A stretch of DNA of 64,000 bases. It comes from Pachysolen tannophilus NRRL Y-2460. Lineage: Eukaryota. The translations under genes were made by a program, and so were the position numbers. The notes beneath the pieces are model-generated. The model was given only the letters and a program-made list of their open reading frames with translations. It had not been told where the DNA came from and did no database searches. The DNA lies in the NCBI GenBank assembly GCA_001661245.1, contig KV454018.1, positions 121,944 through 185,943 on the forward strand. The letters are read 5' to 3'. Shown piece by piece: positions 1 through 64,000 of the stretch; the stretch's first letter is position 1; every line of letters begins with the position of its first letter.

Positions 1-361
1 ATTTNTAAAAAAAAAAAAAAAGACTCAAATTTAAAAATTAAATTGAAAAATTATAATAACTTACCACCAAAGAATTTTAACCAAAAACCTCATATAATAA
101 TATATTAATAATATAAACTAATATCTATCAATCAATATCTTATTGTTTCTATTTGTAGTTATAAATTTTTATTATTAAGTTAAGTTTATGTGCCAATAAA
201 AGGTGGAAAGAAAAATTAGTGAAAAATTAGTGAAAAATGAAAAAATGAACAAAAAAATTAAATTGGTTCACAAAATGACCCTTTTTTTCAATGTTTTTTT
301 TAATTATTTTATAAATAGGTGAAGGTGATCATCATTAGACGAGGTAGAGATAGTCATAGTC

Positions 362-907
362 ATGTTTAGGATTAGGGTTGGGACTATTGGTTTTAAGAGT
401 GGTTTCCCACTTGTTTCTAATGCTATGGTTTGGAGACAGGTGGCAGCCAGACGTTTTAATTCTAGTGAATCGGAGATTGATATATCGAAACTTTCTTTTA
501 CAAATAAACTGTTAAAACAGAGTTTAGACAATGGACCTTCTTCTAATCAAAGACCTACATTGAATCATTTACATTTGGATAATGCCACACTAAGGAGAGA
601 TGATATAGTTGAAGTTGGTGATTTGAAAAATAGTCCAAAGATGATTGCCTCAGAGACTCCAATTACAGGTGTTCTTGCCGGTAGGACTGTTGATGTAAGA
701 AGTGGTAATGTCTCTGGAGCCTTGGCATCTTTAAACCGTTTACTCAAGATAAACAATATCCAAAAGACTTTAATCAAACAGAGATTCTATATGAAACCAG
801 GTAAAGTTCAGGCTCAAATAAGAGTTGATAGTAGAAAACGGAGATTCGATAAAGGTTTTAGAAGATTATTAAACGTTGTTAAAGAAGCAAAGAGAAGAGG
901 ATATTAA
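362..907 (+). CDS. MRP21: Mitochondrial ribosomal small-subunit protein bS21m (Mrp21-like)
   Basis: Arg-rich presequence-like N-terminus. C-terminal S21 motif GRTVDV...QRFYMKPGK...RKRRF...AKRRGY. Adjacent to an AVT5-like gene, as in S. cerevisiae YBL090W/YBL089W. Confidence 0.85.
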   Translation: MFRIRVGTIGFKSGFPLVSNAMVWRQVAARRFNSSESEIDISKLSFTNKLLKQSLDNGPSSNQRPTLNHLHLDNATLRRDDIVEVGDLKNSPKMIASETPITGVLAGRTVDVRSGNVSGALASLNRLLKINNIQKTLIKQRFYMKPGKVQAQIRVDSRKRRFDKGFRRLLNVVKEAKRRGY

Positions 908-1223
908 TAATTTATTCAAAATATGTATATAGTATATAGTTGTCCAATAGAAAAAAAAAAACAAAAAAAGAAGCTTCTTCTTGTCTATTTTAAACCTCCA
1001 TCTTATTCTTTTATTATTACTTCTTAAGTAAAGTTTTTACACTACTGTGTGTTTATGTATTTTTTCACCAAATATTAAGAGAAACTAGAGAAAGATTAAT
1101 ATGAATTTGAAATGGTTAATTGTGTTTTTCTAAATATATATATAACTTAATTTATTTGTGGTGATTCCTAATGTTAGATAGAGGATTTTATATTGATTAA
1201 TTGAAAATTGTTTTAATTTTGAG

Positions 1224-2759
1224 ATGTCAGTTACAACTACAAGTACAACTACAGGTACAGCAACAGCAAGGTCTGCTTCAATAAATTTGTTAAATACCAT
1301 TATTGGTAGTGGGATGCTTGCAATGTCCTATGGTATTAAGGCAAATGGTATTATATTGGGGATATTTGTTATATTGTTTTCAGCATTAACATCATCATTT
1401 GGTTTATATTTACAATCAAAATGTTCAAAATATGTAAAAGAAGGACATTCATCATTTTTTGCACTTTCACAATTAACTTATCCTTCATTATCTATAATAT
1501 TTGATCTTGCAATTGCTATAAAATGTTTTGGAGTTGGGATTTCTTATCTTGTTGTTATTGGAGATTTGATGCCTAGGATAATGGAAACAATGGTTATAAC
1601 TGATATTGTTTCAAATTCTAATAGTTATTTATTGAATAGAAATTTTTGGATAACATGTTTTATGATAATTGTTGTTCCATTATCTTTTTTAAAAAAATTG
1701 GATTCTTTAAAATATGCTTCAATGGTTGCATTATCATCAGTAGGATATTTAATAATATTAGTTTTTGTTCATTTTTGTGAAAGAGATATTAAAGATAAAG
1801 GACCCATAAGAATAATTGAACCTCAATCTTTTACTAAAATTATTTCAGCTTTCCCAATTTTTGTATTTGGATATACTTGTCATCAAAATATGTTTTCATT
1901 AATAAATGAATTAGAAGATAAATCTTCTAAAAATATTAATAAAGTAATTCAAACTTCAATTGGAATTGCTCTGTTATCATATGTTTTAGTTGGATTAACT
2001 GGATATATTACATTTGGAGATAATGTTGGAGGAAACATTATTGTTATGTACCCTCAATCGGTTTCTTCTACAGTGGGGAGAATAGCAATTGTTATCTTAG
2101 TAACATTATCTTATCCTTTACAATGTCATCCATGCAGAGCTTCAGCAAATCATGTATTTCATTATATTAAAGCCGTTTATATCAATAATAATAAATCAAA
2201 TAAAAATTTTTTACAAAAAATAAATAATAATCATTTTGTTGATCAAACTAATGGTTCAGTTAGTACAGAACCAAGTACTAGCTCAATTTCAACTCAAAAT
2301 AATGAAAGACAAAGTTTACTCAATTGGTATAATAATGGACATGAACAAACAGAAAATGGTTTAGCAGAATTACCTGAATTACCTGAATTACCTGAAATAG
2401 CTGAATTAGCACAAGAAGAAAACATAAGTACAGAATTATTACATATAGTTCCTTTGGAAACACCAAGATTTATCATACTCACAACATTGATCTTGATTGC
2501 AAGCTATCTACTTGCCATTTCAGTCAGCTCTTTAGAACATGTCCTAGCATTTGTTGGATCCACAGGCTCAACCTCAATTAGTTTTATCTTACCTGGAATA
2601 TTTGGCTACAAACTTATAGGATCAGAAAAACAACCCAACGAAGAACTAACTTTATTCCAACGCTGCTTGAAATGGGGATCCTTGCTGCTAGCAGCTTGGG
2701 GACTCATTGTCATGATAGTCTGCCTCAGCGCAACCATCTTCTTAGGTGCTGGTCACTGA
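1224..2759 (+). CDS. AVT5: Vacuolar amino-acid transporter (Aa_trans family, Avt5/Avt6-like)
   Basis: Motifs NLLNTIIGSGMLAM, FDLAIAIKCFGVGISYL, FGYTCHQN and GSTGSTSISFILPG; many TM helices. Probably the single pro-orthologue of AVT5/AVT6. Confidence 0.9.
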   Translation: MSVTTTSTTTGTATARSASINLLNTIIGSGMLAMSYGIKANGIILGIFVILFSALTSSFGLYLQSKCSKYVKEGHSSFFALSQLTYPSLSIIFDLAIAIKCFGVGISYLVVIGDLMPRIMETMVITDIVSNSNSYLLNRNFWITCFMIIVVPLSFLKKLDSLKYASMVALSSVGYLIILVFVHFCERDIKDKGPIRIIEPQSFTKIISAFPIFVFGYTCHQNMFSLINELEDKSSKNINKVIQTSIGIALLSYVLVGLTGYITFGDNVGGNIIVMYPQSVSSTVGRIAIVILVTLSYPLQCHPCRASANHVFHYIKAVYINNNKSNKNFLQKINNNHFVDQTNGSVSTEPSTSSISTQNNERQSLLNWYNNGHEQTENGLAELPELPELPEIAELAQEENISTELLHIVPLETPRFIILTTLILIASYLLAISVSSLEHVLAFVGSTGSTSISFILPGIFGYKLIGSEKQPNEELTLFQRCLKWGSLLLAAWGLIVMIVCLSATIFLGAGH

Positions 2760-2870
2760 TAAATCCATCATCGCTGTTGTCGGTACACAAATATAGCTTG
2801 TAAGTAGGTACAGACTTCCTATTTGGGAAGTTTCCTGAATTTGGTCTTTTTTTTTGTTTCTTTTTTTTGT

Positions 2871-2907
<37 letters not shown>

Positions 2908-3384
2908 GTTTCTAACACGCGTTCTTCAACATATTACGTAGTGTTTGAAATAAGAAACACCAAGTTTTATAACTATTTTCATGTTGATCTAATCAAAAGA
3001 AACTCTAGATTTTTAAAGAAGGTTAAAAAAGGTTAAGATTGGAAGAAGTTTTATTTTAGTTTGAGAGAAGTTGTAAATTTATTTGCTGTTTATATTGCTA
3101 ATTTGATTTTTTTTTGATTTTTTAAATTTGAAAAAAAAAAAATTTTAAAATCTATTAGGAAATAAAGAAAGAAATAAAGAAAATAAAGAAATAAAGAGAG
3201 AGAAAAAAAAATAAAAAAAGGGACATAAATTTAAAATTGTTTTGATTTTTTATGAAGGTTGAGTTCTATTGAGTATTTATTTTTTTAGTTGCTGAATTTA
3301 TTGTATTGTAGTACGGTTAGAAGTAATATTAGAAGTTAGATTTATATATTTTATTTGTTATTATTGTTATTGTTGTTGTTGTTG

Positions 3385-4269
3385 ATGATGTTTTTGTCGA
3401 ATTTGATTAGGGATCCATTTGCCGTTGGCACTTTATCTATATCTTCAATAGCGTGGTTGATAACTTTTATTGGAGCAATTGTATCGAATGCCGAAGATTC
3501 TTTTCCTAAATTTTCATGGTGGGGGTTGATGTTTCAATTAGTTTTAAATATTTCATTAATTATATTATATTTTACTGAAACTATAGAATATTATAAACAA
3601 TTAATATGTGGTCTGTTAAGTATAGCGTTTGTATATTCCACCAATAGTTCGAATTATTTGGTTTATTCGACATCATCATCAAAAGCTGCTGCTGCTGCTG
3701 GTTGTATCTTATTATCAATGATAAATATAATATGGTTATTATATTTTGGTGGAGATTCTAATTCACCAACAAATCAATGGATTGATAGTTTTGCTTTAAG
3801 AGGTAATAATATTAAAGTTGCTCATACTTCATCTTATGATAATCCAGATGCAAACCGTAAAGAAGCAAATCAAATGAATGGTGTTGGAAATTATGGAGTC
3901 AATCCATTTGGTTATAATAATACCAATCAAAACCTGCCATATATGGCTTCATCTACTCAATTAAATGGATTAGAAAATGGTGAAGAACCAGCAAACTTTA
4001 ATGATACAACAGTTACAGGAGATGAAGATCATGAAGACCATGAGGAAGAAGAAGATGAAGACTTGGAAAGCAATTCTGTGGATAATTACCCTTATACAGT
4101 TAAAGCATTGTATAATTATGATGCAAACCCTGAAGATATAAATGAAATCTCATTTACTAAAGGTGATGTATTGAAAGTTAAAGATATAAAAGGAAGATGG
4201 TGGGAAGCTAAGAAGGAATCTGGAGATGTGGGAATCTTGCCAAGTAACTATGTTGAAATTATTTCGTGA
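3385..4269 (+). CDS. SHO1: Transmembrane osmosensor Sho1 (4 TM + SH3)
   Basis: DPFA, FPKFSWWG, GGDSNSPTNQWIDSF and a C-terminal SH3 (KALYNYDA...ILPSNYV). First ATG is at 3385; the track starts at an upstream TTG. Confidence 0.95.
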   Translation: MMFLSNLIRDPFAVGTLSISSIAWLITFIGAIVSNAEDSFPKFSWWGLMFQLVLNISLIILYFTETIEYYKQLICGLLSIAFVYSTNSSNYLVYSTSSSKAAAAAGCILLSMINIIWLLYFGGDSNSPTNQWIDSFALRGNNIKVAHTSSYDNPDANRKEANQMNGVGNYGVNPFGYNNTNQNLPYMASSTQLNGLENGEEPANFNDTTVTGDEDHEDHEEEEDEDLESNSVDNYPYTVKALYNYDANPEDINEISFTKGDVLKVKDIKGRWWEAKKESGDVGILPSNYVEIIS

Positions 4270-4369
4270 TTGCATCATTATTTGAAAGATTGGAACTGGC
4301 TTTTAGATATATATATATATATATATATATATATTTCTTTTTTCTTTTTTTTTTTTTTTTTTTTTTTTT

Positions 4370-4748
4370 NNNNNNNNNNNNNNNNNNNNNNNNNNNNNNN
4401 NNNNNNNNNNNNNNNNNNNNNNNNNNNNNNNNNNNNNNNNNNNNNNNNNNNNNNNNNNNNNNNNNNNNNNNNNNNNNNNNNNNNNNNNNNNNNNNNNNNN
4501 NNNNNNNNNNNNNNNNNNNNNNNNNNNNNNNNNNNNNNNNNNNNNNNNNNNNNNNNNNNNNNNNNNNNNNNNNNNNNNNNNNNNNNNNNNNNNNNNNNNN
4601 NNNNNNNNNNNNNNNNNNNNNNNNNNNNNNNNNNNNNNNNNNNNNNNNNNNNNNNNNNNNNNNNNNNNNNNNNNNNNNNNNNNNNNNNNNNNNNNNNNNN
4701 NNNNNNNNNNNNNNNNNNNNNNNNNNNNNNNNNNNNNNNNNNNNNNNN
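4370..4748. other. Assembly gap (run of N) flanked on both sides by (TA)n plus poly-T
   Basis: 379 consecutive N. Confidence 0.99.
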
Positions 4749-4779
<31 letters not shown>

Positions 4780-5196
4780 TTTCTTTTTTNTTTTTTTTTT
4801 TTTTTGAAGTATTATTATCGAAAACCTGGGATAGCTTTTCTTTTCATCCTGGGAGAAACTTTTCATTTTTTTAATTTTTTACTATTTTTCTCGTTTGTGT
4901 TTTGTATATTATAAGTTTATATTGAAGACAATTTTGATTTCTTTTCTAATTGAATATTATTCTTTTTTTTTTAGAACTTGAGAATGAAAATATAAAATTC
5001 ATGTAGTCATTAGTTATTATAAGAGAATAAGTGAAAATGTAAACTTAAAATATTATTATTATCTGAGTTAGTTAAACTATTTAAGTTATATGACTTGTAT
5101 TATCCATTATGAAACCCACCGTGTACGTAAAGAAAGAAAAGAAAAGAAAAATGCAAAATAAAATGAAAGATGAATAAAAGTGTCCTTAAAAATCTC

Positions 5197-6186
5197 TTAA
5201 CCAAGTTGAATTAAATAAGAAGCAGCCATTAGCATACAGCATACCGAAAAGTATGGAGACATCTTCATACTCAAGTCACTTACTATAAGTTGCATAATGT
5301 CCAAATTTTTTTTATAATTTTTGTTGAAATAACAACTCAAAGGAGTCAATTGTAAAGTAAACATATTTTCTTGCAGTAAATGATTTATATTTATCTTGCG
5401 TTTTTTATTTTTTTGAATTAATTTATTATCATTACACTGACAATTTTGACAACTAGTATTCATTTCATCAGGCTTTACCATTATGTCCTTTCCATTATAA
5501 TTTCCAATTCCATTTCCATAGTTGAACTGAGTATAGTATTCATCAGACAAATTACGCCTGTGACGGTATACGGAACCACGACGATGTAACATTAAAGATT
5601 GTTGAATGTTACGTCTTACTGCAGGAACAGGAATACCATTTGATGCATTAATTGTAGAAACTCCCTTTGGAAGTTTTTGCTTATCAGCTGCAGCAGCAGC
5701 AGCAGCAGTTTTCTGTAAACTACGTTTCCTATTTCTAGAAATTACCAAATAAGTTCCTATTGTACATAATAGTAACAGAGCCAGTAATAACCCTTGGAGC
5801 TCAAATACATAACTTTGACGACTAGAAGCAAGTACAATTATTAAAGGTACTATATCGATGATATGATTAGGAAATGTTTTTTTAATTTGATTATTGTTTT
5901 TGTTCACAGTACCATTTTTAAAACTTTTACAACTTGTACTAAGATTCTCACAATTCCAACAGTATTCATCTATTAAACATCTTGTAAAATCAATATCATT
6001 TTGATCGTTAATCATAATACGCTTTTTATTTGAAAGAATTTGAAAATTTTTATTATCGAATGATATTGGGACTGAACTATTTTTACTGGGATAATTAAAA
6101 TTACTGTCACTGCTCTGGATAATCTCATGAAATACCAATGAGAAGACTTTAGATATGCCGATAGAAAAAGTATTTCCAGCCAACAT
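5197..6186 (-). CDS. Hypothetical membrane protein (329 aa)
   Basis: ATG-initiated ORF with hydrophobic segments (IVPLIIVLAS, GLL..LLLCTIGTYLVI, C-terminal FSVCCMLMAASYLI). Family not recognised. Confidence 0.6.
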   Translation of the reverse strand: MLAGNTFSIGISKVFSLVFHEIIQSSDSNFNYPSKNSSVPISFDNKNFQILSNKKRIMINDQNDIDFTRCLIDEYCWNCENLSTSCKSFKNGTVNKNNNQIKKTFPNHIIDIVPLIIVLASSRQSYVFELQGLLLALLLLCTIGTYLVISRNRKRSLQKTAAAAAAADKQKLPKGVSTINASNGIPVPAVRRNIQQSLMLHRRGSVYRHRRNLSDEYYTQFNYGNGIGNYNGKDIMVKPDEMNTSCQNCQCNDNKLIQKNKKRKININHLLQENMFTLQLTPLSCYFNKNYKKNLDIMQLIVSDLSMKMSPYFSVCCMLMAASYLIQLG

Positions 6187-6271
6187 AACACTTTAAATCA
6201 ATTGACTTTTTTTTATACAAAAAAAAGAATCATACAATAACCCTAACATTTAAATACAACTAGATATATGA

Positions 6272-6314
<43 letters not shown>

Positions 6315-7146
6315 AATATAAATGTTGCTACTATAAAATAATAATAATATTAAATAATAAACATAGTATGATATTTTTATAGTAGGTGGTGCTTTAGTAT
6401 TGTAGTACTATAGAATTATTATCAAATTTGATTTATTAACCTTCTACTGCATTCATGACACCATAATCATGAAATAATTTAGAAACTAAAATTAACACAA
6501 GGTTTGAGTCCATATTGTCAAGATTTAACGAGTGATTTAATTATCAGATGAGATTAAAATCGTATTATATGAAAACCTATCTTGCTCTACTAGCTAAATG
6601 TAATCTTATGTAATAATATGATCTTCTGATGCATATTGAAAAAAAATCTATATAAAAACAATGCCGAAAAAGACGAAATCATCCTATTCTTTTAAGAAAA
6701 GCTTTATTTATTAAATATTTTTTTTTCTTTTCATGGATTTTTCTATATTATTGACATAGATACAAAGCTCTATTCTAATGTGATAAAAAAATTAGCATTG
6801 CATTTGCATTTGTCTTAAGTTATCTCTCTCTCTTTCTACAATGTTTTTGTTTTTTTTAGGTATCCCGTTAAAATCCAATAAGTTACAAAGCAAATTACCG
6901 AATGCATGGTTTTTAAATAGATAAAAAATTATTTAATACTAGGTCCAATAAGCCACATTTATAATCAAAGAAGAGTTTCAGTTTTTATTGGCAATTAAAA
7001 AAATTCAAAATATACAATAAATAGCTTGCTCTCTTACCTTTTTACTAGTGTTCTTAAGTTACTTTCTTTTCTTGTCTTTATTTTTTAATCTCATGTCTTT
7101 TACATCTACACAAAATCTGCTGATATAATAATACACTGTGGAACTA

Positions 7147-7352
7147 GCCACAAAATGGATTTTCCTTTTTAGGAAGGTGACATCAGACAAAAACTTTTTT
7201 TTTCAAAAAAAACAAAAAAAAACAAAAAAATTCCAAAACAGTTAGTTTATGGCGTGTAAAAATTTGTATTTCCTAAAACGGATATTTGTGGTGGCTTGAG
7301 ATAGTATTTTAATACAATTAACTTGTGTAAAGTCAAAAAAAGTCTTGTTTAC
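7147..7352 (+). promoter_or_regulatory. Candidate cell-cycle/meiotic elements upstream of CDC27 (MSE, Mcm1-like boxes, forkhead site)
   Basis: GCCACAAAA 7147-7155, TTTCCTTTTTAGGAA 7161-7175, TTTCCTAAAACGG 7269-7281, TTGTTTAC 7345-7352. Motif matches only. Confidence 0.4.
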
Positions 7353-7405
7353 AAAATAGATATTTATATATTTATATATCACGGAATCAATAGGCGGTTA
7401 CTACT

Positions 7406-9556
7406 ATGAGTGTGAGTGACTATGCTATTACTCAACTAAGGTCTTCGGTATTCTATCTATTAGACAATGACTTATTACAGTCTGCAGAATTTACTTGTGA
7501 AAGACTTGTGCTGCAAAATCCATCAAATTTGAATTCAATTTATCTTTATGGTTTAGTGTTATACAAGAGACAAAAATTTAAAACTGCTTATAACGTCACG
7601 GCAAATCATTTGAATGTTGGTTGTTCGTATATTTTTGCAAAATGTTCTTTAGAATTATCTTTGGCAAATGAAGGAATTTATGCTTTACAATCAACAATGC
7701 ATTTGTGGAATACTAATGGTAGTGGTATTGGTAGTGGTGGTAATACCACCACTGCTATACAAAATTCAGAATTTGAAAGAAATTCAATTCCTGATGCAGC
7801 TGCTTGTTATTGCCTCTTGGGTAAATTGTATTCTTCTGTGAATGATGTTAAAAATAGTGCAATGAATTATTCAAATGCTTTGAAATTAAATCCATATATT
7901 TTTGAAGCATTTGAAGAATTATGTAAGATGGGAGTTAAAGTAAGACCAAACGCTGTTTATAAAGTAAAGAATTCTGATGATTATTCTGTTAATTTGTTCA
8001 AGACAGTATCGGGGAATTCATCGTTTGATAAATCGAATAATAATAATAATAATAATAACACTGCTGATAATGGTAATGGAAATAATAATAACAATAATAC
8101 ACCACCACCAATACTTTTAACTCCAAACCTCAAATCTTCATCAGCATCAAATATGAAATCTTTTTTCTCCAGACCATTATCGACTCCTGATCATACTGTG
8201 ATTTTAAGTACTCCAAGATTGAAGCAGTTTCAATTACCCGATGCCCCAACAAGAAAGGCTACAAGAAATACAAATAAAGATAATTTCATCAAACCATTCG
8301 ATACAATTAATAGGAGAAGTAGTAGATTAACTGCTTCAAAAGTTACATCAAGATTAATTTCACAACCGCTAAATAATATAACGGGGAATAATAATATGAG
8401 CCAACACCAACAACTGTTACAATCTTCTTCTCAAACAAATCAAAATACTTTGAAAAGAGGAAGAAATTCAGGTTTAAATATTAATAATTTATCATTACAA
8501 AATATAGCTAAAGAAAATCTTCCAGGAGAAAATTATTTAATGAGTTTATATCTTTTATTTGCAAAAGCTTTTAAAGCTATTTGTAAATATGATTGTTTTA
8601 AAGCTATACGATTATTTGATCTTTTACCAGAAAATGAAAAAAATACACCATGGGTCTTAGGAAAATTGGGTAGATTACATTTTGAAATTGTTAATTATGA
8701 AAAAGCAGAAAGTTATTTTATCAGATTAAGAAAATTAGATAGAACAAGATTAGAAGATATGGAATATTATTCAACATTGTTATGGCATTTACATAAAGAA
8801 TCGGAATTAAGTTATTTGTCTCATGAATTACATGAAGTAGATAAAAATGCTCCAGAAACTTGGGTAGCAATTGGAAATTCTTTTTCATTATTAAGGGAAC
8901 CAGATGAAGCAATTAAATGTTTTGAAAAACTGGTTCAATTAAATCCAAATTTTGCATATGCCTACACTTTACAAGGCCATGAATACGTTTCAAATGATTC
9001 ATTTGAAAATGCATTAGAAAGTTTCCGTTCTGCTCTATTAGTTGATGAAAGGCATTATAATGCATTATATGGGATTGGTATGGTGTATTTAAAATTGGGT
9101 GATTTCGAAAAAGCAGAGTATCATTTCCGTAGGGCTATTGATATTAATCCGGTAAATGTCATTTTAATCTGCTGCGTTGGTATGGTTTTAGAAAAATTGA
9201 ACAAAAAAGATTTAGCATTAAAACAATACACTCTAGCTTATAAATTACAGCCATTATCTGCCTTAGCATTATTTAAAAGAGCTCAATTATTATTTTCTTT
9301 ACGGCAGTATGATGAAGCATTACTAGAGTTTGAAAAATTACAAGATTTGGCTCCAGATGAAGCAAGTGTTCATTTCCTATTGGGCCAGTTGTACAAATTA
9401 AGTGGCAAAAAAAATGATGCAATCAAACAATTTACTATAGCTTTGAATCTAGATCCAAAAGGTGCACATCTAATCAAGGAGGCTATGGAAAGTTTGAGTG
9501 ATATTAAAGATGATGAAGATGATGACACGGATGTAGAGGCAAATAAAGAAAATTAG
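7406..9556 (+). CDS. CDC27: Anaphase-promoting complex subunit Cdc27/Apc3
   Basis: N-terminal Apc3 domain and TPR array (DMEYYSTLLWHL, PNFAYAYTLQGHE, RHYNALYGIG, ALNLDPKG). Confidence 0.97.
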   Translation: MSVSDYAITQLRSSVFYLLDNDLLQSAEFTCERLVLQNPSNLNSIYLYGLVLYKRQKFKTAYNVTANHLNVGCSYIFAKCSLELSLANEGIYALQSTMHLWNTNGSGIGSGGNTTTAIQNSEFERNSIPDAAACYCLLGKLYSSVNDVKNSAMNYSNALKLNPYIFEAFEELCKMGVKVRPNAVYKVKNSDDYSVNLFKTVSGNSSFDKSNNNNNNNNTADNGNGNNNNNNTPPPILLTPNLKSSSASNMKSFFSRPLSTPDHTVILSTPRLKQFQLPDAPTRKATRNTNKDNFIKPFDTINRRSSRLTASKVTSRLISQPLNNITGNNNMSQHQQLLQSSSQTNQNTLKRGRNSGLNINNLSLQNIAKENLPGENYLMSLYLLFAKAFKAICKYDCFKAIRLFDLLPENEKNTPWVLGKLGRLHFEIVNYEKAESYFIRLRKLDRTRLEDMEYYSTLLWHLHKESELSYLSHELHEVDKNAPETWVAIGNSFSLLREPDEAIKCFEKLVQLNPNFAYAYTLQGHEYVSNDSFENALESFRSALLVDERHYNALYGIGMVYLKLGDFEKAEYHFRRAIDINPVNVILICCVGMVLEKLNKKDLALKQYTLAYKLQPLSALALFKRAQLLFSLRQYDEALLEFEKLQDLAPDEASVHFLLGQLYKLSGKKNDAIKQFTIALNLDPKGAHLIKEAMESLSDIKDDEDDDTDVEANKEN

Positions 9557-10461
9557 GAAAATTCATTTAAGGTTTCAAAAATTGTATTTTATTTTTTATT
9601 TTTTTCATTTTTTTTTTTTTTTTTTTCACTTCAATTATATTCTTACAAAGTTAAAAATTCTTATATACGAAGTATTTTAAATTACTTAAAATTCCTATTT
9701 TATTTCTCAATTATAATAAAATCTAACCACCGTATCGGCTGTCTAGTTGTCTAACCAAAGAATTACTATTATTTCGTAGAACAACTGATTCAATTTAATT
9801 AGTTAAGCCGCACATAACTATTACCTCTTTTCGACAGATGCGATTAAATCAAGATGCAGCTCTAACGGTAATAAATAGGAAAAATCAAATGCTTTTCCTT
9901 TTCGAATTACTTTCAATTAAATTTTTCCTATAGTACCTATTGAGTTGATATGGCTATTTGATCTTAGCTCCGATAAAATACTAATTAAACTTGAGATAAA
10001 AGATTGTAAATTATTTTTTTTTCTCGTAAATCTTAGGATAATTTTCAATGTAATATAATGAAAGTCATCTGGAGACTTTCTAAAAAATTTTCCTCCCCGA
10101 CCTTTTGTTCACCATATGGACTCAATGGGAAACAATGTTCTGGAAATTTACGAGCAAACACGTTATGATGGAGATTTTAAATTGAAAATATATCAAAAAA
10201 TTTTACTATGATTTAATAAAACTATTTACAAAATTGGCACTTTTATGAGTAAAACTCTAAGTGAATAAAGTTATTGTAAAATCAACTTCCTTATACAAAA
10301 ATGATATATAAAGTTGCAACAAATCTCTTTCTAAATCATCTTTCTTAGTTTTGAATAGTAGGCCATTTTCAAGTTTTGAAGAAGGTTAAAATCAAAAAGT
10401 AAAAAAAACACAAAAAAGACAATAAAAGAATAACTCAATTATCCTGGTATTAAACAACACT

Positions 10462-10803
10462 ATGCTTCCTGTTCCTGTTTTAAGTCAGATTTCAAGAACT
10501 GCATCATCTGTTGTAAGTTCAAACACTCCAATTTTTGCGGTTTTACTAAGGAGAGCATTCTCTTCGTTTAATACCTTCAATGGTGTCCAATACCCAAAAG
10601 CTGTTAGCTTTTTTGCTCGTCAACAGTCATCATTATCAGAGGAAAGTAGTAGACCAAAAAATTTTCAAGAAGAAGAAATTTTGGATAGCGGTATGAGAAG
10701 ATGGCAAATCTTGAATGATTTGAAAGATCGTATCAGACAACAAATTGAGGTAATTGAGCAGTTAGATAAGGAAGTTGCTGACTTTGCTTCTAAACATTTA
10801 TAA
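10462..10803 (+). CDS. Small putative mitochondrial coiled-coil protein, possibly ATPase-inhibitor (IF1/Inh1/Stf1)-like
   Basis: Ser/Arg-rich N-terminus lacking acidic residues. C-terminal heptad LNDLKDRIRQQIEVIEQLDKEV. AT-rich Kozak-like context. Confidence 0.5.
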   Translation: MLPVPVLSQISRTASSVVSSNTPIFAVLLRRAFSSFNTFNGVQYPKAVSFFARQQSSLSEESSRPKNFQEEEILDSGMRRWQILNDLKDRIRQQIEVIEQLDKEVADFASKHL

Positions 10804-11483
10804 AAACAGCTAAACGCAACCAAACGCTTGTAGTATGCGACATTATGGTTTATATGAAAACTTATTTATACATCAGGCCTCAGTTATTTGAGATGACAAT
10901 TTTCATATATATTATTTTCTTTTTATTTTCACTTTTACTTCTAACCAAATTTATTTAATGAATAGCACATATTATTTTTCTTTCTGAATAGGTGACAATT
11001 CTGTCGCACACTCAAAACGCTTTTGCATATAAAGTCTCAGTTGCAACTGTAGGTCGATCTAACAACCAACTTCAAGTATTATACGAGCAACAGATGGTAA
11101 GTTATTGCTATCAAATTTGTCAGTTACTAGATTTACTCTTGTTTTATAAAGCATAATTATACCATCATATTATTAAGGCCACAAATAAAGAAGCCATGTA
11201 GAAAGAAAGCAAATATTGTAAAAATAGCACATATACATAAAAGAAAAAATTCATAAATACTTTCTATAACCGCAATAATCATCGAAACGAAAGCTAAATT
11301 CGGCTACAACCGAAAAACTATAGAATGAAATTTCTCTAAAAAAAATTAACAATTTTGTTTCCAGAACTCAAAGTAACAGCAGCAAAAAAGAAAAGAAAAA
11401 GAAAAAAAAATTAAAATAAAATAAAATGTTCAAGTATGATAGAATATTTAGTTTACAGTATGAAGCAAAGTAGGCATAATTTC

Positions 11484-14400
11484 TTATAAAATATTCTTCT
11501 TTCTTCTGGAAGAACTGTGCCTTAAAGCTCCATTTGCAGCTGCGATAGCCGCTGGTGAACTGTTGGATGTAGTTCCATTTTCCAAGTTTGTGATCATAGG
11601 TACTGGGTTAGTATTCATCGTTCTAGTTCTGTTTATTGACGGTTTACTTCCAGCACTGTTCATCAGATGATCCTCGCTGTGGGCAGATTCAGAAGGCGAT
11701 TTTGGAGATAATAATCCTGAAGCCAATAAATAAGGAGAAGAAAATCCACCAATTTCAGTGTCTAACTTATTTAAATTCTTATTGTTGGAAGAATGACGAC
11801 TTGTTTGTTCTATCTCTGGGGTACGGAAAGCATCACCACCACGAAACTTCATTTGTTGTTGTTGTTGTTGTTGCTGATCTGTTATTGAAGAATTAGATGA
11901 TGACAACGTATCATCATTATTATTGCGACGAGTTAAAGTACTGAAATCTGGATCATTTGTTGTGTCAGCAGTGGTTGGCTCACTACTTTGCAATAAAGTC
12001 GATGATCCATTTGACGATTGTTGACTTTCTGATCCAGCGGTGCCATTATGTGTAGCAACAGGATTACCTGATGACTCTGCCGCTGCTAGTGCCCTTTTAG
12101 CTCTCAACTCCAGATCTTTTTGTTGTGTGTGTTGTCTTGCATTTGCCAACATTTCTTGGGCTTTTTGTAAAGAAACCGTTGGTGCAACGTAAGAAGAAAC
12201 AATAGGCGTTGTTTCATCAAAATCAATTGTTGTCTTAATGAGAGCAGCCATCCAATTACGCATTTCTTCTTTAGTATCAACTGCAAAATAATGTACTTTC
12301 TGCTGTGTAAAAGTCAAACCTTTTCTAGAACCTGGTGCTGGAGGAACCAATTTAAAACAGTACCTACCAGAACCTATTGAAGCCGCATAGAAAGAGGTCA
12401 ATTTATCAGTTTCATTTTGAGTTGCAGGCAAGACCCTATGAGACGTTATATCAATCAAACCTTGTTCTGATTTATCTTTTAATGAGTGGAAATATGATAA
12501 TCGCGTTTTGTGTAAAGCAAAATATCTTGTCTTCCAGTGAACGTTTCCTCTCTTTGACATCCAACCAGAGTAGTCCGCTGTTCTTATTGCATCTTCCGGT
12601 GTTATATGTCTAATTCCTTCTTGGAAAGCAGATGTCTTCTTCTTGTTCCTACTTGATAATCTTTGTGAGCCTGATGATGAGGTATTGCGGAGGCTCTTCA
12701 ATTTTAAAGCTTCGGAAGCCGATCTTTTTTGTTCTCTTTCTTGTACGTTTGGAAGCTTTTTGAATGTTGCAGAGGAAGTAGTGGATGCTTCTTTTGCAGA
12801 AAATGATCTTCTGTAAGGTGATGCTTTTGTTTCTTTTAATTCAGAGGGACTAAGGGAACTTCTTTTTTGAGAATTAGTTGAAGATCTATTTTTCTTAATA
12901 GTTGTCTGAGATAAATCAGTTATATCATCAAAATCATTTAAATCATCATTACCATTTCTATTTCCTTTTATAACTGATAAACGTGAAGGAGTTGAAAACA
13001 AATTCACCAATGAATTTCTTCTTGTATCTGAAGCAGATTTATAATCGCCAACAGTGGTACTATTACTATAAGAAAAAACAGATGAATGACGTTTGTGATT
13101 AGCCTTATCTGGATTCTTAGTAGTGGTACTAATTTCCGAAATTCCTCTTCTGTGAGATCTTGTTGGTGATCCAGTTCTTGTAGCAGGGTAAGATTGTTGA
13201 GAACTGTTTCTTGTGTGATCATAAATTGAAGACGTTGGCCTTGAAGTTGAGTTCTTGGCATTATTAAGATTATTATTTAAGGAATTTGGATTCAATTTTC
13301 TAGGATCATAAGAAGTTGAATTGATGAACATAGATGATCTATTCGATTGTTGATGTAATGGATCAGTCTTGCCTCCTGTCACATTATGAACATTTCCACC
13401 TCCAAATTTATAGCCAAAATTCAATTTTTCTGCCGTTGGAGATAAATGTGAAGGTGGCAGAGGAGGCTTTCTTGGTGAAGTAAATTGTCCATCTAAAGGT
13501 GGTACTCTCAAGGAAGAAGGAGTACCAATTTCCTTTGGAGTTTCATGACTATTTCCTATCAGATCTGGAATTTTTATTATTGGAGAAATTGCATTTCCTG
13601 AATTCAATGGAATTTTCAAATTATGTTCTCTTTCCGGTATTTGCAATTGTTGCGGCTGTTGAGTGTGAGCGTAATTAATAGCAGGTATCTTTGAATCATC
13701 TAATGATTGAGATCTTTTTCTTGTATGTCCCAAAGGAGCAGTTGGCAAATCGGAATCAGCATCAGTAGAATTTTTCGAAAATTGACGATGAACTGAAGGT
13801 GGAGGCATTAAAGAGTTTGAGCTATTTACCGATGCACCAGTTATACTTTTTGCAAACGATCTATTTTTATTTTCAATCTTAAGCGCTTCAATTTCTTTAT
13901 AAATTTCAAACCTTGTACCAAACGAAGAAATATCCAATTCTTTTAAATAAGCCAATTCCAATTCCAATAATATTGCACCTGTAATCTTATGTCTTGCAAA
14001 CTTTCCAGCACTTTCCATATCAAAACCCAAAGAAGCAAAATAAGTTGAAACTTGTTCTGGAGACCAAGATTCCACTTCTGCAGGGTTTAAGGCCATCGAA
14101 TTATTTACATCTCTTGACACCTCGGTTCCAGTTCCACTTGCACTTGCACTTATACTTGCACTTGCACTTGTATTTCCAATCTGAGGACTTTCAATTGCCA
14201 ATTCTTGCAAAGCCTTATCGATATCTTTCATTGTAGTGTTTACTGGTGACTGTTTTGAACCTCCAGTTGAAGCGCCAGTTAAAGCGCTGCCATGGGCGGT
14301 ACTAGAATTAGCAATTTCAGACGACCCGCCATTAGTCCCTGTTCTATACATTGCATTTGCAGAAGGTGTCAATGGACTTGATTGCGACGGACTTGCTAAT

Positions 14401-14825
14401 CTTCTAGATCTTGACCTTAACAATGAAGGTTTATTAAAATTAATCTGGTGATCTTGACATATTTGGGTGAATGCTTTTGGGTAAAGACCAACTTCATTAG
14501 TGGTTAAATTTTTACCCATATACCATCCATCATTATATTCACTATCATCACTAATAACATCAATCTTATCTCCAACTTTCAAAGTTAGTTCATCACCCAA
14601 TCGCGCATTGAATTCTTTAACAGCTTCATAAAGCGTTCCAATATTATCAACACTATTGGTACTACTATTACCAAACGATGTATTTATGGATGGACTATAT
14701 CCTCCAGCTGCTCTTCCATTGTTATTACTATGGCCATTAACAATACCATTTCCATTTCCAGTTCCATTTCCATTATTATTATTATTATTATTGTACAGAT
14801 TCGAAGAAATCGAACTTGAAAACAT
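11484..14825 (-). CDS. BOI2: Boi1/Boi2 polarity scaffold (SH3-SAM-PH)
   Basis: SH3 (EFNARLGDEL...DGWYMG...GLYP), SAM (WSPEQV...SFGTRFEI), Pro-rich SPRKPPLPP and PH (GWMSKR...WKTRYF). Pro-orthologue of BOI1/BOI2. Confidence 0.95.
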   Translation of the reverse strand: MFSSSISSNLYNNNNNNNGNGTGNGNGIVNGHSNNNGRAAGGYSPSINTSFGNSSTNSVDNIGTLYEAVKEFNARLGDELTLKVGDKIDVISDDSEYNDGWYMGKNLTTNEVGLYPKAFTQICQDHQINFNKPSLLRSRSRRLASPSQSSPLTPSANAMYRTGTNGGSSEIANSSTAHGSALTGASTGGSKQSPVNTTMKDIDKALQELAIESPQIGNTSASASISASASGTGTEVSRDVNNSMALNPAEVESWSPEQVSTYFASLGFDMESAGKFARHKITGAILLELELAYLKELDISSFGTRFEIYKEIEALKIENKNRSFAKSITGASVNSSNSLMPPPSVHRQFSKNSTDADSDLPTAPLGHTRKRSQSLDDSKIPAINYAHTQQPQQLQIPEREHNLKIPLNSGNAISPIIKIPDLIGNSHETPKEIGTPSSLRVPPLDGQFTSPRKPPLPPSHLSPTAEKLNFGYKFGGGNVHNVTGGKTDPLHQQSNRSSMFINSTSYDPRKLNPNSLNNNLNNAKNSTSRPTSSIYDHTRNSSQQSYPATRTGSPTRSHRRGISEISTTTKNPDKANHKRHSSVFSYSNSTTVGDYKSASDTRRNSLVNLFSTPSRLSVIKGNRNGNDDLNDFDDITDLSQTTIKKNRSSTNSQKRSSLSPSELKETKASPYRRSFSAKEASTTSSATFKKLPNVQEREQKRSASEALKLKSLRNTSSSGSQRLSSRNKKKTSAFQEGIRHITPEDAIRTADYSGWMSKRGNVHWKTRYFALHKTRLSYFHSLKDKSEQGLIDITSHRVLPATQNETDKLTSFYAASIGSGRYCFKLVPPAPGSRKGLTFTQQKVHYFAVDTKEEMRNWMAALIKTTIDFDETTPIVSSYVAPTVSLQKAQEMLANARQHTQQKDLELRAKRALAAAESSGNPVATHNGTAGSESQQSSNGSSTLLQSSEPTTADTTNDPDFSTLTRRNNNDDTLSSSNSSITDQQQQQQQQMKFRGGDAFRTPEIEQTSRHSSNNKNLNKLDTEIGGFSSPYLLASGLLSPKSPSESAHSEDHLMNSAGSKPSINRTRTMNTNPVPMITNLENGTTSNSSPAAIAAANGALRHSSSRRKKNIL

Positions 14826-15661
14826 AGCTAAATTTAATCAGTTCTTATGTTCACTTATCGAATTTTAAAAAAAAAAACAAAAAAAAATTAAAAAAAAATT
14901 TTTATAATACAGTTTGATCTTATTAATTATATAGTTTATGTATCACACCTTTAAAAAAAATAATAATGAATTGAAAAAATTAATGATAAAACTTAATAGC
15001 AAATAAGCGCTGAAGCTATTTTTTTTTTATAAAAGGGATTAAAACTAAAAGACCAATTATTATTTAAAATAAATAAATAAAATAAAATAAAAGAAAAAAA
15101 AAAAGAAAAAGGTCTTTGTTTAGAAACACAATTTTTATTTTTTTATTCTATTTTCTTTAATTTTATTTAATTTTATTATTTTATTTCGTTTGCCTTTTTT
15201 TTTGTCTGCCTTTTTGGTTTTTTTTTTTGGTCTGCCTTTTTTTATCTGCGTGTAAATTAGTTTTTTTTTCTTTGTTGAAGACAACGGACACAATTTTAGG
15301 AAAGGGCAGGCAGAGCGTTGGGAAAGGTAGTAAGTATAGAGTAATAGAGAGAGTGGGCAATAAAATCAAGTTTTCAGAGGTTTTTTTTTTTTTTTTTTGT
15401 TAACAATAAGGCAATGGGGCAATAGGCAAAACAAAAGTACTAGGGCAAAAGCTCGGGATATCTTATATTATCCCCTAAAGAATTAAGTCCAGACTTTGAA
15501 TTTTGAAATGGACAGAGTTGAGTGTTGATAGTTTTGATTAATTTAGTGGGGACCATAGAAAAAACAAATCCTTTTAAACTTCCAGAAGCTTATTTTATTG
15601 TTATATAGAAGGAATGTATACTAATCCAATGAATAAGGGAGACCCATAAAAGTTACTATCA

Positions 15662-15721
15662 AAGGTAATCACTAAGCTAGTAATTATTAGACTAGTAATT
15701 ACTAGCCTAGTGATTACTAGC
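15662..15721. repeat. About four tandem 15-bp units built on the palindrome CTAGTAATTACTAG
   Basis: Units aaggtaatcactaag / ctagtaattattaga / ctagtaattactagc / ctagtgattactagc. Confidence 0.8.
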
Positions 15722-15901
15722 AAAGTACTTTTAATATATACCAAATGGTAAAAGAGCAGATTACCCTATTCGGTAGTTTATACCCGAAAACAAAAACAAA
15801 ACAAAAAAAAGAATACAAAAAATTAAGCAAAGTAAAGTAAAGTAAAGTAAAGTAGTAAGAAAGTGAATTGAATAGAGTGAATGAATGTCTATTTATTTTA
15901 T

Positions 15902-17815
15902 CTAATCATCTAAATCATGGTTGCCGACATAGTACTGTTCGCTTTGTTGGAATCTTCTTCTTCTATCAGTTTGGTCAGTTTGGTGTAAAACCTCATCATA
16001 AGTAGGTAGCCTTACATCATTCGCGTTTGGGGTTAAACTGTACGGCGCAACATCCTGTTCTTGATTTTGATCTTGATCTTGATTTTGATTTTCGTGATTA
16101 GCAGGAACAGTTGTTGGTGAAGATGAGAACGAAGAATCTAATGAAGAAGAAGAACCTCCGTTATTGTTGGTAAAAATTGCATTTGGAGGAGCCAAATCAT
16201 CTTGATGGGCTTGTAATCCACTTAATACTACCACATCGGTTTCTATGCTTACTTCGGTAAGTGGATCACGTAAAGTAATTTGTTTATCTGATGAAAATCC
16301 TGCATGAAATTTAATTGTATTTTTCCTTGAAATATTACAAGTTTTAAAGCTTGGTGCTACAAAATCAGGTAATATTGCATCTTTAAAAATTGAAGAATCA
16401 ATTTCTAATTCATATAATGTAGCACCTGTAGAAATATCTTTTGCATTTGATCTATTACAATTCAGAAGATCATATTTCGAATTAATCCCTTTTAATTCAA
16501 GTATCTTTTCACGTGTTATCATCGATCTTTTATGTCCTTGAATTAAAACTGTTGTTTCCGAATAAAGTTCAATTTTTAAAGCTTTCATATAAATAATACC
16601 TAATCCTGAACTTTCCCCATTTGGTAAGGTAAATTTTTCTGGAGAAATCCTTGAAACTAGATAAAGTTTATAATTGGGAGTCTTTGTAGGGATTAAAAAT
16701 GCTGGATACCTAAATCTAACTTCAAAATATACTGGTAAATTTATTGGTTTAACATTGGGGAGATAAGAACGATTATCAGATCGTTGATCATAACCCCCAG
16801 TATCGGGACTCTTTGAATTTTGTTTATCAGAATTTTGTAAAGATCTTCTTTGCAGTTGACTTGAACTTGAAGGAGGTGATGGAGATGAAACATCCCCAAA
16901 GATTAAACGTCTAAATATCCCTCCCGGTGCTGTTGTTCTTTTTGAATATTGGCCTCTTGGTGTATGACTTTGTAACCGAGATGTTGTTGATGAAGGCGAT
17001 CCCGATGATGACCCGGAAGATGAACCTGATGCCCGTATTGTTGTAACTGCTGCTGTTGATGTTGATTTTTCTGATCCTGGATAACAAGCTACAATTTGGG
17101 GTAATTTATCTTTTAATGTAAACTCTTTTCTAGTAAAAGTCTGCCTATCATCAGCAAAATTTATATTGGAAGAATCAATTGGTAAAAAGATAAATGGTTC
17201 AAATGATCTAATATTATTTTTAAATAATCCCGGTCTCTTTGCTGTTACTTTTATAAAATATCTTATAGTTGCAAAATCTTTTAATCCACTCAATGAAGGT
17301 GGTAATTTGGTTTCAAGATGTTTTGAAGCTTCAGTGACAAATTCAATGGCACTGCCACTACTAGTATTTGTGTTACTCCCATTAATGAATTGAAATTTAT
17401 TTGAAATTCCTGAAGTTGATTTATGTTTTGAACATGTATTTTTTAAAGGTATCCTAAATTTAAAAGGATAAATATATTCACCGGGAATTAATGTAAACTC
17501 TTTAGCACTGGAAACACTTCTAACGTTTTTAGGTGGAAATACAATTGAAGTATCATATAATAATTTATGAATTTCTATTATTGGTTTCATCTCATTTCCT
17601 CTTGATCTCCTTCTCTGTCTCCTTGAATTTCTTGTCTCTCTTGGAATCTCTATAACAGTTTTAGAAATACCTTCCAATTTCACCTCTATAGCACTTAAAG
17701 TTAATTCAGAACTTACATTCAAATTAATAACCCCATTTATTATATCATAATTAGTGAAAGTTCCACCTGTTTTAGATTTATCAAGCTCAATCTTTAATTG
17801 ACAAGATGATACCAT
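15902..17815 (-). CDS. ART10: Alpha-arrestin (Art10-like)
   Basis: Arrestin-N motifs (VKLEGISKT, HKLLY..IVFPP, GEYIYPFKFRIP, LPPS), PSFKTCNISR and C-terminal PY-type LPTY. ATG at 17815. Confidence 0.75.
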   Translation of the reverse strand: MVSSCQLKIELDKSKTGGTFTNYDIINGVINLNVSSELTLSAIEVKLEGISKTVIEIPRETRNSRRQRRRSRGNEMKPIIEIHKLLYDTSIVFPPKNVRSVSSAKEFTLIPGEYIYPFKFRIPLKNTCSKHKSTSGISNKFQFINGSNTNTSSGSAIEFVTEASKHLETKLPPSLSGLKDFATIRYFIKVTAKRPGLFKNNIRSFEPFIFLPIDSSNINFADDRQTFTRKEFTLKDKLPQIVACYPGSEKSTSTAAVTTIRASGSSSGSSSGSPSSTTSRLQSHTPRGQYSKRTTAPGGIFRRLIFGDVSSPSPPSSSSQLQRRSLQNSDKQNSKSPDTGGYDQRSDNRSYLPNVKPINLPVYFEVRFRYPAFLIPTKTPNYKLYLVSRISPEKFTLPNGESSGLGIIYMKALKIELYSETTVLIQGHKRSMITREKILELKGINSKYDLLNCNRSNAKDISTGATLYELEIDSSIFKDAILPDFVAPSFKTCNISRKNTIKFHAGFSSDKQITLRDPLTEVSIETDVVVLSGLQAHQDDLAPPNAIFTNNNGGSSSSLDSSFSSSPTTVPANHENQNQDQDQNQEQDVAPYSLTPNANDVRLPTYDEVLHQTDQTDRRRRFQQSEQYYVGNHDLDD

Positions 17816-18420
17816 CTCCAACCAATATTAAATTTTACTTTACTAATGTAAAAATTAACAGAGAGCAAAACAAACAAAAAATAAAAAAATAAAAAAAGAA
17901 ACAATAGAAAAGAAATTTAAATAAAAAGTTCTTAATCGTTATCTTTTAAAGACAATTCCTAATGGTAATTATGATTGTGATTATGATTGTAATTGTAATT
18001 AATATTTTTACTATTATTACGTCTATTTTTAATTTTTTGCTTCCCCCTAAATTTAATGCAGCTACTTCTTTTTTGGTAATGAAATAAGTCTCTTAACCCC
18101 GAACGAAGGTGACCAAATTGATCAAAATGACCAAGGTGATATTAGTTAATAGCCTTTGAAAAAATATTTCTACTAGATTAGTACTCATGGCTTATCTAAG
18201 ATTATGATCAATTTATGTAGAAAGATAGATGTTGAGTTTCTCTTTACAGAGGATTAATCAAATTATTGTAGATGAAAATAATTGTTAAAAATATGAATTT
18301 CTATAAATACCTTGATATTATTAAAATTAAAAGAAATGAAGAAAGAGGCAAAGAAAAAAAAAGAAAACAGAAAATGGAAAGCTGCCTTTAAAATTCAACT
18401 TGTTCAACTTGTTCAACTAG

Positions 18421-19689
18421 TTAAACCACATCAGTATCTTTATTTGAGGAACTTGATTTTATTAAATTTCTTTTGAACTTCAAAGTATTCAATTCTCGAT
18501 AATGCAAAATCAATTTTTTGCGTAATGATTCATGACCATTAATTATTTTGGAATCACCAGAAAAAGTACTACTGTTATTTTCTTGATTAATATTATCATT
18601 AGTATATCTTGAAGATAAATTAATGAAACTACGCCTCTTTGCTAAACGTTTATTATATTGTTCTTTTTCAGCCGCAATAATGTCATCTGTAGTGAAAGAA
18701 GTCTTCAATCTGGAAGGAACAATTGGAAGATATTCACAGTAACAGTTTTTCACTGAACTATAGGTATTTAAATGATCGTAATGGCATCTACAACCTCTAT
18801 CATCAATAACACCTTTAAATTTGCCCCAAGGTATAAGAACGGCTCCTTCAATTGAAGAAACATATTCATAATTGGACCCATTATTGAAAGATGAAGAATG
18901 ACCAAATTTTACTCTAGCATTATCGGTATTACAATCATCTTTTTCATCTTCTTGAAAACTAACTCGTCTTGGGCTAGCATTATTGTTATTGTTATTGTTA
19001 TTTGGTTCTCTCTTTTCATGGAATGTCTTTTCATCTTCCGAGTTAAGTTCCAATTCCGTAAATTGTGTAATTAAACTTCTATCATTTTCATCATGAGAGC
19101 TTGATGTTACATCTGAAGACTTTGTAGTTCCAGATGTAAGTGATGTGGTTTTCATGATAGAATGATCTAAATTATTATAAGAAGGTACCTCATATTCTGA
19201 ATTATATAAATCGACTTCACCAGTATTAAACTGTGATTGAAACATTATTGGATTATTATGAACCGAATCACCATAACTAAATCTTTTTTGATAATTCCTC
19301 AAATCTGATTTTATCTTTTCCAAATTATCAATTAAATTACGATGAGTTCCTGAATTTGAAGAATTAAACATTGCAGAAAGACTATTATCGTTATTCATAT
19401 TGTTATTACTCTTTTGTGGTGAAATATTATTGTCATTCAAATAGTCCAAAGAAGTTAAATCCGTATATTTCTCATTAGATGTTGAAACAGAAATGTCATT
19501 GCTTAAACCAACAGTTGTTTTAGTGATTGCTGAAGGAATCAAAGTTGCTGTAGTTTTATTCCCACCTTCTTGATATAACATTTGTAGATTCTTGGAAAAT
19601 TGATCATTGTCAATATTGGAATTAGAAGTTGAAGATGATGGCACAAATTTAGGATCTGAAGATGAATTAAATAAACTTAATGAAAACAT
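18421..19689 (-). CDS. Hypothetical Ser/Asn-rich protein with two RVxF motifs
   Basis: 422-codon ORF, mostly low complexity. Contains RRVSF, RVKF and a Cys/His patch. No family recognised. Confidence 0.65.
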   Translation of the reverse strand: MFSLSLFNSSSDPKFVPSSSTSNSNIDNDQFSKNLQMLYQEGGNKTTATLIPSAITKTTVGLSNDISVSTSNEKYTDLTSLDYLNDNNISPQKSNNNMNNDNSLSAMFNSSNSGTHRNLIDNLEKIKSDLRNYQKRFSYGDSVHNNPIMFQSQFNTGEVDLYNSEYEVPSYNNLDHSIMKTTSLTSGTTKSSDVTSSSHDENDRSLITQFTELELNSEDEKTFHEKREPNNNNNNNNASPRRVSFQEDEKDDCNTDNARVKFGHSSSFNNGSNYEYVSSIEGAVLIPWGKFKGVIDDRGCRCHYDHLNTYSSVKNCYCEYLPIVPSRLKTSFTTDDIIAAEKEQYNKRLAKRRSFINLSSRYTNDNINQENNSSTFSGDSKIINGHESLRKKLILHYRELNTLKFKRNLIKSSSSNKDTDVV

Positions 19690-20742
19690 CACCTTCTCTA
19701 ATCAAAACACAAATTAAATTATTAATTAAAAAAAAACTACTGCTTGTATTCTTAGTTTCTAAAAGTTGAAATCTTTTAGTTGATTTTAGCAATTATTAGC
19801 AAAAATGATAGAAGAAATTAGCAAAGCAAATCATTCATTAAAATATTATTATTATTATTCTTCTTTAATTTAAGTAAGTACTTGAATTCTTAGTATTAAA
19901 CCATTGTAATTTTTGAATATAATAGAATTTGCTTACTCTTTATATCTCCTAAACTTCTTCCTTCAAAAATAATATATACTATAAAGAAAAATTGAACCAA
20001 AAAATAATTGAATGGAACCGAATTGTTCATTAAATAGGTTGATAGATTTAGACCTTACAATGCAAAGTTTAAAAAGTTGAAGTTTCGGCTGCATATAAGA
20101 AAAAAAAATACTTTGAAATTTTTGTTCTCCTCAGTTAAACCAGAAGCAGACCTCAAATTTTTTGAAGAACAAAAAAAAAGATGCTGTCTCCATGGAAATG
20201 GTTCTTTAGATTTTTCTTTAGAAGATAGTTTAGCTGACTTTTGTGTTAACTAAACCCAAAGTCATATCACCTACATCTATTTTGTGGTGATGCTTAACGT
20301 TTAACTAAATCTGTGAAACTACAGAAAAATTCCTCTTTTGTACATTTGATATATCTAACACTACCGGAAGATGTAGGCTTAACAAAACACTTCACGTACA
20401 TAAATATATATATAATAAACGAACTACTCATTCATTTTTCTCTACATCTTGTGTATTCTTCCATGTGAATAACGGAGCAAAATTAAGTAAAATTAAGCCT
20501 TTACTGATATTTTTATAAAAGAAGAACATAGAAAAGAAGAAGAAGAAAAAAAAAAAAAAAAAGGAAAAATTACACAGTAAAATATAGTTACAAGGCCATT
20601 TTCATGTCACCTTGATACCTTTTGCTTCTTTCTTGGTTTTTATGCACAAATGACAATGTTTGTAAGGTATATGGAAAAACGAGAATAAAAATAATAACAA
20701 AACAAAGAAAAATAATGATGATGATGATGATGATGAATTGAG

Positions 20743-22878
20743 CTAATCAACCTTGATTGCACTGTAAATTCTACTGATAAATATCACTGAGCTTATGAGA
20801 CCAATGCTACCACAAGCTAATGCAGAAATAGCACTAATAATAATAATGTAGGAGAAGTAAAGTAATACGGACAAGAAATCGACAACGTTTAAATATGCCA
20901 CAAAATAATAAATACCGTAAATGAAAATGTAAAATGAAATTGACAGACCACCTATTATGAAGGATCTCCATTGCCATCTATAATCTCCTTTATTTAAAGC
21001 AAGGTAAATTGATACTATTGTTATTTCAATTATGACCACTATAAGTAAGATAATTGTAGCAACTAAAAACTCATACATGTAATAGAATGATGTTTTTTCC
21101 AAGAAAACTGATTTGAATATGAAAACTAATTCAACATAGATTATGCTAAACGGAATAATTCCAAATAATGGAACAGCAAAATATAACCTGTTATACCATG
21201 GCTGTCTTGGGATTGGGGTATTATTTAATAATCCATTAGAACTTTTGTTGAACATAACAGATAGTGAAAGTGAATCAGATGCATGTCTATTACTTAAAAA
21301 TCCTCCAAATATTGCCAAAGGTATTTCTAATATCACTAAACCTGCAATTAAAAACACAATTGTACCAAATGGTAATGCAACTGATGATCCATTAATCCAA
21401 ACAAATAAATTTAAAGTGAATAATAAAAAGAAAACAAAACATGTTAAGCCACCACCACAATAAGCTGATACTCTTAACCAATTAGGTAATGTAGTTTGTG
21501 CACAGACAAATTTTTTATAAAATTGAACACCTGAATACCCAGATGTAAAACCTGAAAATACAAATAAAATGTATGAAACAGTTATGACACTACCTCTATG
21601 AGCTGGACCCAATAATCCAGATGCACATAATGCAGAAACAAGAATAAGAGATACTAATAGTTGAATACCTGAACCTGCCAATACAGATAAAACCAATGGT
21701 TTTTCTGGTTGACTGAAAACCTCATTCAAAAGTAACTTCCAACCTGTGGCACTGGCACTGGCGCTGGTGCTGCTTGTGATATTGGTGATGTTGGTGCCGG
21801 TGCTTGCTGTATTGCTATCGATATTATTGTTGTTAATTGTATTAATTGGTAATGATGATTCAGCAGTGGAAGGATCTACTGATAATCTATCTTCATTAGG
21901 TAGCATATTTTTAACTTCTTCGGCAAATGAATCTTGAGAGACCGGCTTTAATAAATTCAATGTCCTTGTAGTTTTATTTTTCAAATGTTTCATTTTTTTA
22001 TGATTAGTAATATCTCTATTTAAAGTTCTTAATAATACTACACCTACAATTGTAGATAAAAGTAATACCAAGACCAATGAATTAAATAAAGACAGGACAT
22101 GTATTCTATCCTGATCTAATTCACCAGAGAAATAAAGATTCCATCTATTATGCCATGAAACATCTGTTTCTTCTCTCCAATAAACTGCATATGTAAACGG
22201 TATTAAAATTTCTTCTTTCTGATTTAAATCCAATTCAAAATTTGCAAAACTTTTTGATGCTCCAGGACAATGGAAATCACTAACTGATCTTGGATAAACT
22301 TCAAATCCAACAATTGTCTTTTTATTTGGATCATCATTTTCCTTATGCCATCTTATAACAAGCATAACATGATTATGAAGATAAGTTTTACCATCTTGAA
22401 CAAATCCTAATGGGAAACCAGCTGCATAATATTTACTATTTGTTGATGAACTAATAAAAGTTGTAGCACCAGGTAAACTATCAATGATCCATTCAGCAAC
22501 ATAACCTTTCCTAATCAATTCATCTGCTTTTCTAATTCCTTCAGGTTTTGTTATTCTATCACAAATCCTTTTACAAGGTTCATCTTTTTCAAAAAAAATA
22601 TGATAATCAGAACTCCATATCCTATCTCCTCTAATAACTTCTCCCAATGAAAGATGTACTGGTTTTTGTTCTTTTGATGGAGGACATACAAATGGAAGAT
22701 CATAATACGCATACGGTAATTGAGTAGTATCAGATTCAACCTTATTCACATATAACATAACCTCATCATCAGTCTGATAATAACTTGGAAGCCATCCTAA
22801 TTTAAGATCAAAACAATTGACCAAATTATCAACAAAAATTAATACTAAAAAGGTCAAAAATATCAAAAATTTCAACAT
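20743..22878 (-). CDS. TMN3: Nonaspanin TM9SF/Emp70 family protein
   Basis: Signal peptide, LPYAYYDLPFVCP, SLGEVIRGDRI, IVGFEVYP, GWKLL, WQWRSF and C-terminal IYSAIKVD. Divergent from LSM4, as in YER113C/YER112W. Confidence 0.92.
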   Translation of the reverse strand: MLKFLIFLTFLVLIFVDNLVNCFDLKLGWLPSYYQTDDEVMLYVNKVESDTTQLPYAYYDLPFVCPPSKEQKPVHLSLGEVIRGDRIWSSDYHIFFEKDEPCKRICDRITKPEGIRKADELIRKGYVAEWIIDSLPGATTFISSSTNSKYYAAGFPLGFVQDGKTYLHNHVMLVIRWHKENDDPNKKTIVGFEVYPRSVSDFHCPGASKSFANFELDLNQKEEILIPFTYAVYWREETDVSWHNRWNLYFSGELDQDRIHVLSLFNSLVLVLLLSTIVGVVLLRTLNRDITNHKKMKHLKNKTTRTLNLLKPVSQDSFAEEVKNMLPNEDRLSVDPSTAESSLPINTINNNNIDSNTASTGTNITNITSSTSASASATGWKLLLNEVFSQPEKPLVLSVLAGSGIQLLVSLILVSALCASGLLGPAHRGSVITVSYILFVFSGFTSGYSGVQFYKKFVCAQTTLPNWLRVSAYCGGGLTCFVFFLLFTLNLFVWINGSSVALPFGTIVFLIAGLVILEIPLAIFGGFLSNRHASDSLSLSVMFNKSSNGLLNNTPIPRQPWYNRLYFAVPLFGIIPFSIIYVELVFIFKSVFLEKTSFYYMYEFLVATIILLIVVIIEITIVSIYLALNKGDYRWQWRSFIIGGLSISFYIFIYGIYYFVAYLNVVDFLSVLLYFSYIIIISAISALACGSIGLISSVIFISRIYSAIKVD

Positions 22879-23670
22879 AACTTTATTATCTATATCCCAA
22901 TTCCATCAACTGATCTCTATAAACCAGTCTTCAACTCAACTAACAATAAATGAGATATATCAATGAATTTTAAAAAAAATGAAATAAAATAAAAAATAAT
23001 TAAAAATAAATTAAAAATTTTTTTTTATTAAACAAATAAATAAGTAAATAAAATAAATAAGAACAGCAAAGCAAGCAATTTCTACCAAATGATATGCTGA
23101 TTTACAACGAAAAGATGGACAAATTAATATACAATTTTTACAAAATAATAAGATCACTCTTCCTTAGATAATATCAATAAAAAGAATGAATAAGATATCT
23201 ATTAAAAAAGTCTCTAGATTATTTACTTCAAAGTTAGTTCTTATTATAATAAAACAATCATCATAACAATTTTTTAACTATTTATAATAATTATTATTCA
23301 TACGATTACAATCTCCGTTATGAAGTCAGTGACTCCATCCAATAGAAAAAAAACCTAAAGCCTAATAGGATTTCTTACATTCCACACCTCTTAGTCTTTA
23401 GATTAACTAATTCTCCAATCTCTAATATTCTATATTTTTATCTTAGATCAATTCGATCAAATTCAATCAATTTCATCACCTTCTCCGGTTTTTTGGTCAA
23501 TTTTTTGAAACCGCCAAAAAAAAAGTGCTCGAAACTGACCAGAATTTATTGGAAAAGTCCGAAAATACTAATATAACAGAATATTTAATACTTTTAATAT
23601 ATATATATATATATTATTTATTTATTTATATATTGATTGTTTGAAGAAGTGATTTATCTTATAAGAGATA

Positions 23671-24245
23671 ATGGTAAGTTCTAGTTATATATTGTTTTTA
23701 GTTTGTTTTAATGGTGATGATGATGATACTAATATATGTTTATTAAATTTTTTTTTTTTTTTCAAAAAAAATTTTTTTTTTAGTTACCGTTATATTTATT
23801 GACATCTGCAAAAGGTCAACCAATATTGGTTGAGTTAAAGTCTGGAGAGACTGTTAATGGTAACTTGGTGAATTGTGATTCATGGATGAATTTGACTTTG
23901 GATAATTGTATAAAAGTTGATCCTTCAGGGGAGGTTTTTTTGAAATTAAAAGAGATTTATATTAGAGGAAATCAGATAAAGTATCTTAGGATGAGTAATG
24001 CAGTTATAGATCAGTTGAAAGAGCAACAGATGTCGAATAACAATGCTGGTTATAATAATTCCTACGACCACAGAAATAGAAGAGGTAATAGCAGAGGTCA
24101 AGGTAGAAGGTACAACAGTGGTGGTAGAGGAGGATATAGAGGTGGTAGAACTCAACAACAACCCGTATCGTCACATCAACAGCATCAACAGCAACAGCAG
24201 CCACCACAGCAGCAACAGCAACAACATAATTCTGTAGCTTATTAG
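23671..24245 (+). CDS. LSM4: U6 snRNA-associated Sm-like protein Lsm4; exons 23671-23673 and 23784-24245
   Basis: ATG|GTAAGT, branch TACTAAT 23727-23733, TAG at 23783. Splicing gives the canonical MLPLYLLTSAKGQ start. Sm fold plus RGG/Q tail. Confidence 0.96.
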
Positions 24246-24341
24246 AATTAAAAAAAAAAATGGAAATAATTATTATTATTTGGGTTTATATACTCTATAG
24301 CTAATTTTTTTTTTTTTTTTTTTTTTTTCATTTAATTACTT

Positions 24342-27300
24342 TTAATAAAAAGGTGACCAACCTAGGTAAATACATGAAAGATTATTAGGATCCATAGCTT
24401 CTTGTGTTAGTTCTCTGACAGCAGCTTCCACACTCAATACACTTGTATCTAATTTATTTTTAACCCCATTTATTGCAATTGCAGCTTCAGAACCTTCAAT
24501 TTCATTAAATCCTTCATCAATAAAATTCTTACGCAAAATATAATCTTCATCATCATTTGTTTCTTTACTATTCTTATCCTTATCATTCTCTTGTATATGT
24601 TGCTTTCTAACTGGTGACAAAGTCCAGGAATATAAAGGATCATAACGTAAAACATCTAATATCCCCATTATTCGATCTGTTTCTAACCTCAAGACTCGAA
24701 GAACATGCTCAGAAGTTTTTTTATATATTCCTTCAATTTTAGTAATACCAAAACCATCAACAATATCCCTAGTTAATCTAAATGGTACCAATTCAGGTAT
24801 TGGTAATTTTTTACCCTGATCAAATGCAACTCCTAAATCAATATGAATTGGTGCTCCAGTCGATTTATCCAACAAAATATTATTAGTATGTCTATCACCT
24901 AACCCTAAGATATAACCAACCATAGAAGTTGTAGATATTCCATGTGTATATGTTACTCTACTTTCAAACCATAAATCTGGATTAATAAAGTTATTATAAA
25001 AAAAAAGTCTCATTACTGGTTTAATTTGTTCAGTTATCTTTGTATAAGTCCTCAATCTTTCCTTTGGAGAAGATTTTTGAACTTTTTTCATTAATGACCT
25101 AGCTTCATCAGAAGTTAAACTATCATATTTTTCATGCAATGGTTTTAAAATATCATTTAAAGGTAAAGAATTTCTAACAAATTCTATTACACCAGCTTGA
25201 GGACCCAATGGAATCACTTTATATGTCCTTATTGCTAAATTTCTTGATCTTGTTTCTTTATCTTTTAAAAAAAGATTATTAACTTTCTCAAAAACTTGTT
25301 CCATAATCGCATCTTGACGTAAATCATCACTTCCTGCTTTTAATAACATTTTATGAATTTCACCGTTTGTTAACTTGAAAACAACAATTTTTGGTAAAGA
25401 TAATCCAGATTCTGCAACAGAAATATTATCATCAATAGCTGATATACGAGGTACAGATTCATAAGAACAATTTTTACTAACAGTTATCTCCTTTGTAGGG
25501 GGCGGTAACATAAATGATATCAAATCTCTTAGCCAAAATTTACCAATTTTTAAATTTTTCAATCTGATTCGAGTGGATTTTTCAAACTTTTGACCGGCTA
25601 ATTCAACACATTCATCACAAAACTTACCTAGAGGTTGCATTATTTTCAAACCAAGTTTGTGATCTGTGTTGATCACGTTATTCCATAACTTTTTTGCAGC
25701 AGAAGATCTTGATTGAATCATTTGGTCATTCAGATTGAAGGAAGAATGAAGCATTAATGACTTAATTAAATATGATGTATGGAATGGGTGATTTAAAGTT
25801 AAAGTGTGCAATAAATCATTTAAAACTTTTTGAAAAATCGAATTCTTATCATCCAAAATTCTTGACATTAATTGATTTATCCATGTCAAAAATTTATAAT
25901 CTGCAACTTGAGTAATTTTTGTTGAAACTATAACACTAATCTTCTCTAATTCAGAGTATTCTAACCACATGGCACAAAATCTATCAATATCCTCGTCGTA
26001 ATCGTCACTTATCGAAAGTGTATTCAAATAGAATCCTATTGCATTTTCAACAAACCTATTTTTGTTATTTATCAATTTCTTGAATTCGACTTCGTCCATT
26101 TCCTTCAGAATTTTTAGTTTTCTATAAGCATGAGATGCTGATATTCTATCTTCTTTGGAGTAAGACCTATTCTTTATATATTTTTCTAATTCAATCATTT
26201 CTTGAGTGGTATGTTTAATTAACTTATCATATCTTGAAATTTTTTCCTCCATTGATGAATCTCGTAGCTGCTTATCACAAAAGATGGCTAATATATGGAA
26301 AATTTCAGATTGCTGATGGATATCAGAAATTCTCTTACATGCAATTGAATCTATATAATTATTCATTATTGCCTCGGGCGTTTCTTGCCTTGATTCTGAG
26401 GTCCACTTAACAATAATAGCTTTCAAAAATGGAATAGGCAATTTCATTTGCTCATATGGGAGAAATTTTTCTTCCGCTAGACATGATTGATCTACTTGTT
26501 CATTCAAAATAACATCTTTGAGCGTTGCTACTGGAAAATTCGTTTCTCCTTGTTCCCAGAAAGTAGAAGCAATTTGATATTTTGCGATTTTTTGAAGATA
26601 TTGTTTAAAATGAATACTGCTGTCTTCAAATTTAGTAGAAACCAACCTATCAATATAAACTGAAGCATTAATAGACTTTTGTTTCTCGCCACTTATCCTT
26701 GCAAAGTTACCATATCTACTGAATTCAAACAACACCGAGAACCAGGAAATTTCTGAAGTGAGGCTCTTATGACTCTCAGTTGGCAATTCTGCAAGATATT
26801 CGAAGCAGGCCTTTCTTGCTAGCAATATATCTTCAAAATCTTCGAAGTCGGATTTTGCGAACCACGAAGTTAAAATAACATTATTTTTGATATGAAAATC
26901 AATCGCAGTCTTATCATAATTTAGGATTTCCTCGATATTGAAAATTATAGCCATAGTTTTCAACAATCCTCGAATTTCAATTTTCGAATTTTTATGATAT
27001 CGATTATTTATAAAAAGATATTTATTGTTAATCAATTCACATAGACTATTTTCGCAAATGTAAGAACAGTCCTTTGGATAATCTTGTAATAATTTAAAAG
27101 TTTTATAAATTTGTTCATTTCCTGATAATGAAGCTGATTTCTTAGATACAGGAATGTCCCACTGGTTTAATTTCCAGGCCCACTCAAATGAATCTCCGGT
27201 TGTGTTGGTTTCATCTGACAGATCTTCATAATAATTTGACCTAGCGGTATTCAGAGTATGTTCCCCCAAAACTTTAGAAAGCCCGTTAAACCCTCTTGAT

Positions 27301-30300
27301 AATAGAGATCTGATCATTGAATTCCTATTATTCCAATAATCTCCTAGAACCAAAGAAGTTTCAAAGATACCATTGTTAAACATCAACTTCTCCCAGGAAT
27401 TCTCATTCCTACGATTAATCAAATTAATGCCATACTGTAATGAAGGCTCAACAGGCAAGCCAAATATTAAATCATCATCATTGATGGATTTATAAACTTT
27501 TGTTAAAAATGATCTTTCGTCCTGCCAAGCTGTTGATGTGGAAGTAATAACATCTGTATAATAATTTTCCATTAAAACTAATGCAGTATGTGGTCGACCA
27601 ATATCTATTGCATCATAGTAAATGTTTTTCCAATTCAAAGTTTCATAGATAGAAATGAAATCTTTCAATTCCAATTTTGCTCCAATCCTTATTAGTAACA
27701 CCAAGTCAACAAAGAGCTCTTTTGATTCACTAGAAACTTTTGATCTTTCTATTTTGTAAAAGTTCCCTAGTAGCTTTTTAATTAGGGTTGCACCCTTACT
27801 CCCAGAGCGATATATATAATAAACGCACAAATGTGCAAAGACTTTCCTTCCAAAACTCGGCACTTTTGAAACAAATGTTGAAATCAACGGTGCAACAGAG
27901 GTGTATAAAGCTATTTCGTTGACCAAAGTCAAGGACAAAAAGCATGTCCAAATATCTGAATTCGACTGCTCTATAATATTCTCTAAGTTTTCAGTGGCAT
28001 GAAGTAGCATATTATTATGAAGTACATTTTTAGTGCTCTCCGAATCCTGCACTAATAGAATACATATATAAAAATTTAAAGGTATAATAGTTGATTCAAA
28101 TTTCTGAAAATGCTTTTGATAAGAGAAAACAGACTTATCGTTCGTCCCCGTTTTATTTCTCCAAATAAGAACACCAAGAATATAGTCAATAAACGCACTA
28201 ATTTGTTTATCGGATAAATTTTGATAAGTTAGCATTTCTAAAAATACATTGTCCAAAGTCTTTATGTTTTCTTGAAAATTGTTTTCATATTTTTTTAAAA
28301 GTGGGTTTTGAACTTCATCCTGTTTAACATCAATTAGCTCACCTGTAGCTGTATAAAAGTAACCCAAATAACGTGCTCTCCATAACATGAAAGGCCTGGA
28401 ATAATCTTGATTTTCTAATGAAAACAATAAATCAGCTACTACCTTGCTTGGTGCTACTGTTTTTTGAATTTTACTCAAACCTGGATTCAATTCAAATAAT
28501 TTCGATATTAACAAAAGCAATGATTTCTTGTTGTCAAAATCTAAAATAGCACTATTATCCAACTTCAATATTTTTTCAATCTGAATAATATCTAAGTCTG
28601 ATTTCGATCCTTGTAATACATCTATAGCTGCCTTGATTATAGATAAAAATGGATTGTCTTTTTGGATACATTCACTAAATTGAGCTAACCAGATATTTAA
28701 ATCATAATTTTTTTTTCTTGAGTGAACCAATCTTGACAATAGAGTTATTAAAATGGGAACGTAGTTTTCATTTTCCAAAAGACTAGACGTTCCTTTTCGA
28801 AATAAGAATACCAAAGTATGGCATATATCAGCTACTAGTTCCTCACAATCCAAGTAGGAAATAACATTTTGAACAACTAGCTGAATTAAATTGATGTCTT
28901 GGAACACTTTTGGAGCCATAGTGATTACGAGCTTTAGCCGTCTTAAATTAGATAGCTTTTCTAAAACACCGGCCGATTCATCTATAAGTATAAAAACTCT
29001 CCTTATCAAGAAATATACGTTTGGCACACTCCAAAACTTTATTGGGTTATCACAAAGTTTTCTGATAACAGCCTCCATAAGTTTCCAAAATCTTGAAACT
29101 GAAATACTTAGACCTGGAGGAGAGTAGGTAACTATGCTGTTTTCATTAAAAAGATCAATAGATCGTTGAGCAAACTCAGTAGATCCTAGAGACCTAATAA
29201 CGTCTTTTTCATTAGACATATCGACCATTCGAAGTATTTCGAAAATAGTTAGGGGTAGTTGATTATTCAATATATCATATAAGGCATCCTCTGTTCCCAA
29301 AGCATCTTTCAAAATGTCGAATATGCCGCTCTTGACACCCTTATCAGTGAAAGCTAAAGAAATTGATAAAGACAAACTGTCAATAATGATATCAGCTTTC
29401 GAAGCTCCCTTTATTGTCGAAATTTTTTTCAATAACTCTTCAGAACTTCTATCTCCAACGGAAGCCGAGGAACTTGAGACGGCAATAGCAACTATTTCTT
29501 TATAATTGTCAAGAATCAAATCTGTCGATTCTTTATAACCCAACAAATCATACGGTAAAATATCCATAGAAAGCTCGTAACACCACCAGTATTTGAGAAT
29601 CTCTAGCCTAAAATTTTTGAACAAATTTCTGGGATTCTTAATTTCATAATAGTGACATATATCGTTCAAAGAGTATTTTAAATACGGTCTGATATGTTCA
29701 AATCGAGAAAGTTCGATTAAATTAAAAACTATAGATGCCAATACCGAGTAAGATCCTTTCGATAATATACTAAAGAAATAGCAAAACGTGGAAGCAGACT
29801 CTAAACTCTCTTGTGGGGAAACAAAAATTTCTTGTATTTTTCCATACATTTTGCTCTTCTCCAGGTTTGATTGAAGACCAAGCAAAGTTACCAAATTCTC
29901 CACAAATGAAATCTTAATGTAATTAGTTTTAGAGTAATTAATTGTTGATAACATAGTTTGGAAAGCTTCTGTTTTGCTTAGGAAGAAGTTTTCATTTGCA
30001 TAATCCATTAAATCAATTAATAATTTGATATATTCGGCAATGGCCAACTCTGAATAAATGTAGTGATTCTCAATTAGTTTCAGGAGAAACGAAAAAATAT
30101 CGATGCAATCTTGCTTAAAAGAGTCATCACCTAAAACGCACCAACATTTAGAGAATTTGCGAAGCAGTTGAAGGCCTACAATAATTGTTAATTCTAATCT
30201 TTCAAATTCAAAATCACCTAATAAGTTTTCCGCATATACTCTAAAAAGAGTGTGAACTGGTTCTATCGAAACTTTGGTAAAGTCTAAGGTCTCAATAAAA

Positions 30301-33300
30301 AGGCTGTCATTCAAAAGAGTGTAATAACAGCGTAACAACTTCTGCTTTGAAACTAAAGTTTTAATAAAACCAATAATTTTATTCAAGATGTATGTTTCAT
30401 CTCCTCTGTTCAACAAAGCAGTGTTTACAAGAAAACATAAAAGATGTTGCTCGTATGTCTTTTTCAAGGACAACTCAAATATACTTAAATCGTCATTGAT
30501 ATTTACCTCAAACTCCTGTTTCCTTATAACTCCAAACCCCTCGAAATCATCGCGCAGAATACCATAACCAGTTTTAGAAACTTCAAAATCCTTGTCAGAG
30601 TTAGATGCATCCCCACTATTTATTTCCAATATTCCACATTCAATAATTTTCTTTACGTCGATCTCCTCAAGAAAATTCCTAATTGACTCTCCGTATAACA
30701 CATACAGATTATTAAATAGTTCAGAAAGTCTCAAATATGTAACTTTATTATTATCATGACTATCATCATTCTCGCCAAGAAATCCTGGATCAAATTCATC
30801 TTTTAGTAATCTTATAATCTGATAATTAAAAGCCTCAACATAAGGACCTAAGCTAACTTGTGCTTTCATTACAGTACTTATTTTCAAAATTGTGAAAATC
30901 CAGTCATTAATAGAGTATTTTCCAGTCAATTTTGTATTATCTCGAAAAAGATTGCTTACTTTGCTAAGGTTAGTTAACAATATTCCTAACCTATCAATAT
31001 TAGTTGACAAAACTTCTGGTTTATAGCTGAAGTTTTCCCCTTTTTTTTCATCACAAAAATTTTCGTTTCTTTTAAGTAAAGTGAAATCTCTTAGCGGCTT
31101 ATATACATCCCAATAAACGATCATTTCACTCAGTTTGTCATTACAGAAATAGGCATCGTCGGGTATAGTTTCGGAATTTATTTCGATATCATCACATCCA
31201 GCTAGCCACGGAATAAAAAGGGCTAACATATTTAGATCATTTAAATTATCACTATTAATAATCTGTTCCCATTTTGACATCACCCAATCTTGAATTTTAT
31301 CACTGATTTTTGTACCGTTGACTTCAAAAACACCAATGGAGTTTCCAGAATCCCTCAAATTGAAACGTCTGTAAAACTCGTAGGCTTTGAACCAAAAAAA
31401 CATTGATTCTTTCGAAAATACTGCTGGGCCATTAATCTCTGATAAATTGATAATTGTTTCAAATAATTGATTGATTAATTTTTCAAATTTCCAAATTTGC
31501 GAGTTCATTTGAGTTTTGTAATCAACAGATACTATATTTGAGATAAGAACGCATGAAACCGTAGATAATTTCTGAATTTTTACTGCATTTAATGAACACT
31601 TTAGCATCTGATTAATATAACTAGATGCAATTTGATGAGTACTATCTTTTGAAAACAGAAATTCTTTAGAAATTGAAGTCAATAGATTACAGGATAACAA
31701 CGACCAGTAAGTTAGATCATCGTTTTGCAATTCAAAAGTCTTCAATAACGTTTTGCAAATAATATTTAATCTACTGCTCGTTATTAGTTTTGAATCATCA
31801 TAGTTAAAATTATTGGTCCCCAATAAAGAAATTTCTGAAAGGTGGAAAACTAATAATTCTAATGCAGACTGAGCAAATCTTTCATGCACACAGTTATCAG
31901 TCAATTCTACCAAAAAATCAGCAAAAGATTGTGAATTGATTAAGTAATCTGTAATAGAATCAAAACTGTTAGTATTTAATTTTCTCCTTTTAGATGATTT
32001 CATATCAGAATCACTCAAATCTGGATCAGAATTCGGATGAGGATACAATGAAGAAGTCGAAGCTGATAAAAAGCTTTTCAACCTGAAATAATTTGGTAAT
32101 ATTTTTGAAAGTCCAGCTCTCAAAAGCCAAGGGATTGCACTGCTACTTTTTCGACTTAAATTTATGTACTTCAGATTGAACCATGAGTAATTTTTCTTAT
32201 TATATTCGGGGACGATTTTGAGATCGATATCTATAGCTAAAAGTTTATAATCGTTATTATTGCTCAACAATAATTCGAAAAGTTGAGTAATCATGGAATT
32301 TAATTCATTCAAAAGCAACTTCAAGTCATTATTCAATCTAGGTATATTTTTCCTTTTAAGTTCAACTGCTGTTAAAGATAAATTGGAGCTTAAATCTTCA
32401 GAATTTGAATGTACGATTTTTGATCTTTTATCATCATGATCCATTTCAATATCGTCTTCACTCTCCGTTCCGGTAATTAAATCTCTGTTAAATACCCAAT
32501 TATCTCCTACTTGTTTCGGTAATTGATATAAATCAATGAAATCTGGTATTAAGTTAATGAAAATTAGAAGTTGATCTTTAAAAGTCTCATGGTTTATAAA
32601 TTTGATATTGTTGAAAAACCTCATACCAATTCTAAACAATTTATGACAAAGTTTTATATTAACAATGGATAAATTAATTATCAATCTGTTCATTATTTGA
32701 AATATTAAAATTAAAGACTGTGATTCTTTCTTGTTTATTTGAAAATTATTTAAATAAAAATTTTCTATTATTTTAATAATTCTTGAATACAGTGATTCAA
32801 TCGAATTTGTTTCATCTTCAAATACAAATAAATTTGATGAATTTCTTGGATTCAATAAAATATTAAATGTTGACAAAGTTTCAGTAGTCAATTTTTCATT
32901 ATTACTACTAGTTAAAATTTTTTTATTTGCATTATTATCATCTCCTCCAGTCAAGATAAATAAATTTTTTAAAGTGTAATTTATTATATTTTTATATTCT
33001 TTTATTACTAAATGACTTTTAAAATCACTTAAAGAAAGTAAAATGTTCAAACTTTTTGCAAAATCCAACGCAATTGGTTCAAAAATTTCATCTTTACGCG
33101 TCTTGGAATTATAAGATAATGAATATTCAATTATCAAATTTATAGTTGATTGATAATGTTTAATCTTTAATTTCTTTGTCTTGTTGGTAACTATCTTACT
33201 TAAAAGAGTTCTAAGTAGATTTGAAGCTTTTTGCAATCTATCTTCGATAGAATGATTCAATTGTGATTTTGATTTCAAAAATGATATTTTTTCATGATGT

Positions 33301-33590
33301 ATATTTTTAAAAATAGCATCGATTATTTTGAATAAATCATTCGACAGGTATTTATTTATAGTTAAATTAAACGTAGATGCAACTTGCTCGAGCTTATTTA
33401 AACCATCATTACGTTCTTTGATCTTGCTGGATTGTAATAAGTCTATCAATGTTTATTCATTTTTTTATTTTTTTTGGAAGGGAAAATAGTTTGTTAGAAT
33501 CTTGTTTATCTTGTCTTTAAACTTCTTTCTTCTTGTAAAATACAAACACTTACCAATTATAGATTCAATCCCCAAATCATTTGACACCAT
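24342..33590 (-). CDS. TEL1: PIKK Tel1/ATM; exons 33590-33554 and 33442-24342 (3045 aa)
   Basis: Spliced N-terminus MVSNDLGIESIIDLLQSSKIKERND contains the TAN motif. Kinase motifs DDLRQDAIMEQVF, GLGDRHTNNIL, HIDLGVAFDQG; FATC ending GWSPFY. Intron GTAAGT...TTCTAAC...TAG. Confidence 0.97.
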
Positions 33591-33987
33591 ATTAGATGAA
33601 ACTTTAACATTAAATAAATGGAAATATTTCCCACTCTAATTTCAACCAGCAATAACACCTTTTTGATTTCTATTAATACATGTTTACTTTCTTAGTTTAT
33701 TAATTATTGATTTAATACAACTTTTACAATGTTGTATGTATTTGTAGTGTAAGACAAAAAGTATATAATATATAATAAATTAATATATATTAATTTAGTT
33801 ACAATTAAACGGTAAAAGGTTTAGATTAAATTTTAATTATTTTATAAATAGATAAACCAATTTTAATGGTTTTCAATTTAAAATGGAAAATTTATAGAAT
33901 TAATTTGAAATTATATATTTAAAATAAATTTCCCCATAATACACAACATGAAAAACTGATATATAGTAAAAATGAAAAAAATTGATC

Positions 33988-34911
33988 TTAAACAACAACA
34001 CCAGAGTTTGAAGCAATACGTGGCCATAAATCAGCACATTCTTTACCGACTGGACCAGTGATAGCTGAACCCTTCATTTCACCCTTTGGATTAACAATAA
34101 CACCGGCATTATCTTCGAAATACAAGAAAACACCATCTTTTCTTCTCCATGATTTAGATTGTCTAACAACAATAGCTGGCATAACTTTCTTTCTCAATTC
34201 TGGTTTACCTTTCTTGACGGTAGCCATAACCATATCACCAACAGCGGCAGCTGGTAATCTGTTTAATCTAGCACCGAAACCTTTAACAGAAATGATGTTT
34301 AAGTTTCTGGCACCAGTGTTGTCACAACAGTTGATAACTGCACCGACTGGTAAACCCAACTAAATATAAAAAAAAATAAAAATAAAAAGCTGTTAGTATA
34401 AATTCCAATAGTTTTAATTGAAAAGTGATGTGAAATAAAGAATAAGATGAAGAACAAAAAAAAACCCCCATTAAAACCCCAAAAGTGAAAGAATTATGAA
34501 TAAGTAAATTCAAAAAAAAAAACAAAGTTTAATAGTATAGTACCATAAACCAATTTCTCATAGAATCTTGAAAAGAAAATGTGTTAGTGAATTCACTCAT
34601 TCATTTTTCCAAGTCAGTACTCCATTTAGATGAACAATCACTTGAAACCTATTACTTTATAAACTTTTATCCTTTTCTTTTTGCTTATTTGTTTTCTTGG
34701 AATTACATTATTGCTGAAACAATTTTTCAATCACTTTCTAGTTAAATGGGTTTTTCTATTCTATTCTCTATATTCCACATCACTACTGATTTCGTTTGAT
34801 TAATTATCATCATCATTAAATCATCTCAAAACAAAATGAATAAATAAAATAAAAGAAAGAGTCACATACTGACATACGAAATTTAGTACCTGAAGCTCCT
34901 GAACCAGACAT
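33988..34911 (-). CDS. RPL23: 60S ribosomal protein uL14 (L23); exons 34911-34870 and 34359-33988
   Basis: Exon 1 [14 protein letters not shown], then a 510-nt intron (GTATGT, TACTAAC 34398-34392, TAG). Exon 2 [20 protein letters not shown]...[12 protein letters not shown]. Confidence 0.98.
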
Positions 34912-35151
34912 TTTTTATCTCTCTTGATACTTTATGGATTAAATAAAAAAATCTATTAATTTAATAAAAATTTTGTAAGCACTGAAAAAAAAAATAGAGA
35001 AAAATTAAAAGGTGAAAATTGAAATGGAAAAAAAAAAAAAAAATTGAATGAGATTTCCTCTTTGAGTAATATCAGACAGCCCCCAAAATTATTCTCTTTG
35101 AAAAGAAAAAAGAAAAAAAAAAAAGTCTTTCCGTTTTGAGAAGTACATTTA

Positions 35152-35214
35152 TGTGACTGGTTTTGTATATTTTTTTTTTTTGAAAAAAGTTGTACTTAGG
35201 GCTTACAACCCTAA
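35152..35214 (-). promoter_or_regulatory. RP-gene promoter: Homol-D box and inverted Tbf1-type sites
   Basis: TGTGACTG 35152-35159 (CAGTCACA on the RPL23 strand) and TTAGGG-cttacaa-CCCTAA 35196-35214, 240-300 bp upstream of the RPL23 ATG. Confidence 0.7.
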
Positions 35215-35516
35215 CTTATTTTTTTCTTCTGGATTTTTTTATTTTTGCATTTTCCATTTACGTCATCTTGGATATGTATATCGTGTGTCGAAACTCAAAT
35301 GTCCCGATTTGGTAATACGTCATAAAAATTCCCACAAGATAAAACAGTCGTGTCGTGTAATTAGAAAATGTTGTTATTAGTTTTAGTTATTATGATTTCT
35401 ATCTAGTAAATTTATTTAAAAAGGTTATCTATTATCAATCTGTTACATTTATAGATGACTTTATTACTAATATTAATATTAATACATAATATATAATCAC
35501 AATCATAATCATAATC

Positions 35517-36179
35517 ATGGCACCAGTTATTGGGACATCAAGTAAAAGTAAAATTAAAAGTAAAATCAAAAGTAAGAGTAATAGTAAAAGTAAAAGTGAT
35601 AGTAAAAATAAAATTAAAATAAAAAATAAAAATATTGGAAAGAAAGAGAAAGAGAAGGGGAAGGAGAAGAGGAGATTAAGCACTGAGTTAAATAAAAGTA
35701 GTGATGATAATGGAAATAATGGAAATGAGAGATTGAAAAGGAAAAGACCATTGGTGATTGAAGATTCAGATGATGAAAATGAAGAAGTAGAAGTTGTGGT
35801 TAAAAATAAGAAACCAAAAATTCAACCACTAGAAAATGTTTCGGATTCTGTTACTCTTTCAGATAACGATGAAGATGATCAAAATGAATCTTCAGGAGAT
35901 GAAGAAATAATAGTACTTTCGGAGAAAAGAGTTGGGGTTTTAAATGAGTCGGGTGTACATACTTTTTTCAAAAAAACAACTTGTCCAGTTTGTTTAGATT
36001 CTCCAGAACATCCTGTGGTTACTCCATGTGGTCATATGTATTGTCAGGAATGTATTTTAAAAGCTTTAGCAACTTCGAAAAATGTGGTGAGTAACGTTTC
36101 TGGTCTTTGCGCCGTATGCAGGAAATCAGTACAGTATAATTCGTTGGTACCTTTAAAAATTCGTATAAGTGCACAGTAA
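35517..36179 (+). CDS. SLX8: RING-finger SUMO-targeted ubiquitin ligase subunit (Slx8-like)
   Basis: C-terminal C3HC4 RING (CPVC...CGHMYCQEC...CAVC) and SIM-like LVIEDSDDE and EEIIVLSE. Divergent from RPL23, as in YER116C/YER117W. Confidence 0.75.
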   Translation: MAPVIGTSSKSKIKSKIKSKSNSKSKSDSKNKIKIKNKNIGKKEKEKGKEKRRLSTELNKSSDDNGNNGNERLKRKRPLVIEDSDDENEEVEVVVKNKKPKIQPLENVSDSVTLSDNDEDDQNESSGDEEIIVLSEKRVGVLNESGVHTFFKKTTCPVCLDSPEHPVVTPCGHMYCQECILKALATSKNVVSNVSGLCAVCRKSVQYNSLVPLKIRISAQ

Positions 36180-36351
36180 GTATAGATGGTTAATTAGGTA
36201 GGGAAATATTATTTATTTGGTGGTTTGGAGTGAGGTTTATTTTATGTTTTTTTTGTTTTTTGTTTTTCTTTGGTTTCTTTAAATTAGAGCATATTGTGTA
36301 TATATAATTAAAAAGTTTTTACAAGTTACTAATCAGAATAAATAATTAACT

Positions 36352-37161
36352 TTAATTTTTTCTTATATAATTATGTGAAGCACTAGCTTGATCTGTTGGG
36401 AATATAACAGTCTCGGCAATAACAGTATTTGATCTTCTGGTTGTGGCAAAAACAATAACTTCTGCAATGTCTTCAGCTGTTAATGGAATTCTACCATCAT
36501 AAACTTGCTTTGCCTTTTCAACATCACCATAATTTCTAACAATTGAAAATTCAGTTTCAACTGCACCGGGGGCAACTTCAATAACTCTGATATTTGTATT
36601 AATCAATTCTTTTCTTAAAGATTCAGTAAAAGCTTTTAATGCAAATTTAGTTGCACAATAGATTGCACCACCAGGGTATGCATCTCTTCCTGCAATAGAA
36701 CCTAATTGAACAATATCATCAGCATTTCTCTTTTTAAAATCTTTAACAATCTCTTGAGTTAATGCAATCATACCTTTAACATTGGTATCAAACATATCAT
36801 TGATATCTTCTTGTTCAATATCACCAACTTGAGCTTTGCCGATAGCTTTACCAGCATTATTAACTAAAATATCAATTTTTTGAAATTCAGAAGGTAAATT
36901 GCTTAAAAATGGTTTAATAGTTTCAATTTTAGAAACATCTAATACAGATATATGACTCTTAAGATTCTTATAAGTAGATTGTAAATCATTTTGTAATTTT
37001 TGTAAATTTTGTAATCTTCTGGCAACTAAAATCAACTTAATATTCCCATTCAGAGCTGCTGCATACTCCAAGGCAGTAGCTCTTCCAATACCAGCTGAAG
37101 CACCAGTAATTAAAATAATTTTATTAGCAAGACGTTCTGCTGCTTTTGTTCCATAAGACAT
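36352..37161 (-). CDS. NADP-dependent short-chain dehydrogenase (Ymr226c/YdfG 3-hydroxy acid dehydrogenase-like)
   Basis: [17 protein letters not shown] and [10 protein letters not shown]-terminus KAAERLA as in Ymr226c. Confidence 0.9.
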
Positions 37162-38232
37162 GATAAAATCAATTGATATATATTCCTTAAAACTCGATAA
37201 AATAAAAACTTTTAAATTTCAATTTCTAACATATCCTTCCTTTTATACATATATTATATATATATGTATATATATTTGGTATTACCTAATTTGAACGATT
37301 TATATGCATAAACGCCACACTTTTTGGACAACTTTTCATATTTATACTCTAGAAACCTGAATTTTTCCTATTAATTGGTTTCTGGTTTTAACCTGATTTA
37401 AAAAAAAATAGCTATTATATAAAAAGCTTTATTAGTTATCCTTAGATATTATTCATGGAAGTTAAATTGTATTGTCATCAATTTTTAAAGTAGTAGTTAG
37501 AAATAAAGTTTATCCTCCATTCAAATTTCAGCATCCCCTCAAAATAAAAATAAAAATAAAAATGAAAATGAAAATGAAAATGAAAATGAAAATAGACAAA
37601 TAACGGTTCTGAACCTAATCTTTTTGTTCCTTAGAGGTTTTTTTTTTTCGCTCCTTTTCTATTGCTAAACATTTAGCAATTGTTAAGGGTATTTACATGT
37701 TGTATTATTCACTGTAGAATTAATGCAGATAGACAAAACTGTAAAGATTGTGTGCGGCTCAATAATTACTTGAAGTTATTTTCAATTGATAAAAATATAA
37801 ATCTACGACGAGGGAGAAAGAATGGGAATCCATGAGCTGAGCTCAGCTCAAAATAACAGGATGTGGAGTCAAGCTTGTGAATTTTTCCTGGTAAAGGTTT
37901 TCATAAAACCATTAATGAAACTTTATATATGCTGAGAGCTTTGTTGTTTGTTTCTGAATTTACAAATTAAAATTTAGTTACACAAAACAGGAGCAATACC
38001 GAAACTGCACTTTGACATAAACTATAATTTTTGATTTTTTTTTTTTTTTGCTGTTCTTCTGGCAAGAGGAAATATAGCTAATACTATTTTGATTTATTTT
38101 TGTCTTTGAGTTTTCCAAGGAAATTCCTTGAACTTGGAAAAAAAAAATTTCATTAGCTATATATTAATTGCAATAATTTTTTTTTTCTGATCCTTCTCCT
38201 GTTAGCTTTTCATTTTTGAAGTGGTATTGGGT

Positions 38233-39228
38233 ATGGCTCAGGCTACAGAGGATGTTCGGAGAATCATTAAGAAGGAAACACTTTCATTGAGAGATTATCA
38301 TGTATTAGGGGTATTGTTTAATAAGGAAATTGCAGGTGTTGCTGCAGATAATTCAATTATTCAAGTTCCAGAAGAAGCTGAAAAAGTTATTGAAGAAGAT
38401 GAAGATGGTGTTAAAAGATTTTTTTATCCTTCAACTGGAATTTTGGTTGATTATAGTTTACCTCCTGATAAACATATAGATGATAAATTAGCAACTGAAT
38501 TTAGTAAGATTGAAAAAACTGTTTTAAAAAATTTAGATGAAGATATTTTGAAAATTTCTAATGATAAAGAAATTGAAAATAAATTTAAAGCAAAGGGTAA
38601 AGCATTAGAAGTGGCAGAAGATGCTTTAATTACAAAAATCATCACTAGCAAATTTGATGGAGTAAACTATGCTTCAGTATATAATAATATTGGACAAATT
38701 AGACGTATTAAATTATTTTTAATGATTGATCATGCTTCAGATTTCCATGGAAATGAACTTACTTTAAAAGATATAGATTTTGAAGAACAACAAATTTGGT
38801 CATTAATTAAAAAATCCATCAAATTAGCTTTACCCAAGAAAATTGAAATTGCTTGGGGAAATGATAATGATATTATACAAGATCCAGAGTTGTTGTTGGA
38901 TAAAACTATCAATTATAAAATATCTAAAATGCAGGCCACTGTATTATCAGCCGCATATTCCCAATTAGGTTCAATGCTTATTGTTAAAGCTGCGAGACTT
39001 GAAAAAATATATAATCAAGAAAAATCAAAAATTTCTAAAGAAGAAAATGATAAATTTTTAAAAGAAATATCAGATATAGAAAGAATGGCTAGTCAATATT
39101 TGTATATTTCTGGTGCTTTTGGAAATTCAATGGCAGCTGAAAATGCTCAAGGTTTAAATCCATACTCTAAATTATGCGGCAACATGGTTAGAGAATCACT
39201 TCTTAATGACATATTAGGTAAAAGCTGA
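38233..39228 (+). CDS. TPR protein, TTC36-like
   Basis: N-terminal LSLRDYHVLGVLFN, TPR-like YASVYNNIGQ and AYSQLG, and C-terminal NPYSKLCGNMV resembling the TTC36 NPYAxLCN motif. ATG at 38233. Confidence 0.7.
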   Translation: MAQATEDVRRIIKKETLSLRDYHVLGVLFNKEIAGVAADNSIIQVPEEAEKVIEEDEDGVKRFFYPSTGILVDYSLPPDKHIDDKLATEFSKIEKTVLKNLDEDILKISNDKEIENKFKAKGKALEVAEDALITKIITSKFDGVNYASVYNNIGQIRRIKLFLMIDHASDFHGNELTLKDIDFEEQQIWSLIKKSIKLALPKKIEIAWGNDNDIIQDPELLLDKTINYKISKMQATVLSAAYSQLGSMLIVKAARLEKIYNQEKSKISKEENDKFLKEISDIERMASQYLYISGAFGNSMAAENAQGLNPYSKLCGNMVRESLLNDILGKS

Positions 39229-39625
39229 TTTTAACAAATTTTAACAAACGTTAGATAAAATTCCGTTTCATTTCATTTCTTTTTATTTCTCTTTCTCTTT
39301 CTCCATAGATTCTTATACAGAGCTTCTCTCCTATTATAATCAAACTAAATGAATAATACTTCTACTACTACTACTACTACTACTACTACCACTGTTTTAC
39401 TCGACTTTGGTTGATCATCGCACTACCGTTTTTCTTGCACGTACTTTTTTACCCTGCTTCAACAGACGCAGAATACCTAATAGAAAAATCAATTTCATAT
39501 ATAAATATATATATATATAAATATATATGTGTATGTATTTAATTGTATATTATTTAATAATATATAGGTAACAATCATTTGTATTGTTTTATATAATATT
39601 GTGAAGAGATCGTATTGTTTTGATT

Positions 39626-40999
39626 ATGGCAGAAGAGTTTGCTACGAGTGAGGAGATTAGTGCTGTTTTTGAGAAGTTGAGGAAGACTGCTGCCAACCAG
39701 CAATGTTTTGATTGTTCTCATAAAAATCCTACTTGGACTTCAATTCCATTTGGTATATTAATTTGTTTGGATTGTTCTGCTACTCATAGGAACTTGGGGG
39801 TTCATATTTCCTTTGTCAAGTCGTCTGTTTTGGATGATAAATGGAGTTATCGTCAATTAAGATCTTTAAAATGTGGTGGGAATAATAATTTTAAAGATTT
39901 TTTAGTTAAAAATGGAGGTTCATCATATTTATCAAAAGAACCAAATGAAAAATATAATTCTATGATTGCTCAAAATTATAAGAAAAAACTTGAAGAAAAA
40001 GTTTTACTTGATGAAAAAAAACATCCAAATATTTTGGAAGATATTAATTCTAGTAGTACAAGTTTACTGGATTCGGCATCTTCAACTAGTGGTTCAACTG
40101 ATGATTTTTTCAGTACTTGGAAAAAACCTGTTGCTTCTCCAAGCCCATCCCCATTAGCATCAAGACCTTTGACGCCAAATAATTCAAGTAAAACATCCAC
40201 TCCAGCCCCTGCAATTTCTCAAACTGCAACTCAATCAAAACCACGTACCACAATAACATCTTCAAAATTAAGATCAAATGCTACTTCAAATAAGAAAAAT
40301 AGTATTTTGGGATCAGGTTCAGCTAGTAGAAATAGAGCTAGATTAGGTGTTAAAAAAATTGCAGATAATGATATTAATTTTGAAGAATTTGAAAAACAAG
40401 CTAAAGAAGCAGAAGCTGAAGCAAAAGCTTTAGGAGAGTTAAAGAAAACTGATGATTCAATTGATTCAGGTTTTATTAAACCAAAAATTACTGAATCAAG
40501 ACATAGTTCTATTAGTGTGCCTTCTAATTCGATTTCTTCTTCAAAACCAGTGGAAAATGTTACTCAACAATTTACTAGATTGGGATTTGGTATGGTTGCC
40601 AATTCAGCAAATGGTGCCGCTAATAGTGGTGCTTCTACTCCTTCTGCTCCTAAAAAATTTGCTTCAGAACCTTCATATACCGGTGAAGTTGAAAAGAAAT
40701 TTGGTAATCAAAAAGGTATATCTTCAGATCAATATTTTGGTAGAAACGAATATGACCAACTGGCAGTAGAAGAAGCAAAATCAAAATTACGTGAATTCAG
40801 TGGTGCAACAGGTATATCCTCATCTTCATATTTCGGTGAAGAAGACCAGGCAAGAAATGGAAGGGATGAAGATTTAGAAAGAAAAATTACAGAATTTGCT
40901 GAAAAATATATTGGTGAAGATATGACTGTTTTGAAAAATGCATTGGAATCAGGTGCTGAAAAGTTAGGTGGGTTTTTGAGAGACGCTCTAAGAAATTAG
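39626..40999 (+). CDS. GLO3: ArfGAP Glo3
   Basis: ArfGAP zinc finger CFDC..NPTW...[18 protein letters not shown] and Glo3 motifs [10 protein letters not shown] and GISSSSYFG. Confidence 0.95.
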
Positions 41000-41509
41000 T
41001 AATCTATTATATATCTTGAATGATGGTTATTGATGTAATTTTTTGAACTTGAAACTGAATTGGTGTACTAAAATGAAAAAGATTTTACCTCTTTATATTT
41101 TTTACTTTTTTTTTTTTTTTTAAATTGTTTAAAATTGTTCTTTCCATTATTAATACTATTATTATTATTATTATTTTTATTATTAAATTCCTGATTATCA
41201 CTCATCAGGAAGATGATATTTTCGCTGTTCGGTCTCAATACTATTCAATACAACATATATATATATAAATAAATCATATAATTATTATCGTCGGCTTCAT
41301 AGTGTGTGTACTATGTATATCTCTCGTCTACCGTTAATTTTAAACAAATTTTCGCGGGTAACTCAAAACAAGCCATAAGATGATATTTTTAAGAAGAAAT
41401 CAGCAGATACATAAAGAAGATGAGTTGATATATAAAATGATAACTAAATAGAGATTAATATATTTAATTAATTTTAGTAATATAATATTGAGTTGTTTAT
41501 TTGTTGTAG

Positions 41510-42925
41510 ATGTCGCTGGTTGTTTCACTTAATCAAGAAAAAGAAAAAGAAGTTGGTGTTATTGGTGCTGGGTTGGTTGGTTGTTTAACGGCTTTAGCAC
41601 TTCAAAAAAAAGGTTATAAAGTTATTTTATTTGAATTAAGACAAGATCCAAGGCTTAAGTCGACGAAGGAAAAAAATCTTCGCTCAATAAATTTAGCAAT
41701 TTCTGATCGTGGTATTAAAGCTTTAAAATATGTGGATGAAAATTTGGCTAAGAAGGTATTAGATAAAGTTATACCTATGCGTGGTAGAATGATTCATGAT
41801 TCAAAGGGAAATCAAGAGAGTCAGTTATATGGATTATATGGTGAATCCATTAAATCCATTGATAGAGGTTATTTGAATCAAGAGTTGTTAAATGAAATTG
41901 ATATTATAAATAAATCTGGTGTTGGGTATCCTATTGAAGTTTTGTTTGGTAAAAAATTGATAAATTTAAGTTTTCTTGGAGAAGAAGAAAATCCAACAGT
42001 TACAATTGTTGATCAATCTTCACATCAAGAACAAATTTTTGAATTTGATTTTATTGTTTCTGCAGATGGTGCCTTTTCAGCAACTCGTCATTATTTACAA
42101 AGATATGTAAGAATGACTTTTAAACAAGAATTTATTGATACATGTTATATTGAATTATCTATTCCTCTGGGACCAGGAAATTCATTTTTAATTGATCCTA
42201 ATCATCTTCATATTTGGCCAAGAGATAAATTTATGCTTATAGCTTTACCAAATCAGAATGGTTCTTTTACATCAACTTTTTTCAGTTCTTGGGAACTTGC
42301 AGAATCATTAAATACTGATACAAAAATATTGAATTTTTTCAAAGAACATTTTGAAGATGGTTTGAAATTAATTGGTGAAGATAATTTAATTTCATCTTTT
42401 AAAAATAATCCAAAAGGTTCCTTAGTACAAATCCATTGTAATCCTTACAACTATAAAGGTAAGGCTATATTAATTGGTGATGCTGCCCATGGTATGGTTC
42501 CATTTTATGGTCAAGGAATGAATTGTGGATTTGAATCTTTGAGAATCTTATTAGAAATGTTGGAAAAAAACAATTTCAACACAGAAAAAGCTTTCAACCA
42601 ATATTCAAAAGAAAGACATCAAGATTTAGAAGTTATCTTGAAATTGGCATTAGATAATTATAATGAAATGTCACATGACGTCACTAGTATCGTTTACTTG
42701 ATGAGAAAGAAAATTGATAGTTTCCTTGGAAGATTATTAAGAGGTAAATGGTTACCATTATATACAATGATATCTTTTAGAGGTGATATTCCGTACTCTG
42801 AAGCAATCTCAATTGAAAAAAGACAACAGAACATCATAAAGAAATTAGAACTGGCAATTTTCGTTGGAACCATATATGCTGCTGTAAAAATTTCAAAATA
42901 TTTTGCAAGCAAATTTGTAAAATAA
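41510..42925 (+). CDS. BNA4: Kynurenine 3-monooxygenase
   Basis: GAGLVG FAD motif, RSINLAISDRG, HLHIWPR, GDAAHGMVPFYGQGMNCGFE and a C-terminal membrane anchor. Confidence 0.96.
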   Translation: MSLVVSLNQEKEKEVGVIGAGLVGCLTALALQKKGYKVILFELRQDPRLKSTKEKNLRSINLAISDRGIKALKYVDENLAKKVLDKVIPMRGRMIHDSKGNQESQLYGLYGESIKSIDRGYLNQELLNEIDIINKSGVGYPIEVLFGKKLINLSFLGEEENPTVTIVDQSSHQEQIFEFDFIVSADGAFSATRHYLQRYVRMTFKQEFIDTCYIELSIPLGPGNSFLIDPNHLHIWPRDKFMLIALPNQNGSFTSTFFSSWELAESLNTDTKILNFFKEHFEDGLKLIGEDNLISSFKNNPKGSLVQIHCNPYNYKGKAILIGDAAHGMVPFYGQGMNCGFESLRILLEMLEKNNFNTEKAFNQYSKERHQDLEVILKLALDNYNEMSHDVTSIVYLMRKKIDSFLGRLLRGKWLPLYTMISFRGDIPYSEAISIEKRQQNIIKKLELAIFVGTIYAAVKISKYFASKFVK

Positions 42926-43337
42926 ATCATTTACGTACGAATATGATATTACCTTGTATATACACAGAACGACTTGAACGAATTCTTTCATTTTTTTTTT
43001 CTTTTCCTCTTTTCTCTTTTCTCTTTGCGAATTACTCATTTATATATTTATCTATCATATTATTGTTTGATGGTCTTTATCTAATCTGAAAAAAATTCCC
43101 TTTAAATACTACTGTTAATTAACTCTTTATAGATACAAGAAGTCTGTCATTATGCGGGTCGATATAGATTTGATCCAAAAGAAGAAAACAACATTTTTAA
43201 TGTGATAAATGATAAATGATGATGCGATGAGCTTGATAATTTATATATAAATGTTAGTAATTAAGTTTTTTTTTTTTTATTTCTACTTTTAATTTTTTTA
43301 ATATTGTCAACTATTTATTTGTTGTATGAGTTTTAAA

Positions 43338-44826
43338 ATGGTTGGAGAAAAAGATTTCAAGCTTGCTCTTGTAAGTAATTAATTAATTAATTATTTTTTT
43401 TTTTTTTTTTATCAAGAATTTAGTTTAAAATTTTGGAATTAACTAACGTTGTAACTATCAGGCGTTATCTATACTCACATTGAGGAATAGTAGACATGGA
43501 ACTGATTATCCAGTTGAAAGTAATTATTACCTTTTTTTTTTGCTTTTTCGAATTTCGTTATGAGCAGTAGTGCTAAGATTCATTTTAGAGTTTATTCAAG
43601 AGTTTATAATTAATATTAAAGAAAACAAACAAGGACCTAAGGTATATAAGATAGATGAACTGCAGTTACAAATTTATAAAGATACGTGTGAGGTGAATGA
43701 GTGTACTCTGAATGACTACTCTAATATAACAAAGGAACATTCTCCTGTAAGCTATTCTGAGCCTCCTTCAGGTACAGTTCGTGAAGGCTCAGTGCGCGAA
43801 GGTTCAATTCGTGAAAATTCAGTTCGTGAACTTGAGAATGATTTGATAAAACCTTTACCAAAAGGTCACAGCTTTGAAAAATATAGAAAAGCATTAGAAG
43901 ATATATTGAATATAGATTATGATAACGATTTTGAAATAACTAATTATAATGTTGCAAAAGATTCCAAATTATCAGCAATAATACCACATTTTACCATTAT
44001 AGAAGTTAAAAAATTGATTTCAATTTTTAAATATTTTATCAAGTATCAGAATAATGTTAAGAATGCTAAAATTTTGAAAATTATTGTTGCAATATTCAAA
44101 AAATTAATGGTTTTAAATAGTCCTTTTTTAAAAGATGCAAAGACAATTCAATTACTTTTAAAAGAATTTCGCTTGATATTTATTGAGATTTTAAAATATG
44201 AATATAATGGATTTGATAAGTTTCAAGAGTTTAAGTTTAAAGTGGTTATCAGTTTTCAAAGCTTTGTTATAAATGAATTCTTATCAACCAATATTGAAAA
44301 TGGACTTCAATTTGCTACTAATTACTTAATCAAGATACTTACAGACTGTGAAACATTCATAAAGATAAGGATAAACAGGTTACTATTGAAACCTGAATGT
44401 GAAATCTTACTGGATTTTAAAGATCATTCTTTTTACGAAAATTATCAAGATGCTCTCAATTCTAAATTTAACTTCAGTTTTTTAGAATCACTGTTAATGA
44501 AAAGTTTAGAAGCTGATATTATTACTTATGATAACTTGTATTACTTGATTTTTTATGAAATGAAATTGTTGAAAATTATAATTGATATGTTTATCGATAA
44601 AAAGATTAAACTCGACAAATCAACTAAAATTAAATTAGTTTCTCATGGTAATAAGAGATCACAAAAAGAAAATGATAAAGTAAATCCAAATGACTCCTCC
44701 ATATATCAAAAAATAAAAAATTATAAAAAAAGGTTATTGTCATTTTTACTCGTATTAAACGATTATGAATTGCTAACTTTGTATCATGAGATAAGTTGGG
44801 ACAAATTTATGGTTGATGATTGGTAA
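43338..44826 (+). CDS. MEI4: Probable meiotic DSB protein Mei4/Rec24; exons 43338-43370, 43462-43519, 43589-44826 (442 aa)
   Basis: Splicing yields MVGEKDFKLALALSILTLRN...PVEKFIQEF, resembling the MEI4 N-terminal KLALALAII motif. Close to ERG28, as MEI4 is in S. cerevisiae. The rest is helical and divergent. Confidence 0.65.
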
Positions 44827-45011
44827 AAATGAAAAGTCTTTTATTCGTTTTAGCTGATCCTTTAAGCTTTTATTAGAGAATTGAATAGGCAAAAAAAAAA
44901 AAATAAATAATATAATAAGAGAAAAAAAAAAAAAAAAAAAAAAACTTTTTTCCTATAAGAAGGAATTGATTGTACTTTTAATTAGACAAACATTTTTTAA
45001 TAGAGCTAATT

Positions 45012-46091
45012 CTATTTAACAATTTTTTTCTTTGTTTTCTTATCCTCGTTATTTTTTAAATCTCCGTTACCCCCATCATAACCAATCTTTCCTTCATGGA
45101 AATCTCTTATTGGCTTGAAGTAATCATGCGCCATTGCCTCCTTAGCAGTTAGTCTTTCTTGGTGATCATATCTTAATAATTTATCAATGAAATCTAAACA
45201 TTCATCAGAGACAAGCTGTTGGTTACCCAGATTTACCAATCTACTCCATGGTCTTTTTACAAAATGCCCCAAATCATCATATTCACTCGACAATGTAAGA
45301 TGATACTTATTCAAGTATCTAAATAATTCATCTGTACCCAATATACGTACAATTTGTACAAATTGATCAGTATTAGATTTCCCATGGAAAAAAGGTTCTC
45401 TTTTGAAAACTATTGCAGCAAGTGTTACACCAAACGACCATATATCCAAAGAATAATCATAATATCTTAAATCAACCAATAATTCTGGTCCTTTATAATA
45501 CCTCGATGCTACTCTTACATTATATTCTGTTCCTGGATGATAAAATTCTGCTAAACCCCAATCAATTAATCTTAATTTTTTCTGTTTATGATCTATCATG
45601 ACATTATGAGGTTTAACATCTCTATGCATTATCCCCATTGAATGACAAAAATCCAAGGCTTTTAACAACTCATACATGTAGAACCTAATATCAAAATCTG
45701 TAAAAGTTGGATATAAAATTCTAAAATCTATATTATCTACCAGCTCAAAGATTAAAGCAGGAGTTTTACTTATTGGATCTCTTACAACATCCAATAAATT
45801 TATAATATTTGGACCCCCAGCCAAATTTTGTAAAATTTTAATCTCTCTTTTAATTTTTTTCCTCTTTATTGGTTTAAGTGCCTTAATTATAACTTTCTCT
45901 CCACTAGTTAATTCACATCCATCAAATACTTCAGAGTATTTACCTTTCCCAACTTTTTTAACTATCTCATATTTTTCCTGTGACCTCCATACAATCGTCA
46001 CATTGTCATAATCCCAATATGACTGCGGTTTCTCTTTCAAAACATTAGCATACACTTTACTAATTGATATTGGCTCCTGAAAATTAGACAT
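45012..46091 (-). CDS. CKA1: Casein kinase II catalytic alpha subunit
   Basis: [39 protein letters not shown]1 rather than CKA2 is assigned from adjacency to CAP2/BCY1 (YIL035C-033C). Confidence 0.9.
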
Positions 46092-46397
46092 TATATTTTT
46101 TTTCTTTTCTATTCTTTTCTTTTCTTTTCTTTGTTTAACAAAACATCAATAAAACAATTATTTATTTTCCACTTCCTTTAATTGCCACGTTATCAACATA
46201 AAATCAATCACTATACTTTTCTAATCAATCGATCTCAACTCAAACTCCCAAAATTATCAACCAAACTATTTATCAGCAAGATGGCAATAATCCTCATCAT
46301 TCTTTTAACTATATATTTTATGTCTTAATATATAAAAATGGTCTTTTCTTTCAAAAACGGACGCTCGATACTTCTCTATCTGTTTTCTCAAAAATAG

Positions 46398-46415
46398 ACT
46401 TCCTAATTAGGAAGT
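46398..46415. promoter_or_regulatory. Perfect palindromic Mcm1/SRF (CArG) site
   Basis: ACTTCCTAATTAGGAAGT, about 310 bp upstream of the CK2alpha ATG. Confidence 0.6.
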
Positions 46416-46621
46416 AATGTTGCGAATTTGGTCGTCCGTTTTTCATTTTAGAACTTTCTGTTCCATTTTTACCACCATTTACTACGATGTTAACGATGTT
46501 GACAACATTAACGAATAAGAGGAGAAGAAGCTAAAGAGGTAAGGGGAAGGGGAAGGGAAAACTGGAGGTTTTTTTTATCTGGCTTTTTTTTTTTTTTTTT
46601 TCGATTTACTTTTTGGATTAA

Positions 46622-47543
46622 CTATAAACTGTTCATGCCTTTGATAAGGTCACTATGCTTTGCTTTGTCCACCTCTATATCAGTTGTAGTTTGAGTGGTT
46701 CTCAAATCACCAATGATATCTTTTGTTTTACCGAAATATACTTCTTGTAACATGTTTCTCAATTTATATTCGATATCTTCGACCAATGAACCAATATTTG
46801 CAATATGAGAGGCACTATCTTTGAATTGTAATTCTTTTTCAGTTTGCCTAGTCAAACTACCTGATAAATCAATTTTAGCATCATCAGCATTTGATGTCAA
46901 ATCTAATATGATGGTGGAAGTAATTTTATAAACTGCTGTTTTCTTGTCAATTGTATTAATTTCGAAAACATGAACAGAATCCCAAGCACCACTATTTGTT
47001 TTCGAAGCATCAATACCCTTTTTCAATAATATAACACCTGCAAAGCCTTGATTTTCATCATCTTCTGTATCCCAAAGATAAATTGATGAAATACCACCGT
47101 CATAATATAAATCTCTATAAATATCAAACGAATCATTGGCATGAATTTCCAAAGCACGCAAGTTTTTGGAAGGATAAGGCGCATCCTCATCTGCCAGAGG
47201 CATATATACGTTAGACCATGGTGATCTATAAGAATCACCATCTCTATTGTAATCACATATAAGGAAATTTTTACCAGATTCACTGCACCTCTTAACCTCT
47301 AATGGAGTATCAACCGATGTTAAAATCTCTTCAGCTAAATCTGGTGCTAATCTACATATATTATTCAAATGAGTCTTGATTTTTTTCGGATTCAATCTCC
47401 TCAAAATATCTAGCGATGCATCATAAGCTTCGTCCGACTAAAGATAAAAATAAACAAAATATTTCTTGTTAGTACATCAATCATTTTTATAAACAGGCAA
47501 AAAAAAAAAAAAAAAATAAAAAACACCACCATAAACATACCAT
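46622..47543 (-). CDS. CAP2: F-actin capping protein beta subunit; exons 47543-47541 and 47437-46622
   Basis: ATG|GTATGT...TACTAAC...TAG (103-nt intron) gives MSDEAYDASLDILRRLNP. Also CDYNRDGDSYRSPWSN and EVYFGKTKD. Confidence 0.97.
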
Positions 47544-47796
47544 TGCTTAAAGTTCAATTGACTAGATCTATCTAGAAAATAAGAATGATAATAATTCTAT
47601 CCAATGATAAACAGATGGAATTCAATTTGATAATTTTAATATGATTTTGATAATTATTTTTGTATTTTTACTGGTATTTATAAATTTGGATATTTCACAT
47701 ACTACTTTCCGAATTTATTCATTGATTGAATAAAATCAAGTGATATTGATGGACTAAAATAATATATTTTAATTATTTATTTAATTGATTATTAGA

Positions 47797-48219
47797 ATGT
47801 GTTTGGCTCTTATTCAATCTTATCTTCCAACTACTCCGGGGTTGCTTCCAAAATGGATTTTATTTATATCTGTTGTTTCAATTTTCAATTCGATTCAATC
47901 TTACATTGGAGGTTTATCAATGACTAGAAGAGTTTATGAAAATAGACCACAAGAAGTTACACCATTATCAGCTAGAACTTTTGGTACTTGGACTTTATTT
48001 AGTGCGATCATTAGATGTTATGGGGCTTACCATTTGACAGATGAGAATGTGTTTAACATTACTCTTTACTCTTTTTTAATTGCAATTGCGCATTTTAGTT
48101 TGGAGTGGTTGATTTATGGTACATGTAAATTTGGTAAAGGTTTACTTGGTCCATTGGTTGTATCAACTAGTTCCATTCTGTGGATGACTCTACAAAGAGA
48201 CTATTATACTTCTTTTTAA
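47797..48219 (+). CDS. ERG28: Ergosterol biosynthesis scaffold Erg28
   Basis: GLLPKW, FNSIQSY, VTPLSARTFGTWT, HF.LEWLIY, GPLVVS. ATG at 47797. Confidence 0.95.
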   Translation: MCLALIQSYLPTTPGLLPKWILFISVVSIFNSIQSYIGGLSMTRRVYENRPQEVTPLSARTFGTWTLFSAIIRCYGAYHLTDENVFNITLYSFLIAIAHFSLEWLIYGTCKFGKGLLGPLVVSTSSILWMTLQRDYYTSF

Positions 48220-48635
48220 ATAGAAATTTCTTTTTTTTTTACTTTTAATTTTAATTTTCTTCTTTATGAACTTTACTAAATAAAATATATAAAGGTCCAA
48301 AATACAAAATACAAAAATACAAAAAACAATTGAAAATTGGAAAAAGAACGCATTATTCAGCGTAAAATATCGATTTCATGACATACTTATAAAACATAAA
48401 AAACAAAACAATTAGCCAATCAAAGGTTAATTATCGAAAAATAAAAAATAAAAATTATAAATTCATATTCACAGTCCAGATTAAAAAAGAAACACAAATA
48501 CAAAACAACTAAGACGAATCAAAAAAAAAAAAGGAAAAAAAAAAGAAAAAAGAAAAAAGAAATAAGCCATGAAAGAAGCATCAGAATGAAAACATGAAAA
48601 AGCACTTTTATAACATAAAACAACATACTAGTAGC

Positions 48636-49979
48636 TTATCTTGACTGGGTTGGATCTTGTTGTCTTAAAATCTCTTCAACTGTTGGTCCTAATAATCTTT
48701 TAAACCCAGATTTACTTAAAGTAACAACGGTCACATCTGTAATAGCCTTTACTGTAGCTTGTCTAGGTAAATCATTTAACAATGCAACTTCTCCAAAATA
48801 ATCACCCTTATGTAATTTTCCAATGACTCCTTTATCCTTTCTGATAATTTCAGCTTCACCAGTCTCTACGAAATAAAAATTTTCACCACGTTCACCTTCG
48901 GTGACTATATTTTCATTTGGACGGAACTTTTCTGTATGTAATGCATCTGCTAATTTATTTCTTGCATAAGAAGATAATGGTTTTAAAACTGGAACTTCTT
49001 TTAAAAATTCTTCATACATTGATCTTTTCTTTGCTGTTCCTTCTAATAAAATTCTTTTAAAAGTCAATCTATCTAATGCCCACAATACACAGTTTGAAGT
49101 GGCAATAGTAGTAGCTGCTCTTGGAGAATTATACATTAAAGCCAATTCACCAAATGATGATCCAGGTCCAGTACTACCAACTTTGACTCCATTTACAAAA
49201 TAATCAACAGAACCTTCTTCCAAGACATAAAAAAAATCACCTTCATCACCTTGTCTAATAATTGTTGTACCGTTTGGAACTTTTTTCTCTTCTAACGCAT
49301 ATATGACTGTGTGTAAACTTTCCTCATCCAATTGGCTAAACAAGAAATTATCAGCAACAGTTTTCTTTAACCTTGCAAGTTGTTCTGGAGTAATATCATG
49401 TCTTGGTGGTTTCCATGAATCACCACTAAAAGTATCTGGATTTAAAATCTCAGCACTAACTGAAACTCTTCTATTAGCATTGAACCTTGCTGGGAAATTA
49501 GCAACTTTAGTACCAAAATTACCTGATGGAGCTCTTGGATCATTAGGATCTACTTCAGAAGATGAACTTGATAAAGTATTCTTCTCTCCAACACCATATC
49601 CACCTTTGAAAACATTGCCAACACCAGAACCAATAGGATTACCATTTGTTGATTTATTAACTTCATTCAGAGCAAGTATTGGGTCGTGCTCCAATGGACG
49701 ATTACTTAGTGAATGAGGGTCATTTTCACCAAATGGAGCTTTAAAAGAAGTAATTGTTTGATTTTTCCTTCTTTCTTCTGTTTCAATTAATGATGGGAAA
49801 AGCTTAATTCCAGCCTGTTCTGCTTTTGTTCTTTGATCCCATAATATACTTCTTTGTTGTTCCAATCTACTATTAAAATAATTGGCACAAAATTGTAAAA
49901 TATCTGACGGATTTTTTGACTTGATTTGTTTATTCAATTCATTCAACTCATCCAAATATTGTGAATTTAATGAGGCCAT
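48636..49979 (-). CDS. BCY1: cAMP-dependent protein kinase regulatory subunit
   Basis: Dimerisation domain (DILQFCANYFN), inhibitor site RRVSVSAE and two cNMP domains (FGELALMYNSPRAAT, FGEVALLNDLPRQAT). Confidence 0.97.
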   Translation of the reverse strand: MASLNSQYLDELNELNKQIKSKNPSDILQFCANYFNSRLEQQRSILWDQRTKAEQAGIKLFPSLIETEERRKNQTITSFKAPFGENDPHSLSNRPLEHDPILALNEVNKSTNGNPIGSGVGNVFKGGYGVGEKNTLSSSSSEVDPNDPRAPSGNFGTKVANFPARFNANRRVSVSAEILNPDTFSGDSWKPPRHDITPEQLARLKKTVADNFLFSQLDEESLHTVIYALEEKKVPNGTTIIRQGDEGDFFYVLEEGSVDYFVNGVKVGSTGPGSSFGELALMYNSPRAATTIATSNCVLWALDRLTFKRILLEGTAKKRSMYEEFLKEVPVLKPLSSYARNKLADALHTEKFRPNENIVTEGERGENFYFVETGEAEIIRKDKGVIGKLHKGDYFGEVALLNDLPRQATVKAITDVTVVTLSKSGFKRLLGPTVEEILRQQDPTQSR

Positions 49980-50520
49980 TGTCAATTACCCACTATATGA
50001 TAAATGCAATCAAATTAATTAACTATTGGATATTTGACCGATGGTAAAGGATAAAATAATTTTAAAAATAAAGAAAGAATTAAAATAAAAATAAAAATAA
50101 ACTCAACTCAACTCAACTCAAACTTAAAAATTCCACTTTTCTGTTTCCGTTATAAAAACAAAACAAAAAAAAAAAAAAAAAAAAAAAAAGATAATTAATT
50201 ATTTATAATTGAAATTACCTTTCCAAAAATTAAAACTTAAATTAGATTGATAATAATCAATGGTTATAATTTGTAATTCAATAAAAATAAATATATAATC
50301 TTAAAAAGATAATAAAATATTACTTCTTCTTCTTCTTCTTCTTCTTTTTTACTTTTTTCTCTATGATTAAATTTGAAGAAAGCAAGGGGTAATTGACACG
50401 TCGAATTGAGTTTCGGGTTTCGGGTTTGAGCGCAGACCAAAAAAGCAAATTGGCAGAATACAAAAGTAAAAGTGGATTTACGTTAATTGGTTATGGTAAT
50501 CTATATGATCTATATGCTTT

Positions 50521-53256
50521 TCATTCCATTGAGCTGACAGTTTCAAACATGACGATTCTCTTGAATCTTTCGTCGTTGTTGACATCGTCACTTGATCTTT
50601 CGTAGGCAGAAGGTGATCTATCAAAGAGTTCATTTAATTCGTCTTTGTTCAATATATTATCTTTTGACATGATACTATCAGAACCATTTTTCTTTGTTAG
50701 GAAAGCATGTTCATTCAATAATTTTGTTAATTCATAGGATAACAAGTCATGGTCTGTCTTGAGCAGTGATTGTTCCTTGGATAAAGACTTATTTGCATTT
50801 TTCAGTTGTGAAAGTTTAGATAATGTTTCAAATTTCCCCATTGATATAACTAATTTTTCCAATTTTCTCTTGGAATCTGCTTTTGATAATAAAACTTGTT
50901 CTACAGTATTGATCATTGCCATTCTGTATACAATAACTGGCTTGGTTTGTCCAATTCTATGGGCTCTATCCATTGCTTGTAAATCAACTTGTGGGTTCCA
51001 ATCACTGTCAAATAAGATAACTGTATCTGCTCCTACTAAATTTAATCCTAATCCACCTGCTCGTGTTGATAAGAGGAAAACTTGATATTTCAAACTTTTA
51101 TTAAAAGATGAAATCTCTTCGGCCCTTGTTTCTTGATCTGTAGAACCATCAATTCTTGCACTCTTAATATTATTATAATCACAAAAATCTTGAATAAGAT
51201 CAATCATCTTGGTAAATTGTGAAAAAATTAAAACTTTATGATTATTGGATAAAAGTTTTGGTAATATTTGATCTAAAATCAGTAATTTCCCAGAATTTTT
51301 AATTAAATCATCAGTCATCTTAGTCTCATCAATCCAGGGGAAAAAGAAAAGATATGGAGAATCACAAATTAATCTCAATTGCATCATTAAATTCTGTAGT
51401 TTCTTTGCATCAATATCTCTTTTAACTTGAAACCATAATTTATCCAATTTCATATATTTTTCATATTCTCTTTCACAATATAAACGTCCTTGCAGCTTTA
51501 TAAAATCTTTTATTTTTGTTTTATCAACTTTTTCAACATATCTATCCTGATAATCAATGATATCTAACTCCTGATCATTATTATAATCAAAATCATCATT
51601 CCCATCTATATCTAAATCAAGCTTGTCATATATATTTTTAGCTTTCCTCTTTTTTGACTTGTTATAAGGTTTTACAATGTCATCTATTGTATCAACATTT
51701 GATGATAATTTCAAATTTATAAAATTTTCAATATATTTATCATCACCTAATTTAAAATTATTAATCTTTAAATACTCTTTGAAAAAATGCTTTAACAATA
51801 CAGGTTTTAAATTTCTTTTTAAAGCAGCTTTATACAAGAGAGTTTGTTCTTGAGTTAAATTTGCATATATGATATATTCTCTCTTTGGTGGTAAATCTTT
51901 AATTGCTTCTCTTTTTAACCTTCTCAACAAGAATGGTTTTAAAATAGTATGTAAATTTGAAATTAAACTTTTCTGAATCTCCACGTTTATCAACAGCTTT
52001 GTCTGTTCATCATCTTCATCAGTTTCCAATTTTGATTGTAAACTGTTAAAATCAAACCATTGTTCAAACAAGGCAACATCATGGAAAATATCTGGTAGGA
52101 TAAAATTTAATAATGACCATAATTCACCAAGATTATTTTGTAAAGGAGTACCAGTTAACAATAATCTATTTGAAGTTCTTAATTTTTTCAATTCTTTTAA
52201 CAATAAACAATTATTATTTTTCAATCTATGACCTTCATCTACTATTAAGAATTTCCAATCAATTTTATCTAAAAATTTAGAATCACGAATAATTATTTCA
52301 TAGCTTGCAACTATTATTGCAGGAGTTTCAACTTGATTAGATTTCCGCCCTATTGGTTTAGATGAATTTAAATTATGGAAATATTCTTCTCTAATAATCT
52401 TTCTTTTTTCCTTAGAACCAGAATAGTTTAAAACAGGGAATCCAGGAGCAAATCTTTTAATTTCATTACACCAGTTACTCACTGTAGATAACGGACAAGT
52501 GATTAAGAAAGGCCCTTTAATTCCTTGTTCATATAAAAATGCTAATAATGAAATTGATTGAATTGTCTTACCTAACCCCATTTCATCGGCCAATATCCCA
52601 TTAAGACCATTTTCATATAATGTAATTAACCAGTTCATACCTTCTAACTGATAATCTCTCATTTTACAACCAGAAAGTATTTTCGGTTGTTGAATACGAA
52701 TTGAAGTTGATTCTAATTTTTCCTTTGTTTCTTTTGAAGAAGATGATAATTGTATTGGTTGCAAATTTTCCTTATTTTTCGTTCCATTTTTAAATTTACC
52801 CTTTTGCTTCTTCAAAGGTTGTACTTCAATATTTTCATTAGTTTCATTCTTGTTTAAAGTTTTTTCAAATAAAGTATCAGCTATAATTGTAGAAAAAATT
52901 TTTGATTGCTCAACCAAATTTTGTAATTTCAGTAATTTCTTATCTCTGGATAAACCATTAAAATCCTTTTGATCTTCACTTAACTCAACCGCCTGGACTG
53001 AACCATTTTCATGAAGTAATTTTTGTAGTTTCAAGTCCTCATCCTCTTCAAATTTCGCAATATCATCATCACCAGCTATTGAACCATCTGCTATTGAATC
53101 AGCTGCTGATTCAGCTATTGAACCAGATCCGGGAGAAGTCTTATCCGTATCCAACTCGGGCGTCCGAGAACCCATGCCCGAAAAATCACCCTTCCCAGAA
53201 TCGCCACTACTAGCGCTATTATCTGATCCTACCTGAGAACCCGCCATATCATCCAT
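50521..53256 (-). CDS. IRC5: Snf2-family helicase of the Lsh/HELLS/DDM1 subfamily
   Basis: GILADEMGLGKT, DEGHRLKN, LLTGTPLQNNL, STRAGGLG, DLQAMDRAHRIGQ. Divergent from RSC8, as in YFR038W/YFR037C. Confidence 0.88.
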   Translation of the reverse strand: MDDMAGSQVGSDNSASSGDSGKGDFSGMGSRTPELDTDKTSPGSGSIAESAADSIADGSIAGDDDIAKFEEDEDLKLQKLLHENGSVQAVELSEDQKDFNGLSRDKKLLKLQNLVEQSKIFSTIIADTLFEKTLNKNETNENIEVQPLKKQKGKFKNGTKNKENLQPIQLSSSSKETKEKLESTSIRIQQPKILSGCKMRDYQLEGMNWLITLYENGLNGILADEMGLGKTIQSISLLAFLYEQGIKGPFLITCPLSTVSNWCNEIKRFAPGFPVLNYSGSKEKRKIIREEYFHNLNSSKPIGRKSNQVETPAIIVASYEIIIRDSKFLDKIDWKFLIVDEGHRLKNNNCLLLKELKKLRTSNRLLLTGTPLQNNLGELWSLLNFILPDIFHDVALFEQWFDFNSLQSKLETDEDDEQTKLLINVEIQKSLISNLHTILKPFLLRRLKREAIKDLPPKREYIIYANLTQEQTLLYKAALKRNLKPVLLKHFFKEYLKINNFKLGDDKYIENFINLKLSSNVDTIDDIVKPYNKSKKRKAKNIYDKLDLDIDGNDDFDYNNDQELDIIDYQDRYVEKVDKTKIKDFIKLQGRLYCEREYEKYMKLDKLWFQVKRDIDAKKLQNLMMQLRLICDSPYLFFFPWIDETKMTDDLIKNSGKLLILDQILPKLLSNNHKVLIFSQFTKMIDLIQDFCDYNNIKSARIDGSTDQETRAEEISSFNKSLKYQVFLLSTRAGGLGLNLVGADTVILFDSDWNPQVDLQAMDRAHRIGQTKPVIVYRMAMINTVEQVLLSKADSKRKLEKLVISMGKFETLSKLSQLKNANKSLSKEQSLLKTDHDLLSYELTKLLNEHAFLTKKNGSDSIMSKDNILNKDELNELFDRSPSAYERSSDDVNNDERFKRIVMFETVSSME

Positions 53257-54250
53257 CTCAACAAAAAACCTCAATAATATAATTATCTATTAACGTTAAT
53301 CATTAACCGCCGTTTAAGATATTACAAAACTTTTGAATATATTTTCGCGTCCCCTCGTGTAAATAGGATTCAAATTGGCAGAACAAAACTTAAGACATCA
53401 AAAAAAAAGATAAATTTTCAAACTAAAGCGTTTTTTTTTTTGTTTTTTTTTTGTGGGTACTCTACTCACCATCACTACTCCCTTTTACCTTCTACTTATT
53501 AAGAGACTGTCTATATATAACCACTAGAGAGACCTACGAAAAGAACAACTCAGAAAAGAAAATAAAATAAAAAAAAAAACTTTAAAACCATTAATTTTCT
53601 AAAGAGAAATTCAACTTTAGAATAAACACTCATTTTAAAGTAGGTAGTGTGCTTTCTGCTCAAATGTTCCGCATTAGGAAATTACATTTGTTGTAATTCA
53701 ATTTAAACAACAACAATCAACGAAAACAACAACGAACAACGGCAAGAACATTAAAAGAAAGAATCAATTGAAACGTAATAAAGAATCTTGTTCTTGATTA
53801 ATAAATGAACAAATTGTGGGTGGGTGTTGTTTTGATCGTTGCCCACTAGCCGTCTCTTTTAATCTTTTTAATTTCTCTTATTTTCTTATTTCTCTCTCTT
53901 TTTAAAGTCGGGTCAAAAATTTTGTTCTTAAAAACACGAAAGAAAAATTGTTTGTTAAGGAAGAAAGAAAAAAAAAAACTTCAACTTTAATGATAAACAG
54001 TATTTCCATATTATATACAGCTAAGATATATATAAGATACTAATTGGGGTATAATCAATCTGTATCTTTTATTGATATATTAGGTAAGGTGTTTACTTAG
54101 TTGTTAAGTTTTTTTAATTTTTTTTGTAATTTTTTTGTGTTTTTTTGTGTTTGTTTGTGTGTGCGTGTGTGCGTGTGTGTTTGCTGAGAGAATTGACCTG
54201 TCAAAGGGGAAAAGGAATTTTTTTAAAAAAAAAATAGCACAATAACTAAG

Positions 54251-55930
54251 ATGTCTGAATCGCCTCAAGATATGGATTTTAAAGACGGTGGGTCTTTGAA
54301 GGATGATAACGATGTAGATCTGAGAGAGAGTGAGCAGGTGAAGGAGGAGACAGATAAGGATACGTTGATGGAAGATGAGAATGATGAAGGTGAAGTTGAA
54401 GGTGAAGGTAATCAAACTACTGTAGAACCTGAAGATAAAGAAGGTAATAGTACTATAGGTCATATTGATTTTGAAAAAGAGCAAAGAACACTTGAAGAAA
54501 AAGCCAAGAATTTCTTGGCTCGTCAAACAAAGGCAGTCATTATCCCATCTTTTGCTAAATGGTTTAATTTAGATACAATTCATGAAATTGAAAAAAGATC
54601 ACTTCCAGAATTTTTTTCTAATCAATCACGTTTTAAAACACCAAAAGTTTATAAAGAATTTAGAGATTTTATGGTAAATTGTTATAGATTAAACCCAATT
54701 GAATATTTGACAGTAACAGCTGTTAGAAGAAATTTGGCAGGTGATGTGGCTTCAATTGTTAGAGTTCACTCATTTTTAGAAAAATGGGGGTTGATTAATT
54801 ATCAAATAGATCCAAAGACAAGACCTTCTTTAGTTGGTCCTCAATATACGGGACATTTCCAAATCACCTTGGATACTCCAGGTGGATTTGTACCATTTGT
54901 ACCAGAAAATTCCAAGATAGTTAAAACTAACAATAAAACTCATCATCAAGATACTTTAAGTATCTCAACTACTGCGGAATCTACAAATGGACCAAATACA
55001 CCTGTCTCAACTACATCCTCGTCTGTTCCTTTTAATTTTGAAATACAGAAAAATATTTACGATTCTACCAAAGATGCATTTATACTACGTGATGAAGATT
55101 CAAAACAAAATCCAAGTGGATTGATTACAAAACAATTATTCTGTATGACTTGTGGTAACGATGTTTCTAATGTTCGTTATCATCATTTGAGAACAAAAAA
55201 TAATATTTGTGCAAACTGTTTTGAACAAGGTTCTTTCCCATCCAATATTCAGTCTAGTGAATTTCTCCAATTGGGAAATAAAGGTGAAGCTGGTGAAGCT
55301 GGTGAAGCTGCTGCTACTGCTGCTACTGCTTCTAACAAGTCATGGAACGATCAAGAATTGTTGTTGTTATTAGAAGGTATTGAAATGTATGGCGATGATT
55401 GGTTGGCTATTTCAGGTCATGTTTCAACCAAATCAAAAGAAGAATGTATTAAGAAATTTGTATCATTACCAATTGAAGACCGTTATATAAATTCACAAAT
55501 ATCTAGAAAACTGAATCTACTTAAAAATGGTGGTAGTACTATTGCTACAGATAAGATTATACAGAAATTGTTGGAAAATTTAGATAAGACAGAAGAAAAT
55601 AAAATATCCAATTTAGCAGATCTGAAATCAAAGGAAATTTTAAATAATTCAACTGCACTTTTAAATAAAATAGTGGATTTAGAAATTAACAAAATTGATT
55701 TGAAATTGAAAAATTTTACAATGATTGAAAAATCATTAATAATCGAGAAAAAATTATTAATTAAACAAAAAGCTAAATTATATGGAGATTTGAAAGAAGA
55801 AGAAAAAAGTAGATTCCAATACGAATCAGAATCTGATCAAATCAACGAGGCACAGATGGACCTGAATCTTGAAGAACCTGAGCCTATTAGCCAAGTTGCA
55901 GCTCAAAGTTACAAATACTGGTCTGCTTGA
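54251..55930 (+). CDS. RSC8: RSC complex subunit Rsc8 (SWIRM, ZZ zinc finger, SANT, coiled coil)
   Basis: IIPSFAKWF, EYLTVTAVRRNLAGDV, WGLINYQIDP, CMTCG...CANCF, WNDQELLLLLEGIE and C-terminal YKYWSA. Confidence 0.93.
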   Translation: MSESPQDMDFKDGGSLKDDNDVDLRESEQVKEETDKDTLMEDENDEGEVEGEGNQTTVEPEDKEGNSTIGHIDFEKEQRTLEEKAKNFLARQTKAVIIPSFAKWFNLDTIHEIEKRSLPEFFSNQSRFKTPKVYKEFRDFMVNCYRLNPIEYLTVTAVRRNLAGDVASIVRVHSFLEKWGLINYQIDPKTRPSLVGPQYTGHFQITLDTPGGFVPFVPENSKIVKTNNKTHHQDTLSISTTAESTNGPNTPVSTTSSSVPFNFEIQKNIYDSTKDAFILRDEDSKQNPSGLITKQLFCMTCGNDVSNVRYHHLRTKNNICANCFEQGSFPSNIQSSEFLQLGNKGEAGEAGEAAATAATASNKSWNDQELLLLLEGIEMYGDDWLAISGHVSTKSKEECIKKFVSLPIEDRYINSQISRKLNLLKNGGSTIATDKIIQKLLENLDKTEENKISNLADLKSKEILNNSTALLNKIVDLEINKIDLKLKNFTMIEKSLIIEKKLLIKQKAKLYGDLKEEEKSRFQYESESDQINEAQMDLNLEEPEPISQVAAQSYKYWSA

Positions 55931-56420
55931 TTTGATCTTTACTATTCTTTTATCTTTGATCTTTGAACACTATTTTTGAATTTTCACTTTAATTTTTTTT
56001 TTTCTTTTATTTTCTTCTTCTTGTTTCTTTCTCAATATTAGAATTGTTTTATCTATTTTGTTTTTGTTGTTTTTTTTTATCTTTACGAATAAAAACTCAC
56101 ATGGATTTATCTTTTATTTTCTCTCTTCTACTCTTGTGTATTATAATATATAAAATCAACCCATTCAACTCTTAACACTTTTCATCATCAAATTCAAATT
56201 CAAATTCGAATTAGTTTATACCATCAAAGAAAACTGCGTCGTGTATGGAACTATCGATTTTGTTAACATAGTTTGCAATCAAATCTAAGATTTCTATGGA
56301 CTAGAAATGATTTTATAGATATATATAGATTGATTAATTTAATAATTAATAATTCATCAGTTCAAGTATTGAATTAGTATAATAGTGGATTAGTGGATTA
56401 CTAAAGAGGATAGAAGATAT

Positions 56421-56834
56421 ATGATGTCGTTGAAATCTACAATTTTGTATGTTTTGGGAATATTTTTCATGTTACATTCAGCATATTCTGCATTTTCATT
56501 TAATCAATATTTGAAAGCATCATTGTCGTTAAATAAGCCTACTCTTCCAAATGATATAAAATTTGAATTAATACTATCTGCAATATTAATAGTATATGCT
56601 ACTTTTGAAAATGTTTTATTTAATACAGGTAATGTGTATAACTATGAAATTGTCACTGGGGAAAAGAAACCAGTAACGAAAAAATTGAAATTGAATTCGA
56701 TATATATGAATCAAATTACACTGGAAGATGAAAAATTAGGTAAATGTGTATTTGATGAATTAGAAAATAGATCTTGTTATATGGATGTCCTGGAAAGACG
56801 AGCAGAGTTTGAAAAATGGTTTAATAATCAATGA
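56421..56834 (+). CDS. EMC5: ER membrane complex subunit 5 (MMGT family)
   Basis: LHSAYSA and LPNDIKFE motifs, two TM helices, C-terminal R.EFEKW. Confidence 0.85.
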   Translation: MMSLKSTILYVLGIFFMLHSAYSAFSFNQYLKASLSLNKPTLPNDIKFELILSAILIVYATFENVLFNTGNVYNYEIVTGEKKPVTKKLKLNSIYMNQITLEDEKLGKCVFDELENRSCYMDVLERRAEFEKWFNNQ

Positions 56835-57324
56835 AACTGAGGTAGAAGGCATATAACCAATATAATAAATTAATTGTTAATATAAATTTAATATAATATG
56901 ATATATGTACAACACTTATTCATAATCACAAAAACCTACTACACTAACCATCTTCTCTTTGCATATATATATATATATATATTTTATTTTACTCAGCCAA
57001 TCCCACAAATAAGATAAAATAATAAATAATAACACAGAGCACATGAGAAACCAGCTCAGTAGCAAAAATATCTCCATTATCTCGATAAAGTATTAAAAAA
57101 TTGTCTCCGAATGAAAAAAAAAAAAAAATGAATTAAAATGAATTGAAAAAGAAAAAGAAAAAGAAAAGAATAGATGATGAGAGAGGTATATCCCACTCAC
57201 CGTTAATTGAACAATTCAACATAAAGTATAGCTTAAATCAACCAAATAAATATACAAATTACATGGAACATCTTTTTTGTTTTAAAATTCAAATAAAAAA
57301 AAAAAAAAAAACATTTAGTTGATT

Positions 57325-58297
57325 TTAAGAACTAAACAAGCTTCTGACTTTTGAAATCAAATTTCGCCTACTACTAGGTACATTACTACTAGTTCCACTG
57401 CTATTATTATGTATTGCACCTGAAGATGAGCTGATTATACTGCTTCCTCCAAAAGCAGGTTGCCCAGTTAAAGTAACTTCGGAATTAATCACAGTCAACT
57501 CATGAGCATTATTATTGTTATTACCATTGTTGGTATTATTATTTCTATTGCCGTTAGTATCACCCTCTTGCATTTCATTATCACCATCAGTGAAATGCTC
57601 TATAACTACTGGCGGAGAAATTTGATCTGATATCAATGAACGAGGTGTGGAAATCGTTGTATAGTCACTTGTGGCTGTTTCGCTTTTACTTATAGTTGGA
57701 AGTAATTCGGTATATGATGATGAAGACGAAGATGAAGATGCTGTTGTTGCTGATATTGGAGGTAAAGCTTCCGAAGACGGAGGTGATGTGGACCATTGCA
57801 ATTCTCTTTGAAATATAAAATTGTTTTCAATATTTGAATTTGAAGTTTCAACTTTATACATAGGAGAAGGATTTATCTGCCATTGGCCATCAACTATAAA
57901 CTAATCAAAAAATTAAATCATTAATATTAGTATTATGTATATTATATTTGAAAAATCTCAAATTTTCAAATAATGTTAAATAAAAATACTCACTTTAAAA
58001 AATATTTTATCATCAGGATTACTCTTTCCACCTTTACTAAACACATCTTTATTAAACTTGATCTTCTTAACAAACTTATTTTGCTCTGGTTTAAAATCCA
58101 ATTTAACACTTCTTGACCAATTATCAAAGTCACCAGTTACAATTACTTCTTTCGCATTAGGATCAACCCTTATGTTTTAAAAAAATTTCATTTTTCAAAA
58201 TTAGTATATATCTCTATCTCTCATTATTCCATTATTATAAATAACTAAAACTTCTTACTTACCATGCAAAGCTGATATAACAGTACGTTGAACTCAT
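57325..58297 (-). CDS. CBM48 (AMPK-beta-type glycogen-binding) protein, Atg45/Yil024c-like; exons 58297-58263, 58168-57994, 57900-57325 (261 aa)
   Basis: Two introns (GTAAGT..TACTAAT..AAG; GTGAGT..TACTAAT..TAG) join in frame to give W..AKEVIVTGDFDNWS...FKFIVDGQW...NIENN, followed by a Ser-rich tail. Confidence 0.85.
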
Positions 58298-58841
58298 ATT
58301 AATTAATAGCTTTCTTATCAAATATGTCCATAAAATGATCCCAAATTATAATTTCTTCAAATTAGAAAAAAAAAAAAAAAAAAAGAAAAAGTACACCTAT
58401 TTAATACCAAGTAATGGAAACTCAACTATCAAATAACTTTCTTCCATTAATCTGATCTCATGAATTGAGACTAACACTGTTACAAAAAAAAAGGTATCTT
58501 AACATGTGTTTTGATGATTTGGTATTAACTTTTCTTATCTAATTACAGCTTTTTACCTCTATTTTCAGCTTATCTACTAAAAAAAAAAAAGAAAAAAATA
58601 TTTTCGGACTACAACCGAGGTGTATTGGCTAGATTCTAGTTTAAAAGGTGAAATAATACAAAAGTAATGGATAATGGATGATTTTTTACAATTAGCTAGA
58701 TATATTTAAAGAAAGTGATTGTTTTAATTACCTAGTCTTTTCTCATTTGTTTTCATTTCATTTGTTTTCTTTGTTGTTTAAAACCATCTTTTAATTATAA
58801 ATTTTAATTTTTTAATTTTTTAATTTTTAATTTTTAATATT

Positions 58842-60149
58842 TCAATCTCTCCATGAAAGAAGGAACATCAATGAGATTCCTATGAACATACTGATCAATT
58901 GTCCTGCAAACTTTTTCAATTCTTGGAATCTTGTGGTTCCTTCATCTAGTTCCAAGACTTCGGGAATGACACCAACAGTTGCGATATATAAAAATCCACC
59001 AGCAGTAAATGGTAAAGTTAAATCACCAACTTCAACAGTGGTACCAAATAATCCAGAATATGGAGTGATACCATTTGCGATTTGTTCAGAGATATCAGTA
59101 GAGGCAAAAATGGAGGATTGGATGGAGATACCGATAAATGTTCCCAAAAAGGCACCTACTGCAGTTATGAATTGAGAATACATAGCTTGCCATTTGGTGA
59201 AACCTCCTTGAATTAATAAAGCAAAATCACCCATTTCATGAGGAAATTCATGAACAAATACAGCTAACGTTGTAGTTGCACCAACATTTCTACTTATATA
59301 GAAAGAAGCAGCAATTGCTAAACCATCAGTTATATTATGTGTAAAATCGGAAATCAAATTCAAATAAGCCGAATTCTTGATTGAAGCATTCGGATTAGCA
59401 ATTACAGGATCTTCTGTTTTAGAAACACTAGAATCTTTCTGTTTTCTACTACGCAATTTTGAATCTTCCTTTTCTTCTTTTTCAAATGCACTTGTCTTTG
59501 CATTATTTTTTGAATGAGAGTGAGAATGAGAATGAGAATTAGAACTTCCAGAAATTTCATCATTATCATTTGTATGCTCCAAAATCCTAAGTAACTTATC
59601 AATGATGAAAAAAATTAAAAACCCAATAAAAATGAAAACTCCTAATATTGTATTTCTTTTACCATCTACCAATGTGAAAATTGCTTTATCCTCCAAACCT
59701 TCTCCGAAAAAAGTTTCCGGTAACAAGTGTAAGAAAACATCACCTAATAACCCACCAGTGGCAAAACTTACCAACAAACTTAAACTTGAAACATCAATTG
59801 ATGCTGGAACAAAAGCTAAAACCAAATTTGGTGGTCCTGAAATGTATGCAGTTGCTAATAAAGCATTTCCAGCAGGACCAAAGGGAAATAATAAATCAAA
59901 AAACTGATTGATATACGCAGAAGAAGAAGCCGCTTCTTCAAGTGATTCCTCCTCAGCATACTTATTCAAAGTCTGTACAACCTCACATTGTGATAATTGC
60001 TCATTTAAAGTTTGTAAATTGAGAATACCATTTTCATAAAAAAGACCTGGAATTACTGATGAACTTTTTTCATCATTAGTACTTTGAATTGCTGAAATCA
60101 ACGTTACAAACGCAATTAAAAAAATTGAAATTGACCAACAAGTCTTCAT
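58842..60149 (-). CDS. YKE4: ER ZIP-family zinc transporter (ZIP7/Yke4)
   Basis: Signal peptide, GGLLGDVFLHLLPE, HSHSHSH, DFTHNITDG, HEFPHEMGDFALL, GGFLYIA. Confidence 0.93.
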   Translation of the reverse strand: MKTCWSISIFLIAFVTLISAIQSTNDEKSSSVIPGLFYENGILNLQTLNEQLSQCEVVQTLNKYAEEESLEEAASSSAYINQFFDLLFPFGPAGNALLATAYISGPPNLVLAFVPASIDVSSLSLLVSFATGGLLGDVFLHLLPETFFGEGLEDKAIFTLVDGKRNTILGVFIFIGFLIFFIIDKLLRILEHTNDNDEISGSSNSHSHSHSHSKNNAKTSAFEKEEKEDSKLRSRKQKDSSVSKTEDPVIANPNASIKNSAYLNLISDFTHNITDGLAIAASFYISRNVGATTTLAVFVHEFPHEMGDFALLIQGGFTKWQAMYSQFITAVGAFLGTFIGISIQSSIFASTDISEQIANGITPYSGLFGTTVEVGDLTLPFTAGGFLYIATVGVIPEVLELDEGTTRFQELKKFAGQLISMFIGISLMFLLSWRD

Positions 60150-60394
60150 TCTTAACCACTTATCCCTATCAGCAACTTATATATACGATTAATTACTTGA
60201 GCAATATTTTAATCAAAGTTTCATTTCAAATGAAGTTCATATCAATTTAGTTCAACACTTTTCTGGTTTACTTGAATTGATTGATATTTTGAACACTAAT
60301 TATTTTTTTTCCACTTGAAAAATTTTAAGATGAAGTCAAAATTAATATCATCAACTTCAAAATTGACAAGATAATACCTTTGAATTTGTATGAG

Positions 60395-61450
60395 ATGTCT
60401 GGATTTAAGACGGAGGAGGAGCTTCGGAGCTTGTTGTCTTCTTTTAAGGAAGGATTGGAGCATTGGAAGTTGTTATTTTCTGATCCTGAGCAGACAACTC
60501 AGGTCAAATCATCAGCAGTTAAAGAACCTATAATAGAATTAGTTAAGTTAAATAAATTGATTCATGCTCATACAACAAAACTTGGAATTGTGTTTAAACC
60601 TCCAATTAAAGAAATAACGGCTGCTTATAAAACTGTTAAAGAAAATTCTGAGACTTTTGTGTTATTAATTAGTTTACTTTGTCAATTAAATAATGAAGAA
60701 AGGAAATATTCTAAAATATATCTCAATGAAATAATATCTATTGTGAAGCAACTTCTCATTTCAGAAGAGGAATTAATTATTGAATTGGAGAGTATAAGTT
60801 CAAATTTAAAAGGTGGAAAAGACTATGAGAATGAGGTGGATGAGAGACTTGTTTCAGTTGGTAAAATTTGGGAAAGATGTGATCAGTTGGTTAAAATTTG
60901 TGAATTGGGTAAAGTAAACTATTTGAAATTAAAAATTAAAGATTCAATATCAATAATTTCGGATGCTTTAGAGGAATTTGATGAATGGATAGAAAACCCA
61001 AATGAATTTGATGGAGATGATCCGTTCGGACTCGATGATACTAATAGTGATGCAGAAGATAATCAGGAACCTCCTTCATCTGAAGAAAATGAAGTAGATA
61101 AAGAACATGATGAAGAATACTGGAAAGAAACCTTAGATTTTGCTAAAAAATATTCTCAAAAAATTAAAATGATAAAATTGTTATTATCTTCATTTTTAAA
61201 ATCAATTCCAGCAGTAATCAATGGTCTTGAAGTTGATTTATTAAATTCAAAACAACAAAAATTTTCAGAACTAGTGGATGATTTAGTTTGCTATATGATG
61301 GTTGATAATGACGTGAATCAAAGTGAAAAGTTGTTGAATATTTTGAAGAAAGAATGTGATGCTGTTATCAAGTTGGTTATTGATTTGAACAAGAACGATG
61401 AAAAGAAGGAAAAATGGCTACTAACATGGCAAAATAAATTTAGAGAGTGA
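60395..61450 (+). CDS. GCIP/CCNDBP1-like helical protein
   Basis: HAHTTKLGIVFKP, SVGKIWERCD and DALEEFDEW followed by an acidic tract resemble the GCIP domain family. ATG at 60395. Confidence 0.65.
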   Translation: MSGFKTEEELRSLLSSFKEGLEHWKLLFSDPEQTTQVKSSAVKEPIIELVKLNKLIHAHTTKLGIVFKPPIKEITAAYKTVKENSETFVLLISLLCQLNNEERKYSKIYLNEIISIVKQLLISEEELIIELESISSNLKGGKDYENEVDERLVSVGKIWERCDQLVKICELGKVNYLKLKIKDSISIISDALEEFDEWIENPNEFDGDDPFGLDDTNSDAEDNQEPPSSEENEVDKEHDEEYWKETLDFAKKYSQKIKMIKLLLSSFLKSIPAVINGLEVDLLNSKQQKFSELVDDLVCYMMVDNDVNQSEKLLNILKKECDAVIKLVIDLNKNDEKKEKWLLTWQNKFRE

Positions 61451-61574
61451 TTAGTTATCATTGTAAAGTAAATATTTTACGAATTAATAATAAAAAAAGC
61501 ATTTGAAGAGCAATTGCATCTTGAATACATTAAAAAATGAAAGACTCCTAAAAATTACATACACCTCACAAACT

Positions 61575-61861
61575 TTACTCATCCATTTCTTCATCTTCAT
61601 CTTCTTCTTCCTCTGCCTCTGCCTCTTCCTCTTCCTCTTCATCAAGACCACTGGAATGTCCAGAATGGAATGTATTTGGTGAATCAGCTAAAGACTGCGG
61701 GAGCTCCTCCTTATTTCTGTTTGGAACGACTCTTTCTATCTCTTCATCATCTTCTTCATTTTCTTCCTCCTCTTGAATAGCACTCACACCACCAGTATCT
61801 TTATTAAGATTGCCAATAACGCTCTTTCTTATTGGGGTAGATTGAGATGAGCTGACTCTGC

Positions 61862-61895
<34 letters not shown>

Positions 61896-64000
61896 TGCAT
61901 GTTCATTTTCAACAGTAGCAGAAGTATTCGTAGCTGTCGTGCGTCTTTCCTGTTGAGTTGTTTTCAGAAGATCATCATCGATTATTTTTTGAAATAATCC
62001 ACCAAGTTGTTCTTTATTCAATGATATTCTCTTCACCATTTTTTTATTCAAAAAATCCAAGTTTTTCAATATCAATAGTTTTAACAAAAATAAACAAAGA
62101 GAATTTTCCGCTTCTTTTACTTTCTTAGCTGATTTCGCTATTCTTGCTTGCTCCAATTCCTCTGATTCTTCTTGATTTTCGATTTCTTCCTCTTCGTCAT
62201 CATTCTCTTCTAAAGATTCGAAATTAACATCCTCCTCCTCATCTCTGTCTAATTGTAAGTGTAAATGTTTAGCTAAATCGTTTTCTTTAATCAAAAATAA
62301 TTTCATTAATGATGATAACAAATTTTCATCTAACAGTAGAGGAACATCAAGATCAAAAAATACTTTAATATCTGCTAATTTATCATCATTTTCAAAATCC
62401 TGCATTGTATGAGTTATTTTAATACTGAAGATTTTTAAAGAACTCAATAAATCAATTAAATATTTAGATGCTTCAATCCTCAAGACCGTAGAATTATCAT
62501 CATCAGTTATTACTTTTCTCAAACTTTCACTTATGAACTTGATATTACTCAAAAAAGAAGAAATTTTAAAGCTGTTATTCTCATTTTGCAATAAATGATT
62601 TCTATTGTTCAACAAGGTCTCCAACTTCCAACTTGCGTAATTAGAGAAAAACTTGAAAATAATTAAAATTGAGTCCATCTCATCAATTTTAGCATCTTCA
62701 TTTTGTAAACACTTTTCGCATATCAATTCAATTATTGATTTATCCTTAATATTACTCTTGAATTCACCATCAACATCCATATCGCTAACATCATCCTTCG
62801 TGATATCATCCAATTGTTGAGTAATGTTAATACTAGACGCGATTATTAATAATTTATTCAAAGTTTTACCAATTTGAGATATCGTACCAGAAAGTGATGA
62901 TTCCTTCAAATACTGATGAAGTTCAGAAATTAGTTCTGCTATTAGCGATTGCGTCATCAATCTTACGTCTTGATCTTCAACTGTTACTCTGTTTGAACCC
63001 ACAATACTTTTGAAAAACAGAATAAATTGTAATTTGGATTCTTTATCATACAACTTCAAATCCAATTCCCTGAATATTTTCAAGATTCTATCAGTCAATT
63101 TGTATAAAATACTCATGTTATTCGAATTTTGCTGCCTCTTATTATACTTGAATATAATTTCAAAAACTGATAAAAACACCAATAACGAATCTTGATCGTT
63201 TTTGAAAAACTCTAATAATTGAGAAATATGAGTTATTAGTTTATTGGAGATGAAATCTTTTTCGTTAGCGGTCTCTAATTCTTTACTTTGTTTTTTCTTT
63301 TCCTGCTGTGATCTCAACAATGTACCAAGATAATCATTATCTTTATCATCATCGTCATGAAAATGCATCGCAGTAATACCCATCAGAAAGTTTAACAATA
63401 TTTTAGAATCTGAAGTTGATAATTCAACTTTTGATGTAATCGCATCATCAACCAATTCAACAGAACTCAAATCAAAAAGTAAATATTTAACTATAAACTC
63501 AATTAAGGACGGTGAGTAATATTGTGGTAATAAGTACAACAATTTAGAGACTCGACTAAATTTTTCAATTTTATTAGAATCTTTTTTTTCGAAATTTGAG
63601 TATTCAGCTAAGAAAAAATCAAATGATTTTGCTAAAATATCAATTAAACTTTTAAACTTGATCATCAAGTTTAAATCAATGCCAAACAGCTTTTCATTAA
63701 TTAGGATATTTTCATTAAAATTATCTTTGAATTCTTTAGTTTGTTCCATTTCAAAGAGACTGATAAATTTGATCAATTCATGTTGTAATTTGTTGAATTT
63801 GTTATTAGTGTTACAAGTCAAATTCAATTTATTATTTTGATCACAAAAGGCTAATGCAGTTACAGATAAGATCTCTTCATCTTCCAAGAACCCAATTTTA
63901 CCTATTTCGAATATAACCATTATAGCGTGTAATCTTACCTGGTAATCAGAGTCATAAATACACATTTCAATTAATCTTTTTTTGAATCTTTCAGTAAATT
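61575..64000 (-). CDS. IRR1: Cohesin subunit Scc3/STAG, 5'-truncated by the window edge
   Basis: Frame is open to the window end (FTERFKKRLIEMCIYDSDYQVR, an Scc3-like motif). HEAT-like body and acidic tail. Near EMC5/YKE4, as YIL026C is. Confidence 0.85.

What the first reader, a model, noticed from the sequence alone, without database searches (positions are those of the whole stretch)
7511..45230. CUG codons appear to encode alanine: alternative nuclear genetic code
Seen: in-frame CTG codons at Cdc27 8930-8932 (FEK[CTG]VQLNP), Cdc27 7511-7513 (ERLV[CTG]Q), Glo3 40760-40762 (YDQ[CTG]AVEEA), Bna4 42167-42169 (IP[CTG]GP), CK2alpha 45230-45228 (VN[CTG]GNQ), the SDR 37053-37051 and Avt 2685-2687. 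Recalled homologues have Ala at the first three (FEKATQLDP; ERLYAE/ELLYAE; FDEAANREA) and mostly small or polar residues in Bna4, CK2alpha and the SDR; the Avt site is weak. Established: CUG=Ala occurs in Pachysolen tannophilus and in Nakazawaea/Peterozyma (NCBI table 26). Inference: this genome belongs to that clade, and every CTG 'L' in the ORF track should read A.
Basis: partly seen in the sequence, partly recalled or inferred. Interest (0 to 1): 0.9.

Follow-up and report, generated by a model that had tools for sequence, protein, structure and literature searches.

The report
Known CUG-to-alanine code of Pachysolen

Summary
The seven cited CTG codons are all in frame at the stated coordinates. 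The window is Pachysolen tannophilus NRRL Y-2460. Its Tel1 ORF matches the NCBI protein PACTADRAFT_82550 except at CTG codons, where the public protein has Ala. The same holds for seven more genes. In all, 32 of 32 CTG codons checked are Ala in public records. Published mass spectrometry on this species found Ala at 97.2% of 907 fully supported CUG positions, and its tRNA(CAG) carries G3:U70 and A73 (PMC4937558, passages read).

Cdc27 sites 36 and 509 do face Ala, and CK2alpha 288 faces A/S/E. An unselected test on three genes with 119-150 homologues each gave no Ala signal. The 16 alignable CTG columns differ from true Leu columns (p=1e-5) and equally from true Ala columns (p=3.5e-5). They look like a random draw of positions. 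No tRNA lies in the window and no genome is held, so the tRNA could not be examined here.

The parts
7406..9556 (+). Cdc27 (APC/C TPR subunit); CTG at 7511-7513 (res 36), 8414-8416 (res 337), 8930-8932 (res 509)
   Evidence: Pfam ANAPC3/TPR; res 509 faces A in yeast and human, res 36 faces A in human, res 337 lies in an unaligned low-complexity tract. The exact table-26 ORF translation is not in the public collection.
24342..33590 (-). Tel1/ATM kinase. Public model: exon 33590-33555, intron 33554-33444, exon 33443-24345. 12 CTG in the long ORF (res 174, 346, 521, 663, 713, 843, 871, 944, 1814, 1825, 2196, 2321 of ORF 32693-24345) plus 2 within 33443-32694
   Evidence: 100% hit named Pachysolen tannophilus NRRL Y-2460 PACTADRAFT_82550; the only differences from the table-11 reading are at CTG, and 14 of 14 are A.
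61575..63965 (-). Scc3/Irr1-like cohesin subunit, C-terminal 796 aa (the gene runs off the window end); CTG at 63689, 63386, 63020, 62336, 61967 (first bases, minus strand)
   Evidence: public protein P0271 (1295 aa) differs only at the 5 CTG, all A; weak alignments to two yeast Scc3 structures put L/V, E, I, V/Y and F/M at these sites.
54251..55930 (+). Rsc8/Swi3-type SWIRM-SANT protein; CTG at 54320, 55511, 55622, 55862
   Evidence: public protein P0272 differs only at the 4 CTG, all A; commonest residue is K at 421, A (21 of 119) at 458 and E/S at 538; residue 24 is unaligned.
50521..53256 (-). SNF2-family ATPase (911 aa); CTG at 52932, 51996, 51495, 51282, 50805, 50766
   Evidence: Pfam SNF2-rel_dom and Helicase_C. 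One search, with 150 representatives: columns are K/E/Q, K/R/E, L/Q/K and D/E/K; two sites are unaligned.
45012..46091 (-). Casein kinase 2 alpha; CTG at 45743-45741 (res 117) and 45230-45228 (res 288)
   Evidence: res 117 faces H, Y, Y, Y, Y and res 288 faces E, A, S, A, A; the table-26 translation is an exact public protein.
41510..42925 (+). Bna4 (kynurenine 3-monooxygenase); CTG at 41516, 42167 (res 220), 42851
   Evidence: res 220 faces F beside a gap; the other two sites are not aligned; the table-26 translation is an exact public protein.
39626..40999 (+). Glo3-type ArfGAP; CTG at 40067 (res 148) and 40760 (res 379)
   Evidence: res 379 falls in a gap against ArfGAP2; res 148 lies in a low-complexity linker; the table-26 translation is an exact public protein.
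36352..37161 (-). Short-chain dehydrogenase (YMR226C-like); CTG at 37053-37051 (res 37)
   Evidence: faces S in S. cerevisiae YMR226C; the table-26 translation is an exact public protein.
48636..49979 (-). PKA regulatory subunit (Bcy1-like); CTG at 49670-49668 (res 104)
   Evidence: Pfam RIIa and cNMP_binding; the table-26 translation is an exact public protein.
1224..2759 (+). Aa_trans amino-acid transporter (Avt-like); CTG at 1971 and 2685
   Evidence: Pfam. No solved relative. The exact table-26 translation is not in the collection.
20743..22878 (-). EMP70/TM9SF protein; CTG at 22095 and 20946
   Evidence: Pfam EMP70. No solved relative at E<=1e-20. Homologue columns not examined.
11484..14825 (-). 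SH3-SAM-PH protein (Boi-like); CTG at 14798, 13562, 13460, 12113, 11666, all outside the Pfam domains
   Evidence: Homologue columns not examined.
15902..17815 (-). Arrestin-N protein; CTG at 16855 and 16465
   Evidence: Not examined further.
362..907 (+). Ribosomal_S21-domain protein; CTG at 509-511
   Evidence: Not examined further.
3385..4269 (+). SH3-domain protein; CTG at 3613 and 3934
   Evidence: Not examined further.
5197..6186 (-). ORF without Pfam family; CTG at 5784, 5778, 5376
   Evidence: Not examined further.
44107..44826 (+). ORF without Pfam family; CTG at 44410 and 44491
   Evidence: Not examined further.
46622..47203 (-). F-actin capping protein beta, 3' exon; CTG at 47197-47195 (third codon of the ORF, possibly intronic)
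   Evidence: the ORF matches profile positions 79-237 of 237, so a 5' exon must lie upstream.

Best explanation
The window is a piece of a 947,628-bp scaffold of Pachysolen tannophilus NRRL Y-2460 (order Alaninales). This yeast uses NCBI translation table 26. CUG is decoded as alanine by a tRNA with anticodon CAG that carries the alanine identity set (G3:U70, A73) and is charged by AlaRS. The ancestral tRNA-Leu(CAG) has been lost. Every in-frame CTG in the window's genes (59 in the long ORFs plus 2 in the upstream Tel1 exon part) therefore encodes Ala.

Shown here: the organism's identity, and that public protein records read these very codons as Ala. Taken from the literature: the tRNA identity elements and the peptide evidence. 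Inferred: present-day CUG codons are mostly young. They would arise by point mutation at tolerant sites rather than from conserved GCN alanine codons, which are two mutations away. That would explain why they carry almost no conservation signal.
For: -: the Tel1 ORF hits 'PACTADRAFT_82550 [Pachysolen tannophilus NRRL Y-2460]' at 100%.
- the only 12 differences over 2783 residues are the 12 CTG codons, all A in the public protein; 2 more CTG in the upstream exon part also match under table 26.
- public P0271 and P0272 differ from the table-11 reading only at CTG (5 of 5 and 4 of 4 are A).
- 5 of 10 table-26 ORF translations are exact NCBI/UniRef sequences on the same 947,628-bp contig (9 CTG). 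Total: 32 of 32 CTG checked are A.
- CTG columns are unlike Leu columns. Mean f(L) is 0.16 against 0.37-0.50 for the other five Leu codons (MWU p=1e-5). Leu is commonest in 4 of 16 columns against 305 of 434 (Fisher p=3e-4). The method decodes 56 of 60 control codons correctly.
- Cdc27 residues 36 and 509 face Ala. CK2alpha residue 288 faces A/S/E.
- Literature. PMC4937558 (passages): 16,824 CUG positions; 907 fully supported by MS/MS, 97.2% as Ala; tRNA(CAG) has G3:U70 and A73. PMC5951914 (passages): the Ala clade is Pachysolen, Nakazawaea and Peterozyma.
- NCBI taxonomy places the species in the order Alaninales.
Against: - The Ala in the public proteins follows from the table declared for the record. 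It shows that the reading is already on file, not that it is biologically right. The independent proof is the published mass spectrometry, which I read only in passages.
- Conservation within this window gives no Ala signal. In 16 alignable CTG columns, mean f(A) is 0.05 against 0.33 for GCN (p=3.5e-5). Ala is commonest in 1 of 16 columns against 57 of 131 (p=0.005). An empirical substitution model ranks Q, K, T, S, N, E, C, V and M ahead of A (A at -3.6 log units), while random sets of 16 true Ala columns decode as A in 195 of 200 trials.
- Four of five Scc3 sites face hydrophobic residues in two yeast Scc3 structures (weak alignments). Tel1 residue 174 sits in a column that is 61% Leu.
- Within Cdc27's own TPR array, the position of residue 509 is A in 4 other repeats and L in 4, so it does not discriminate.
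- No tRNA(CAG) could be inspected.
Confidence: 0.97

Rival explanations
1. Standard code: CUG is leucine here, as in most eukaryotes, and the Ala matches are chance.
For: Leu is the commonest residue in 4 of 16 alignable CTG columns. Tel1 residue 174 lies in a column that is 61% Leu. Scc3 sites face L/V, I, V/Y and F/M. Bna4 residue 220 faces F.
Against: CTG columns differ strongly from those of the other five Leu codons (MWU p=1e-5; Leu commonest 4 of 16 against 305 of 434, p=3e-4). The 4 of 16 equals the base rate of Leu-commonest columns among all positions (18%). The organism is P. tannophilus, for which MS/MS found Ala at 97.2% of 907 supported CUG positions (PMC4937558).
Confidence: 0.01
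2. CUG is serine, as in the Candida (Ser1, table 12) or Saccharomycopsis/Ascoidea (Ser2) clades.
For: Some sites face Ser: SDR residue 37, Tel1 residues 663 and 2321, Rsc8 residue 538 (S in 37 of 119), and CK2alpha residue 288 in one of five chains. The substitution model ranks S (-1.3) above A (-3.6). The genome is AT-rich and CTG is rare, as in Candida.
Against: f(S) in CTG columns is lower than in true Ser columns (p=3e-4). Ser is commonest in 2 of 16 columns, which equals the base rate of 11%. The organism's identity places it in the Ala clade, not Ser1 or Ser2. The published MS shows Ala.
Confidence: 0.01
3. Ambiguous decoding: CUG is mainly Ala but with a biologically meaningful minority of Leu or another residue, as Ascoidea asiatica does with Ser and Leu.
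For: CTG columns are a mix of hydrophobic and polar sites. PMC4937558 reports 8 positions with Ala plus another residue and 18 with a non-Ala residue among the supported positions.
Against: The same paper finds similar numbers of deviations for the unambiguous AUG codon. It attributes them to strain differences or errors. The mixed column pattern equals a random draw of positions and needs no dual decoding.
Confidence: 0.02

Closest known systems
NCBI translation table 26 (Pachysolen tannophilus nuclear code; CUG-Ala clade: Pachysolen, Nakazawaea, Peterozyma)
   Same: It is this very case. The window's proteins are the deposited P. tannophilus NRRL Y-2460 proteins with Ala at every CTG checked (32 of 32).
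   Different: Nothing differs in kind. One nuance: in three genes of this window the CTG codons do not sit at conserved Ala columns (1 of 16). PMC4937558 describes Pachysolen CUG as reassigned 'mainly at conserved alanine positions'.
CUG-Ser1 code of Candida/Debaryomyces yeasts (table 12)
   Same: The same codon is reassigned, in a neighbouring budding-yeast lineage. CTG is rare and the genome is AT-rich.
   Different: The meaning there is Ser, through a Ser-type tRNA(CAG). Here it is Ala, through an Ala-type tRNA (literature). The window's organism is outside that clade.
CUG-Ser2 / stochastic Ser-Leu decoding in Saccharomycopsis and Ascoidea
   Same: A third independent change of CUG in budding yeasts (PMC5951914; abstract start of PMC6041473 in the listing).
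   Different: Two competing tRNAs exist there. For Pachysolen the published data show essentially unambiguous Ala.

Membership tests
CUG-Ala yeasts (NCBI table 26, order Alaninales) | The organism belongs to the Pachysolen/Nakazawaea/Peterozyma clade | tested here: met
   The Tel1 hit is named Pachysolen tannophilus NRRL Y-2460 at 100%. Eight genes match public proteins on one 947,628-bp contig. Lineage; clade membership from PMC5951914.
CUG-Ala yeasts (NCBI table 26, order Alaninales) | tRNA with anticodon CAG carrying the Ala identity elements G3:U70 and A73 | not testable with these tools
   No tRNA in the window (ARAGORN; Rfam) and no genome held. Reported for this species in PMC4937558.
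CUG-Ala yeasts (NCBI table 26, order Alaninales) | Absence of tRNA-Leu(CAG) and tRNA-Ser(CAG) | not testable with these tools
   This needs the whole genome, which is not held.
CUG-Ala yeasts (NCBI table 26, order Alaninales) | Peptides carry Ala at CUG positions | not testable with these tools
   Published: 97.2% of 907 fully supported CUG positions are Ala (PMC4937558). No proteomic data are accessible here.
CUG-Ala yeasts (NCBI table 26, order Alaninales) | CUG codons avoid conserved Leu columns and sit at Ala columns | tested here: inconclusive
   Avoidance of Leu columns is met (p=1e-5). Preference for Ala columns is not seen in the unselected set (A commonest in 1 of 16; f(A) p=3.5e-5 below GCN). 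Among hand-read sites it is seen only at Cdc27 36 and 509 and partly at CK2alpha 288.
CUG-Ala yeasts (NCBI table 26, order Alaninales) | Deposited gene products of this locus are translated with CTG=Ala | tested here: met
   32 of 32 CTG codons in 8 genes. Five further ORF translations were not found as exact sequences, probably because the gene models differ.
CUG-Ser yeasts (table 12 / Ser2 clade) | CUG codons sit at Ser columns, and the organism lies in the Ser1 or Ser2 clade | tested here: not met
   Ser is commonest in 2 of 16 columns, equal to the base rate. f(S) is below that of true Ser codons (p=3e-4). The organism is in the Ala clade.

The most novel reading that the evidence does not exclude
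In P. tannophilus, CUG-alanine codons may be a distinct, evolutionarily young class of alanine sites. In this window they are placed like a random draw of weakly constrained positions (A commonest in 1 of 16 columns, L in 4 of 16, hydrophobic in 6 of 16; base rates 4%, 18% and 38%). Ordinary GCN alanine codons show A commonest in 57 of 131. Because CTG is two mutations from any GCN codon but one from TTG, CTN, GTG, CAG and CCG, new CUG codons would arise mainly as Leu/Val/Gln-to-Ala replacements at tolerant sites. If this held genome-wide it would qualify the published description ('mainly at conserved alanine positions'). It would also give a mutational footprint for dating the codon capture.
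Probability: 0.35. Interest if true: 0.3.

Novelty: already known. Interest (0 to 1): 0.08.

Why it matters
In practice, any translation of this window with the standard or bacterial table puts Leu where the cell puts Ala at 61 codons in 19 genes, so table 26 must be used. Scientifically, the CUG=Ala reassignment was a notable discovery in 2016. It is now in the literature, in NCBI's code tables and even in the name of the order (Alaninales), so re-finding it adds nothing new. One useful lesson for the scan is that a handful of hand-picked 'CTG faces Ala' sites is not evidence. In this true-positive genome an unselected column test on 16 sites gave no Ala signal, so window-scale conservation tests can miss real sense-codon reassignments when the codon is rare and young.

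Tried and rejected
- Whole-genome route to tRNA(CAG): no genome is held. ARAGORN and Rfam find no tRNA or any RNA family in the 64 kb.
- Codetta-like decoding from homologue columns: the controls work (56 of 60 codons decoded), but CTG comes out undetermined. Q, K, T and S rank marginally best, A is at -3.6, and L is below the ten best.
- Scc3 homologue search returned only the window's own protein, so that search was lost. The PDB fallback gave only weak alignments.
- PDB searches for EMP70 and the Avt-like transporter found nothing, so their four CTG sites stay unexamined.
- Intragenic TPR register test in Cdc27: the position of residue 509 is A in 4 and L in 4 other repeats, so it does not discriminate.
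- Earlier findings of the scan: none for this genome or for these words.
- Sites not examined against homologues: 23 of the 59 CTG codons (the Boi-like, arrestin, S21, SH3, EMP70 and Avt ORFs, two ORFs without a family, Bcy1 and Cap2).
- Paper not seen: Riley et al. 2016 (PNAS), the second 2016 report of CUG=Ala, is recalled only. No supplements were opened.


Full report
**Observation.** The window is AT-rich (about 29% G+C) and holds 26 ATG-started ORFs of at least 150 aa. One of them, 4303-4866 on the minus strand, is an artefact of a 379-base run of N at 4370-4748. In-frame CTG occurs 59 times in 19 ORFs, out of 13,938 codons in the 25 real ORFs. The same trinucleotide occurs 344 and 37 times in the other two frames.

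**What the genes are.** Pfam identifies Cdc27, a Tel1/ATM kinase, an SNF2 ATPase, Rsc8/Swi3, a Scc3-like protein, CK2 alpha, kynurenine 3-monooxygenase (Bna4), a Glo3-type ArfGAP, a YMR226C-like SDR, Bcy1, Cap2, EMP70, an Aa_trans transporter, a ZIP transporter and others. This is an ordinary budding-yeast chromosome segment.

**Organism.**
- The Tel1 ORF hits 'hypothetical protein PACTADRAFT_82550 [Pachysolen tannophilus NRRL Y-2460]' at 100% identity, on a 947,628-bp contig.
- Residue by residue, the only 12 differences over 2783 positions are the 12 CTG codons, where the public protein has Ala.
- The public model adds a 12-codon first exon (33590-33555), a 111-base intron, and an upstream exon part with 2 more CTG. 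These also match under table 26.
- The public Scc3-like (P0271) and Rsc8 (P0272) proteins differ from the table-11 reading only at their 5 and 4 CTG codons, all Ala.
- Of ten further ORFs translated with table 26, five (Glo3, Bna4, CK2 alpha, SDR, Bcy1; 9 CTG) are exact NCBI/UniRef sequences on the same contig. Five (Cdc27, Avt-like, EMP70, SNF2, arrestin) were not found as exact sequences, most likely because my ORF boundaries differ from the deposited models.
- In all, 32 of 32 CTG codons that could be compared are Ala in public records.
- NCBI taxonomy places the species in Pachysolenaceae, order Alaninales.

**Literature.**
- PMC4937558 (Genome Res 2016; I read passages returned, not the whole text or supplements). 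The Pachysolen tRNA(CAG) has A73 and the G3:U70 pair. There are 16,824 CUG positions in 4210 genes. Of these, 907 are fully supported by fragment ions, and 97.2% of those read as Ala. The rare exceptions are comparable to those at AUG.
- PMC5951914 (Nat Commun 2018; passages). This defines an Ala clade of Pachysolen, Nakazawaea and Peterozyma, beside the Ser1, Ser2, Leu1 and Leu2 clades.

The cited sites.**
- Cdc27 residue 509 faces Ala in S. cerevisiae and human. Residue 36 faces Ala in human.
- CK2 alpha residue 288 faces E, A, S, A, A. The uncited CK2 alpha residue 117 faces H, Y, Y, Y, Y.
- SDR residue 37 faces Ser.
- Bna4 residue 220 faces Phe beside a gap.
- Glo3 residue 379 falls in a gap.
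- The Avt-like protein has no solved relative.

An unselected test.**
- I aligned three genes with many homologues, masking CTG as X: Tel1 with 119 homologues, the SNF2 ATPase with 150 representatives and Rsc8 with 119. Alignments were made.
- A Codetta-like score decodes 56 of 60 control codons correctly.
- Of 22 CTG codons, 16 lie in columns at least 70% occupied.
- These columns are unlike true Leu columns. Mean f(L) is 0.16 against 0.37-0.50 (p=1e-5), and Leu is commonest in 4 of 16 against 305 of 434.
- They are equally unlike true Ala columns. Mean f(A) is 0.05 against 0.33 (p=3.5e-5), and Ala is commonest in 1 of 16 against 57 of 131 (p=0.005).
- They are also unlike true Ser columns (p=3e-4).
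- An empirical substitution model ranks Q, K, T and S marginally first and A 3.6 log units behind. Random sets of 16 real Ala columns decode as Ala in 195 of 200 trials.
- Against the base rates of all 3449 other columns, the CTG columns look like a random draw:

| Commonest residue in column | CTG columns | Base rate, all other columns |
|---|---|---|
| Ala | 1 of 16 | 4.2% |
| Leu | 4 of 16 | 18% |
| Hydrophobic | 6 of 16 | 38% |
| Ser | 2 of 16 | 11% |

- Weak alignments to two yeast Scc3 structures put hydrophobic residues opposite 4 of 5 CTG sites.
- Within Cdc27's own TPR array, the position of residue 509 is Ala in four other repeats and Leu in four.
- Within this window, then, conservation shows that CTG is not an ordinary Leu codon, but it does not identify Ala.

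**Mechanism.**
- Shown here: the organism's identity, and the deposited Ala reading at these codons.
- From the literature: an Ala-type tRNA(CAG) charged by AlaRS, which ignores the anticodon, and loss of tRNA-Leu(CAG).
- Inferred: present CUG codons are young. CTG is two substitutions from any GCN codon but one from TTG, CTN, GTG, ATG, CAG, CCG and CGG. New CUG-Ala codons should therefore appear mainly at sites that tolerate replacement, which fits the near-random column pattern.
- This nuance differs in emphasis from the published phrase 'mainly at conserved alanine positions'. It rests on only 16 columns from three genes.

**What could not be done.** No proteomic data are accessible. 23 of the 59 CTG sites were not compared with homologues. 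The scan's earlier notes hold nothing on this genome.

**Verdict.** This is a real feature, correctly interpreted and already known (NCBI table 26). It has practical value only as an annotation instruction: translate this window with table 26.

Noticed in passing
window 4370-4748 (also single N at 5 and 4790): A run of 379 N (assembly gap or masked stretch) creates a spurious 187-aa ORF at 4303-4866 on the minus strand in the ORF list.
   Followed up: partly
window 33590-32694 (minus strand): The public Tel1 model starts 262 residues upstream of the longest ATG ORF. It has a 12-codon first exon (33590-33555), a 111-base intron (33554-33444), and then one long exon. Two extra CTG codons lie in 33443-32694.
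   Followed up: yes
window 61575-64000 (minus strand): The Scc3-like gene runs off the window end. The public protein is 1295 aa, and the ORF seen here begins at its residue 500.
   Followed up: partly
window 46622-47203 (minus strand): The Cap2 ORF matches only profile positions 79-237 of the capping-protein beta family. A 5' exon and an intron must therefore lie upstream, and the CTG at 47197 may be intronic.
   Followed up: no
window ORFs 7406-9553, 1224-2756, 20746-22878, 50524-53256, 15905-17815: The table-26 translations of these five ORFs are not present as exact sequences in the public collection, whereas five other ORFs are. The deposited gene models probably use other starts or introns.
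   Followed up: no
window ~8020-8100 (Cdc27 residues ~207-232): There is a long Asn-rich low-complexity tract inside Cdc27. S. cerevisiae Cdc27 has a similar poly-N tract at a non-homologous place.
   Followed up: no
all 25 real ORFs: The trinucleotide CTG occurs 59 times in frame but 344 times in codon frame 2 and 37 times in frame 3. This is a strong frame asymmetry that I did not analyse further.
   Followed up: no
proteins P0002 and P0273 (homologues, no locus): The closest non-self relatives are unnamed assembly-derived proteins: Tel1 at 38% identity and Rsc8 at 56%. They are much closer than any named species (Kuraishia and Komagataella at about 32-46%). They may come from another Ala-clade yeast. 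At the window's CTG sites they carry Y, I, L, N, L, I, S, L, M, S and K, Q, Q.
   Followed up: partly
window 1-64000: No tRNA gene (ARAGORN) and no Rfam family at gathering score was found anywhere in the 64 kb.
   Followed up: yes
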